Assembly (NCBI GenBank): GCA_036785375.1
Contig: JAWMAR010000028.1
Location: 1-64,000 of the forward strand
From: Leucoraja ocellata
Taxonomy: Eukaryota
DNA: 64,000 nucleotides
Direction of reading: 5' to 3'
Position numbers and translations under genes: made by a program. Below, in pieces: positions 1-64,000 of this stretch. Under the pieces are notes generated by a model, which made no database searches, had not been told where the DNA came from, and worked only from the letters and a program-made list of their open reading frames with translations. Numbering within the stretch: the first letter of the stretch is position 1; every line of letters begins with the position of its first letter.

Positions 1-2600
1 TGGTTTGTTTCAGAAGTTCTCAATGAGCCCATTTAAGAAACAAGTCCGTGCCAATAAATGAAGTGAATATTTGATCTGACACAGAGTAAAATTAGTGATT
101 AATCTTTAAAAATAAGTGGCGTTTCTGTTCCAAATAATAATCATTTGCATTTGAGAGATGATTGATTCCATTAGGGTTTATGTGCTTCTTAAGGTTGATT
201 GTATTGGGTAAATATCGCATACAATTTAAAAATAATTTTCCCTCTCGGTTTACATTGAGAACACATTTTCAAACGTTGCCGGCGCTACAACTGCACCTTG
301 ACCTTGATGTTTTGACCTTTAACTGTTCATATATACTTGTGTAATTTGAAAAGAAAAACAGCAATGGAACTGACATAATGTGCAGTTTTGTTCCCAAATG
401 ATATTTGAAATGGTCTCTTTAAATCAAGGAATGGGCAAAATTTAAAAGACCGTTGTTTTACGGGACCTCTCCAATTAACAATGTGGGTCAATTAAAGAGA
501 TGGTTTGGATGAGGACTTCCAGAGCGAAACTGAAACAAATGTTCTAACTGTGATAATGTAAATAAAACCAAGTTACGTTTTAATGCCACTCTTCTTATTA
601 GATAAATACGAATTTTGGACAAATGGTCAGTCCTGTTTTTGTTGTCCTTTCTCTGAGGATTAACAGCAGCAGTTCATGGAATCACAGATAAACTTCACGG
701 AAACAACCAGAATCTCCAAGGCAGGATTGCTGGGTAACTCATATTCGCTTTGGCGTGATATCTGTAACGTTGAACAAAATGTTACCGCGTAGTAGTGTGC
801 AAAGATCCTATAGCAGAGCTTTGGTAGTGTGGAATTAAATGTTAAAGTATTGAAATATAATTAAACAGGTATATTTCCGGAAGTGTATGTTAGAATACAT
901 TTATTTAAGAAATGCGCATGAATTTGCATTTATTAAAACGCACTTGGCTCGTCCCAAATGATCATAGTACAATTGCTTTGCTTTAGTAAAGATAATACGA
1001 ATTTGAGGAGAGTGCTAATGTGAAGATTTGGTATCTGTGATACCCAGAGCACCAAACACCTGTATACTATAAATGTGAACCGGCCGTATGCTGGTACATG
1101 ATCCGAGTGCTTCAATTGTCGCCATCCAATTCATTGGTATTAAAGCCAAGCTAGATCCATAATTAAACCAGGAATACATATTAACTCTCCAAACCCCGAA
1201 CACATGTGTGCGTGGGTTGAGTGGAGGAGGAAGTTGCATTGTGTAGGAAGGAACTGCAGAATGAAATATATATTTTTTAAAGAAATGACGATAAAGGAAA
1301 CAGGCCATTGTTAGCTGTTTTCTAGGTGAATTGCTCTTGGTTTATGTCAATGCCCGCGGATACGTTATCAATGGCAGATCCTCAGCGAGGCTGCTTAGAC
1401 TCAGCTATTAAATCGAAATCTAGACCAGTTGATGACAAGCACCGGGGAAGATATGCGGATAAAATAGGATGTCAACTATCCTCAATGAATCCTATTCAAA
1501 GTTTACTTTTTTAAAGAAAACATGAATGTGCATGTTTCTGGGACAATCCAGTCCGCACTGCAGAAATACACCCCATCATTGAAAACAGCTCTCCTTTTCA
1601 CTATCGTTAACATTTTATGTCCTTGCTGAAGAATACAAAGGAGAATAGATGATCTATATTCTCAAGCATTTTTTTTTTCAAACACCGTCCTTGCGACTCA
1701 TTACCTGAACTCGTCCAACGATCATTGTTGCTGCCGCGTTCGCAGGTCTCATTATCGACACGGCCATAACAGTGAACGATGGAGGCTAAATACAATTAGA
1801 TGTCATCTTTTCATCTTCATTTATGGTCGTTCATTTAATTGTAATTTATTAATTGAATGATTTTTGTAAAATTGGTGGTATTGTGTTATATTAAAAAGCG
1901 GTGTACATCAGATATCAGGTAGATGAATGGATGTGGACATCCTGCTACAGTTGTCCAAACCGAGTGTGTGTGTGTAATTGCAAAGCCCATAGATAACGCG
2001 CACATGTATTAGTTATCACTGCACAGCACATGTTCTGTTAAACTTCTCCACACATATACGTAAATACCCACACAGTAATCAGCTAACAGTAAACAGCCCT
2101 TTCAGTGGCAGTACATTAGAAAGCAATTTGAGATATAAATTTGAATAAATTATGACTACTGCACAAAAGTTAATTTCCTACCTGAAACGTCGTACAAGTG
2201 TTACGAGTGCGATGATCAGCCCAACCATCTGATCAACACCTGCGCGGTGCTTAGCGAATATAATGTAAAAATTAGCTGATCAGTTGTCCACGCTGTGATT
2301 TATTTGTCTATTTCTACTTGCGGTGGCAAAGTTTCAAACGACCTGGTAGAATATATCAACAGTGTGTGTATGCATGCTGGGATAATGATGCAGTAATTGT
2401 AATTAGTCACTTGCAAAAAGCAAAAGAATTCACCTACACATATGATACGGGTATAAAACAAATTGATAGTAGTTACTTTCAAATTACCTATCTATTTGAT
2501 ATGGCGGTGAGGTCTAGTTTAAAATCTATTTTATGCTGCTGGCATATAATTAACCAATATGATTTTACTCAATGCCGTGCATGTTAGGTTTTTTCTAGAA

Positions 2601-2696
2601 GGTAGACACAAATGTTGGAGTAACTCAGCGGGACAGGCAGCATCTCTGGAGAGAATGGATGGGTGACGTTTCGGGTCGAGACCTTTCTTCAGACCG
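2601..2696 (-). mobile_element. Penelope-derived short unit with minimal hammerhead core, TSD-flanked
   Basis: Minus strand reads GGT CTGAAGA AAGGTCTCGACCC GAAAC GTC ACC; 10-bp direct repeat TTTTCTAGAA at 2591-2600 and 2697-2706. Confidence 0.8.
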
Positions 2697-4782
2697 TTTT
2701 CTAGAATCCCAGAACCATCTGAACTAGTTAATATAACCTTCTTTATATACCCGAAACTATTGTTTTGGCGTTCGGAACAGAGGCAAATGCCCTATGATTT
2801 TTTAAAATTACGTCGGATTAGTAGCGATGTCGGTTGGTGAATAGCATCGTGATATCAATCAAAGTTTGTTAATAATTAAGTAATTAACCAAGCCTCTACT
2901 TACAGATGTCACGGGGCAGATAGTATCTAATTTGACCTGAAAGATGACAATCGGGCATCGTCATTCGGACGATAGTGCACAATTTCCATTATAGATTTTA
3001 AAAGTTTTAATAACAAATCAGGAAAACAAATGTATACATAAACCCAGTTTTTGAATATATATTTACATTGATTTAAAAAAAATTCTCAGGTTATCAAAAC
3101 ATTTAAAAAAACGAACAAGATCTGCAATTGTTTCCAATTATTAGTTTTTTTTGTGTCACAATATTTGCACAGTTTCTTTGCTCGATTGTTATTCTAGATA
3201 GCAACACGTTTCACATATTGAAGATTACTCTGACTCCACCACTGACAGTCAATGTTGTCATTCTTTAGGTCCGTTAATTATGAGACATATGCGTCATCCA
3301 TGCTAACCAATTTATGCTGGAACGATAAAAGCATTTTTTTGTAAACCGCCAAACATTAAGACACAGACTTGGGAACAAAATGTTTCCAATCACATACCGT
3401 AATTTTCTTTTGGCAAAACGCTAGCTATAATTTCTTTGACATTTATCTGACTGAATATTGATAAGAACCATGAATTTTGAGAATCCAGTTACGGAAGGGC
3501 GATTTATGGTCGTCCCTGCTCCGCCCTGAAGAAACAGAGATTAAAATTCATTTCTATCTTCACAAAAAATTAAAAGGTAATTTTGTAATTTACTACCGAC
3601 GGAGTAAGGGAAATGTTAAAGATAATGAATGCCAAATGTATGGAATTAATAGTTTATGAATTTAGTACAACGCACCACTCTTTCTAAAAATAGCTGCGGG
3701 ATTTAATGCTATTTAATATTAGGTTCATGTACACAATTGTTAAAAGCAAAATGCGATTGCACTGCCGGAGGCAACGTTTACAGAAGAAAGGTTGAATTCA
3801 CTGTCCAGCCACTTCTCAGATTACATAATCCGTTCCAACATGTCTGGAAAGACTGGCTCCACAAAAATCAGAAAGACTTTTAACGGGAGATCGTCTAAAG
3901 TAGCAACAAGATTTTTTATTTGTCGGGAGAAATGAAACAACCTAACTAATATACTCTCGCTGTATTGTGCATCGCATCACCGAATGTTGTTCATTACGGG
4001 GGGAAGATTTGCGGGTTTATCGTCTGTGGATAGAAATTTAAGACCCGCAATGTCTCTCCCACGTGTTTTGAAGCAACCAGTTTAGATTAAATCTGATTGT
4101 TTGACCCTTTCAGAGATCTTTACTTGAAGAGCGCATGCATTTGATTTATTTAACCATGGTAACCCAATGGCATTGCGTAGACTGTTACAATGGGGCCCCT
4201 TGAGAACAGTGAATTGGGAGATTATTCAGTTAAATACATCTTTCTAGACTCGAGAGATTAATCGTCTCCCTGTCTTCGTCTTGGTTATGCTTATACTGCG
4301 CCTAATAATATGCGATCCAAGCTGATCCAGAATCAATTTTGACTTGGGAGAACCGGATTGTGTTGTACTGCTGTCACCGCAGTCAGGATACTGGACTGAG
4401 TTCTGGGACATACACTCCCTGAGCGTAGATCTCCCCTCAGTGCATTACATTGTGTTGAGGGCGCCAGACTGGGCGTTTGAAACATTTAAAGTACAGTAAC
4501 TCTGTCTAAATTCCTGAAGAGTACAGCAGACCCGAGACACACTGAGAAAGTCACCAAAGCCAGTTCGACATCGACAATCTGCACGACAAACCTACTCACT
4601 TTCCACAGTCCATTCGGCCCGAAGTCTGCTCATCAGTGGAGCAGCGAACTTGGTGGTATAATTCGATATTCTGCTCAAAGCTTTGAGATACAATTTAACA
4701 CCTGCAACGGAATATTTGGAAGGCCATTGATCCTTACTTTGATCTGAGTAATTTGGTCGATCTGCCACTGCATAACTATAAT

Positions 4783-5019
4783 AAAAGACACAAGGTGCTG
4801 GAGTAACAGCGGGTCAGGCAGCATCTCAGGAGAACATGGACAGGTGACGTTTTGGGTCGGGACTCTTCTTCAGACTGATGACCGAATTATTCTGAACACG
4901 GGTCCCGACCCGAAACGTCACCGATCTATGTTCTCCAGAGATGCTGCCCGATTCGTTGAGTTACTCCGACACTTTGTGTCTTTTGTTTAACCAGCATCTG
5001 CAGTTCCTTGTTTCTACAC
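4783..5019. mobile_element. Inverted (foldback) pair of Penelope-derived hammerhead units
   Basis: Arms at about 4783-4875 and 4891-4984 are reverse complements, followed by the CCAGCATCTGCAGTTCCT tail. Confidence 0.8.
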
Positions 5020-8000
5020 TTATAGCCGTCACTTCCGAGTGGTGAATGGTATAAACATAATCCTCTAGCATTTGAATCGAGCTTCCATCTTATTCACTTG
5101 CCAGTATTGTTTCGTTTTAAAATGTATATTGCTTACTTTAGAGATATCCAGTAAATGGCAGTCCAAACAATCACGGATGTCCTCTCCACTCACCTTGTCA
5201 TATAAAGCGAGCAAGAATGGAAAACTTCATAACTATTTTGTGACAGTTGTTAAAATAAGTTTGTATACTTTGATAAATATATTCGCCCACGTCAAGTTGA
5301 ATACAACGTGAGCTAGCTATGGAAATATCCTTGAAAAACAGAACTGGCGAGTATTCGCTCCTAGATGGGCTGAATTAAACATTACTGCATTCAGTAAACA
5401 TCCCAAGGGTTTCCACCTTGGCAGCGACATGGACTGTAAACATGTTACCTTAGGTTTGTAAATCGTGATTTTGAAAAAAAGAGCGAAACTGTTAAAGATT
5501 ACATTTCAATCTCAGCAAAGGTGTTTGAGAGAAAGGTTTGACAAATCTGATTAACCAGCGCATTTCGGAGCATCTCATGGATAAATTGCACCAACCCTGG
5601 AATTACCGCAAAGTCCCACTCCCGCGAATGACGCTCTGTCCTAACTATTTAAAACGCATATTTGCCAATATAACCCAATGACGACAACTGCTTGATTAGA
5701 AAGTCCCAACTTTATATTTTGCAGTAAAATTGATTTTATTTTTTATATTTACCATGTGTTTGGATCAATTGGTTCCTCAACCTAAAACATATTTCAATTC
5801 AATATTGTTAATTTTGAAATGACCAGAATGAAGAAAATCACCCGCCTCCAATTACGTGTTCACGGGTTGCATTGTATTCCTAGCGGTACCCAGGGTATAA
5901 CGTGCTACAGGGTTCTTGCATCTCTTCTTGGACCAAGGGAACGTAATTTAGCTCCAGACGATAAACGATACTTCTCTGCAATATATGTCTCGGCGCTGGT
6001 TATAAACCAGTGGCTCCGGATTGTACATTTGTCAGATCTGATTCTAATTGCTGTGATGGGAAAGATTAACTTTAATTTAAAAATGCTGTGCGAGTCATGG
6101 AGATAAAAATACGTTTAAATTCTAATTTTGATGTGTTGTGGCAGTGGAATTTTTTACCTACACGGAGTATTTGCCGTGCCGTGAACACCGTGCTTAAGAA
6201 CACCAATGCTGATGGGGTGGAAATTACACGTTTTCTCTGCAGAGGGTTCGGAGAGACTGTCCAGAGACTGCAAATGTGAAATTGCCCCTTGTTCGGATGG
6301 GCTGCGATGTACAAAGGACCAGTTATTTCGTGTTCTTATCCCTTTGTCTATAAACCTAATTAATTCCTTACAACGATTTCACAGAGAGGATTTTATTTTA
6401 ACCTGGCAAAATATGATCAGTCTTTTCAAATACAGTATCGGAATTTAAATTCAGCTTGGGGTGCTGTTTGGAAGTCTCCCCCCTGATGAATATTAAACGG
6501 CGAGCATGAAGCGTTTAAGGACCTTAATTTGGGCTGGGTCACTACCATTCGCCGTAGTGTTGAACCTATTGCAATAAACCTGATAACATTCTCAAGTTAT
6601 TGGCATAATTGGGCAACCTCGTGTAGAGAGGCCATTAGGATGAATGGTGTGTGAAATGAAAATGCAGGAGGGTGTGTTCTTTTGAGCCTTTTACTTAAGG
6701 ACTCGTACTGAAATGGTTTAGAATATGAAGTGATCAGTGTCTATTATAGGCAGGGAAGTTGAAGATAATTACTAACTACCAAAATGGAAAAAGGATCGGT
6801 CCTCAACACAGAGGGTTCTAAACTCTCAATAAACTCCCACGCAAGCAATCATTCATGTTAACCACACACACCTATCTTTAATATTATTGGAAAATCTTGA
6901 AACCACCATTCCAATAATTATTGGTGAGCTCTGCCATCCAGGATCGTAGGCAGGAAATCCTTTCTCTTTACAACTACCGGTAGGAGAAATTTGGAACTCC
7001 TGCCCTAAAATATTATGGATGTTGTCTCAAGTGGCTGATTGGATTTGAGGTACAAATCGGTTATGATTTTCAACCATTAAACTGACATAAACTCATTACT
7101 GCTCCTCGAAGTTCTTCTTAGCTGGTTCACATTATGTGTGACTGCAATCTCCAACCAACATGATAAATTCTTAATCACACTATGAGTCATTCTGCAGTAT
7201 AAAGCTGCGCCATAACTGCCTTTTCAGTACAAACAGCCTTCTTTTGCAGTAATGTCCATATCCTAACCAGTTCCATTAGTTCACTGTTTCACCATAGCCT
7301 ACATTATACTATTAGAGAATTGCTTAGGGTTTTTTTTTTGGTATACCATTTCAAAATGATAGGAAAGACAGTGGGATATTGGCTGTGGGCAAATTGGCCT
7401 AGTTTAGATGGGACATCTTGGTCGGCATAGACAAGTAGTGCCAAAGGCCCTGTTTCCATGCTGTATGGCTCTTCCTTTGAAAACCTGTTGTGTGTTGTTC
7501 TCTAACTGAGCAAACAACTGGGCAACTAATGGTTCTCTGTTCTGGTAGCTTTGCAGGGAAACATGGCACTATTATAATTTTGTTAATTTCAAGGAAGAGG
7601 AAGTAAATTTACTGCAGGGAAAAATAGCAGCAATGGCTTTGGAGATAAACGTTTTTTTCCATAGTGGGTAGTATTTCTATTAATTATTCTGTGGCCTTAA
7701 CCATTTGCCAAATATCTATTTTCTTATGGAAAGTCTTGCTCATTAATATTTACTTTTTAACAGATTATCCCCGAAACATCTACCCCCAAAACATCCCCGA
7801 TCATCACAAAACGAATCAATATCTTATGGTAGAGATTATTGTGAAATATACCACAAATGGGTCACAAACAGGTATTCCCCATCAAATGTTTACTTGGCAT
7901 TTTATTAGTGTTGTGGAGATAGCTGCGTTTCATATATCTTCTTGTTTCAACAACAAATAGGAAAGAACCATATAATTCAGACATTGATAGGTATTATATA

Positions 8001-8442
8001 CATAATGATTTTACAAGTGGGGTTGATGTCCCTTTATTTAGAGCTTTGCATGAAGAAAATATTTGAAATCAAATTAGGAGTGGTGTCAAACTAATCACTC
8101 CAGTGTAGTTTAACAATATCCGATTCTGGAACTATGTTGCCAATGCTACAGTAAATGCAGTGATCAGAAACCCGGAATTAGCAAGGCTTAGATATCTTGG
8201 AGAGGCTATAAGGACTCAAGCATGTTAAGTTGAAACTGTGGAAGGATTTGAAAACAAGTGAGAATTTAATTTAAAGTATTGGTCTAACAGAGTCAATGTA
8301 GGTGATTAAGAAGTGGATGGGCAAACATAATGCAAGTTAGAAATGAGCAGTGTCATTTTGGATGACTTCAAGTTCTTGGAAAGGAAAAAGGTGAGCTTCC
8401 AAATAGAGGTAATAATGCTCAGTAAATGTTTCAACAGCAGAT

Positions 8443-8720
8443 GGCAAGGTGGCACAGTGGTAGAGTTATTGCCTTACAATGCCAGAGACCTGGGTTCGAT
8501 CCGGAACTTGTCTTCACGGAGTTTGTATGTTCTCCCCGTGACCTGCATGGGTTTCTCCCACACTCCAAAGACATACAGGTTTGCAGGTTAATTGGTTTGG
8601 TGTAAATGTAAAATATTGTCCCTAGTGTCAGATAATGGTAATGTGCAGGGATCGCTGGGCAGTGTGGACTCGATGGGCCGAAGGGCCCGTTTCCACGCTG
8701 TATCTCTAATCTAAACTAAA
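8443..8720 (+). mobile_element. HE1-type tRNA-derived SINE
   Basis: A box TGGCACAGTGGTAG, B box GGGTTCGATCC, CR1-like tail GGGCCGAAGGGCC..CTGTATCTCTAA(TCTAAA)n. Confidence 0.85.
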
Positions 8721-11700
8721 ATGACTGTAATCAAGTAACGTTACAGAAGTAAAACGAGGCAATCCTATCATACCTATGGATACACAGTTCAATGATGTCT
8801 CTGAATCAAGAGTGGCACTAATATGGTGATTCATCTACTTCACCTCAAAAAGTTAGGGATTAAAATACTGTGTTGGTGAAAAGAAACAAGGATGTTTTTG
8901 TTTTTTTCCAGGTATTTAAGTTGGATGAAATTTCTGCATCCAACTAAATGTCTGGAAAACCTAGAAATTTCTGCCCATGAAGTGGTGAATGCTGGGCAGT
9001 CTGACAATTTAATAAATTGCAGTGTTTAGAAAGGTGATAGTTGGCAGGCAATGGGTGGAACCTGGTGAGGGGAGAGATGATAGGCAGATGGAGCGAGGTG
9101 GGTGAGGGAGGGATGTAGTTGAGAGACATCAGACGGTGGATGACATAAGGAAAGCACAAGTAAATTATAGTCCAGAAGTACAAAGGGGGGGGGGGGGGGG
9201 GGGGGGGGGGGAGAGAACTTGATGAAAACACAAGATGCTCTGTATGGATGTATGTATAGATAATGTTTCCTCTTGGAGAACCTAGACAAGCTTAAACATC
9301 AAGGGTTGACCAGTTATGGTCATCTTTTCTCTCTCTTAAGGTCACGAGTCTTAAGAACTTTCTTCCAAATCCAAAGCAGAATCTTTTGACGGCAGAGGTA
9401 AAAAGATTCTTGATAAACAAGTGGGTCAAAGGTTACCATGGGTGGACAGGAATTTGAAGTTGTGGTCACAATCCAATCAGCCTTGATTTTCTGAAATGCA
9501 AAGCAAGCTTGAGGGTCTGAGTAGCTTGCTCCTGTTCTTAATTGGTATGGGACTGACTTGATGAGTTAATTGCACCAAGAAGACCATGTTCCAGATTAGT
9601 GAATGGAGTCATTGCTCTGGAGACAATGTCAAAGAGAGTGAGAGGCAAACCAGCTTTTACACATTCCATATTTTTATTTATGTACTGAATTCAACAGAAA
9701 AATAAAATTAAACCCACAACTTCAAGCTAGAAGGACAAGGTGCGAGAACGACGTAGATTTCAAGATTTTTGAAAATTTTGTGGTTAATTTTAATGTTTTT
9801 GTAAACGGCTCGAAGAATGATGGTTAATAGGCGAAACAGAAGCACCTTTCTCTCGGGATTAAGTAACCAATGATTAAAACCTTATCTTGGTAATTGGAAA
9901 AGTTGTTTTAAACAGTCCTTTGAGAATTGTGTGCCTGTGAGTGGAAAGAGATAAAAGGGCAAACTGGAACATGGATGAGGACAAACTTTAAAAAAAAAGG
10001 AAAAGGGCCATCCTAGAGTTTAAATTAGAAATGCTAAAGAATAATTATGAAGCAAGGCAAAATAACTTACTGGTGTGAAAAGCATATTGTGCACATTTAT
10101 GTAAAGCCATATGGATTGAGTTTGACAATATGGGCTATCCCACTTGTTCACAATAAAACAAGGCAGATTAATGCTTTGCATTTGACAACATCGTCAACCA
10201 TGATTGCTGGGTTCACAATGGACATTGAAGGGCTAATTGCGTTTATGATCCCTATATTTAATTCAGTCACAATTGTATGTTATGTACACAGCCTTCAGTA
10301 TCATACGAGTTGGTTAAGTCAATGTTTATTTTATTTTTTATAAAAGAATCAGTCCATTCACCAATAGTATTGAACACAACATTTCCAGCAAAACTATATC
10401 TATTTGTTCCTAGAGAATTGTTTCTAGCCCGAGACTTAAACTTCACTTACTGCCAGGTGAGCAGAACAGCTTGTAAAAAGGTTAGGTAAGTACATACAAA
10501 TTTCATTCTGGTCTTGCTTTGGTTGTTAATATTCATGGAAATTTGAGCAATTCACTTTAGCGCATAAAAGTGAACTTTTGATATCCTGCAATGTTGTCAA
10601 ATTATTCTGAGCGGCAGAGATCTAAGAAGCCAATGCTTCTGGTTCACAGATGATAATGTTTTCTTATTACATCTGGGCATCACTGGCAAGGCCAGTATTT
10701 TTAGCCCATCCCTAACTGTGCTCAAAGTGTGATGGTGAACCATCTTCATGAACCACTGCAGCCCCGCTGAAAATAATAGGTGAGAAACAGGAGGAAGCCA
10801 TGGATAAAAAAGGCCACTGTTGATTGCTTTGGCTATTATTACAGCTCAAAAGGAGAATGAATCAATGGCAGATCAAAGTCAATTTTAGAAACATTTGTGA
10901 TCATTTGACTGTGAAATATTACATTTCTTTGTTAGCTGAAGATATGGATTATATTCCGCTCCTTGTACCAAGTCAAAATACAGTTTGGCACGTTGTTCCA
11001 GAAAACATCATCCATTTTCCACATGCCTTAAATGGAGACAAAGGATCAAAGATCAGCGTGCAAAATAATTTATTTAAGAATATTACAAGTTACTAAGTAA
11101 AATCTATTGTAAAACAAGTGTACAAAATTCTCAGAGATCCCATGTGGTGAAATCAGAAGAGAATAAATGGCTTGGAATGACAATCGAAGAATAGTTACGT
11201 GAGCCCCTGGAACATAATTAAATTAAATTTGCAACAGTCATTCACTGAAATGGGTTGCACCAATGCAGACCAATTTAGAGAAACTCAAACTCCAATGTAC
11301 TTTTTACTCACTCTAGACCTACTTTTAAAATAAAGCCCATTTAGTTTCATACTTGCTCTGTGCCAGGAAAAGGGGCTGTCTGACACAAAATAAGCAATTC
11401 TTCTCTCGGTCGGGAATGTCAATCTGGAGATCGTTTTGTTTCAATCTTCAATTGTAAATACCAATAACAACTTTGAAAAGAGTGCAGATAAATAAGATAA
11501 GTGAGTAAGATAAATAACTCCTAAACGAAGTAGTTGAGTACTTGACTCAAGCCCAACATTGAAACGTTTTTGGTGGGAAGCAAAGCAAATACATTTTGCG
11601 TGCGCATATTAGATAAAGCTAAGTTTAGATTTAATGTGATCTCCTTTAATATCAAAGGATAATTGTGCAAATATTTGTAACTTGGCAATGCCAAACCAAA

Positions 11701-12735
11701 TTAATCTGGGGAAAAAAAGGCAAAAACAACACACAATTGTAATTTGGGATCAAAGCGATTTACATTTTAGATTACAAGAATTGCAGGACCAGTCATTTGT
11801 ATTTGCAGAATAATTTTGAATCAATGCATCAATAAAAAATAAAGTTCTTAAATGAGCAAGCTCAGAACATACATAAATACAATAGGTCACGTACACAATG
11901 TCCAACCATCTGCATAGTTCTGTCATCCACTTAAGTCTAAGGAATGATCCAATAAGCAGTGGAGAGGAACAAAATGCAAGTTAATATGTTTTGGTACAGC
12001 GGCCTGCTACCACAATTGATGATATGACAACATGCATTAAAGGAGGGTTACAGGTGCTAATGCAAAATCATAAGTTATCTGCATTACCAAAATAAAAGGC
12101 TTAAAACAAACCCAGGGATGTTTTGTATATGTTGGAAGATTCGAATTGATAGAATTTGTATTTCTAAGTTCTATAAAATACATTATTTTCAAATACCTAC
12201 TTCACTGGTGCTCCTTTCTGATTTGTTTAATGTACATGGTTGAATTTTATAAAAAAGGCACCCATGGTAAAGATCATGTCTTAGTGTATTATTACAAAGT
12301 CCGTAAACATAATTCACTACTGGTAGTAACACTTTTAAACATCAACAAGTTAAAATTAAAATGTCCATAAAACTAACAGAACTAGTAATCCATTCATCAA
12401 GAATTGCATTGTGTCACTCATATTTATAAATTCTAATAACCATAATCCAGAAACATTATTAAAAATAACAAAAAATGCATGCAAACTTAAAGTGATAAAT
12501 GACAATAGTATATTTTTGCATTTTTGAGCAAAACTTGCATAAAATTGAGACATCCTCTAGCCACTCCCAATAATTTGTCTTGTTATATTTGATAAACTGT
12601 CATGGGGGTAAACTATATTGCACATTTCATATTTTACAGAAACGTAGTGAGATCAAATAATTTATGAAGTGCATAAAAATTTGTAAAGTGCCAAAAATTA
12701 CAGGTCACACTTCTGACAGGTATTACCGATTATGA

Positions 12736-12741
12736 TTTATT
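12736..12741 (-). terminator. Candidate proximal polyadenylation signal (AATAAA) for GORAB
   Basis: TTTATT on the plus strand about 190 nt past the stop codon. Further candidates lie near 10325-10335. Usage is unverified. Confidence 0.35.
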
Positions 12742-12930
12742 TTCCACCCCAAAGCCAAAATTTTGTTCAAAGATTGAACCGTTAGTAAACTTAAGATATT
12801 ATAATCAAATACAACATTTGAATAAAACGTGAAGAAATGATTTGGGTTCCGTTTCCCAAAAGATTTACAACATTATGAAAATCAGCACCAATTTTGCCCA
12901 AATGTGTTTTTGGAATGCCACCACACATAC

Positions 12931-13384
12931 TCAAGCTATCGCAATAAGTGTCTCAATCTTCTCTGGAATTCTGCAATTCAAATTCAGTTCCTTTAATTTG
13001 TCCTTTGAATTTTCTCTATCCGTTTCACAAGTAACAGCACTCTCTGTTTCCGTTTCAATTTGTTCCAGTAATTGATTCTTGCTGTCACCCTGTTGAATAC
13101 TCTGCTGTGATGATTTGTCAGTTCCTGCATTTGTCTGATCAGTTGCCTTGGCTGGTTCTTGACGCTGTAACATACTTTCCACTTCAATCTCTAGTTCTAG
13201 CTGCTCATCATCTGTCTCCATTTCCAATTGCTGCATCAGTTCCTCCAACTTCTTAGATTTGCGTAGTTCATTCTGCTGGATTATGGCACACAGATGCTCA
13301 GTCAGTTGCTCCTTCTGGTCAATCTTCTTGTGAAGATCCATCTTAGCTGCAACATATTCCACTTCTGCTTTATCATACCTCTTC
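12931..13384 (-). CDS. GORAB: GORAB coding exon 5 (terminal coiled coil, stop TGA)
   Basis: [42 protein letters not shown]; acceptor CCCTCAG|G; stop at 12933-12931. Confidence 0.95.
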
Positions 13385-16300
13385 CTGAGGGCCAGGAAAG
13401 GACAAACAATGAGGCAATATTGTGGAAATACCATCTGAAGGCAATAAAACAGTTGCATTGAAATACAATGGGGCTGTGAATATTTATTTTGCAATGAGCC
13501 CTTACCAATCTTCCTCTTTGGGTTATAGGAAAATCATCTTAATTGATGGGGAATCACTTTTTAGCTCTGCTGTGGGACACTGAGCCTCTAGTAACTTAAC
13601 ACAACTTTGTTCCATTAGCTGGTGTACAAATGACTGCCCATCACTGTGCAGAATATCGAGGGATAATAATGCCCATCTTGCAAATAAATTATGTTGCGTT
13701 CTCCAGTGATACAGAAGGATCTGAAACTCAGCCTTATATTAGAATCACTTGTGACAATATATAATACATCGGTATTTGTGTTTTTGAAAATCTTTCCAAA
13801 TAAACAAAATCTCTCATTATTAAATAAGGAGCCATACAGTCCTTAATGTCATTAGAAAGACATTACAAACACAGACTGTAACTTGTTAAACAAATGGAAG
13901 TCCTCAAATCTTTCTTCTAATCCCAAGATTATTGACTTTATAAATGCAATGTTCTTGTAACAGTATAATCTGAAATAATTTAAAAGGATACTGGTTAGAC
14001 CGAGTTTCAAGACTTACGGTAAAGGGTCTTTCAGTACATAAGTTCTTTGCTGCCATTTATCTCTCATCCTCTCATATCCTGCTGTTCCTTTCCCTCTCAC
14101 GTGCTAATCACAGTTTTTCTCACTACTTATGCTACCTATTTTGGAAATACACTACATATGCTTAATATAAAGTTTCAGTGGATGTTTCTCAAAATCTAGT
14201 AAAAGCCAATGACTGTTGTTTCTTGAAATCTGAAATAAAACAAAACTTTTAAAAACTCAGGTCAGGCAACATCTATTCAGACCAAGTTTTCGCTTCATTC
14301 ACATTTATGGCCCTTCTGGCTTTAACAGTTTCTATTTTCCTGACTCACTACCTAATATTCTTCATGTCCATGTCACACCCCCATCCTCCACCAGGATAGA
14401 CAGAGCCTATCATTTCCTCCTTGAGCAGAGACCCAACTTGTATCCCTCACCCACCACCTTCCTTTAATTATCTGAACATGCTGTGATTCCAAACACTACT
14501 TACTTTCTCTGTTGGGCCATTCTTTGGAAAGTGAACCAAAATGTCACACACGTTACCAAATGGCATCACATAAATTAATCCATTAAAAAATTATTGTAAC
14601 AGATTAATCCTATTCATTGCTATTTTCCTACCTACAGAACATAATGCATGTCTGCTAAAGATATGAACAAGTTAGCTTTTTAAAATTCACAAGAGTTTGT
14701 AAGATAAATCTGAGTTATGAAAAAAAAAAGTTCCGTGTGAGGTCACCAGTCATATTTGACCTCTGACCCTAAACAAACATTGTCAGCATAACATAAATAT
14801 TTCACTTGATAAACTGAAAAAAATATGAATCGTATATACTACACAGTATAAAACAATATACCTGTAATGCTTTTAGAATTCGAAGATATGTATTGCACAA
14901 TTTTTCATATTTTTGGTCACACGTGACTAAGAATGGATCTGATGCTGTGGAAGCCCTTTTAGAATCAAGTTATGCTGATTTTCTGTATCAGTTTCATAAA
15001 AGGCTCCCTCTCTCACTTATCTTCCGGTGGTTATTTTTAACAGGAAGGCAGATTACTATCTAAATGGCATCAAGTTGGAAAAGGGGAAGTACAACAGGAT
15101 CTGGGGGTCCTTGTTCATCTGTTCATGGCCTTTATAACAAGAGTCGAGTAAAGGAGCAAAGAGGTCCTTCTGCAATTGTACAGGGCCCTAGTGAGACCAC
15201 ACCTGGAGTATTGTGTGCAGTTTTGGTCCCCTAATTTGAGGAAGGACATTCTTGCTATTGAGGGAGTGCAGCGCAGGTTTACAAGGTTAATTCCCGGGAT
15301 GGCGGGACTGTCATATGCTGAGTGAATGGAGCGGTTGGGCTTGTACACTCTGGAGTTTAGAAGGATGAGAGGGTATCTTATTGAAACATATAAGATTGTT
15401 AAGGATTTGGACACGCTAGAGGCAGGAAACATGTTCCTGATGTTGGGGGAGTCCAGAACCAGGGGCCACAGTTTAAGAATAAGGGGTAAGCCATTTAGAA
15501 CGGAGACGAGGAAACACTTTTTCTCACAGAGAGTTGTGAGTCTGTGGAATACTCTGCCTCAGAGGGCGGTGGAGGCCGGTTCTCTGGATACTTTCAAGAT
15601 AGAGATAGATAGGGCTCTTAAAGATAGCGGAGTCAGGGGGATATGGGAAGAAGGCAGGAGCAGGATACTGATTGGGGATGATCAGCCATGATCATATTGA
15701 ATGGCAGTGCTGGCTCGAAGGGCCAAATGGCCTACTCCTGCATCTATTGTCTATTGTCATTGTATTGATGCTGCTTCCCACTCACCCCAAACTAGAACAA
15801 TTCTCACATTTGGTTCTAATTTCAACACTGCTTTTGTTGTCACATGGTCTATCTGAGTATTCTCTTCCTGGACTTCTCTACCTCAATTTCAGGGGAAAGG
15901 CTGCACCCAGAATCCACTACAAGCCCAATTAATTTCCTCAGTTACATACCAGATAATGTCTACAAATTTGAGTGTACTTGCAATTTAGTATAGAGATACA
16001 GCATGGTAACAGGCCATTCAGCCCACCAAGTTCGCCCTGACAAGCAATTGCCATCACACGAGTTTTATCCAATACACCAGGGACAATTTACAAAATGCAA
16101 TTAATTTAAAACCTGCAAGTGTTTGGAATGTAGGAGGGAACCAGAGCACCCGGCAAAAACCCATGCGTTCACAGGAAGAATGTACAAATTCCGTACAGAC
16201 AGCACGCAGAGTCAGGATCGAGCCTGGTTCTCTGGCGCTGTAAGGCAGCAACTCTACCACAGTGACATGGCTTTTTAAAAAAAAATTCAGCATGCAACTC

Positions 16301-19300
16301 ACTCCTCTGTCAAATATCCACTTAAGATAATTCATTTTAGTAACCTATAATCATTGCAGGATAAGATATTTAGTGTGTTCATGTTTAGGGCGACTCAAAC
16401 AATATGCAATAGAAATTGGATGTAATTTTCTGGCAAAACACAAAAATCAAGATTCAACAATAGTTGAAAATTACTTTTTGATATTGCTAATAAGAAAATA
16501 ACTGAAAATTGTTCATGGGAAATATAATTAGCCGATATTAAAGATACAATTTTATTCAGAATTGAAGTAAAATAAATGCTAACTACTGATACCATGACAC
16601 TTCCTACAATTACCGGAAATGGTCAGCACTATAAGACATTATAACTGTTCCAGGATGATGGATGATCAAACTAGCAGTGGTTTGTCACTTAAAATGTATA
16701 TGTATATATATTCTTACTTAGCCAGTAAGTATTCCCAGCTGGACTGTTCAATCCGATTCCGGAGAACATTAACGCCATTTGCTAACAAGTCATCCAAACA
16801 CTGAAGCTCCTTTTGGATATGTTTTAGCTTCACAGTTTCTGCCATGGTTCGCTTGGACCTAGAATCAAAACAACTGGTCAGGAAGGCATAGGGGATATAG
16901 CCACTGATATCTTGTCACAGCATCTTTCAAAAATAACCTATTTGAATTTAATCTAAGAAACTTTAAAACATTGTCAAAGAAAGATTAACAGGTGCTCAAA
17001 ATTCTTAGATTTATTAACATATACCCAACATCAACATGAAATCAAATGAGATAAAAAAAAGATACATATTAGTTTTCATTTTGCAATCCACTCATCAGAA
17101 GGAAATTACTCCTTCCCTTATATATAGACTCCTTCACTTGTATACATTTTGTTAATCTCCCTTCTGTACCATAGGCAAGTGCTCATGCTTCATGAGAACT
17201 TTCACAGTGAATTGCAGCACTGTCTGAATGGTCAGATGTACAGCTTATCTAAACCATGCAAATATAGGGGTCACCGAGAGTGACCCAATTATTTCTTTGT
17301 TGATCTGAGAATTCAATGAACTGCAATATTTAAGTGCCGTCCATGGAACAAATAAATGATGGGCTTTAGAATCCGATCTTCATAATAGGTCAAATTCTGG
17401 TACATGAAGCGTTATTGGATTTTGATTCAGCAAGCATGTAGTCCAAAATTAATGAGGGTTGGATGTCAATAATATCCCTTGTGGCGACACCTGGTGACAA
17501 CCCAAGGTCACAACGAACCATCGGCTCTGGAGGGCAGGGCGGCGTCTTGGTCGGGGAGGCACGGGGTCGGTACGCGAGTGGGTATTTAAGGCCGGGCAAC
17601 GCCCGTGCCAGGTGAGGAGTAGGGAGCTGTGTTGGTGAATAATAAACACGTCTAGTGCACACAACTCGTGTCCGACTAGTTTTTGGCTGGACTCCTGTGA
17701 GCCTCCGCCACACCCTCACCTTTCTGCAATGGCCTTTGACAAAAGTGCTTTCTTGCGTTTATTCTTCTCTTCCATTAATCGCTGTTCTAGTTGCAGTTGT
17801 TCTAGCCGTGATCTCTCGCGCCTGCAGATAAACAATAATATTGAAGCAACATTATAGAGGTCCAATTGAGTGCCTATAAAAGAATAAATACAAGATAGCC
17901 GGTTGTTCATAACCAGTAACAAAATCAATAATGTTACACATGATCATACATTAAAAAAAAAAAAAACACGACTGCTGTAAGTATAGGGAAGATCCAGCAG
18001 CATGTTCTTTTTATCTTTGTGGATATTATCTTTTATTACCAGCCTTTTCGTTATTGCAAACTAGTCAGCCATGCTTTAGCAATTTTGTACTATTTTCCAC
18101 TAAAATTATCTAAATAACACTAACACAGGTTGCAAGCATCAGGTGTGCATTAGCAAGCAGAGAGAAGCTTATGGGGCAATCTAAATTAGGTATTTATAAC
18201 AATATGTTTGGGTATATAGGTCCTCAAGTGTTAGTTCAGAACACGGAGGGGGGGGAGAGAGAAACAATCTTCATATTAGATCAAGGCTGCATAAGACGAA
18301 AATCAAAGACTACTTCTACGTGAAAAATGGTAGAAATGGCCTATTTCAGGATAGATTAATCCAGAATTCCAAATGAGATTATAGATTTATACAAATTTTA
18401 AGGAACCAAGGTCCCTTAAACAAAATCAAGATAATGATATGTGGGCTAACTGAATGGTAGAAAAGGCTCAAGAGGCTGAAGGTCAACTCCTGTTTCTATA
18501 TTCGAGTTAGGCAGAATATATGGTTCATTGGCATGTTTCTGATTACTTTCCGAAGGGGTGGGAGGCATTGAATCTCACCATTGCCAAGATGGCTGCATAA
18601 ATAATGAAGCATCATTTCCAATAGTTAGTTCTAGACTTACTAACAATTCCATCCCTTTGATCTGTGCTGTTGAGAGTTCTTTAATTGTAGAATCCTGGAA
18701 TATACATGATGCTTTGGCTCCAGGGTTGTCGGTTTCTTTCTTACAGCTTTCCTCAGTTGTAGTTAATTGTTTATTAGCCTCTTCTACATTTGGCTTTGGT
18801 CCCAGCTCAGATGCTGGTAGCTCTGTAGCTTTTGGAAGATTCATCTTTGTTTTGGACAGTTGTTGTTCTGGAAGGATGAAAGGAACTTCATTTTGTCCAT
18901 TTGTTCTGTGGCTATGTTGGTTCAATGCCCTTTCCCTTTGGAGTTGCTGACGACTTTTGTTTGTTGATGGTGTTCGTCCAAGTTTTTCTGCCTTTTCTGA
19001 GATCAAAGGATCTGGAAAATTAATTATTTTATAAAAAAATGATTCCATACTGTGTGACCCAAAGTGGATGATAACTCACACGGCTGCCATAATTAACTAA
19101 ACACAGCTATAACTTTAATTACCATTCAAAATACATTCTTAATTTAACAGAAGAGTAAATTGTTCAAAGCTTCATGTGTCCAGCTCATTGGAGGTAAAAC
19201 CTTTATTAATCAATTTGGTCACGATATTAAGAAATATCAAAAAGATCCTGGAGAATATACGTGCTGTTGTGGAAAAAAAGATAAAGAAACAAGTTCCCAA

Positions 19301-22300
19301 TCAGTTGTTGGACCAATTATGTGTTTGGAGGCAAATCCCAAACTCATGATGAACAGCAGATTAATATCTTGTCTTGTTAAAAGTACGTCGGTTCCACCTT
19401 TAATTCACTCTACGTTGATACATTGCTCAGACTGTCCTCAGGAATGAAAGTAGTAAAAAAAAAACTCAGCACCAAAAGGAGTTATTGTGTGCTACTCAAC
19501 GCTGCTGCACTGCGAATCTGACTAAATATCCTGCCTTCCATTGGCACGGTTAAACAAGGATTTGCTCCATAGCTATGTGGAGAGGTTTGGGTGGTTATTT
19601 TTCCAGTGGAGCCAGTGATCATAAAACTTGTTAACAAAGGCTGGGGTGAGCAATGTAGCCAAGTTGAGAGATGAGCTAACGTCCCATCCAGCAGGAGGTG
19701 TGAGACAGACGAGGATCTGAGCACTCTGTGATCAAAGAGTATGTGCTGCCAGTCCCTATCAACAACCTGCAACCCGGTGGGAGAAGGGGAGGTGGGGGAA
19801 AGAACAAAGGAGGAGCTGGCTGGGGCTACTTTGTAACTTTGTCAGTGACGTTTATGTGGCGGCTATTTGTATACCTTGGGTATGCAAGCAAAGAATTTCA
19901 CTGTGCCTTGTCACATGTGACAATAAAGTATTCCATTCTATTCCACTCACTCTGGCCACAATTCTCAGAACTGCCTGCCCAGGCCAGTTCAATACCAGCC
20001 AAGTCTCTGTTATTGTCAAAACACCATAAACCACATGGTTAATTGTGCCTGCAGCTCACCGACCTCGTTTAAAATGTTTATACTTATAAACATGTACATA
20101 CACAATCTTAGATTAAAAAAACTGAACATTTTGTTAGCAGGTCAAATTATTTTTTCAAGCTGAAACTGTGCAAGTGAGAAAACAAGTTAGTTTTATATTA
20201 CGGAAAGATTGAAAATGAGAATATATCTCTAATATGGTGAAGACAGAGTTGCCTACATGATTCCAATGTTGGTAGAGTTGCTTGGTTAGTTGAGTAGTAA
20301 GGGCATCAAGAGATAATAAAAATGGACAGGCTAAAGTTGTGAAATGCAGGATAGAGCTGATACCGAAACAAAAAGAATGCTGGAAATGCCCAGATTAAAC
20401 AGTGGCTGTTGAACGATAAAGTTAATATATTACAAATGGATACATTTATTGCATAATTACCAAGTCTGTTTACAGTTTTTGGAAATTATTGAACTTGATA
20501 GAATCTTGAAAGCTGTAGTGTGCTTAGATGGAAGAGATGCTATTCCTCAAGCTTACATTGGGCTTTGTTGGAACACTGAGGGAGTGAAACCTTGTTGATT
20601 TTGATTCAAATTGCAAAAGATGATCATTAAATATGCAAACTATTTGATGCATGGTGAGCACTATCCTTGTTCTCGGTAAAATGGATAGAGGGAAGACTGA
20701 AGATTTGGGAAATAGATAAGCAATGGCTTTGGGAACTATTTTAAAGGCAACAAACAGAGGTACCTGTATGGGAAGTTTAATCACAAGGGCAGATACAACG
20801 GAAATTGAAAAATTGGGAGAATGCAATGGAATCCTTACAGGAAACAGGATGGGAGGAAGTATAATCAAAATCACTCTGGGGTTTGTAATAGATATGGCAA
20901 CCTATTCCCCACTGAGATGGAGAGAGAAATTCGTGAAGGGAAGAATCATATCAGGAACATGTGAAAGTGAGAGCAGGGTGGAAATTGGCAGCAACACAAT
21001 TTAAGTTTTTTTCTGGAAAAATAGTTGAGAGAGAGAGATATAACTCCTGGTTGAGTGGTGCCACAACAACAACCTCTCACTCAATGTCACAAAACCAAGG
21101 AAGTAACCATTCACTTCAGAAAGGGGAAGTCTGGAGACCACGTGCCAGTTTTCATTGGTTGTTCGGCAGTGGGGAGTTGGCAGGTTCAAAATCTGGGGTG
21201 CTAATATCTTGGAAAACATGTGCTGGGCCCAGCATATAGTTGTAATCATGAAGAAGGTGATTAAAGAGATTTGGCATGTCTACAGATGTACTATAGAAAG
21301 TATCTTGACTGGTTGCATCATGCCCTGGCATGACACACAACCTAAGATGCTGAAGAGAGTGGTACTCAGCCCAGTTCATCACAGCAACAGCCATCAAAAG
21401 CATCTGTGGATTCCCACCATCTTGGCCATGCCGTTCACGCAGTTACCATTTGGCGGGTGGTCACACATAACCAGGTTCAGAAATAGTGACTTTCCTTCAA
21501 CTATAATGCTCTTGAATTGAAACTCAAAGTGCTGGAGCAACCCAGCAAGTCAGGCTGCACCTGTGGAGAAAATGCACAAGTGACGGTTTGGGTCAGGACC
21601 CCTTTTTCCTCCAGTCTGAACCATGTAGTACAATCCTATTTTCACCTCAACAACATATTACTGAGCAGCTCTTGCACTACCATGGGTTTGTTTAAGTGTT
21701 TTCCACTAATATATTGTTTTTGCTGTCTTTTTTCTTACATAATGTATGTACAATTTATGGTTTTGCACATTGTCTATCTGCTGGAGATGCTGCTTCAAGC
21801 AAAATTGTCATTGTACTTGTCCATCACCATACTTGTGCGTATGACGTTAAACTCAACGCAACTTGAAATTGGTTCTTGTATCCCAGAAAGAGGTAGGGAT
21901 AGACTGAACCATGCTGTGTAAATACCAGTTTACACAACCGTACTAATAATCTGGAGAAAGTGAGTGGAGCTGAAGGAAATTTTGTTTGGTGCTAGTATAC
22001 GTTCAGGTGGTAAATGAGAGTGTTGGAGGTGGGGTACTGGAGGAGCTGGATGTCCACAGTGAAGTTGATTCAGACCAGACTGTCAAAATGGTCGGTGGCA
22101 TCAGAGGTGTCATGGATACATGGATAAGGGACTGAACCAGGTAAGAAAGGAGGGAGTCAAGTTAGTAACAAGTTAGTAACAAGTTTGGTGTGGCAAGAGT
22201 AAGGTGATTGAGGTGGTCATGCCTGCAGATTTTGGGGACGAAGCAGAAGCAGACTGTAGAACATTGGCTCGAGGCACTGTTGAGAAGATTTCCTGAGGAA

Positions 22301-25300
22301 ATGAGGTCAGTGACCACCTGGAGGCAATGGCCTGATGTTCCATACTGGGGTCATACTCTGAAAGGAAAATGTCCAAGACCTCATATTTGAGGGTTTGAAA
22401 TCCTGCTCACCTTCCCCCCCGTCCATAAAACATCCATTCATCACGACATTTCGTTGTCTCTAATGCATTTCGTTGTCTCTGTACTGTACACTGACAATGA
22501 CAATTAAAATTGAATCTGAATCTGACTCTTGTTTCTATTAATTGATCAACTTTATAGTCATGCTTTCACTGCTCAAAGTCATGCTTTTATTCAAATTTGC
22601 TGCTAAGACTTTTGTCAAAAGCCTACCGTTTGTTTGTCTGTCATTGACGATATCAACCTCAATTCTATTTTTTGTTGCATCCAATAATTCTATTGAATTG
22701 GTTGAACAGAGTTTGCCCTAATCTATTTTCCTCCAGATGAGTTACTCTTGTCCCAGGCTGATATTTTTAAAAACCTCCCCAACATCAAGATTAATCCAAC
22801 TGGCCTGTCGTTGCTGGTCTTATGCTTGCTCCATTTTATTGAACAATATGCACTGCTCATCATTTCCTGGCATCTCGTAAATCCCAAGATATTTGGAAAA
22901 TAATGGTTAGAGCTCCTATACTTTCCTCAAAGTTTCAGAATAGACCCAGTCCCGCTAACTTATCTACCTTAAGTTAAACCAACTGTTCTAATTTGTTTAT
23001 GCTATTAACTTTAAAGTATGCAGTGTCTCAACTATCTTGTTTCTCACTATTACTTTGGAATCTTTCCTCCCTTATGAACTTTCTTCCCTTATGAAGATAA
23101 ATGGAAAACATTAATTTGGGATCTTGTACAAGTTTCCATTTTTACCTTTAATAATCCCACTTCTCCATGTAGTCCCCTTTGACAACTTCTATGTCCATAA
23201 AATCACATTTGGATTCCCAGTTATGTTGGCAGCTTATATTTTCTTGTGCAGTCTCCTTGTCGCTCTCATATTAACGTTCACTTCCCCTCTAATAGAGTCC
23301 ATATTTCACACGCACCTTTCATAAGAACACCCGGAAACATTAACTGCGTCTCTTTTTTTGCCTCAGATGCTGCCTAAGCTTTTACCTAGTTGGAGCCTTA
23401 AATTCTTAGTCTAGTCCAGTCTATTTGGTGCTATTCCTCTCTCAAACCTAATAGCACATTTGCACCCATTAAGTGTGGAAATGCAAAAGAAATACAACAT
23501 CTATTAAAGAATGTCAATTATGAGATTTTAGTTCTAAATCGTGCAGTAGATACAACAGTGATAAAAATGAACTTGACATTTCTGAAATTAATGTTAGTCT
23601 CTCTCATAAAATAGTTTAATAGGAAAATCCAGTTTCCATTAAAATAGTAGGCGTAGGATTGGAATAAATGGTGGGAGTAGGAATGGAACAAAGACCAACT
23701 TAGTCATCACTAATATAATGCCAGGACACAGTAAGTTCTGCATGCAGGGGTATGGGGAAGCTTTTTTTTTTATCAATTAACACCTGCTATGTGTTATATA
23801 GTCACAAGGTCTGACATTCAAGTTGCATCTTTTCATGTTTTATATAGATGTCTGATACAGTTGGCAAATGACACTTAAAATATCTGGGCAGCAGTGGATA
23901 TTTAAAAGAAACACTTTCCATCTGTGAACACAGATTGTTATTGAAGTAATCACATCTGAAATACCTATAATAAGAGCTAGAGAATTTTACTTATTTTGAA
24001 GATGAATAGGGGAGTGAAGAAAATCTTAAATGTTTAAGCTTTCTGGAAGTTTTAAATAAACAATGGTAACTTGTAAAGTATCCTCCAAGAATTGCATGAT
24101 TGTTGCTGATCCACTTAGCAACTGGTGGATAAGAATGGTATGAAATTTGTTGCTTGCTCTTTATCTTACAAGTTGCATTATCAAGGACTGATGATCACTC
24201 ATCTTTTAAACCAAACCAATACTTGAATGAGATTTTCAGGATGTAGATGAATCAGCTATTTTATTTCAGCTCTCATTCTTCAGAAGATATTCTGATAGAA
24301 TATTAAGAGTGCAACCTGATATCTTCAGGAAATCATTACAGTGTTAACTAGGCCAACTGATGACATCTGGTGGTTGAAACAGGACTGTCCAGTTCGGTAT
24401 TCCTAGCGCCAACCCTAGCTCGCCTCCGCCTCTCCCGCTGGGCCAACCGACAGCCTGGATCAATGACACCAGCTGCCCCAGGCCCACAGACCCCCACAGC
24501 CAGTGCCAACTCCAGCACGGCCCCAATCCAACTGCAGAGGAACCAGATGGGCCACTACGGCGACAAGTGCCAGTTGGCCCACAGCCTGGCTGCGACGAGC
24601 TCCCTCAGCCGCCGTACCTTGCTCACCACCGGCTTCTGCTCCTACGGTACCCACTGCCACTTAATCCACACCACGAGGTGGAGCGAGGGCCCCGGCCTCG
24701 CCTGCGCCAGAGTGCAAGCCTGGGCGCAGTCCGGCGCTAGACTGGGCTGCACCTTCAGCCCCAACTTGGAGCTGGCCTGGACTGAGCTTGGGGCTGGGCA
24801 AGGGAGGGGGAGGAGGTTGCTGCTGCCGACAGCAACAGCGGGCGCCTGGCCTGCCCATGGCCGGCAGGAGCCTGTCGCAGACTCCCTCTCCGACCAGGAC
24901 GACTCCAGCAGCTGGCGGCTGGCTGCCCATCTTCAGCAGGATCTCAGTGTCGGACTGAGGGAAGGAGGGGTGGAGGTGGAGGGCTGCCGGACAACCCGGC
25001 GGGATAGGCAGAGCCGAGCTGGAGGCAGCTGCTGCACGTCTGGGGCCGCCCCGGCAGCCCAGGGCCACCCCGGACAGGGACGGGACACTGGGTAGGGCGA
25101 CAGGGACAGCCCAACAGCAACTCAACAGCGTCTGCGGCGACGGACAGCTGACCCCGAACCTGAACGAAACACAAGCCTGCACACAGTGCACCACCAACAT
25201 TGCCGAGACTGTTTTATAGCTAGTGGCTATGACCTGGGCATGTGCAGTCGGAATACCGAACTCGGTTATAGGTCTAAGATATCATGGCAAATGGACACAC

Positions 25301-28300
25301 AGCACATGTAGCTTACAGAACTACCCCAACTAAAAGGTAGGAAAGTGCAACATCACTCATTGAAGTAGATTGGACATTTGATGTCCCAATTATATTTAAA
25401 GTGATCATTGTAACTATCTGGGACATATGACAATAACACACTCGATTCTTGAATATTAATTGAATTACTTAAACTGTATTTGGACACCACAATTCAACAT
25501 GAACCAATTGAGGCTCAAGGTTATACCTTAAGAGTCAAGAGTGTTTTATTGTCATATGTTCCAGATAGAATCGTTAAATTCTTACTTGCGCAACACAACA
25601 GAATATGTAAACATAGTACACTGTAAACAATATGATAAACGGGAGAAAAAGTCCAGTGTGTATACATACACACCAACAAGTACACACACACACATGGACC
25701 CAGTTTCATGTCTCCCTTATCTTGATATTAGGTTCTTAGTTCTAATTACTTATTAAATAAAAAAATCTGCCTTGCTTAGAAGCAACTTAACACAACCGTA
25801 CAATTAAACAAGTTTGGTCTCCTGAAAGCCTTCTTGAGAGAGGAATTAAACTGCTAATTCAAGCACTTGCATACATATGATCTGTTCAGATGTGAACCTA
25901 ATTGGCACCCAAACATTTAACATTTTTATGTAACATTTTCGCTTTGGTTATCAGCTGAGGTGCCTTCTTTCTGAGCATGTTCTTTACAAATCAACAAGTT
26001 TGACCTGAGGTCCTCAATAATTATGAGCGACATCATGATTACGGATACCATTGTCGTAAATTATAATTTCCACAAAGAAATTGCAAACAAGATTAATAAA
26101 ATTTGACGTTGATTATTAATCCATTCTTTTATTGCGAGGTGAGCAAAGACAAAAAAAAAGGGCGCACGATGAATGATGTTAAAGTTTGAAAGCCAGTTCA
26201 ACACATCAGGGCCAGATCAACTGAAATTTTTCAGTCCTTCCATGAAGCAGAAATTCAGGGAAGGTTTGCAAAGCACCGGCGACACATTTTGCCTGTGCCT
26301 TATTTGATCAAAAAACAACATAGCTTCTGTTCCCCAATGCATAAAGCACAATGAATGTCATCATTGCACTTGATATTTTGACTTAATTTTCCTTTTTGAA
26401 CTCAGCCACAAAGGAAAATGCAATTATTGTCATGGCACAGGGAAAACATAAGAAAGTGCAGTCCTCACTTTCAGATTAGAGAGTATATTAAAATATTTTT
26501 TGCACCCCCTTGTCTAAAGTCTTGCAGTTCTTCCTTATTTGGTAAACGTATTTCACAGTTAGGGCACTTTGGGAAGAAGGGAAGTAAAGTTTACTGAAAT
26601 AACATTTGGTCTGGAGATAGGCACAAAAAGCTGGAGTAACAGCGGGACAGACAGCATCTCTGGAGAGAAGGAATGGGTGAAGTTTCGGGTCGAGACTGTC
26701 TGAAGAAGGGTCTCGACCTGAAACGTCATCCATTCCTACTCTCTAGAGATGCTGCCTGTCCCGCTGAGTTATTCCAGCTTTTTGTGATCTTCGGGTTAAA
26801 CCAGCATCTGCAGTTCCTTCTTACACACTTGGTATAGAGAGCTGAGATGTACAACATTCTGCTAAAGCATCACCATTGGCAATGGATGCAATTGGTGATT
26901 TTTTTTTACAAGAATCTGTTGTAGAAACTTCACATTTACAAAAATAAAAGTGACAAAACAGCAGCAATATTTTGTTAATAAGTGGGAAGTTTGTTAACAA
27001 ATGTACTCTTTGGTAAAGTATGTGAGAAAAAGGGGATAACTGCTCCACGATCCCAGAAACAATTTAGCACCATTCTTCAAGTCATGTATTTAGACCATGT
27101 ATTAATAATAATTGTATATTTCTATATCTGCATGTGTAACTATCTTACTTCTCTCATCATTGGAGTAGATCCACAGGAAGTGTACTTAGACAGACCTTTC
27201 AAAACATCAGTTCACCTCTCAAGCTGTCGGACAAGATGGATTTATTCATCTTTCTTTGCCTACATACTCAAAATATGTCAAATACTGTTGGTTTGAACCC
27301 CCCCCCCCCCCCATTGAAATGATTGTACATGGGTGTGTGGGTGGAAGAAATATGCACAACCCTACCAAGAATGACAAACAAAAGATGACCAGATGCTTAA
27401 ACAATGCATAACCATCAGATGGGTTGAATTGTCTGTATTGTAAATATGCACAACCTTAAACTCATCTCCACCCTGCTACTCCTGTCAGAAACTATTTACC
27501 AAACACTTGCGTATTCCCATTTTATTGTCATTCACATCCTCAACTAGATCTCTCTAGCCACCTTATAATTTCCTGCCTTCTTGCTTCCATTCTCTTTTGA
27601 CAGGTAGTCTTTGTCCATTTCTCAATGTTTCACAGATGGAAGAGATTATGATTTCTGCTTCTGATAAGCAATTAGAACTTACATTTCTTGTCGGTACATT
27701 ATCAAAATTGAACCACTGAACCATGTAAAAATATTCTTAAAATGTTAAACTTCCAGATTGGCCAAAATCCAAATGCTTACTTTATATTTGCAATAATTGG
27801 CATGTGGAATTGCCTTGGGTGTCAAGATTTGGAATCTATAGTACCAAAGACAAAAAGTGCAGCATGATGTAAGATGGATTTGCAGCACTACTATATTATG
27901 GAAGCTCCAAATTTGTGGAAGAAAAGTAAGACAGAAGAAAGGAATTTGAAGCAATTAGGATGAGTTAGTTAGGATAAGGATTAGGAGTCTGAAGAAGGGC
28001 CTCGACCCGGAACGTCACCCATTTCTTCTCTCCAAGAGATGCTGCCATCCAGCCTGTTGTGTCTAGTTTGGATAAGAGTTGAAGTGAATCTTTATGTCAT
28101 ATGAACAGATGCCAAGAAAAAAAAGTTTAAGGAGCAATGGCTGGAACAGAATTTAACCAAGGTAAATATTGCCTCATTAAAGGTAACATTTAGCATTTCA
28201 CAATTTTCAATTCTGTGCGCCTCTTGGAAAGCAGTGATCAGTTTCAAAATGCAACTAGATTAAATCAAGAATGTATAATTGACAAATAAATGTAACCCAA

Positions 28301-31300
28301 AAATGTTGCATTACCTCATATAAACTGAAGTAAAAGAGGCATATCTGTTTTAAAATAATAATATAAATTTAAGTTACATTTGGAAGAATATTGAGTATGT
28401 TACAACCTTTTTGGGGTTTAGATCTCCAAATTGAGGAAACTAGCCCTAACCCCGTGATTTTAGATCAATGTTTTTTTCTCCATTGGAATAGCGTGACCTG
28501 CTATCAGCTTCACAATCAGGCAAGGTGGCATAATCGGCCTCTAACGGCTGAAGAAGGGTCTCGACCCGAAACGTCACCTATTTCCTTCGCTCCATAGATG
28601 CTGCCTCACCCGCTGAGTTTCTCCAGCATTTTTGTGTACCTTCTAACTGCTGTACTCATTTGACCTGTCCTCATCTTATCAGATATTCTATTTGTTTTGA
28701 ACATTCCTCCCACCTCCTCTGCAACTTACAAGTTACTTATTTTAAAAACTCTTTCCAGTTCTGACAAAGATTCTTGGAATTGAAATGGTAACTGTTTATT
28801 TTTCCAAAGATGCCACCTCTTTTGAAGTACCCAGCATTTTCTGCTTACATTCAAGATTCTTTTGTTAAAAATAACCAAAACAATATTATTGATCTCAACA
28901 CTAGAAAATATCCATTATATTTTAACCACTGTTTGAAATGATTTGTCGCACACTTTCAGAATTTGTTTGCTTTATTCAATCCAGTGATTCTATAAAGACT
29001 GAATTCCCTCAACCCAGTTTTAACAGTTTTAAACATTTTAATGACTTTTCAGGAAAGAGCTCAGCAGCAACCTTATGTTTTCCCATCTTAATGCTAAATT
29101 AAGTGAATGCACTACACATTATCAACAAAAATGCAGTTGTTTTATTTCTGATTTATAATTCAGGCAGTTTTGGAGTATGTGCCAGCCTGGTGACTCCTTT
29201 GAAAATACACTTGTCTAAATGAATAATGCTTATGTTCAAACTATGAGCATTTAACAAAACCTGCTTGCATCAAGATAAACAGTGGCTGGCTTACGTTTCT
29301 TGATTTTGCTACACTACCTTTCTATTATTTATTATACCGCAGAGCCATGATGTCGCTAAGACCTTAAGAAATACTTAAATTGGAACTCAGGTAGCAAGAT
29401 GGGAGACAGACAGACTGGCACCCAATCTCCCCACCCATGATTTGATGCCAGACTTTCAACACGCAGAAACACATGAACAGGAAGTCTATAGGTATCATGA
29501 ACTATTAATCCTTACTAATGTGGACATGGTTTGCACAAGTCAACTCTTTTAGAAACAAATGTATTTCTCCCACAAAAGCATAAACCTATTCCATAGTGTT
29601 CAAAAGATTGGATTTGCACAGACTCTTCTTCAGTCGAATGAAGCTTTTTTTTCTGGTTGACTTCATCTGAATGCTGCCTTAGTAATCTATGTCAATTATA
29701 ATACATATAATTAAGAGTTTTGAACTATTTTATTTTGTAATTCCAAATCATGTTGACTCCTTAAAACACTGCATTGTCCAGGAAAGATGCAGTTTAAATA
29801 AACAGCTTTAAACCCCGCCCCCCACATTTTTTTGCTTCAAAAATATCCATGCACTTCTCTACACAGCCAAACGAGACCAGTTATATCTTGCAACATTGTT
29901 AATTATATTGAAAACCTGTAATTCAATTTGAACAGTGATTTCTCCCTTTAGGATTAAAACGTTATGGATTAATCAAAAGGTCATGGCAATATATTTAATG
30001 CAGGACAATTTCATTGTCCTATCTGGGACACATGGCAATAAACTCTTGACACTTTCGTACAGTACAGCTTAATACTGTTGCAATGCGATTCAATGAAATG
30101 TTAGCTGCCTGGTCAAGTAAAAAATATCTAATATAGGCTATTGTTTTCACTCATATTTCTTCTGCAACTGACATCACCAGAAACTTTTAAAAAATTACTT
30201 AATGGTGTCTTTTGGCCTTAGAAAATAAAATGGGACTGGGTACGCTTCTACTATCGCTGCCACATCCACAACTACAGAACTGTGGCATTCATTTCCGTTC
30301 TGATGAATTGTTTAAAACATGTTCAGATCCTTGTTCTCCTCTCTCTGAGCACCGATGAAGCTGATGGGAATCACCATAAAGCTCTTCAAGACACCAGCGC
30401 CCCTTGAAATTCGGGATCCCATTGTAACGACGGGCAGGGCAAGTGGAAAAGTGTTTTTTTTTTAACGTGTTTGTTGTAAAGTTTAAAATGTTAATAACTT
30501 GTAAAATATACCATCAATCTGAACAAAACTTGTTTCATTTGCATCACGGGACAATGGTGAGTAAGGTGGGTCCAAAATTGTATGTCCAATTAATTGTCCA
30601 AGATGAGTTTTAGTAATATACTAGACCAAGTGCAGACCCGTTGGGACTGCTCCCCCAACGCAGCTGTTCTCTACCCGTAGCCCCCACGGGAGACGTGGTA
30701 TTCCAACTCAAGCGGCTCAGGAATCAGCAGAGCGTCTGTTTTTAAATGGCGTCTTTGAGGCGAGATGCGGGCACCAGCAGCCGTTATGGTCGCTGGCAAG
30801 CAGGAGGCGACAAAATGAGTGAGTGGGGGGGGGGGGGAAAGAAGGATTTTATTCAAAATGTGTACATAAACACGACAAAATTTAATGAGTGGATACTTGG
30901 AATGAAAACTGAAATCTCTACCGAAATGGAAAAATCAGGGCGTTTGTGGGTCGGGTGTTGGCGTAGCAACGAATCAAAGGCTGGCAGCCACAAGTCAGAA
31001 ACACACACAGCCAGACACACAGAGTTTTAAATGTAGATAGATAGACAAGAGAGAGATATCAAATGCGTTGGGATTCTCCTTAACCCAATTTACCAAGGAC
31101 ATTTCATGGCCTATTTTAGCTCTCCTAATTCCCTACTTTTATTATACTCCTCAAAGGTCCTGTTAGGTTTTATCTCCCTAGACTTTGCGCATACTGCCTT
31201 TTCTTTTTCAACCAAATTTACCTCTCTAATCGTTACTTCACAAGGTTAGACTCAGGAATCTGTGTTGGTCTCCATAAAACAATGAAAATTGTGTGGAAAT

Positions 31301-34277
31301 TTAATGGACATTGCACAATCACAAGTGGCTTAATTTGGGTATATAAGAAGAAAGCTGTTCATAAGCAGCTGGTTCAACGAAACAGGCATCAAGATCCACG
31401 ATTTTGAGTAATTGATTCAATGAGGAAGGGGAGAAGAGGGAAAATGCTACATCACTCATTAAAAAAAAGTAATTCCATGATTCAACGAAACTTAATCCAT
31501 TGGTTAAAAAAGGTTGAGGTGCGATTACACTGGAGAGTGTAGAATCGATTTTAGGGAATTGCCCAACTTGGAATAGTGTAGACACAAGGAGGTTCAGATA
31601 CCATGGTTTTTCTTTTTGGATCAGATGAGGCAAAGGAAAAGCCTATTTCTCTTTCAAAAAATGGGCACAGGGCTTGGTAGGATTAGAGAACAATGGCAAT
31701 ATTCTCTGGAAGTGGACAGGGAGGAAGGGGTGGTGTTGTAGGAATAGGGAAAGGATTGTAAACAAAAAAAATATTTAAAAAGAAAGAAGTGTATTTGGGA
31801 AGCCATGACATGCAGGCTTTATGCCAAACATTTGTAGATGTGATATGGCTGGGCTGCTCGTTTTCACTCCAGACACAAAATAGACCAAATGGGTCATAAC
31901 CTGTGTCATAACTATTCAATAATTTTTAAGGATTCACCAATTCCCTAACAGAATGTCATGAACTTAAACGCTAATCTGCAGCTTGAATACATTATCGTAG
32001 GTGACATCTTGGTGCAGTGCCGATGCTGTCAGAGCCAGAATCTTTTTGCTGTGATTTATATATAAAAATAAAACAGTATACGGACAACTAACAAACAAGG
32101 CCCTTCCACCTGTGACCAAGTACTTCATTTGGCTTTTTTGCGGGGGTAATGAAAGGCACAATACAGTTGGAGGTTTTTTAATTTATTACCCAACTCCATG
32201 GCAACAAACGTCATTGACATTTTCAAGAAGCAGGGACACAAAGCTAAATGTTATAGGGCCTTTTGTGAAGGACATCGATGAATCAATCAAGATTTAAAAA
32301 CAACCATTTAGCCTAATTACACTAAATTTCTTGTTATTTTCACAACCAAAGTATTAGATCGTCTGCAAAGCAAGGTTACTGACACTACTTAACAACTAGA
32401 AGGGAATTCACAAACAAAAGATTGGTGGTCTCTGTATAACTCTAATATGCATCAATTGCCTGACATGCATCGATATATTACAAATAATTTGACGTCAAAC
32501 TGCAATTTTCACTCAACTTATCAGCTTGCACATTCCATTGTAATGTCAGATCTGTTTAGTTTATTGTCATATATTGTCAGGGCGGGACAGTGACATAAAA
32601 GCAGTGTTACTACAGTGCCAGAGCCCCAGGTTCGATCCTAACTATGGGTGCTGTCTGTATGGAATTCATGCAATAGACAATAGGTGCAGGAGTAGGCCAT
32701 TCAGTCCTTCGAGCCGGCACCGCCATTCAATGTGATCATGGCTGATCATCCCCAATCAGTACCTCGTTCCTGCCTTCTCCCCTATCTAGCTCGCTCTTGA
32801 AAGCATCCAGAGAACCTGCCTCCACCGCCCTCTGAGGCAGAGAATTCCACGGACTCACCACTCTCGGTGAGAAAAGGTGTATCCTTGTCTCCGTTCTAAA
32901 TGGCTTACTCCTTATTCTTAAACTGTGGCCCCTGGCTCTGGACTCCCCCAACATTGGGAACATGTTTCCTGCCTCGAGCGTGTCCAAATCCTTAGCAATC
33001 TATGTTCTCCCTAATGACAGCCTCGGGGTGGGGTCAGGGTGCTGGTGCAGCGCGGTCAGTGACTCTGGGTGGACGGAGGGACCAGACTATCCCCAACTCG
33101 GCTGCAGTTGACGGGGTCGATGCTGGGTGGTCGGGGGTGTGTGTGTGTGCACCCAGAGCCGCGGCCCCGCTCCACCCGGCCCCTTGTGTGACAGTGCGGC
33201 CACACAGGGGGAGATGTGGCGGACAGCACTGACCCCGGGGGGGGGGGGGGGGGGATGTTCTGAGGGATGCACTCCTTTGGCTGCTTACACCTTGGTGCTT
33301 GAGTTCAGAGCAAAGATACTAGAGCATTTGGTTCAGAGCGCTCAGTCACCCTCCAGCCCCGGGCAGTCTTGGGACGGGACTTGCGCTCAATCCGCTGGCA
33401 CGCTGCTCTTTCGCAAGTCATTGAGCAGTAGTGATTTTGGCGGTTTTCACTCAGTTACCCCTATTTCCACAATTTTATACAGCGCAAAAATTTACCATTT
33501 TGGCAGCTTTTAACAGGTAAGAACATATGTGTTGCATGTGTTACTAGTGTATGCCAGAAATTGTCTTGCCTTCTGGATTGAGCTACTCCATGCATCACAC
33601 CCTTTGACCCGATGACCTTATGTGCAACCACCCTATACTTCTAGGTTTAAAAGCAATATTAGAGCAAGACCAAGCGAAGAAACCTCGCAAATATATTTAC
33701 AAATAAGATCTGTATTCACGCCATCCTGCAGTGCTAATGTTTTTAACCCATTTTAAACGAAATCATGTGATTTTGACCTTAAAAAAAACTGAAATCTTGA
33801 GCAGCTGGAAAAAAGTGTTACTTTAAAATATGGCTGAAATTGAAAAAAAAAAGCACTACATATGGGTTGCCGTATTTTCTGTACGATCGAGTAACTCGTA
33901 TCGTGCAGGGCATCTTGAAACAATGGCACTACAGAAATAAGTGCAAACTATTTCCTTTTAACATTAGACGCTTAGACCTTTCTACTCCTTGAGGCAATCC
34001 GCTAAGAGCCGAACAATTAGAGCTTTAACATCGATGGGTTTACTTTATTTTTGTGGGGTAAGAGAAAGATGACAATATAACCGAAATCGTCGTTCTCTCT
34101 TGGAGCAACTCAGGCCCAGGGAGGTGCATTAATTGGAAAGCCCATGGGTGAAACATTAAGGACGTCAGCAATGCTCATTCACAGATTAGCGAACTCGCGC
34201 ATTCAATGCACATTTTTACCTTTCAATTGCTTCATTCGCGTCACCTCCTCGTCAGAAAATCCTGCCCAACCAGCCAT
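12931..34277 (-). CDS. GORAB: GORAB, RAB6-interacting golgin; spliced CDS join(34220-34277,18645-19011,17720-17821,16718-16858,12931-13384), 373 aa
   Basis: The translation contains [56 protein letters not shown] and [30 protein letters not shown], which match remembered vertebrate GORAB sequence. All four introns are GT-AG with phases 1,2,2,2, and 58+367+102+141+454=1122 nt. Confidence 0.96.
15039..15757 (+). mobile_element. CR1 (HER1-like) LINE, 5'-truncated, in GORAB intron 4
   Basis: [41 protein letters not shown]; (TCTATTG)n tail. Confidence 0.9.
15984..16265 (-). mobile_element. HE1-type SINE in GORAB intron 4
   Basis: Reverse complement of the 8443 and 47558 copies. Confidence 0.82.
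16718..16858 (-). CDS. GORAB: GORAB coding exon 4
   Basis: [46 protein letters not shown]; acceptor TTCTAG|G, donor TAA|GTAAGA; 141 nt. Confidence 0.95.
17480..17712 (+). mobile_element. Solo LTR (233 bp) in GORAB intron 3
   Basis: Termini TGTGGCG...CGCCACA; 4-bp TSD CCCT (17476-17479 and 17713-17716); TATTTAA at 17583 and AATAAA at 17641; CpG-rich. Confidence 0.88.
17720..17821 (-). CDS. GORAB: GORAB coding exon 3
   Basis: [33 protein letters not shown]; acceptor TCTGCAG|G, donor AAG|GTGAGG; 102 nt. Confidence 0.95.
18645..19011 (-). CDS. GORAB: GORAB coding exon 2
   Basis: Lies within ORF 18575-19048. Acceptor TTTTCCAG|AT completes Asp. Encodes [12 protein letters not shown]. In-frame donor ATT|GTTAGT is phase 2 and matches exon 3. 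Confidence 0.92.
24370..24958 (+). pseudogene. Degenerate ZFP36/ZFP36L-family (TTP-like tandem CCCH zinc finger) copy, antisense in GORAB intron 1
   Basis: YGDKCQLAH...[21 protein letters not shown] matches the TZF domain, but the KTELC lead-ins are missing. DSLSDQ motif is present. A +1 frame gives the terminal [11 protein letters not shown] (24923-24958), the CNOT1-binding tail. GC-rich island in an AT-rich intron. Confidence 0.85.
26615..26826. mobile_element. Inverted (foldback) pair of Penelope-derived hammerhead units in GORAB intron 1
   Basis: CACAAAAAGCTGGAGTAA...GGGTCGAGAC followed by GTCTGAAGAAGGGTCTCGACCTGAAACGTC...CCAGCTTTTTGTG. Confidence 0.82.
27987..28063 (+). mobile_element. 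Penelope-derived unit with mutated core (GGAA in place of GAAA)
   Basis: GTCTGAAGAAGGGCCTCGACCCGGAACGTCACC; flanked by TAGTT(A/T)GGATAAG repeats. Confidence 0.7.
28548..28575 (+). ncRNA. Minimal (Penelope-type) hammerhead ribozyme core
   Basis: CTGAAGA-A-GGGTC-TC-GACCC-GAAAC-GTC: CUGANGA box, 5-bp stem II, GAAA box, palindromic ACGT in place of helix III, GUC triplet. Part of a unit at about 28548-28641. Confidence 0.65.
30400..30620 (-). mobile_element. 5' portion of a second Helitron-like element abutting the first
   Basis: Its end TATATTACTAAAACTCATCTTG resembles the 5' end of the 50.1-51.1 kb element (TAACTAAAGCTCTGATCTTG). Left boundary is approximate. Confidence 0.5.
30621..31041 (-). 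mobile_element. Non-autonomous Helitron
   Basis: On the minus strand: 5' TCTA.. start, 3' hairpin (GCAGACCC-GTT-GGGACTGC, 30632-30650) about 10 nt before CTAG|T, and no TSD. Confidence 0.72.
32673..33003 (-). mobile_element. CR1 LINE 3' fragment
   Basis: ORF 32736-32987 [20 protein letters not shown]; same family as the 15039 copy. Confidence 0.87.
34220..34277 (-). CDS. GORAB: GORAB coding exon 1 ([19 protein letters not shown])
   Basis: ATG at 34277-34275; conserved WAGFS-EE motif; donor AAG|GTAAAA, phase 1. Too short to appear in the ORF track. Confidence 0.93.
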
Positions 34278-34279
34278 AC

Positions 34280-34580
34280 TTCCCACACAGTGATTCTAAA
34301 GAGGGAAAAACTGCCGGTGCAAATGTGTGGAGTGGTGAGGCTGTACCGAGGCCTACTGGTTCTGAGCCAACGCAATGCGCACGCGTGTGCAGGACGCCGA
34401 GTGCGTGGCACCGGACCTGCTGCGCATGCGCAGTTGCTTGGTGGTGCGCGCGCGCCTCCTGCACCAGGAGAGGCACGTGACCCAGCGCGGCGGTTGGCGC
34501 TGATCACCTGACCAAAGATCCTGCACCTGACCGGTGCATTTTACAGGAGTTGTCAGGAAACTTTGCACGGTTTGTTCAAA
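34280..34580 (-). promoter_or_regulatory. GORAB CpG-rich promoter / 5' UTR with NRF1 site and E-box
   Basis: GC- and CpG-rich patch directly upstream of the ATG. Perfect NRF1 palindrome TGCGCATGCGCA at 34421-34432. GGCACGTGAC (GTCACGTGCC on minus; USF/TFE-type E-box) at 34472-34481. Confidence 0.8.
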
Positions 34581-34753
34581 CTAATTATACGTGTCGGAAG
34601 GTCAGTTGACTGCAAAGGTGTTTTTTATTTTTATTTTAAATGCTGAGAACATTTAATTAAAAAGCTTAAGAGTGTAGGAGTGACCCAACCAACGTCCATC
34701 TCCCTCCACGGATACTGCCCGACCCGCTGAGTTTAGTTTTAGTTCAGAGATAC

Positions 34754-35617
34754 TAGCAATGTTACAAAATTTTGAGATTTTAAAAATCAAGTCTGCAATT
34801 TATCCCATCAGATAAAGCATAACAATAAGTTTAATTTGACACCAAATTCACTTTCATATCTCAAGTATTAAAAATAAGTTATGGCCATTTTCATACTCGG
34901 AAATTAGCATCTTGTTCCCTATTGATTTTCAATGGACATTACAAAAAAGCTGTGATCTTGGATAGTCAACAGGCCATTTCTTAAGGAAAGATTAACATTT
35001 TTAAATAGCCTAAGTGTCCAAAGATTATTCACAAATAATTCACAATATAACATGATTTTTATATCTAATTTACATTAATTTATAGGCCAAATGGAAGGAA
35101 TTTAGTGTTCAATTGCTGTAAATAAATGCCCATTTAAATCGGCTTTCCAGTGGGTTTCTGTGAACGCGCTGGTTTAGAATGTTGACAGCGCGCTAGATTA
35201 GTGCCCTCAAATGCCGAGAAAAATACTGCGGGATATAAAAAGCCCAAAATGAACCACTCGCTATAGATAACTTTAATTACAGGGTTATATATATGCCCCA
35301 TTTAATGTAAAAATAAGGTACATACCTTTAATTGTTTGCTATATAAAACCCTGGGGCTCCGAGAGGTCGTGGAATAAAACATTAATTTTAAAATTATCAT
35401 AACTATATTATCGAGGCCTATAAAACTAATAATACCTTTTGCGACCGGGTCTTGCAGCGATTTTTCGTTAATGATTTACTAGGCTGAACATCTGCGATTA
35501 GTACAGCCTAGTAAAAATCGCGTTTTAAACCCGCCCCCTCCAAACAGCGCCAAAATCGCCGACATGGCTGAGGGCAGATTCCCAATGGCGATTCAGGTAG
35601 GTTTTGTAACATACCTA
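34754..35617. mobile_element. Non-autonomous TIR DNA transposon (MITE) inserted in an HE1 SINE
   Basis: TIRs TAGCAATGTTACAAAA and TTTTGTAACATACCTA; duplication (A)GAGATAC on both sides; the SINE resumes after the insert. Confidence 0.82.
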
Positions 35618-35912
35618 GAGATACAGCGCAGAAACAGGCCCTTCAGCCCACCGACCATCGAACCCCGTACACTTACACCATCCTACACACACTAGGGACA
35701 ATTTACAATTTTACCAAAGCCAAGTGTCCTACAAACCTGTACCTCTTTGGAGTGTGGGAGGAAACCGGAGCACTCGGGGAAAACTCACGGGGAGAAGGTA
35801 CAAAGTCCATAGAGACAACACCCATAGTCAGGATTGAACCTGGGGCTCTGGCGCTGTTGTAATACTGCTTTTATGTCACTGGCGCTTTAAGGCAACAATT
35901 CTACCACTGCGC
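35618..35912 (-). mobile_element. HE1-type SINE (tail displaced to 34731-34753 by the MITE insertion)
   Basis: GAGATACAGCGCAGAAACAGGCCCTTC...GGCAACAATTCTACCACTGCGCC. Confidence 0.82.
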
Positions 35913-36094
35913 CCAATACTTTATATTTAGGACATGTTAGGACTTTAGAGACACATACAGGCTGATTTTTGTGTGTGATATATTTCGCTGCTCAAAAGCA
36001 ACTGAATAATTGCATGAAATGTAGTGGCAGATTAGAACTAAGAACCTGGCCCATCACATTGGCCCTTCGGTTACACGTGAATGAAGATGATGGA

Positions 36095-37075
36095 AGCTCA
36101 AGCAAAACACAAAATGTTGGAGGACTTCAGCGAGACTGGCAGCATCTCTGGAGGAAATAGAAAGACGATGCCTCGGATTGGACATTTCACCCTCCTTTAC
36201 GTCGTGTAAACCAAGCGTAGACTCAGCGACTGTTTCGCTGAACAATTATGCTTGGTTCGTCATGGCCTGGATCTCCCAGTGGCTAACCATTTTAAATCCC
36301 TTTCCCATGACCATACTAAACTTTCTGTTCTGGACCCCTTTTATCCTCCATGGTCAGAGTAAAGGGCCTGTCCCACTGTATGAGCTAATTCAAGAGTTCT
36401 CCCGTGTTTCCCCTGATTCGAACTCAGAGAATTACGGTAATAGCTGCTCGTGGGTACTCGGGTCTCTCGTGGACATTTTTCAACGTTGAAAAATCTTCAC
36501 GAGTCTTCAGGAGCTTACTGCGTTTCCCGAGTACCTGCCGTTAGCGTTACGAGCTGCTAAGAGACGTCCCGAGCTCCGACGTACCCACTACGTACATTCT
36601 ACGTGCTTACCACGAGTTTGGGTTTTTTTAGAACTCGGGAGAGCTCTTGAATTACCTCGTACAGTGGGACAGGCCCTTAAGGCCACATGCAAATTGGAGG
36701 AACAGTACCTCGTATTTCATTTGGGCAGTTTACAACCCAGCCGTGTGAATGTAATATTTTTCATTTTCAGGTTCCCACTAGCTTCCCACTCTCCCTCCAC
36801 TAAAGGTCAGTTAACAAGTTCCCCAGTTTGCAACAATGTATCCCTCATGGAATCACACTGTCCCTTGCCAATAATTTGCTTATCAGGGAACCACCCTGCC
36901 TGAGGTAATCTGTTGCTGGCCCTGATTTATTCTGTTTTTTTCTTGCTTCCAGTCCCACCTCCCTATCCCCACATTCAGTCTGAAGAGGGTCCCTGCCTGA
37001 AACGTCACCGATCCTTTTTCTCCAGAGATGTTGCCTGACCTGCTGAACTAATCCAGCACTTTGTGTCTTTCTTTC
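36095..37075 (+). mobile_element. Degenerate Penelope-like 3' fragment with pLTR pieces
   Basis: LHGQS/ATCKLEEQYLVFHLGSLQPS homologous to the 52.6-kb endonuclease tail. It ends in a CTGAAGA..GAAACGTC unit at 36980-37007 and has an inverted piece at about 36105-36160. Confidence 0.7.
36363..36677. mobile_element. PIF/Harbinger-type MITE
   Basis: Long TIRs AGGGCCTGTCCCACTGTA..GAG.TAATTCAAGAG; TAA TSD at 36360-36362 and 36678-36680; interrupts a Penelope endonuclease remnant. Confidence 0.85.
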
Positions 37076-37994
37076 TTCACACTCCTTTGGGTGGTGTAAA
37101 GAGATAGGCAATGCTTTGCAAACACCAATTTGTTGTTTCCAGTGTAAGATTCATAGTGTGCTCTGATGCCAGCTCTTTTGGTTTATTGGCCTGTTAACTA
37201 AAAACTCCCTCAGTGGTTTTAAATTCTTTACAAATCGCTACCCTTTCCCAGAGCTGGAGGATAAATACCATCTGACATTGGGTTTTAGTTTTTGTTATGA
37301 GCTCTGATGTTTATAGAACAAGCTTAATCTGTTTTATGTCCTTTAATATTTCCCGAATTTTGTGAGGTACACGTATTTACAAATTGAAATATTCAACACT
37401 TCTTATTTTCATCCCATTTAAATCTCATTTTTTTCACTGATCTAATTTTACATTTAGTTGCTGCAAAGTTGAATACTGATACCTGGATGCATTCTTTTAT
37501 GCAATGAATGCTTGAAGGGTAGGACTACAATAACAATGCAAAAAACCCTGGAAATATATAGATGTTGAAATCAATTGGTCTCCTTGTATGATTAAGTTAA
37601 GATTTGAAAGATCTGTACTGTTGGGTCGAATTGATAATAACATAAACCCCATCATGCTCATCCTCTACTCCTAATACATCTGACTATATGGCTCAGTAAA
37701 GCACCAACGATCTTTAACTCACATGGTACCATTGTTGTCAGCCAGATCAACGACAATTATGACAAGGTGTACAGGAAAGTGATGGAGATCATTGTGCCGT
37801 GGTGTCAGAACAATCTAGTCCTTCATGTCAGCACGAGGAAGGAGTTGGTGGTTGAACTAAGAAAGCTGTGGGGGGGGGGGGGGGGGGGGGTAGGACAGAG
37901 GGGCCACCCTTTCTTCTTCGTTGATTTTTTAGCATGTGTGAAATGTATTTTTGTAGTGTTCTTTAGCTTGTTTTATGTGGGGGGTGAGGGAGGG

Positions 37995-38198
37995 TGTAAA
38001 TGAGTGATCAAACACACTTGTACTTTACACTAGTCTTTAATGAGAACACAGGGTTAAACACACATCCACAGTCACTGTCTCCAGTCTGCTACTGTACCGC
38101 ACAGAAGGAGAAGAAGGCGTTATTATAATTGGTAACTAAGGCGTGGTTAGTGGTATTGAGGTAGCTATATTATTGGTTGCACGCATAAACCATCTACA
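37995..38198 (-). repeat. 3' LTR of Mag element 1
   Basis: Direct repeat of 42457-42660 with 6 differences counted by eye; PPT adjacent at 38199-38208. Confidence 0.93.
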
Positions 38199-38549
38199 TC
38201 CTTCCCCTTAGAAAATCAAACATGGCGTGGAACCATGGCAACAGAGTTAAACAAGATTAAACAAAATCGCCGTAACGAACAGGCAGCTTACTAACCTGAC
38301 CCGAGCGCGTACGGACCGTGCCTTCCCTCCCCCTTCACCGGAAAGAACAGAGGAATCAGCGGGAGCTGGAGACGGCGAAGCCGCAGGGGAAACCGAGAAC
38401 GGTAGGGGGGACCGACATGCAGGAGGGGTGAAAACGCGGTCGGCACAGGGCGACCCACGCGGAGGAGGTCGCGGCACGCGAGGGGTCTGGGGCATGCAGG
38501 GGTCAGAAACCGGGACGGTTGTCGGTGGTTGGAACAGCAGCGGCGGAGC

Positions 38550-41500
38550 CTATGGACCCTCAGGCGGCAGTCTCGGCTCGTTCACGGCAAGCAGATGCTG
38601 ACGGCTCCTGCGATAAACAGTTCCTTCAAAGTCAACCAGGTAGGAACAGGGAGAGTCAGCCACTCCAACCACTGTTGCGAGACGGGAATAGCCGCTGGCA
38701 GTCTGCAGCCGAACGACCTGTCCTGGCAGCAAAGGCTTAAGAAGTTTGCACGACCTGTCGTGGGACCGCCGTTGGACGTCATGTCTTTCCTGTATGCGCT
38801 TCTGGATGGATGCAGGCTCCAACACTTGAGGCAGCAGCTTGTGTTGAGCAATCGGGATCGGTGGCCTGGTTGTTCTGGACATCAGGCGCTGGGCAGGTGA
38901 ACCCATGGTCGGGTCTCTGGAGATATTTCTGAGGTTCAGGAGGTCTAGGTAAAAATCGGAGTTTGACAGGCGCGATTGCTCCATTAAAAGTTTGGCACTC
39001 TGGACAGCCCGCTCCACAAGACCGTTGCTCTGCGGGTACTCCGGGCTACTGGTGAAATGGTGGAAGTTCCATTAGCTGGCGAATGCCTTGAACTCGTTGC
39101 TCGTGAACTGCCTGCCGTTGTTGGTCTGCAAACGGACCGGGGAGCCGAAAGTGGAGAAATATCTTCGCAGCTTGCGGATAACCATCTTGGACGTGAGCGA
39201 AGTAAGAAGGTCCACCTCGAACCAGTTCGAGTATGAGTCGGCCAGGACGAGATATTGCTTGCCACGCCATTCGAAGATGTCAGCAGCCAGCGAAGTCCAG
39301 GCCATGGCAGGCGCCGGTTGCTGTAAAAGAGGCTGCCGTTGCTGGTGGGGCGCAAGGTTGTTGCAGGTAGAGCAGGACGAGATGCGGTCTCGGATGTACT
39401 TGGCCATGCCAGGCCAGTAGAATTGGCACTGAGCGTGGGCAATTGTCGCATCAGCCCCAGGGTGCCCGCTGTGGGCCACGTAGAAGTACTGGTCGTACAG
39501 GGAGGAAGGGACCACGACCTTGTGACCCTTAACTATGATGCTGTCCTGGATCACCAGCTCGTCGCGGACCAGGAAGGGTTGAGCCTCAGCCGGTGCACTG
39601 GCGCGCTTGCTTGGCCAGCCACGTTTGATCACGGAAGAAAGTCGCTGCAGAGCGGGATCAGCAGCGGTGTGCTCGGCCAGGCACTGGAGCTGCTTAGTGG
39701 GAACAAAGTTAACGCCGAGCACGAGTAGATCCTCTTGTTCGTAGGGGTGGCGGTCGCAGGAAGTCTGTGGGGCGCGAAAGAGAGTGTCGGCAACGTGCAT
39801 CTCCATGCCCTTCTTGTAGACTAGTTTAAAGTCAAAGCGCTGTAGCTGCAACATCATGCGCTGCAGCCTGGCAGGAGCAACATGGTCACCAGCAGCTGGT
39901 GGTCAGACTTGCCCGTAAAACGGCTGCCAGAAAAGAAGTCCTTGAATTTGGAGCAGGCGAACACAACTGCGAGCAGCTCTTTTTCGATCTGAGCATACCG
40001 TTGTTCGGTGTCGGTCATGGTGCAGGAGGCGTACAAGACAGGATACAGCAATCCATCATCAGAGGACTGTAGGCAGGCCGCACCGAGCCCGAACCTGGAG
40101 GCGTCGCAGGTGACAGTGATCGGGCGCCGTAGGTCGAAAAACCTTAGTGTCGGGGTGCTGATCAACTTGGACTTCAGACAGTCGAACGCCTGCTGGTGTT
40201 GCGGGAACCAGGACCAAGCGGTGTCCTTTCTGGTCAGTTGCCGCAGGGACGAGCTCAGCTCGCTGTGGTTGGGAATAAACTTCCTTAGGGAGTTCACCAT
40301 ACCTAGGAATCGTTGCAGACCGAGCACGTCGGTGGGAGCCGGCATCTCGGTGATTGCGGCAGCCTTCGATGGGTCGGGCTTTAGTCCGTCCGAAGTGAAG
40401 ACATGCCCGACGCAAGTGACCTCCGAGACCCGGAACCTGCACTTTTTAGAGTTCAGCTTCAGGTTGATCCGCCAAGCCCGATCCAGGACGCGGGGAAGGT
40501 TCATGTCGTGCTCGGCAACGTCCTTTCCATAAACCAGTATGTCATCCACGATGATGGCGCACGGCAGGCCGTTTTTCCATCGCCCTCTGAAACACCTCGC
40601 TTGCAGAATTGATGCCGAATGGCATCCGCAGAAACTTAAATCTGCCAAACGGTGTCGAGAACGTCGTCAGGTTGGAGGAGCCCTTATCCAGTGGTATTTG
40701 CCAAAAGGAACTCTTCGCGTCGAGGACTGAGAAAACGGTGGCCTATCCGACTTGGGCTGCAACGTCCTCCACAGTCTTCATGGGGTAGTGGGGGCGCCTG
40801 ATTGCGAGGTTTAATTCCTTCGGGTTGATGCACACCCGTATTTCGTTTCTGTCCTTTTTCAGGGTGGCAACCATGGTGGAGACCCACTCGGTGGGCTCGC
40901 TGATCGCCTCCAGCACTCCCATGGCGACCATGTCGTTCAACATCGACTCAACTTTGACTTTCATGGCGTGGGACACTCTATGCGGTGCGCGGACCACGGC
41001 CGCCACCTTCGGGTGAATGGCAATTTTGTAGGTGATGGGCAGCTTGCTGTTAAACAGGTCTGGGTATTCCGATATCGGATCCAGCGAAATCAGCACTTTG
41101 TGGACCGTTCGGTCGAACGACACCAGTCCCAGGTCCTGGCATGCCTGGTTGCCCAACAGAGTCACACAGTCAGAGTTCAAAATATAAAACGTAAAGGCCC
41201 ACGATGTTTTCTTCAGCACGCAATTGAAGGTGGCCTTTCCCATAGGTCTCAGCACCCCGCCCTCGTAAGCATGCAGTTAGGAGCTCATTGTTTCTAATCT
41301 TCTTGAACAGGCTTGTTGACATTACGTTGACCTTGGCACCCGTGTCGAGCTTAGCATGGAAACTGCAATTGTTGACAGTAACCAGCACAGTCGGATCGGG
41401 TAGTCGGCCAGGTGCGTGGAGGAGTGAGAACACACTCGCCTCCCCTTGAGAATTAATTGGATCAGAATCGTGGGCCGTGCCTAGCGAGGACTGGGAACCA

Positions 41501-42360
41501 TACTGGTTATCAATTTGCATCAGCGTGTTTAAGTTAGGTCTAGAAGCCTGTGGAACTTTCCCATGGGAGTGGCAAGCTGCAGAGAAATGATTTAACTTCT
41601 TACAAAAGTTGCAGGATTTGCCGTAAGCTGGGCACGGTGACTGCTTTTGATGCATGTAGTTGCAATTGGGGCACTTACGGGGGGGCACACCACCGGGACT
41701 GTAGCTGGCCCGTGGCACAAATTTTGTGTTATCCATCCGAGGACGCGGTCTGTTTAACCCGGTCAGATTGATCGATTTTGTGTCCGACCCCCATTGACCG
41801 ATCTGAGGGTCAACAACCTCAGCCATTCTGCAGGCGTGCATGGCCTCGCTCAAAGTCAGATCTGGTTTCCTGAGGATCTCCGATCTTAACCTCTGATCTA
41901 GCATACCCGTCACTAAAATGTCCCTGGTAAGATGGTCTGTCATTGCACCGAAACGGCACCTTTGGGCTAGGTATCGCAGGTCAACAATGAAACATTCAAC
42001 AGGTTCCTCCGGCAGCTGCTTTCTGGTGAAAAAACGCGCCCTCTCTAAAATACGGTTCGAGGGCAGGTCGCAAATCTCCCTGAACTTGCGCAGCAGGCAT
42101 ACCGGGTCGTCAGCGGTCTCTAGAGGTATCTGTACCTGATCATCGGGACCCAAGACTGGCGGGTCGTAGGTGAAGGTTCTTGCTCTCCTCATGGCATCGG
42201 GGCCGGCAAGGTTGAGGAGCAGAGAGGCTTTGACCGCATCGGGCTCGTTCCGATGTGCGATGTTGATGTAGTGGCTGAAGTCCAACTCGAAGGTAGCCCA
42301 GCGCTCTGCGATGTCAGAATCAAAGATGAGGGGCGCGGGCTTTCGGCACGAGGATGCCAT
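38550..42360 (-). pseudogene. Disrupted gag-pol of Mag element 1
   Basis: Consecutive ORF pieces in different frames: 41170-42375 (gag/protease), 40743-41255 and 39854-40648 (RT/RNase H), 39072-39857 and 38550-39017 (integrase). Confidence 0.9.
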
Positions 42361-42456
42361 GGTCAGTGAAAGCAAAATTTAGAGAAAGAAATAAAACTCA
42401 GAAAAAGAAATAAAACCCGGGAAACAGCAGACGCGAGTCTTTTCCGACTGACACCA

Positions 42457-42660
42457 TGTAAATGAGTGATCAAACACACTTGTACTTTACACTAGTCTTT
42501 AATGAGAACACAGGGTTAAACACACATCTGCAGTCACTGTGTCCAGTCTGCTACTGTACCGCGCAGAAGGAGAAGAAGGTGTTATTATAATTGGTAACTA
42601 AGGCGTGGTTAGTGGTATTGAGGTAGCTATATTATTGGTTGCATGCATAAACCATCTACA
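42457..42660 (-). repeat. 5' LTR of Mag element 1
   Basis: Direct repeat of 37995-38198; PBS adjacent at 42448-42456. Confidence 0.93.
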
Positions 42661-43245
42661 GAGGGGGTTAGGGAAAACTTTTTCTAATCTCTTACCTCGA
42701 CGGAGATGCGCTATTTTTCTGTATTTCTGAGGTCTAACATTGAGGAGTTGTCCGCCTTTGTTAAAGACCGATTTCGAGAGTGCCACCGCGGGAGTTGTGG
42801 GACTTTAACATCGCGGAGCTCGCAATCCCTTTGCCATGGATCGACCTCTGAGCTCTACCGCGTGTGCCTGCGGACTATAACATCACGGAGCTCGTGGTCT
42901 CTGGTTAGAGACCAACATCGGGAACTTGCCATAGGAGCTTCGATCGCACCGATGTGGGAGCTTCGACCGCCCCGACGTTTGGGCTTCGACCATCGGCTGC
43001 AGGAGCTTTGATCACCCCGACGCCGGAGCTTTGATCATCCCGACGGATGGTTCGACTGCCCCGACCGCACGAGAAAAATGAGGCCAGAAGGTTAGACTTT
43101 ATTGCTTATCATCTAAGTGAGGAATCCGCTGTGGTGGATGTTTATGTAGTTATATGTCTTGTTGCTATTTTTGGTATGGCAGTATGGTAATGCACATATC
43201 ACTGCACCTTAATTGGTTCACGTGACAAGAAAATACCTTTGAAAC
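42661..43245 (+). repeat. GC-rich SINE-like repeat (5' part at about 37900-37994), split by the Mag insertion
   Basis: Internal GGAGCTTCGATCGCCCCGA-type repeats and a TCACTG..GTGACAA tail. A related uninterrupted copy lies at 43480-44146. Confidence 0.6.
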
Positions 43246-43479
43246 TTTTGATCAGGAAAGCATAATAGCATTTTATTTTCTTAGGCATCTGAGAAGGTTC
43301 AACATGTTCATGAGAATTCTCTCGAACTTCAACAGATACACTACAGAAAGTATTCTGACGAGGTGCACCTTGGCCTGGCATGGCTTCTGCTCTGCTTATG
43401 ACCATCTGAACCCTCAGAGTGTGGTAAATACAGCACAGTTCATCACATGTTTGTCACTTCCTTCTATATCCACCAGGGG

Positions 43480-44146
43480 CGCTGTACGATTGGCAGCCCC
43501 GTCAACAGTCTGTGTTGTTTCGTCTGTTTAAAACATTTTACTGTGTGTTAAAAGTTTGTGTAAATGTTCTCTGGTTTGTTTTATGTGGGGGTTGGGGTTG
43601 GGGGTCGGGGGAATTTTTTTTTCAGTTCTCACCTTGCCGGAGATGCAATTACTTTTCGGATCATCTCTCCGGTCGCTCTGCGGCCTACCATCGATGGAGC
43701 TGGAGGCCTCCTCGGACTGACCTTGGACCCCATCATGGGGAGTGAACTTAACATCGGAGTCGATCCCTTGCCTGCGATCGTTCCAACCGCGACCTGCGGA
43801 CTTTACATCGGGAGCTCAGTCTCGGGAGAGGCCGAGTCGGGAAGCTCCAACGTCGTGGAAGGTTCAACCAGCCCCAAAGCGGGGTTCGATCTGACATCCC
43901 TCCGATGCAGTAGCTGATTGCCCCGATGTGGAGGGCCAAAATGCCGCCGGCTATGGGACGGAAGGCTCGAGGCCCCCGAACGTGGGAGAACAAAGAAGGG
44001 AAGAGATTGAACTTTTTTTCGCCTTCCATCACAGTGAGGAATGTGGAGGAGTCACTGTGGTGGATGTTTATGTTAAAATGTGTTATGTGTGTTTCGTTGC
44101 TTCTTTTTGTATGACTGACTTGGCAAATGAAATTCCTCGTATGTTA
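43480..44146 (+). repeat. Related GC-rich SINE-like repeat
   Basis: Shares TTGTTTTATGTGGGGG, CGGAGATGC and CTGTGGTGGATGTTTATGT with the split copy. Confidence 0.55.
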
Positions 44147-44945
44147 CATGTGGATAAATGTGAGGTTATCCATTTTGGTGGGAAAAACAGGAAGGCAGAT
44201 TATTATCTAAATGGTGTCACGTTGGGAAAAGGGGAAGTACAACGGGATCTGGGGGTCCTTGCTCATCAGTCAATTAAAGTAAGCATGCAGGTACAGAACG
44301 CAGTGAAGAAAGCGAATGGCATGTTGGCCTTCATAACGAGAGGAATCGAATATAGGAGCAAAGAGGTCCTTCTGCAGTTGTACAGAGCCCTAGTGAGACC
44401 ACACCTGGAGTATTGTGTGCAGGTTTGGTCCCCTAATTTGAGGAAGGACATTATTGCTATTGAGGAAGTGCAGCGTAGGCTTACAAGGTTAATTCCTGGG
44501 ATGGCGGGACTGTCATATGCTGAGAGAATGGAGCGGCTGGGCTTGTATACTCTGGAGTTGAGACGGATGAGAGGGGATCTTATTGGAACATATAAGATTA
44601 TTAAGGGTTTGGACACGCCGGTGGCAGGAAACATGTTACCGATGTTGGGGGAGTCCAGAACCAGGGGCCACTGTTTAAGAAAAAGAGGTAACCCATTTAG
44701 AACGGAGATAAGGAAACACTTTTTCACACAGAGTTGTGAGTGTGTGGAATTCTCTGCCTTGGAGGCCGGTTCTCTGGATACATTCAAGAGAGAGCTAGAT
44801 AGGGCTCTTAAAAATAGCAGTCAGGGGATATGGGGAGAAGGCAGGAACGGGGTACTGATTGGGGATGATCAGCCAAGATCACATTGAATGGCGGTGCTGG
44901 CTCGAAGCCTATTGAATGGCCTACTCCTGCACTTATTGTCTATTA
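44147..44945 (+). mobile_element. CR1 LINE, 5'-truncated
   Basis: VDKCEVIHFG...[13 protein letters not shown]...RTRGH; TATTGTCTATT tail. Confidence 0.9.
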
Positions 44946-45279
44946 TCAGCTGATTTTCAGCAAATGTTTCTGTCACTCAGTTGCATCCTGTTAAAGTGGC
45001 AAAGGCATCACAAGGCTGCTTCCTGTTGCATTTCTAATGGGACACTGGTAAAGTGAGGTAGCTGATCTCTGGCCCAATGCTCAGGCTTTGCTCCCGATAT
45101 GAATGGATGCCTCAGCTACAACAGATTTAATTTGCTACAACCAAAATCCAAAAGAGATCTGTAATAATAATGGTAGATTGTGTTTACATATAGTGTTATC
45201 TGATTTGATTGGATAGCATGTAAAACAAAGCTTTTCACTGTACTTAATAAATGCGAACCTAAACCTGAACTTATGTTGG

Positions 45280-46200
45280 TTAGCGAGCAGGGGATATTGT
45301 TACTAATTTGCACGGTTTGTGGTCTGTCCATGAGGAAGCCAAGGATACAGAGCCCAACTATTGGAGCTTTATGAAAAGTTTGGAGGGGATGATTGTGTTG
45401 AATGCTGAGATGGTGGTAAACCAGTGAGATAGCATCTGTAAATTGAATCGTATTAAGGTCATTTCTGAGGCAGGAATTGATTCATGTCATAACTAACCTT
45501 CCAAAGCACTCAAAGAAGATCACAATGCTCCTCTTGTGCACCAGTACAATGGATATTCTTCTGAAGCAGGTAGGAACCTCCGAAGCAAAAAGTTGGTCCT
45601 TGAACACTCCTGCCAGTTGTTGCACACAGATCTTTACCACCGGACCAGGTATGTTTTCTGAGCCTGACACTTTGGATCTTTGACGTCAGCCTCAAGGACT
45701 GAGACCACAGGGTCATCGGTTGTGGTGCTTCATGTAGGTGTGCCATTGTTCTCCCTTTGCATGTGGTTTGCTGTGTAGAAGGTGATAGCATGAAAGCCTT
45801 GCCACTGCTGTCAAACGTTCGACTATAATTCCTGCTCATGGTGGCCTTTAGAAGTTCATACAAACATTTTTTTTTTGTGTGTGTGACTCCGGACCACCAG
45901 TCTTAAACACCACAGTCTAGCTCTCAGCAGATCACAAAGCTCCTAGTTCATCAATGATAAATCAATGACTTTGATGCATGCTTTGAAAGGGAGAACAATG
46001 ACAAACCTACATGAGCCACCACAGCACCTGATCTCAGTCCATGAAGCCATTGTTAGAGCATGGCTCCGTCCACTTATTTTAAAGCTGTCTCTTGACTGCT
46101 CTTCTGCATCCTATGACCAACACCTCGTAGTTCTCTTCACTGGTGGCATGCTCTTCAGTCTCTGTCTGCACGCAGAATAACAAAGCAAGCTGGGTAGTCA
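45280..46200. mobile_element. Degenerate, rearranged Rex1-like LINE remnants
   Basis: QQLAGVF..VPTCF....I..V.K and ECFGRLV on the minus strand; fragmentary. Confidence 0.55.
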
Positions 46201-47557
46201 GATTTTCGAAAGTGCGTGGAGTAGATTGTGTGGTCGGCACTCATAATGGTGGTTTAGCTGCTAGTGATTTGAGCTGCATTTCGTTTTTAGCAATTTACTG
46301 TTAATTCATTCTTCATGGAAAATTTCCCAGATACTGTGTGAACTTGTTTTTCTCTCCCATTAAGTAGCTCTTAAGCAACAGGTGTTAATGTTTTCTCAAG
46401 TCCCAAGGCCCTACCTTTCAACCTATTACTAGAATTGGTAGCCACTGTATTATGTCGTAATCTATATTAAGCCACTAAGTCATTTCCTGGACTGTTCCTT
46501 AAGTGACAACAATGTCACATTTAGCTAATGCATTTAGTCATAGATGATGTACTTTATCTTTAAATTTTATTCTAAATGTTCCTGTATTTTGTTCCGATCA
46601 TGCCCTTTAAGGTAACCCAATGCTTGCCACGATTATTGGTATTGGTTTGATTTATTATTGTTGTGTACCAGGCATTAATTACTCAGGGTAATTACTCAGG
46701 GTAGGCAGTCAGTCGGCTTAAAAAAAAATTAAACCGCACATGTGCAGATTGTTCTCTCCGTAAAAATAAAAAATAAAAATAAAAACAGTAACAATTCAAT
46801 TTGTCCAAGGCTTCCTAGTCTCCTTTATTCTGTACTGAATGGGTGGGGGTGAAGGGTGATGGCAGGTGGAGAGATGGTGGGAAAAACGGAAGCACAGGGA
46901 AAAGTTGAATCAGTTGTCATCTAATTGAATGACAACACTTGTTCAAGAGACCAATTGGGAGGAGAGTGCCTTTCACAGCGTGTGGAGAGTCTGTGCCAAG
47001 GGTAAAGTTGCGGGGAGGGTAGGACTGTTGAGAAGGAGGGGGCGGGGATAATGCCAGTAACTCACTCACCGCTGCTGCGGCGCTCTGGGCGCGGAGCCAC
47101 CATTGTAGCCGGGGAAAGAAGTAGCTCGGGTGGCTACGAGTGGCCGCCAGGACCGGACAGCGGAACTGGCCGCCACATCAGCGCCTTCTGCCAGCCCGCT
47201 CACCTCTGGCAGTGCTCTCCGTCTGAACATCTCTCACCTGCCGCTTGCCGACTTCGCTCATGTCAGCCGCTTCCCGGCAAATCCTTAAATTCCCACAGCT
47301 GAGTAACCTCAATCGCGCTCTGAGGCAGAAAATTCCACAGACAAAGTGGCAAGGCGAATAACCTGATTGGATGATTTACACAGAGCTTCAGGATAGGCAG
47401 GCTTCCAGGGCATTGGGGCAGAAAGGTAGGGGGTGAAGGGTGACAGAGAGGGTCACAATTCTTTTTCTAAGGAATAGGGTGTTGATAGTGGATTTGAGGA
47501 AGAGAGAGATCTATCAATCAACTTGTATAATAACAAATATAATATAATATCAAAGAA

Positions 47558-47860
47558 CGGCAAGGTGGCGCAGCAGTAGAGTTGCTGCCATACAGCGCTT
47601 ACAGCGCCAGAGACCCGGGTTCGAATCCAACTGCAGGTGCTGTCTGTATGGAGTTTGTACCTTCTCCCTGTGACCACATGGGTTTTCTCCGAGATCGGCT
47701 TCCTCCCACACCAAAGGAGTACAGGTTTATAGGTTAATTGGCTTGGTATAAAATGTAAATTGTCCCTAGTGTTAGTGTGCGGGGATCGCTGGTCAGTGAG
47801 GACTCGATGGGCCAAAGGGCCTGTCTCCGCGCTGTATCTCTAAACTAAACTAAACTAAAC
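47558..47860 (+). mobile_element. HE1-type SINE
   Basis: TGGCGCAGCAGTAG A box, GGGTTCGAATCC B box, (TAAAC)n tail. Confidence 0.87.
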
Positions 47861-48050
47861 TGCAGATGCTTGTGTAAAGCAAAGATAGACACAAAATGCT
47901 GGACTAACTCAGCAGGTCAGGCAGCATCCCTGGAACACATGGATCAGTGACATTTCGGGTCAGAATCCTTTTTCAGCCGGACCTGAAAAGTCACCTATCC
48001 ATGTTTCTAAGCAGCCTGACCTGCTGAGTTACTCCAACACTTTGTGTTTA
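47860..48050. mobile_element. Degenerate inverted pair of Penelope-derived units
   Basis: ACACAAAATGCTGGACTAACTCAGCAGGTCAGGC and its reverse complement GCCTGACCTGCTGAGTTACTCCAACACTTTGTGT. Confidence 0.72.
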
Positions 48051-50110
48051 TCAATCAACTAACATGGGTTCGGGTAGTGAGATATGGTCAACAATTTAGT
48101 GGTATAGGATCGAGGAACACAGAGGTAGGTCTCATGAAGCCGGGTTCCTGGAGTGCATAGGGAGACATGCCACAGAAGAGGTGAGTTCACAGCTAGGCAT
48201 AGTTACTTAGAAGAGACAAACCTTTTTTTCCCCATTATGCAGTGACAGATATTTAGGTATAAACTGTTTCCGTTTCTGGAATCTACAATTACTATTGCCT
48301 TCACTAATCCTTCTCTGCTCCTTCAAAAGCAGAAGCCTAGAAAATCCTTTGCATCTTTTGGGCTTTATTAACCCCTGTGTGAAATTGAAATGTTATTTAA
48401 GTCTTGATAGTTTTCTTATCAGTCCAATCAAGATTACAAATATAAAAACTGCGTTTATTCATTTTGCTACATGAGAGTACATGTTTTATTTACAACTGGC
48501 ACAGTATGGTAGTTATTAAAAGGATGGGTACTCCTAGGCAATGCTACTGTTGGTGTTTATTTTTTTGTGTGAGATGATGTTGTGAGATGCAGTTAGCCCC
48601 CATGACAGAAAAGTTGCATCGAGGACTGATGGACTGATTTGTGCTTGTAATCATCTAATGAAGCTCCTGTTATCATTCTACACATTCCTGAGTTGATGAA
48701 AGGAATGGAAACTGCAGAATTATCTGTTCATCCACACCATGCCCTTGCTTTATTTTAATGAAGAAAAGAATGACCTTTCCATTGTCAACAGCTAATCTGT
48801 TAGTCTTTTGAAATGCTTAACTACCATAGGTTAATTTGAGAAGAAGATAGTTTGCAAAGGGATCCGAGCTGTATTTTGCACTGAAGCAAAACATAAATTG
48901 TGCTTATGGTGCAGAAGCAATTTCATAACTTTGCTTCATGGACTATTCCTTTTTGAGGAATTTATTGGTTCTATAGTTTTTGTGAGATGTACCAGAGTGG
49001 TGCCACATTTTGATTATGTATATATTGGTTTCATACTGGAGTTTATGTTTGTGTATCTGGGTAGTGTTCCTTTTTATTGGGCTTTCTTTCTGACAAAACT
49101 GGGGGAGGTGGACAGACTTGAAAGAGGAGAAAAGAACCAGACTCATCCAGCATCAGACATTATCAGTTGCCTCTGTTGCATTTTTAATGAATTCTGAGCC
49201 ACATTGCCAGGTCAGTAGAATTTAAGTCGATGGAAAGGCTGAAATTGTATATTCTTCCAGGCTGAACATTGTGTTTGTACTGAGTCCAGTTCTCATTACA
49301 AAGGTGGAGAACAAAAGTTCAAAACCTTGGAATTGTGGAGAGAAATATCATAAGGATGATGCTGTGGCGGCTCCCAAGGGTCGTGCCATCATACTGTCGA
49401 ACTCCTCGGCATGGGAGTGGTTCAGTCCGGAGGCGACCCTTAGCCAGAGGGTTTAAAGGCAGGGGTTTGGGTGCCATCTTTCTCTTGTTTGGTCTTCCCT
49501 ACAACCGGGAGGAACATAATTAAAGGTGCCTCTCAAAACACTGGACTTTGTGCTTCCTTTTGAGACCCACGCACCACAATGCTAACATTAGAATTCACTT
49601 GAATCTTAAAGCAAAATGAGGGCGATATCACACAGAAAAAGCACCCAAGGGTTACCTCTGAAATATTATGAATATACAGAATAAACAAACCAGTCGCTCT
49701 CTCAGCTAAAGCAAGATATTATCCAGGCGTTACTTCGTAATGAGACTAAATGTGAAGCTTGTTCACCCATTGGATAACTATTTGAACTTCCAAGAATGGA
49801 ATATGATTTGAAAGAAATCCCATTGGGCAAGGTCAAATATTGTGGCTTCTCTGCAGGCTGGGTTTCTGTAAATACTATACTCTCTGATATTGTTATCTTA
49901 GTGACCTTGGGTCCAGATCACTCCCTATCCTAAGTGTGTGGGTGACACAAAATGAAGGCACGGAAAGCACGGACAGAAGAAGTTGCAAATATCTCCATTA
50001 GAGATACTTAAAATCATTAAGGGTATAGACAGATGGACACAAAATCTCATTAATAGAATAATCAAACACTACAGGACAGAATGAAGGTGATAGAAAGGTT
50101 TCATGTTTCA

Positions 50111-51139
50111 CTAGGCTAAGTGGGAACCATTGGGTCTCTGTCACATGGGAGGCCTGGTCCCCCAACACAACCCGTTCCCCAACGCAATATTCCACCAATC
50201 ACCCGTTCCCCCAACGCAACCCGTTCCCCCAACGAAATATTCCACCACTCACGCCTATCCCCCTCCCATCAAATCCACCCCTCCCTGTCTCCCTCTTCCT
50301 CTCCTCCCCTTCTATGCCACCTTGCCCATCACCCCAGATCCCTTCTACCCCCCTCCCTACCCCCCTACACTCCACTACTCCTCTACCCCACTCCCTCCCT
50401 CTCTTTCCCCCTCCCTCTCTCTCCCCCTCCCTCCCTCATTCCTCTCTCCCCTCTCCCTCACTCATCCCTCTCTCCCCCTCCCTTCCTCATCCCTCTCTCC
50501 CCCCACCTCCCTCATCCGTCTCTCCCCCTCCCTCCCTCAGCCCTCTCTCCCCTGTCCCTCCCTCATCCCTCTCTCCCCCTCCATCCCGCATCCCTCTCTC
50601 CCTCTACCTCCCTCATCCCTCTCTCCTCCCTCCCTCGTCCCTCTCTCCACCCTCCCTCCCTCATTCCTCTCTCCTCTCTCCCTCCCTCCCCCCTCCCTTC
50701 CTAATCCCTTCCCCCCCCCCCCCCCCCGTGCTGTGGGCCGGGCTGCGGCGCTGTGGTGCGTAAAGGGCCTGTCCCACTTGGCCGTCATCTGCGCGACATT
50801 TACGCGACCTCTTCGTCGCGTTGAAACGCACGGGTAGCGTGTGAGCCGCGCTGGACGGTCGCATGGAGAAGCGCCGAGGGGTATGGAGTTGCACGCGGTA
50901 TCGCGCGGAACTCCAGGATTTTGTAGGACACAAACTCTTTGCGCGCCTCCGGCGTGACGTATTGCGTACGCACACGGGCGTATTGCAGTCGCATGCAGGC
51001 GTCCTGACCTCGTACGTGAGAATGGTAAGAAGACGAAACATCACAGTGTTATCGCGTACCGTTTTTGCGCAAATAGAAAAACCCCGCAAACTGGACGAGC
51101 ACAAGATCAGAGCTTTAGTTATGTTTATAGATGTATAGA
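50111..51139 (-). mobile_element. Non-autonomous Helitron carrying a pyrimidine minisatellite and a MITE end
   Basis: CTAG|T terminus with degenerate hairpin GGGAACC-ATT-GGGTCTC; 5' TCTAT.. end; termini similar to 30621-31041. Confidence 0.68.
50270..50727. repeat. C/T-rich minisatellite (approximately CCCTCATCCCTCTCTCCCCCTC)n
   Basis: Visible tandem units of about 21-25 bp; these generate the Pro/Ser/Leu ORFs in the track. Confidence 0.85.
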
Positions 51140-51203
51140 TAGATGAATAGATAGGTAGGTAGATAGATGGATAGGTAGGTAGGTAGGTAGGTAGGTAGGT
51201 AGA
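51140..51203. repeat. (TAGA)n/(TAGG)n microsatellite
   Basis: Directly visible. Confidence 0.9.
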
Positions 51204-52544
51204 TTTTTGTGTTTTTTTATGAATGTTGGCAAATTAATTTTGCTCCTGTGATAAATAAAGTTCTATCGTATAAATAACCAAAAGAGGCATGGGAAAACTT
51301 TTTGGTGAGTGAATGATTGGGAACTGGAATGCATTGGCAGAGGAGGTAGTGGAGACAAATTCAATTGTTGCACTCAAAAGTGTGGTTAAGGATCTAAAAG
51401 CAAAAACATTGGTAGAACGCTAGGGAGATGGAATGTGTTTGTTTGTTGTTACTTTGAGCTAGTGTTCACTTTCTAGCCCAAATTGTTCTTCCATGTTATG
51501 ATCATCCTATAATTCTGATTTGCTTTGCTATTCCCATTCATGTGAAAGAGGAATATTCTATCATAGTTCCAATCCGCATTGAATATAGGGGGGACACTTT
51601 GAGGAGTCAGGAGATGTTTCACACTTGGAAGAACCTGTATTCTGAAAATCTGTTATTGTGGCCAAAGTTTCAATGGACCTATTAAGGTTCACATCTGTTA
51701 ACTCCCAAGCTGTTAATAGTCAATTTATCTGCCCTTATTTAAAAATAGAATAAGCCATTTGGAAAAGGTAGGCCTGAGGGTTTTGCCATGAGGAATTTCC
51801 ACACTGATGTTCTTTGGATGTAAAGTATAGTTTCAAACAATCATTCCATTTTTTTGTTATGACTGATCTTTCTGAGGTTTATCTTTTCATCTGATTTTTG
51901 TAAGGGCTTCGTAACAGTCAGTCAAATGCTATGTCTTCTCTTGTCATTCAATTCTGGTAGGTTTCTGGCAAAAATGGGCAAATTATTTGTCTAGATGACA
52001 TTTGATGACATTGTTGATAATCCCTCTCATTCCTCACTACTTTGATGATTGGTAATAAACTGTGAGGGAAATAGGCCAAGGATGAGCCTAAATTAGTTTT
52101 ATTTGAGTCTTACAATATGGCCAACTCGTGTAGATTTTACCTTTACTTTCTTAAGCACACAGCAACCTTCAACAGCATTGGTCAATCAGCAATAGAATAT
52201 TACAGTAAACAGCGACAAGAACCAATGTAAGAATACAATGCCTCACTTTGAGGTTCCAATCCTCATGGGTCATGCACATTCAATGTTTGAGTGCCATTTT
52301 TCATTGATGAGTTTCAACAAATAGTTAGGCAATTGCCATTGCTGTACTTGATTGAATTGCCTTGAATATGCACTGTTTATTGAATTGAATTGAATTGAAT
52401 TGAATACATTTTATTAGCCAAGTATGTATACATACAAGGAATTTGCCTGTTGGTTAGTGAATGTGAAGACTGGCATGTCTTCCTGCCTACAATTCATGGC
52501 ACGAGATCAATTGTGCCATGGCATTGGCTAATATTGACTAATGG

Positions 52545-53455
52545 GAGAGCTGGGAGGGCAAGGGAAGGAGGGAGAAAGCAAGGACTACCTGGAATTGGAG
52601 AAGTCAATGTTCATACCGCTGGGGTGTAAATTACCCAAGCAAAATATGAGGTGCTGATCCTCTAATTTGCGGTGGGACTCACTCTGGCCATGGAGGAGGC
52701 CCAGGACAGAAAGGTCGGATTCGGAATGGCAGGGAGAGTTGAAGTGCTGAGCCACTGGGAGATCAGGTTGGTTAATGCGAACTGAGCGGAGGTGTTGGGC
52801 GAAGCGATCAGCAAGCCTGTGCTTGGTCTCACCGATGTAGAGCAGCTGACACCTAGAACAGCGGATGCAATAAATGAGGTTGGAGGAGGTGCAGGTGAAC
52901 CTCGGCCTCACCTGGAAAGACTGCTTGGGTCCTTGGATGGAGTCAAGGGGGGAGGTAAAGTGATAAGTGTAGCATTTCCTGCGGCTGCAAGGGAAAGTAC
53001 CAGGGGACGGGGTGGTTTGGGTGGGAAGGGACAAATTGACCAACGAGTTACGGAGGGAGCGGTCTCTGCGGAAAGCTGAAAGGGGAAGAGATGGGAAGAT
53101 CTGGCCAGTGGTGAGATCCCGTTGGAGGTGGCGAAAATGTCGGAGGATTATCTGTTGTATGTGACGGCTGGTAGGGTGGAAAGTGAGGACAAGGGGGACT
53201 CTGTCCTTGTTACGAGTGGGGGGATGGGGAATGAGAGCGGAGTTACGGGATCTAGAGAAGACCCTGGTGAGAGCCTCATCTATAGTCGAAGAGGGGAACC
53301 CCCGATCCCTAAAGAATGAGGACATCTCCGATGCCGTTGTTTGGAACACCTCATCCTGGGTGCAGATGCGGCGTAGACGGAGGTCTCACCTGCTGCGTTT
53401 CTCCAGCATTTTTGTCTACCTTCAATTTTTCCAGCATCTGCAGTTCTTTCTTAAA
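52545..53455 (-). mobile_element. Penelope-like element fragment: RT C-terminus plus GIY-YIG endonuclease, with an inverted terminal-repeat piece
   Basis: ORF 52585-53349 contains NLIYCIRCSRCQLLYIGETKHRLADRFAQH...PVAQHFN...LEDQHLIFCLGNLHPSGMN. An inverted pLTR piece lies at 53385-53455. Confidence 0.9.
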
Positions 53456-54266
53456 CATTTTACAATTTAAAATAAGTCTGTGCATCTTATCATTGGCCAC
53501 TACGTGCAATTTTTTCCTATTACTAATGTTTGTCATTAAAACTCACAGAAATATAAGAGCTTAATCAGTCTCAGTGCACTTTAGACTGGAATGCCAAATA
53601 TTTACTAAATTGAAATTACTACAAAATGAAATACTTTCATGAACAGCTGATCTACATTAATTCATATTCATAATTATCTATGTATCATGCTATATATGTC
53701 AACACAGAACTATTGAATAAATATAATAACACAGCAATCATAAGCCAATTGATGTGTAACCTTGAGCTGTTGTTCTCTACTAATTATAACATGATCAGTC
53801 TTGACAGGCTGACATAAGGGTGTTTATGTTTCAACCAAACTACTGGTCTAAGATCCAATGAAATGAGGTCATCTTTTAAAAAATTAACTATTGTTTAAAA
53901 GAGCAGTATGCCTGAGGCTGAACTTGTTAGGACTGAGCAACTAATGTTGTGATTTGACCACTAGCAATCTGTTAGGTGACCTTTATTCATTCAGTTTGGT
54001 TTTATTTAAAAAAAATGAAGCATTAACAGTCTGCCTGATTTTAGGTTAATGGAGATTTAGAGTCAATTTCAAAAAATAAATTTGTTTGCTCCTGGAAAGT
54101 GGTTTCATGTGCTAGTTTTCTTCTTTATAATATATGTCCATGACGGGTGAGGCTCTTGAGGCTCTGGTATATAATACAGAAAATTGACAGTTAAAGGTGC
54201 AACAAATATAATTGTTCACTTTAATTTGTCATAACAGCAAATATAAACCAACATCAAAATCATAAA

Positions 54267-54340
54267 GTCTGAAGAAGGGTTTCGACCCGAAACATCACCC
54301 TTTCATTCTATCTAGAGAGCCCCGCCGAGTTACTCCAGCT
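54267..54340 (+). mobile_element. Penelope-derived unit with hammerhead-like core
   Basis: GTCTGAAGAAGGGTTTCGACCCGAAACATCACCC. Confidence 0.72.
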
Positions 54341-54344
54341 TATT

Positions 54345-54880
54345 CCGACCTACAGGCAGAAACTAAAATCTGCTAAGTCTGTGGTCAGAACAATGAAAAG
54401 GTGGACAAGAGAGGGCATTGAGAACCTACAATCCTGCTTTGACCGCACGGATTGCAATGTGTTCAGGGAAGCAACCACAAGCTTCGATGAATATACAGAC
54501 ATTGTATCATCATATGTCAGCTTTTGTGAGGACAGTTGTATTCCAACTGGGACCCGGACCTGGTTCAACAATGACAAGCCCTGGTTTACTGCAGAACTCA
54601 GACAGCTCTGACAGTCTAAAGTGGAAGCTTATAGGAGCGTGGATGCAGACCTCTACAGGCAGGTGAAGTAAAAGCTGAGACGAGGAATCAGAGCTGCCCA
54701 GGAAAGGTACTCTGAGAAGTTGAGGAGCAAGTTCTCAGCTAGTGACTCTTCTTCAGTTTGGAAGGGCTTGCAAGAAATCACCAGTTACAAGAGGAAAGCC
54801 ACCCGCTCTTTGGACAATCGTCAGCTGACCAATGACCTGAATGAGTTCTACTGCATGTTTGACAAGCAGAAACATAACCC
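54345..54880 (+). mobile_element. Rex1/Babar LINE fragment
   Basis: PTYRQKLK...LQSCFDRTD...NNDKPWFT...VWKGLQEITSYK...LNEFY, with in-frame stops. Confidence 0.8.
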
Positions 54881-54889
54881 TGGTATCCC

Positions 54890-55516
54890 CTCCTGCCGGC
54901 CGCCGATAGTCATCGTGCTGGTAAGAGGCCCCCCCCGTTAACTGCTGCGAATGGCAGTTCAATCCACACATATGGCGTCCGCTCGGTTCCTGCCATTTTC
55001 GGCGCATGCCATTTCACCTGGCCATTCATCATCGCGGACGTGGCCCAGCCGCTGCTAGGCCGGAGATTTCTTGCGGGGGCAGTCGCTCGTGGACGTGAGG
55101 GGCCAACGTCTCGTCCACTCATCAACTTTTGAGAAGATCTCCTTGCGCTCCACTGCGCCCACCGGGCCGGTCAGCAACCCAATAACGATGGTGGACAATG
55201 TCTACGCACAGGTACTGGCTGAGTTTGCGGACATTGTCACCCCCAAGTTCGGCTCGGCCAGCCTGAGGCACAGTGTCATGCACCATATTCTGACATCGGG
55301 TCCACCGCTCCACGCCTGCACCCATAGGCTTGCTCCTGACAAGCTCCTCATAGCAAAGGCGGAGTTTCAGAGTATGGAGTATGGGCATCGTTCGACACTC
55401 CACAGCCCATGGGCCTCCCCGCTGCACATGGTGCCAAAGCTGTCCGGCGGCTGGAGGCCGTGCGGGGACTACCGCTGTCTTAATGAGGCCACGACCGCTG
55501 ACCGTTACCCTATTCC
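54890..55516 (+). mobile_element. CsRN1-like Gypsy pol fragment 1 (protease end, RT start)
   Basis: [59 protein letters not shown]. Confidence 0.85.
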
Positions 55517-57024
55517 CAGGGCCGGATTTAGATGAAGAGAAGTCCTAGGCTATTCCACTTGTGAAGCCCCTCCCAATCCCCCAACCCCACAACGCGAGGA
55601 AGATGGAAGAGTCCACCAGATTGACACCGATGTGCAGCCGAGCGTGGCCAATGAGATAACAGCTGGAAAGCTGCACTTTTTATTTATTGCTAGTGCTAGT
55701 GTCGAGTTATTGGCTCAAAACACTATTATTCTGAAATGGAGGGGAAGGAAAATTACTGAAGTGTTGTTTAGAGACTACAGTGCGTGTGACAGCATATGTA
55801 AGAAAGGTCGATGACAGTGTCAAAAATATTATACACCAGGCCCGTATGAAGCTTATCAAAAAGAGGGGTGGCATGGTAGGATTACAAAAAATGTATGTGA
55901 AATAAGTGCACGCAGCGCATATCACAAGCGCGAAGGTCAAAGACCCTTGCGGCCGGGGTCCAGGGCCCGCTGAAGAGGTTTTAGATGCTCTCTGGTGCAT
56001 TCTGAGCCTTATTTTGGAGCATTTTTGCACCAAATTTATGACCAATATTTCATAAAAAATTTTGGTTGAGTCAAGAGTAATGAGTGGTTGGAATGGGATG
56101 ATTGGGGTCATTGGTGTTTTTTAAATCAAGAATTGAAGCTGTCCTTGTTTTAATAATCACGTTGTACTGTAAAATGTTATAAAGGAGCATGCAAACACTG
56201 CAAATAAAATACTGTAAGTTTTTGCAGTGAATAAAACCTTTTTTTAGAAAATGTTTTGTGTGTTGATTTGATTGCCTGTTACTGTTCGACTGTTAGTGTG
56301 CACATTAAAAATATGATGCAAAATGAAAGTCGCAAACTATGGAATACATATTTTTCAGTATTGTTATCAAGGAAAAGAAAGCTGTTCCAATTGCTTGATA
56401 TTATTCATATGGAGGAGAAAATATAATTGCTCGAAAGCCTACATTAATTTTGCAATCTCACTAAAGATAATCCCCCTTGCCCTCCCCCTCCTCCTTCCCC
56501 CTCCCTCTCCCTCCACCTCTGTCTCCCTCCCCATCTCTCTCTCCCCCTCCCCTCCATCTCTCTCCCCCCTCTCTCAACCCACCCTTTCCCCCTCTCACAT
56601 CCCCCCCTCTCTCTCCCTCCCTCCCCTTCTCTCTCCCTCCCACACAGCGAGGCTCCGACTCCGCACCGCAGACACCTCAAGCCCCCCCCGGCCCGGAGAA
56701 ACGGGCACTCCCGCAACGCAATATTCCACTACTTATCTGGAGTAGACACCTAGGATATTTGGTAGACACAAGGCATCGAGGTGATTGTGTGGAGTGCAAA
56801 TGGAGATCTGAACCCGCCTAGGCCCACTGCCCATGCGTGGAGAGACAGTGTCATTTTGCGTCCCTACATTTCCACTCTGGGAAATAAACACCTTGGCTGG
56901 AGGCCCCCTAGATTTTGAGGCACTAGGCTTCAGCCTATGAAGCCTATAGGTAAATCCGGCCCTACCGATGCCCCCCTAGATCTCGAGCTTAAGCTTGTGA
57001 AGCTTATATGTAAATCCGGCATGG
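55517..57024. mobile_element. Non-autonomous hAT-type DNA transposon
   Basis: Left TIR CAGGGCCGGATTTA. Right TIR copies TAAATCCGGCCCTA (56951) and TAAATCCGGCATGG (57011). 8-bp TSD CCTATTCC (55509-55516 and 57025-57032). No transposase ORF. Confidence 0.85.
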
Positions 57025-57032
57025 CCTATTCC

Positions 57033-57815
57033 CCACATACAGGACTTCTCAGCACATCTGGCCGGGGCTAGGTTCTTCTCCAAGATCGACCTGGCCTGGG
57101 GATATCACCAGATCCCCGTGCGACCGGGGGATGTCCCCAAGATGGCAATTATCACCCCGCTCCGGTTGTTCGAGTTCCTGCGGATACCCTTCGGCCTTAA
57201 GAACGCCGCACAGGCTTTTCAGCACCTGATGGACACTGTGGTGCGCGGGCTCGACTTCCTGTTTATCTTCTTGGACGACATCCTCGTGGCAAGTCGCTCG
57301 TGAGAGGAACACTGCGCCCACCTGCGTCTGCTCTTCCAACGCCTCAGTGACCATGGCCTCGTAATTAACCCTGGCAAGTGCCAATTCGGCCTTCGGGCCA
57401 TCAACTTCATGAGGCAACGGGTGACATGGCATGGAGCAGTGCCTCTGCCCTACATGGTTGAGGCAATCCGCCAGTTCCCGCAGCCTGCTACGGTATGTGG
57501 CCTCCGGGAGTTTGTAGGGATGGTACATTTTACTACCGGTTTGTTCCGGCGGCTGCCAAACTTTTGCGGCCGCTTTTCCAGATGCTGATGGGCAAGCAAC
57601 GGGAGATACAGTGGGACGCTGTCACCACGGCGGCATTTGAAGGGGTGAAGGAGGCCTTGGTTCGGGAGACTATGCTCGTGCATCTGTCGGCCGACGACCC
57701 CACAGCCCTTACCGTGGATGCCTCGGACTCTGCGTCGGTGGCATTTTGGAACAGTCGGCAACTGCCATTGGCGGACTTTCAGCTTCTTTAGCCGTCACCT
57801 GTGCGCTGTGGAGCA
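57033..57815 (+). mobile_element. CsRN1-like Gypsy pol fragment 2 (RT, RNase H start)
   Basis: HIQDFSAHLAGARFFSKIDL..GYHQIPV, PFGLKNAAQAFQ, FLDDILVAS, LTVDASD. Continues fragment 1 exactly once the hAT insert is removed. Confidence 0.88.
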
Positions 57816-57821
57816 CATCGG

Positions 57822-58302
57822 GAACAATCTTCCTGCATCTAGCCTGTCCAACCCCTTAAGAATTTTGTAAGTTTCTATAAGATCCCCCTCAATCTTCTAA
57901 ATTCTAGCGAGTACAAACCGAGTCTATCCAGTCTTTCTTCATATGAAACTCCTGACATCCCAGGAATCAGTCTGGTGAACCTTCTCTGTACTCCCTCTAT
58001 GGCAAGAATGTCTTTCCTCAGATTACGAGTCCAAAACTGTACGCAATACTCCAGGTGTGGTCTCACCAAGACCCTGTACAACTGCAGTAGAACCTCCCTG
58101 CTCCTATACTCAAATCCTTTTGCTATGAATGCTAACATACCATTCGCCTTCTTCACTGCCTGCTGCACCTGCATGCCTACTTTTAATGACTGGTGTACCA
58201 TGACACCCAGGTCTCGTTGCATCTCCCTCTTTCATAAAATAATCTACTTTCCTGTTTTTGCCACCAAAGTGGATAACCTCACATTTATCCACATTATACT
58301 GC
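57822..58302 (-). mobile_element. CR1 LINE internal fragment
   Basis: ORF 57875-58222 QRDLGVMVHQSLK...[11 protein letters not shown]. Confidence 0.88.
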
Positions 58303-59328
58303 AATTTGAAACAAATATGAAACGATCTTACTTAGATGACTTGAAATTAAAGCATATAATTAGTTAGTTACCTAATTGTAGCTAATTACAAAATTCAATT
58401 ACTAGATCTAAACCTATCAATTTCTTAAGAATAGATTAACATTTTTAAATAGCCTAAGTGTCCAAATAACATTCACACAAGAATTCACAATAAAACATGT
58501 TTTTAAATCTCATTGTCATGGATTTATAGGCCAAATGGAAGGAATTTAATGTTTAATACCTGTAAATTAATGGCCATTTTAATCAACGCTGGATTTTACT
58601 GGAACGGGACCATTTGGAACGTTGAGGTTGTGGTGATTTATACCCCCATATCGGCATGCCGGTTCTTATGGGGGACTAAATCGCCGTTTCGCAACTTAAA
58701 ATGTGAATTAAATACATCTTAAGAAACACTTTTATACATAAAAATAAACTACTTGCTTCAGAATATAACATAATTTTTAAATCTCATTGTCATGGGTTCA
58801 TAGGCCAAATGGAAGGAATTTAATGTTTAATACCTGTAAATTAATGGCTATTTAAATCAGCTTGCGAATGTGATTTTCTGGAACGGGACCATTTGGAATG
58901 TTCAGGCTGCGGTGAATTTAGTCCCCATATCTGCAGCAAATACACTGCTGGTTCGTTCGGGGACTAAATCACCGTTTCGCAACTTAAAATGTGAATTAAA
59001 TACATCTTAAGAAACACTTTTATACATAAAAATAAACAACTTTCTTTTACCTGGTCCTCCATAAAATCCGTCCCCGTTGTCGGAATTGGCGGCTTCCGAA
59101 GCTGATTTTAAAATTGTTCCAGCGATTAACTTGTCGGGTGAATTAAAAAAAAACCCACACAGAACGGCCGTAGGAACGATTCTTTAGCAACATCTTGCAC
59201 TCCAACAAATATAATCCAGGACCAGGTCGGAAAAAATCCCCGTTTTAACCACGGCCTCCCCCCTCAAAGCGCCAAAATCGCGCACACGGCCAGTGGCAGA
59301 ATTGCAGCGCCGCTGAAGGTTTGTTATA
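58303..59328. mobile_element. Truncated MITE related to 34754-35617, with an internal tandem duplication of about 270 bp
   Basis: Shares GATTAACATTTTTAAATAGCCTAAGTGTCCAAA, TATAGGCCAAATGGAAGGAATTT and AGCGCCAAAATCGC with the 35-kb copy. 58501-58750 is repeated at about 58775-59038. Confidence 0.72.
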
Positions 59329-62300
59329 ACCGGAACAGGGGAGCTGGGAGGAGACAGAGAAGAAGGAGGGGACACGGGCTCAGCGACGGGCAGCGCTCGG
59401 GCAGGCGAGGGGGGCTGAGCCGGAGGAGGAGGGGACTGATAGAGCTGGGAAGGCAGAGACCGGGGCATGCGAGGAGCGGCGGGTGGAGCAGGAGACTGCA
59501 GCGGAGGAGCAAAGGGGTCCGCGGGCGGTGGTGGAGGCTCGTTGACGAGCTGCAGGTGTTGGCGGGACCGGCGGTAGACTGTACCCGCATGGTCAACCAG
59601 ATAGGACCTAGGCGAGCCCGCGGAGCCAACGACGGTGGCGAGCCTGGAGTGACTGGTGGGGGACTGCATGCGGACGACCTGACTGGGAACGAGGCGCGGA
59701 AGGGGGCGGCAGGACTTATCATGGGAGCGCTTCTGGACCTCGTGCTTGAGGGCAATGCGTTCCTGGACAACAGCCGGTTTGAGGACGGAGGGTACGAGGG
59801 AGCGCTGGGCCACCGGGATCGGGGGCCTGGTGGTGCGAGACATGAGCCGCTGAGCAGGGGAGCCCATGGCAGGCTCGCGGGAAATGTTGCGAAGGTTAAG
59901 TAGGGCAAGGTAAAAATCAGAACGAGACAAACGACAATGTTCCAGCAAGTCCTTTGCACTGCGGACGGCGCGCTCGGCAAGACCGTTGCTCTGCGGATAC
60001 TCTGGGCTGCTGGTGTAGTGGTGGAAGTTCCAGCTGGACGCGAAAGCTTGGAACTCGGCGCTCGTGAACTGGCTGCCGTTGTCCGACTGCAGGCTAGCCG
60101 GGGTTCCGAAGGTACCAAAGAGGCGGCGCAGCTTATCGATAACGGCCGAAGAGGTGAGGGAGCGCAGCTGGTCAACCTCGAACCAGTTAGAGTAATAACC
60201 AGTTCGAAAATGTCAGTGGCGACCGCCATCCAGGGTAGTTCCGGAGCAGGCTGCTGCAGAAGCGGCTGTCGTTGCTGGTGGGGGGCGAGGCTGTTGCAGG
60301 TGGAACACGAGGAGACCCTCTCCCGGATGTATTCCCATACCAGGCCAGTAGAACTGGCTCTGGGCTTGAGACAAAGTGGCCTCGGCCCCAGGATGACCGC
60401 GGTGGGCGGCCTGAAAATAGTGGTCGTGCAGCGCAGCAGGCACAACAACCTTGTGTCCCTTCACAACCACGCCGTCGTGCAGTACGAGCTCGTCACGGAC
60501 CAGGAAGTAGGGCACGGCACCAGCCGGCAAAGCGGAACGACGGTCGGACCAGCCCTGCCGGATGACTACAGCAAGCTGTTGCAGGGCAGGATCACTGGCA
60601 GTGTGCTGGACCAGGGACTGCATCTGGAAACAGGCAGCTGCAGGCCGTCGTGGAGCTGCAGACAAGCGGCACCGAGCCCGAACTGAGAGGCGTCACAGGT
60701 GATGACAATGGGATGCTTCAGGTCAAAAATTTGATCGTGGGAGTACTGATCAGTCTGGATTTCAGGACGTCGAAAGCTTTCTGGTGTTGAGGGAACCAAG
60801 CCCAGGCATTGTCCTTCTTAATCAAGTCCCTAAGGGGCGCGCTCAGCTCACTGAGGTCGGGGATGAACTTCCCCAGGTAATTAACCATGCCCAGGAAACG
60901 TTGCAGGCTGGGCACGTCAGTGGGTGAAGACATCCCGGAGATGGCAGCTGTTTTCTGCGGGTCGGGTTTCAGCCCCGAGGCTGTGCATACATGTCCAACA
61001 TATGTGACCTCTGGGACGCGGAACCGGCATTTCTTGGGGTTCAATTTCAAGTTGATCTTCCGGGCCCGGTCCAGGACTTGGCGGAGGTTGAAGTCGTGCT
61101 CAGCGACGTCCTTACCATAGACCAGGATGTCGTCAACGATGATGGCACACGGTAAACCGGCGAACAGTTGTTCCATTGTCCGTTGGAACACCTCGCTAGC
61201 AGAGTTGATCCCGAATGGCATTCGGAGGAACCGGAACCTGCCGAAGGGGGTGCTGAAAGTTGTCAGGTAGGAGTACTGTTCATCGAGCGGTATCTGCCAG
61301 AAGGAACTCTTGGCATCGATAACAGAAAAGATTGTGGCCGGGCCAACCTTTGCAGCGACGTCCTCTACTGTTCGCATGGGGTAGTGCGGGCGTTTGCTGG
61401 CCAGGTTCAGATCTTTGGGGTTGATGCAAATGCGTATCTCGCTTTTGTCTTTTTTTGCGGCAACAACCATGGTGGAGACCCACCGGGTGGGTTCGCTCAC
61501 CGCCTTCAGGATGCCCATGGTTACCATGCCATGCAGTGTCGATTCAACTTTATCCTTCATGGCGAAGGAGACACATGGTGTGGCGGACGGATCACTGGCT
61601 CGACCTTGCGGTCGACAACAATCTTGTAGTTGCAGGGCAGCTCGCCCAGCTCGTCGTCAATACGGTCGGGATATTCGATCAACGGGTTCATTAGGGCCTG
61701 CACCTTGTGGATGTCACGGTGAAAGGAGACTAGGCCCAAGGCCTGGCATGCTCAGATGCCCAGCAGGGTGATGCAGTTGGAATCGAGAAGATAGAAAGTG
61801 AGGGGGAGAGTGGACTCCAGTATCTTGCAGTGCAGGGTTGCCTTTCCCACAGGAACGAGCACCCCTCCCCCGTAGGCATGCAAAGTGGCGCGATCAGAAG
61901 TAACTTGCTCATTAGCTCTTATCTTTCTGAAGAGGCTTGTTGACATTACATTTGCGACTGCCCCAGTATCAATCTTCGCGGTGAAGGTCGAGTTGTTGAC
62001 AGTTATACGAACTGAAGGGTCCGTTATCAGGGCAGGTGCATCCAACAGTGAAAATATGCTGGTGTCCCCCTGGGAGGAACCCTAGTCAGACAGAGGGAGT
62101 TCGTCAGGCTGGTTCTGGGAACCGAGCACGCTATCAGCTTGCACCAAGTTGTTTAACATACGCCGTGGAGCAGCAACGGGCTTCCCACGGGAACGACAGG
62201 CAGCAGAGAAATGGTTCAGTTTCCTGCAGTAGTTGCATGTTTTACCCAAGGCAGGGCACACATTGAATTGATGAGTGGCAAAGTTGCAATTGGGGCAACG

Positions 62301-63229
62301 CTGCGGGGTGCCTCCCCCTGGAGCAGTGCCAGACCCCCGTGGTCGTGGCGGGGCCATGTACCGCCGACGGCTAGCAACGCTGGCAAAGTTAATATCGTGA
62401 TCAGCCGGTGACACCGCCGAGGTGACAGCTTCGGCCAGACGGCAGGCGTGCATAGCCTCGTCAAAAGACAGGTCGAGCTTCCGCAAAAGTTCAGCCCTCA
62501 GCTTTTCATCGCGCAGACCATAAACCATAATATCCCTGGTCAGTTCATCGGTGGTCAGCGTGCCAAGGCGGCACCGCCTGGCCAGGTGTCGCAGCGCAGC
62601 GACGTAATTCTCAATAGATTCACCCGAGTTCTGACGCCGCCCGAACAGTTTAAAACGCTCTAAGATGCAATTAGAGGGGATGTTGCACATCGTGGTAAAC
62701 TTAGCCAATAAACATACCGGGTCCCGAGCAGTTTCACCCGCAGCGTAGACGAATGATTCAGACCGTTCCAGGGCATCGGGACCAGCCAGGTTGAGAAGCA
62801 GAGAAGCTTTGACTTCAGGCGTGGCGGCAGGATGGGCGATTGTGAGATAGTGGTCAAAGTCACGTCTAAAGACATCTCAGCGATGGGCAATGTCTGAATC
62901 GAAAACAAGCACATCGGGCTTGCGGCAAGAAGTGGCCATAACGAGAAAATAGAGAAAGGGAACGGGAAACTGGGGCAAAAGTAAATAAACAACCGATAAA
63001 CAGGAGGCGCAAGGGTAAGAGATATGACACCATGTAAAGAAGTGGTGTAACTTTACTTCTTTTATTCATACTGTAACATACTGTAACATTACAATGTGCT
63101 GTACGTGGTCCGTCACGGGAACTAGAGAGAGAGCAGTGGGTGGGGAGGTTGTAATTATACTTGTGATATGGGGAGTGGTTAGTAGTGGTGAGGTAACTAT
63201 ATTAAAGGTACATGCAGATATCATCTACA
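59329..63229 (-). mobile_element. Second Mag-clade Gypsy element; 3' LTR lost, internal deletions
   Basis: 5' LTR at 63033-63229 (TG..CA), PBS TGGTGTCA, gag MATSCRKPDVLVFDSDIA with double zinc knuckle, protease IDTGA, RT ORF 60718-61560 and integrase pieces. Clearly paralogous to element 1 but with a different LTR. Confidence 0.9.
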
Positions 63230-63340
63230 GGGTAGTTGATCGTTTTACGCGGTGGCTGGAGGCCATCCTGCTCACGGACACTTCAACTCAGTCGTGCGCT
63301 CGTGCCTTCGTGGCAACTTGGATTGCCCGCTTTGGGGTTC
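63230..63340 (+). mobile_element. CsRN1-like Gypsy integrase fragment
   Basis: VVDRFTRWLEAILLTDTSTQSCARAFVATWIARFGV immediately after the Mag 5' LTR. Confidence 0.8.
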
Positions 63341-63764
63341 AAAGATTTTCACCTCATTATATATTAGCATATATCCTAACCAAACCAGTATTTCTCAAAT
63401 TACTGATACATTTTGGTGAATGCTATTTATCTGTTAGCTGGATTAAATATATTGAGTGATGGTAGGTCACAGATTATTATTTAAAATCAGGAAATTATTC
63501 TGAAAATTATTGTTGTTAAGAAACTATATTTAGTTCAGTTCAGCTTTTCTTCTATTGTACTGTAATTATGGATTGTACAAAATATAGTATTTCAGCACTA
63601 TATAAATATCTGGGTGCTGTAAAGCTCTGATAGTCTATTATTCTTGTGACTTCAGTAGTGGCAGATTTTCTGGACTATTGAATATTACTCCTTTGAATAC
63701 ACCAACACACTTTTTTAAAATATGACATACTTTCCAGTGTGTGATCAATTTTCTATGGAACCAG

Positions 63765-64000
63765 GTGAGTTTAAAGGGAGTATGGGAACCATGGTCCTAG
63801 TAGGTTAGAGGGAGCGTGGGAATGGATGGCAAGTTTAAAGGAAGTTTGGGAAATGCTGAGCTTAGAGGAAGCATTATAAATGCTGAATTTACAGGGAACA
63901 TGTGAAATGATAAGTTTAATGAGAGGTTGGGAAATGCTGTGTTTAAGAGATGCATTAGAAATGGTGAATTTAATGCAACCATAAGAAATGTCGAGTTTAA
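63765..64000. repeat. Degenerate 27-bp minisatellite running off the window end
   Basis: AAATG(C/G)TGA.TTTAA recurs every 27 nt from about 63851 to 64000. Confidence 0.75.

Follow-up and report, generated by a model that had tools for sequence, protein, structure and literature searches.

Units in the window and their parent element

The window, which comprises positions 1-64,000 of the forward strand of contig JAWMAR010000028.1 (Leucoraja ocellata assembly GCA_036785375.1), contains repeated copies of a short unit with a hammerhead ribozyme motif. A 136-column profile of the unit was run on the window and on a 944-kb genome sample, and genome-wide copies were counted by exact patterns. The profile finds 15 arms at 11 loci in the window and 452 arms in the genome sample, and has no match in the reversed 944-kb sample used as a control. 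Rfam hammerhead families find nothing in the window at E up to 5, and the host gene has no Pfam match above cut-off. Positions in the unit are numbered from +1, at the front edge of the hammerhead.

Five loci hold solo units. On the minus strand, the unit at 2600-2694 (feature 2591..2706) runs from +2 to about +96, with the first helix II pair broken (A.C); the copy, bounded as 2601-2696, has a perfect 10-bp target-site duplication (TSD) at 2591-2600 and 2697-2706. An old minus-strand solo with a decayed core lies at 21514..21606 (profile E 3e-14). On the plus strand, the unit at 27986-28064 (27966..28076) has an internal deletion, GGAA in place of GAAA, and a 13-bp flanking repeat with one mismatch, at 27966 and 28064. 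The unit at 28548-28641 (28540..28652) has an 11-bp TSD with one mismatch, TCTAAC(G/T)GCTG at 28540 and 28642, which overlaps its first bases. The solo at 54266..54344 starts at +1, has a decayed helix III palindrome, and showed no TSD when one was sought. A very decayed plus-strand fragment is found at 34676..34734 (profile E 5e-4).

Three loci are head-to-head pairs. In the pair at 4784..5012 the GAAA box is decayed in the minus arm (4876-4784) and the CUGA box in the tail-bearing plus arm (4891-5012); a clear TSD is absent. The pair at 26611..26827 joins a minus arm starting at +14 (26696-26611) to a plus arm starting at +2 (26698-26827), the latter with a full tail, intact core boxes, and G.U at the first helix II pair. 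At 47858..48052, a tail-bearing minus arm (47977-47858, starting at +3) faces a plus arm (47979-48052) that starts at +18.

The remaining loci include recognizable Penelope sequence. A 5'-truncated insertion at 36082..37074 consists of a tail-bearing inverted arm (36197-36082, minus), GIY-YIG remnants at 36195-36332 and 36691-36768 on the plus strand (tblastn E 6e-8 and 5e-4) that are split by other sequence, and a pyrimidine-rich 3' UTR ahead of a plus-strand unit, 36977-37074. At 52585..53457, a minus-strand fragment (52585-53385; 266 open codons, with GIY-YIG at the end, 77% to the intact ORF described below) is followed by a tail-bearing inverted plus-strand arm, 53383-53457; the 3' unit is missing.

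The original prediction named eight loci (2601, 4783, 26615, 27987, 28548, 36980, 47860, 54267), all of which carry the unit, and described the TSDs of the 2601-2696 and 28548 copies correctly. Its picture of monomers of about 95 nt does not hold for three of the eight, the loci at 4783, 26615, and 47860 being head-to-head pairs with a tail of about 37 nt on one arm. The core it quoted as typical of the best-preserved copies is matched exactly by one window copy only, that at 28548. Its list lacked the arms at 21514-21606, 34676-34734, 36082-36197, and 53383-53457, as well as the 13-bp repeat at 27987 and the 266-codon Penelope fragment at 52585-53385. It also spoke of self-cleavage sites seeded in introns; none of the eight lies inside 13384-16716, the one intron in the window supported by an RNA contig.

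An intact element carries a 1221-aa RT/GIY-YIG ORF between two units (Pfam RVT_1, E 2e-6; GIY-YIG, E 0.013; both under the curated cut-offs). The unit doubles as 3' pLTR and 5' leader: unit and tail stand 37 nt ahead of the ATG and a second time behind a 116-nt 3' UTR, with a tandem period of 3946 bp. Each of the five full-length copies examined follows a truncated 3' piece, with which it forms a partial tandem, instead of starting at +1. The linker of the intact ORF reads CX4CxxC, within the CX2-5CxxC between RT and EN that defines the Neptune/Nematis clade (PMC8557442), and judged by this motif the element is of Neptune/Nematis type. The Penelope origin first proposed for the unit is supported. 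The units are the ribozyme-motif terminal module of a very abundant Penelope-type element, a known kind of repeat. The EN+ Penelope-like pLTRs of the Neptune/Nematis type (PMC8557442, PMC3846280) likewise have a single ORF of RT with C-terminal GIY-YIG, the CX4CxxC linker, partial tandems, an optional 30-40-bp tail, a head-to-head inverted copy, TSDs of 9-18 bp, and solo pLTRs.

Shared insertion ends

Of the 452 arms, 160 belong to head-to-head pairs and 145 are solos whose start lies no further in than +12; 72 have their start deeper in the unit, 57 are attached to Penelope UTR, and 18 sit at stretch edges. TSDs flank 24 of 127 solos, against 0.9% in shuffled controls, and 23 of 67 pairs, against 1.8%; the other 103 solos have no detectable TSD, and none of 51 UTR-attached arms has one. 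The accessible text of PMC3846280 attributes TSD-less solos to recombination or deletion. The tail is restricted to one arm in 55 of the 67 pairs. The 3' ends fall at 92-103 or 127-136, that is, at about +95 or +133, the latter corresponding to the known PLE tail.

For the 5' ends, a young subfamily was chosen by the 3' half of the unit only (61 arms). Twenty-nine start in -8..+15, at the hammerhead front edge, a density about 65-fold raised; 17 start in -9..-880, eight are longer, and seven start beyond +15. The 5' ends of the units form a cluster spread over about 20 nt, not a single base. Sequence upstream of solos has a pyrimidine fraction of 0.51, near the background of 0.49 (the UTR class has 0.78), so the solos are not accounted for by hidden UTR. 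Individual TSD-flanked insertion, as originally proposed, is thus upheld by the solo TSD frequency, and random truncation, the alternative named at that time, gives way to a common 5' cluster and common 3' ends. The solos are true insertions with shared ends. In this the skate differs from the described EN+ elements: stubs of the terminal module alone are more numerous than copies with an ORF, and they have a sharp 5' end in common.

State of the hammerhead and origin of the solos

The column consensus of 224 arms has the CUGANGA and GAAA boxes, a UH site, an extra base after A9, and a palindromic helix III, so a minimal type I hammerhead motif is present by sequence, as was first claimed; 45 of the 224 arms retain every minimal feature. 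Helix II is 4 bp with a tetraloop (GGGU-CUCG-ACCC); the 5 bp and 2 nt drawn earlier were rejected on steric grounds. Helix I has two pairs (U-A or U.G, then G-C) followed by A.C in 89 of 100, short of 4-5 bp; a helix I of 2 bp is reported for D. virilis Penelope. The minimal metazoan PLE hammerheads (Cervera and de la Pena 2014, PMC4209133) share the CUGANGA and GAAA boxes, the extra base after A9, G10.1-C11.1, the palindromic 15.2-16.2 without loop 3, and their occurrence mostly as single motifs or opposite-strand pairs; the skate motif differs in its 4-bp helix II and 2-bp helix I. Single motifs were taken there as probably truncated PLEs, their ends unmapped.

The motif shows no excess conservation in the solos, whose hammerhead boxes are 93.9% conserved against 93.3% for downstream positions. 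Helix II changes are one-sided (U-A to U.G) between subfamilies, two-sided changes being almost absent. Monomers show no significant structure on folding (z +2.6 to -0.5), and the isolated core folds weakly (z +0.9). The whole core is kept in 21 of 104 solos, and insertion ends lie off the cut site. The notion that the family seeds self-cleavage sites through the genome thus finds no backing in these data, and the stubs are an ordinary decaying repeat, not evidence for active ribozymes genome-wide.

Could the solos be an independent SINE-like or retrozyme-like element, transcribed and re-mobilised in trans as a family of its own? Shared ends, TSDs, and a huge copy number would suit such an element, each solo retains the putative cis signals, and PLE-derived retrozymes with monomers have been described. 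The solos, however, do not cluster apart from ORF-attached copies (nearest neighbour of the same class 0.344, versus 0.359 permuted; p 0.69). They derive from every major subfamily and, within subfamilies, are intermixed with copies attached to the ORF; each of the two main haplotypes is found among solos, among pairs, and among UTR-attached arms. Among 184 tail-bearing arms, no family shares a novel downstream flank, duplicated loci and a few pairs aside, and junctions from leader to +1 (below) require a template longer than a solo. Because the solos lack a lineage of their own and the boxes lack extra conservation, the separate self-propagating ribozyme element of the original prediction is unsupported, and we consider this origin improbable. 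Animal non-LTR retrozymes (PMC7229834; bioRxiv 10.64898/2026.07.22.740005) are similar as hammerhead-bearing pLTR derivatives with dispersed monomers, and a few perfect arrays also exist in the skate genome. Their definition, however, requires two or more hammerheads in tandem units, whereas the copies in the window, all solos or inverted pairs, have no lineage of their own; none of its 15 arms stands in a head-to-tail arrangement, and tandems of the retrozyme kind are confined to a few arrays elsewhere.

That cleavage, alone or with ligation into circles, defines the ends of the inserted pieces is very improbable. The base after the predicted cut is +32; three of the 61 young arms start there, one of them joined to +204, and perfect short arrays resemble rolling-circle products. 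Two of these three arms, however, are one inverted pair at a palindrome, the main 5' end lies about 30 nt upstream of the cut, and one array lacks any CUGA box. Three raw-read RNA runs from an organism related to the source show no pile-up of starts or cuts on the unit, a signal that passenger copies swamp, and insertion of the anole element in vitro dispensed with cleavage. A circular-RNA origin of the solos was set aside, since their ends ignore the cut site.

Likely start of the element RNA, re-copying, and a proposed origin of stubs

Young solos often repeat their own first bases, with 72 exact genome copies against about 0.2 expected. Among young non-inverted arms starting at +1 or +2, 16 of 33 have the head 5-mer directly upstream (background 7%); the mostly older 944-kb sample shows no such enrichment (4 of 63, against 5.6%). 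In all 30 re-copied pieces the copy halts at +1..+6, and none enters the UTR. This re-copying is a new observation; the accessible text of PMC3846280 describes neither a fixed start nor a stutter. A few perfect arrays of 200-300 nt occur in the genome. Junctions at which +205, in the ORF leader, is followed by +1 or +4 show that templates extend into the ORF. The return points of two arrays lie at -29 and -46, which means that templates sometimes reach upstream of +1. At R2 5' junctions, extra bases and microhomology likewise accompany RT run-off and template jumping; the accessible part of that report (PMC2718515) describes duplicated target sequence and bases added without a template, rather than an element copying its own first bases a second time.

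The sequence straddling +1, TCAGTCT, fits the initiator consensus YYANWYY and TCAKTY (PMC4581360, Table 1), with only a partial match at DPE/MTE positions. The sharp 5' point likely marks the start of the Penelope-type element RNA. At +1 itself G is enriched (1,411 versus 972 T). We rejected a cap-derived origin of this G, which mostly reflects re-copied element bases, TSD overlap, and inverted arms; -1 shows no cap-like G excess (about 26 of 100 listed, counted by eye). Antisense A/B-box-like motifs do not agree with the insertion ends.

The same autonomous source could instead produce the 5' pile-up by an internal RT stop at the hammerhead front edge, on 3' pLTR or tandem read-through RNA, caused by a folded or protein-bound boundary or by the C-rich tract immediately upstream. 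The 20-nt spread of 5' ends, an RNA start unseen in the three read runs, the partial tandems of full-length copies, array junctions within the UTR in some cases, and an anole hammerhead that requires element protein to fold all speak for such a stop. Against it, a stem halts a polymerase on its 3' side and not once it has been passed, and the isolated core folds weakly; 25 of 61 young arms cross the site freely, yet none of the 30 re-copied pieces does. We regard an internal stop as unlikely, if worth keeping in view. Spliced RNAs would also give a sharp 5' end were the pyrimidine tract and CAG before the hammerhead a splice acceptor. UTR-attached copies do end in this tract and CAG (C 0.85, A 0.89, G 0.89), and in D. 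virilis Penelope, whose start site lies 46 bp before the intron, it is the intron, not the start, that ends at the hammerhead (helix I). Splicing would take out the G and the A, however, and most solos still have them (0.67 and 0.59); solos have no common upstream exon, and among the joints listed (102 further joints are unlisted) there is no GT..AG joint to the site, which makes splicing extremely unlikely.

The explanation we favour, and think rather probable, is that the solos are run-off cDNAs of Penelope-like element RNA, started in the 5' leader and ended at the RNA 5' end. The RNA would begin at about the A of TCAGTCT. A nick by the GIY-YIG endonuclease would prime cDNA at two internal start sites, about +95 and +133, and the element's own reverse transcriptase would run off the RNA 5' end at the hammerhead front edge. 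A cDNA end at +1/+2 may pair again with a similar sequence further downstream on the template and resume copying, giving stutters; re-annealing from +205 would give short arrays, and two cDNAs primed on opposite strands may join into a head-to-head pair. The hammerhead would travel uncleaved as a passenger and decay afterwards. Several observations count against this explanation: the read runs show no RNA start, the 5' ends spread over a cluster, -1 lacks a G excess, DPE/MTE positions agree only in part, full-length copies do not start at +1, templates sometimes reach beyond it, stutter is not enriched in the older sample, most solos lack a detectable TSD, and the D. virilis start site is not at the hammerhead. 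According to the accessible part of Frangieh et al. 2024 (PMC11167929), the anole Poseidon element PAc showed internal priming of cDNA in vitro, with extension to the template 5' end. It resembles the skate element in having two 3' ends spaced by about one tail length, on the downstream side of a hammerhead that sits, uncleaved, where pLTR and ORF meet, and differs in belonging to another clade by linker motif and in that both skate start sites precede the ATG; in that text the natural RNA 5' end is unmapped.

These results bear on PLE copying, RNA start, and the role of the hammerhead (PMC11167929, PMC8557442). One genome offers a very large natural record of products together with a young intact element, and gives a precise prediction: an RNA 5' end at about +1 and RT starts at about +95 and +133. 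More tentatively, and with some doubt, the hammerhead might serve as core promoter and template boundary, where a telomerase-related RT realigns on the same template, as in telomerase repeat addition. If that were true, one behaviour would account for the 5' stutters, for the retrozyme-like arrays of 200-300 nt, and for stubs numbering over a million, all without ribozyme cleavage. The data also suggest that pLTRs can give rise to retrozyme-like arrays by a route that needs no cleavage.

The unit and its parent element

The unit, the hammerhead-motif terminal module of a Penelope-like element (PLE), was numbered with +1 at the A of AGTCTGAAG, three bases ahead of the CUGA box; the predicted hammerhead cut site lies between +31 and +32. 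All eight window loci named in the original prediction carry the unit, and a refined profile search of the window found 15 arms (single copies of the unit) at 11 loci. Both target site duplications (TSDs) hold as claimed: one of 10 bp at 2591/2697, the other of 11 bp with one mismatch at 28540/28642. Three of the eight loci are head-to-head pairs, with the ~37-nt 3' extension, or tail, on one arm, and the hammerhead core as quoted is matched exactly in the window only by the copy at 28548. An Rfam scan of the window returned no hammerhead family match.

Many unit copies are preceded by the end of a GIY-YIG frame and a pyrimidine-rich UTR, 85-380 nt long. By following the reverse transcriptase (RT), we reached intact young copies of the element, in which the unit and tail stand 37 nt ahead of the ATG of a 1221-aa ORF encoding RT, a CX4CxxC linker and GIY-YIG; a UTR of 116 nt then leads to a second unit, which ends at +96, and the tandem period is 3946 bp. 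The copy at 3674-7715 of fetched locus L180 (contig G000:C8, ~5.607-5.617 Mb) is a 100%-identical tandem of that period with an intact ORF. Several further intact copies exist, and the element has likely been active recently. A truncated 3' piece precedes all five full-length copies seen. Since the unit flanks the ORF on both sides, it is both 3' pLTR and 5' leader, and this position around an RT/GIY-YIG ORF bears out the proposed Penelope origin. The linker sequence points to a Neptune/Nematis type, as such elements are described in PMC8557442.

The 3.44-Gb assembly contains 15,546 exact copies of a 31-base core of the unit and 78,410 of a 34-base word from a young subfamily (little-diverged copies); the reversed controls gave 0. 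Judged by its repeat types, the host is probably a cartilaginous fish. A 944-kb sample, made up of 88 ten-kb stretches at fixed coordinates on the 28 largest contigs together with the window, contains 452 arms (0 when reversed), which by extrapolation, scaled up from large contigs only, gives a genome total of ~1.6 million.

The window also holds a Penelope fragment of 266 open codons with an inverted tail-bearing arm (52585-53457), its own 3' unit missing, and a decayed Penelope RT thumb remnant on the minus strand (20756-20986; tblastn E 5e-12). A minus-strand host gene at 12931-19075 is covered by RNA contigs, one joining 13035-13383 to 16717-16843 and another spanning 18876-19013; we take its C-terminal frame to resemble GORAB. 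A plus-strand frame with two CCCH-like motifs (24364-25095; weak Pfam zf_CCCH_4 match, E 0.019), presumably ZFP36-like, is possibly a decayed copy. Two related broken LTR-retrotransposon-like remnants with gag-, RT- and integrase-like frames, 72-75% alike, lie on the minus strand at ~38.4-42.7 kb and ~59.1-62.9 kb. Stretches at 15.1-15.8, 32.7-33.0, 44.2-44.9 and 57.8-58.3 kb hold pieces of the 3' end of an abundant LINE, which we assume to be CR1-like. Elsewhere, many loci fetched from contig G000:C1 at ~0.3-3.1 Mb are present twice in opposite orientation, which suggests a large inverted segmental duplication or an assembly duplication.

Insertion ends and lineage

The 452 arms comprise 160 in tight head-to-head pairs, 145 solos (separately inserted units) starting at or before +12, 72 that start further in, 57 with Penelope UTR and 18 at stretch edges. 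The pyrimidine fraction upstream of solos (0.51) is at background level (0.49; UTR class, 0.78), so undetected UTR is not their explanation. Of the 127 solos whose 3' end is complete, 24 abut TSDs of 10 bp or more, against 0.9% with shuffled flanks, and none was detected in the other 103; the count is 0 of 51 for UTR-attached arms. Among pairs, 23 of 67 have a TSD (vs 1.8%), and 59 of 83 include an arm starting by +6. A young-subfamily sample of 70 arms, the first matches on one contig and picked on the 3' half only, was reduced to 61 by automatic dropping of duplicated loci, a few duplicates surviving. Starts fall at -8..+15 in 29 of these and at -9..-880 in 17; eight are longer, and of the seven that begin past +15, three do so at +32. 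The 3' ends fall into two groups, 93-104 and 127-139, which agree with the pair of internal RT start sites and the tail reported for an anole element (PMC11167929). Shared starts, TSDs and background upstream pyrimidine rule out random truncation as the source of the solos, and the shared boundaries expected of the monomers are present.

In the predicted fold, AGAUGCUG at +51..+58 pairs with the tail, and the word CCAGCAT occurs 20-25 nt ahead of each of the two 3' ends; together they may be a candidate RT recognition signal. By eye, several young insertions (L231, L245, L256, L305, L339, L341) appear to lie inside other common repeats, as if by target preference.

The original prediction read the TSD-flanked ~95-nt monomers as an independent ribozyme-bearing mini-element, and of such a family we see no sign. 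In 224 aligned arms, the nearest neighbour belongs to the same class in 34.4% of cases, vs 35.9% when permuted, and two main haplotypes are found in all three arm classes. Extra conservation of the hammerhead boxes is likewise absent in solos (93.9%, vs 93.3% at downstream conserved positions), and all core features are retained in 21 of 104 solos. Helix II has 4 bp and a tetraloop, helix I has 2 bp, and subfamily changes in both are one-sided wobbles. The pattern fits a hammerhead maintained in master elements and decaying neutrally after insertion.

The 5' boundary and re-copied heads

The cut site was rejected as determinant of the 5' end, because most insertion starts lie elsewhere. The TCAGTCT that spans +1 agrees with both of the initiator consensuses in PMC4581360, which counts for little given how degenerate the motif is. 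Genome-wide, the young core is preceded by the UTR bases ATCA in 12,079 copies and by a non-C and then A in 2,468; +1 is G in 1,411 copies and T in 972.

In 50 such junctions inspected, the stretch from the TSD to +2 was often a repeat of positions +4..+13 of the element itself, and one re-copied-head form has 72 exact genome occurrences where about 0.2 are expected. The re-copied piece stops at +1..+6 in all 30 cases examined, nine of them flagged beside an inverted arm and two resembling one duplicated locus; the UTR is never entered. Of 33 non-inverted young starters, 16 have a head 5-mer just upstream (background 7%), but in the mostly older sample only 4 of 63 solos do (background 5.6%). 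Junctions that lead from the ORF leader back into the head include +205 to +1, +204 to +32 and, within a perfect array of 202 nt, +205 to +4. Perfect short arrays of unit plus ORF leader (L204-L210, L215-L219, L221; 202, 204, 299 and about 265-320 nt) begin mid-unit and end at RT start sites, and no CUGA box is present in the one of 204 nt.

We infer that the cDNA end would reach a template end or a hard boundary near +1, re-anneal downstream and then copy again. Were the boundary purely the RNA end, two arrays that jump back to -29 and -46 would be at odds with it, as would the raw reads of a related organism, in which neither starts nor ends accumulate on the unit; the latter test is weak because most of those reads come from passenger copies, with 96% in one run continuing into unlike sequence.

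Earlier work covers minimal hammerheads that occur singly, from truncated PLEs, or as pairs on opposite strands (PMC4209133), the PLE tail and inverted copies (PMC8557442, PMC3846280), PLE-derived retrozymes with monomers (PMC7229834; bioRxiv 10.64898/2026.07.22.740005, whose supplements may list such families), the D. virilis promoter (PMC2377424), R2 junctions (PMC2718515) and, in review, hammerhead dimer cleavage (PMC6765202). Our literature search, with subscription papers and Repbase/Dfam outside its scope, found no account of PLE insertions that begin at a fixed point at the hammerhead or re-copy their first bases. The stubs in the window are real, Penelope-derived and have shared ends; they are best read as a by-product of the autonomous element and not as a novel ribozyme mini-element, and their 5' boundary and stutter are clues to PLE replication.
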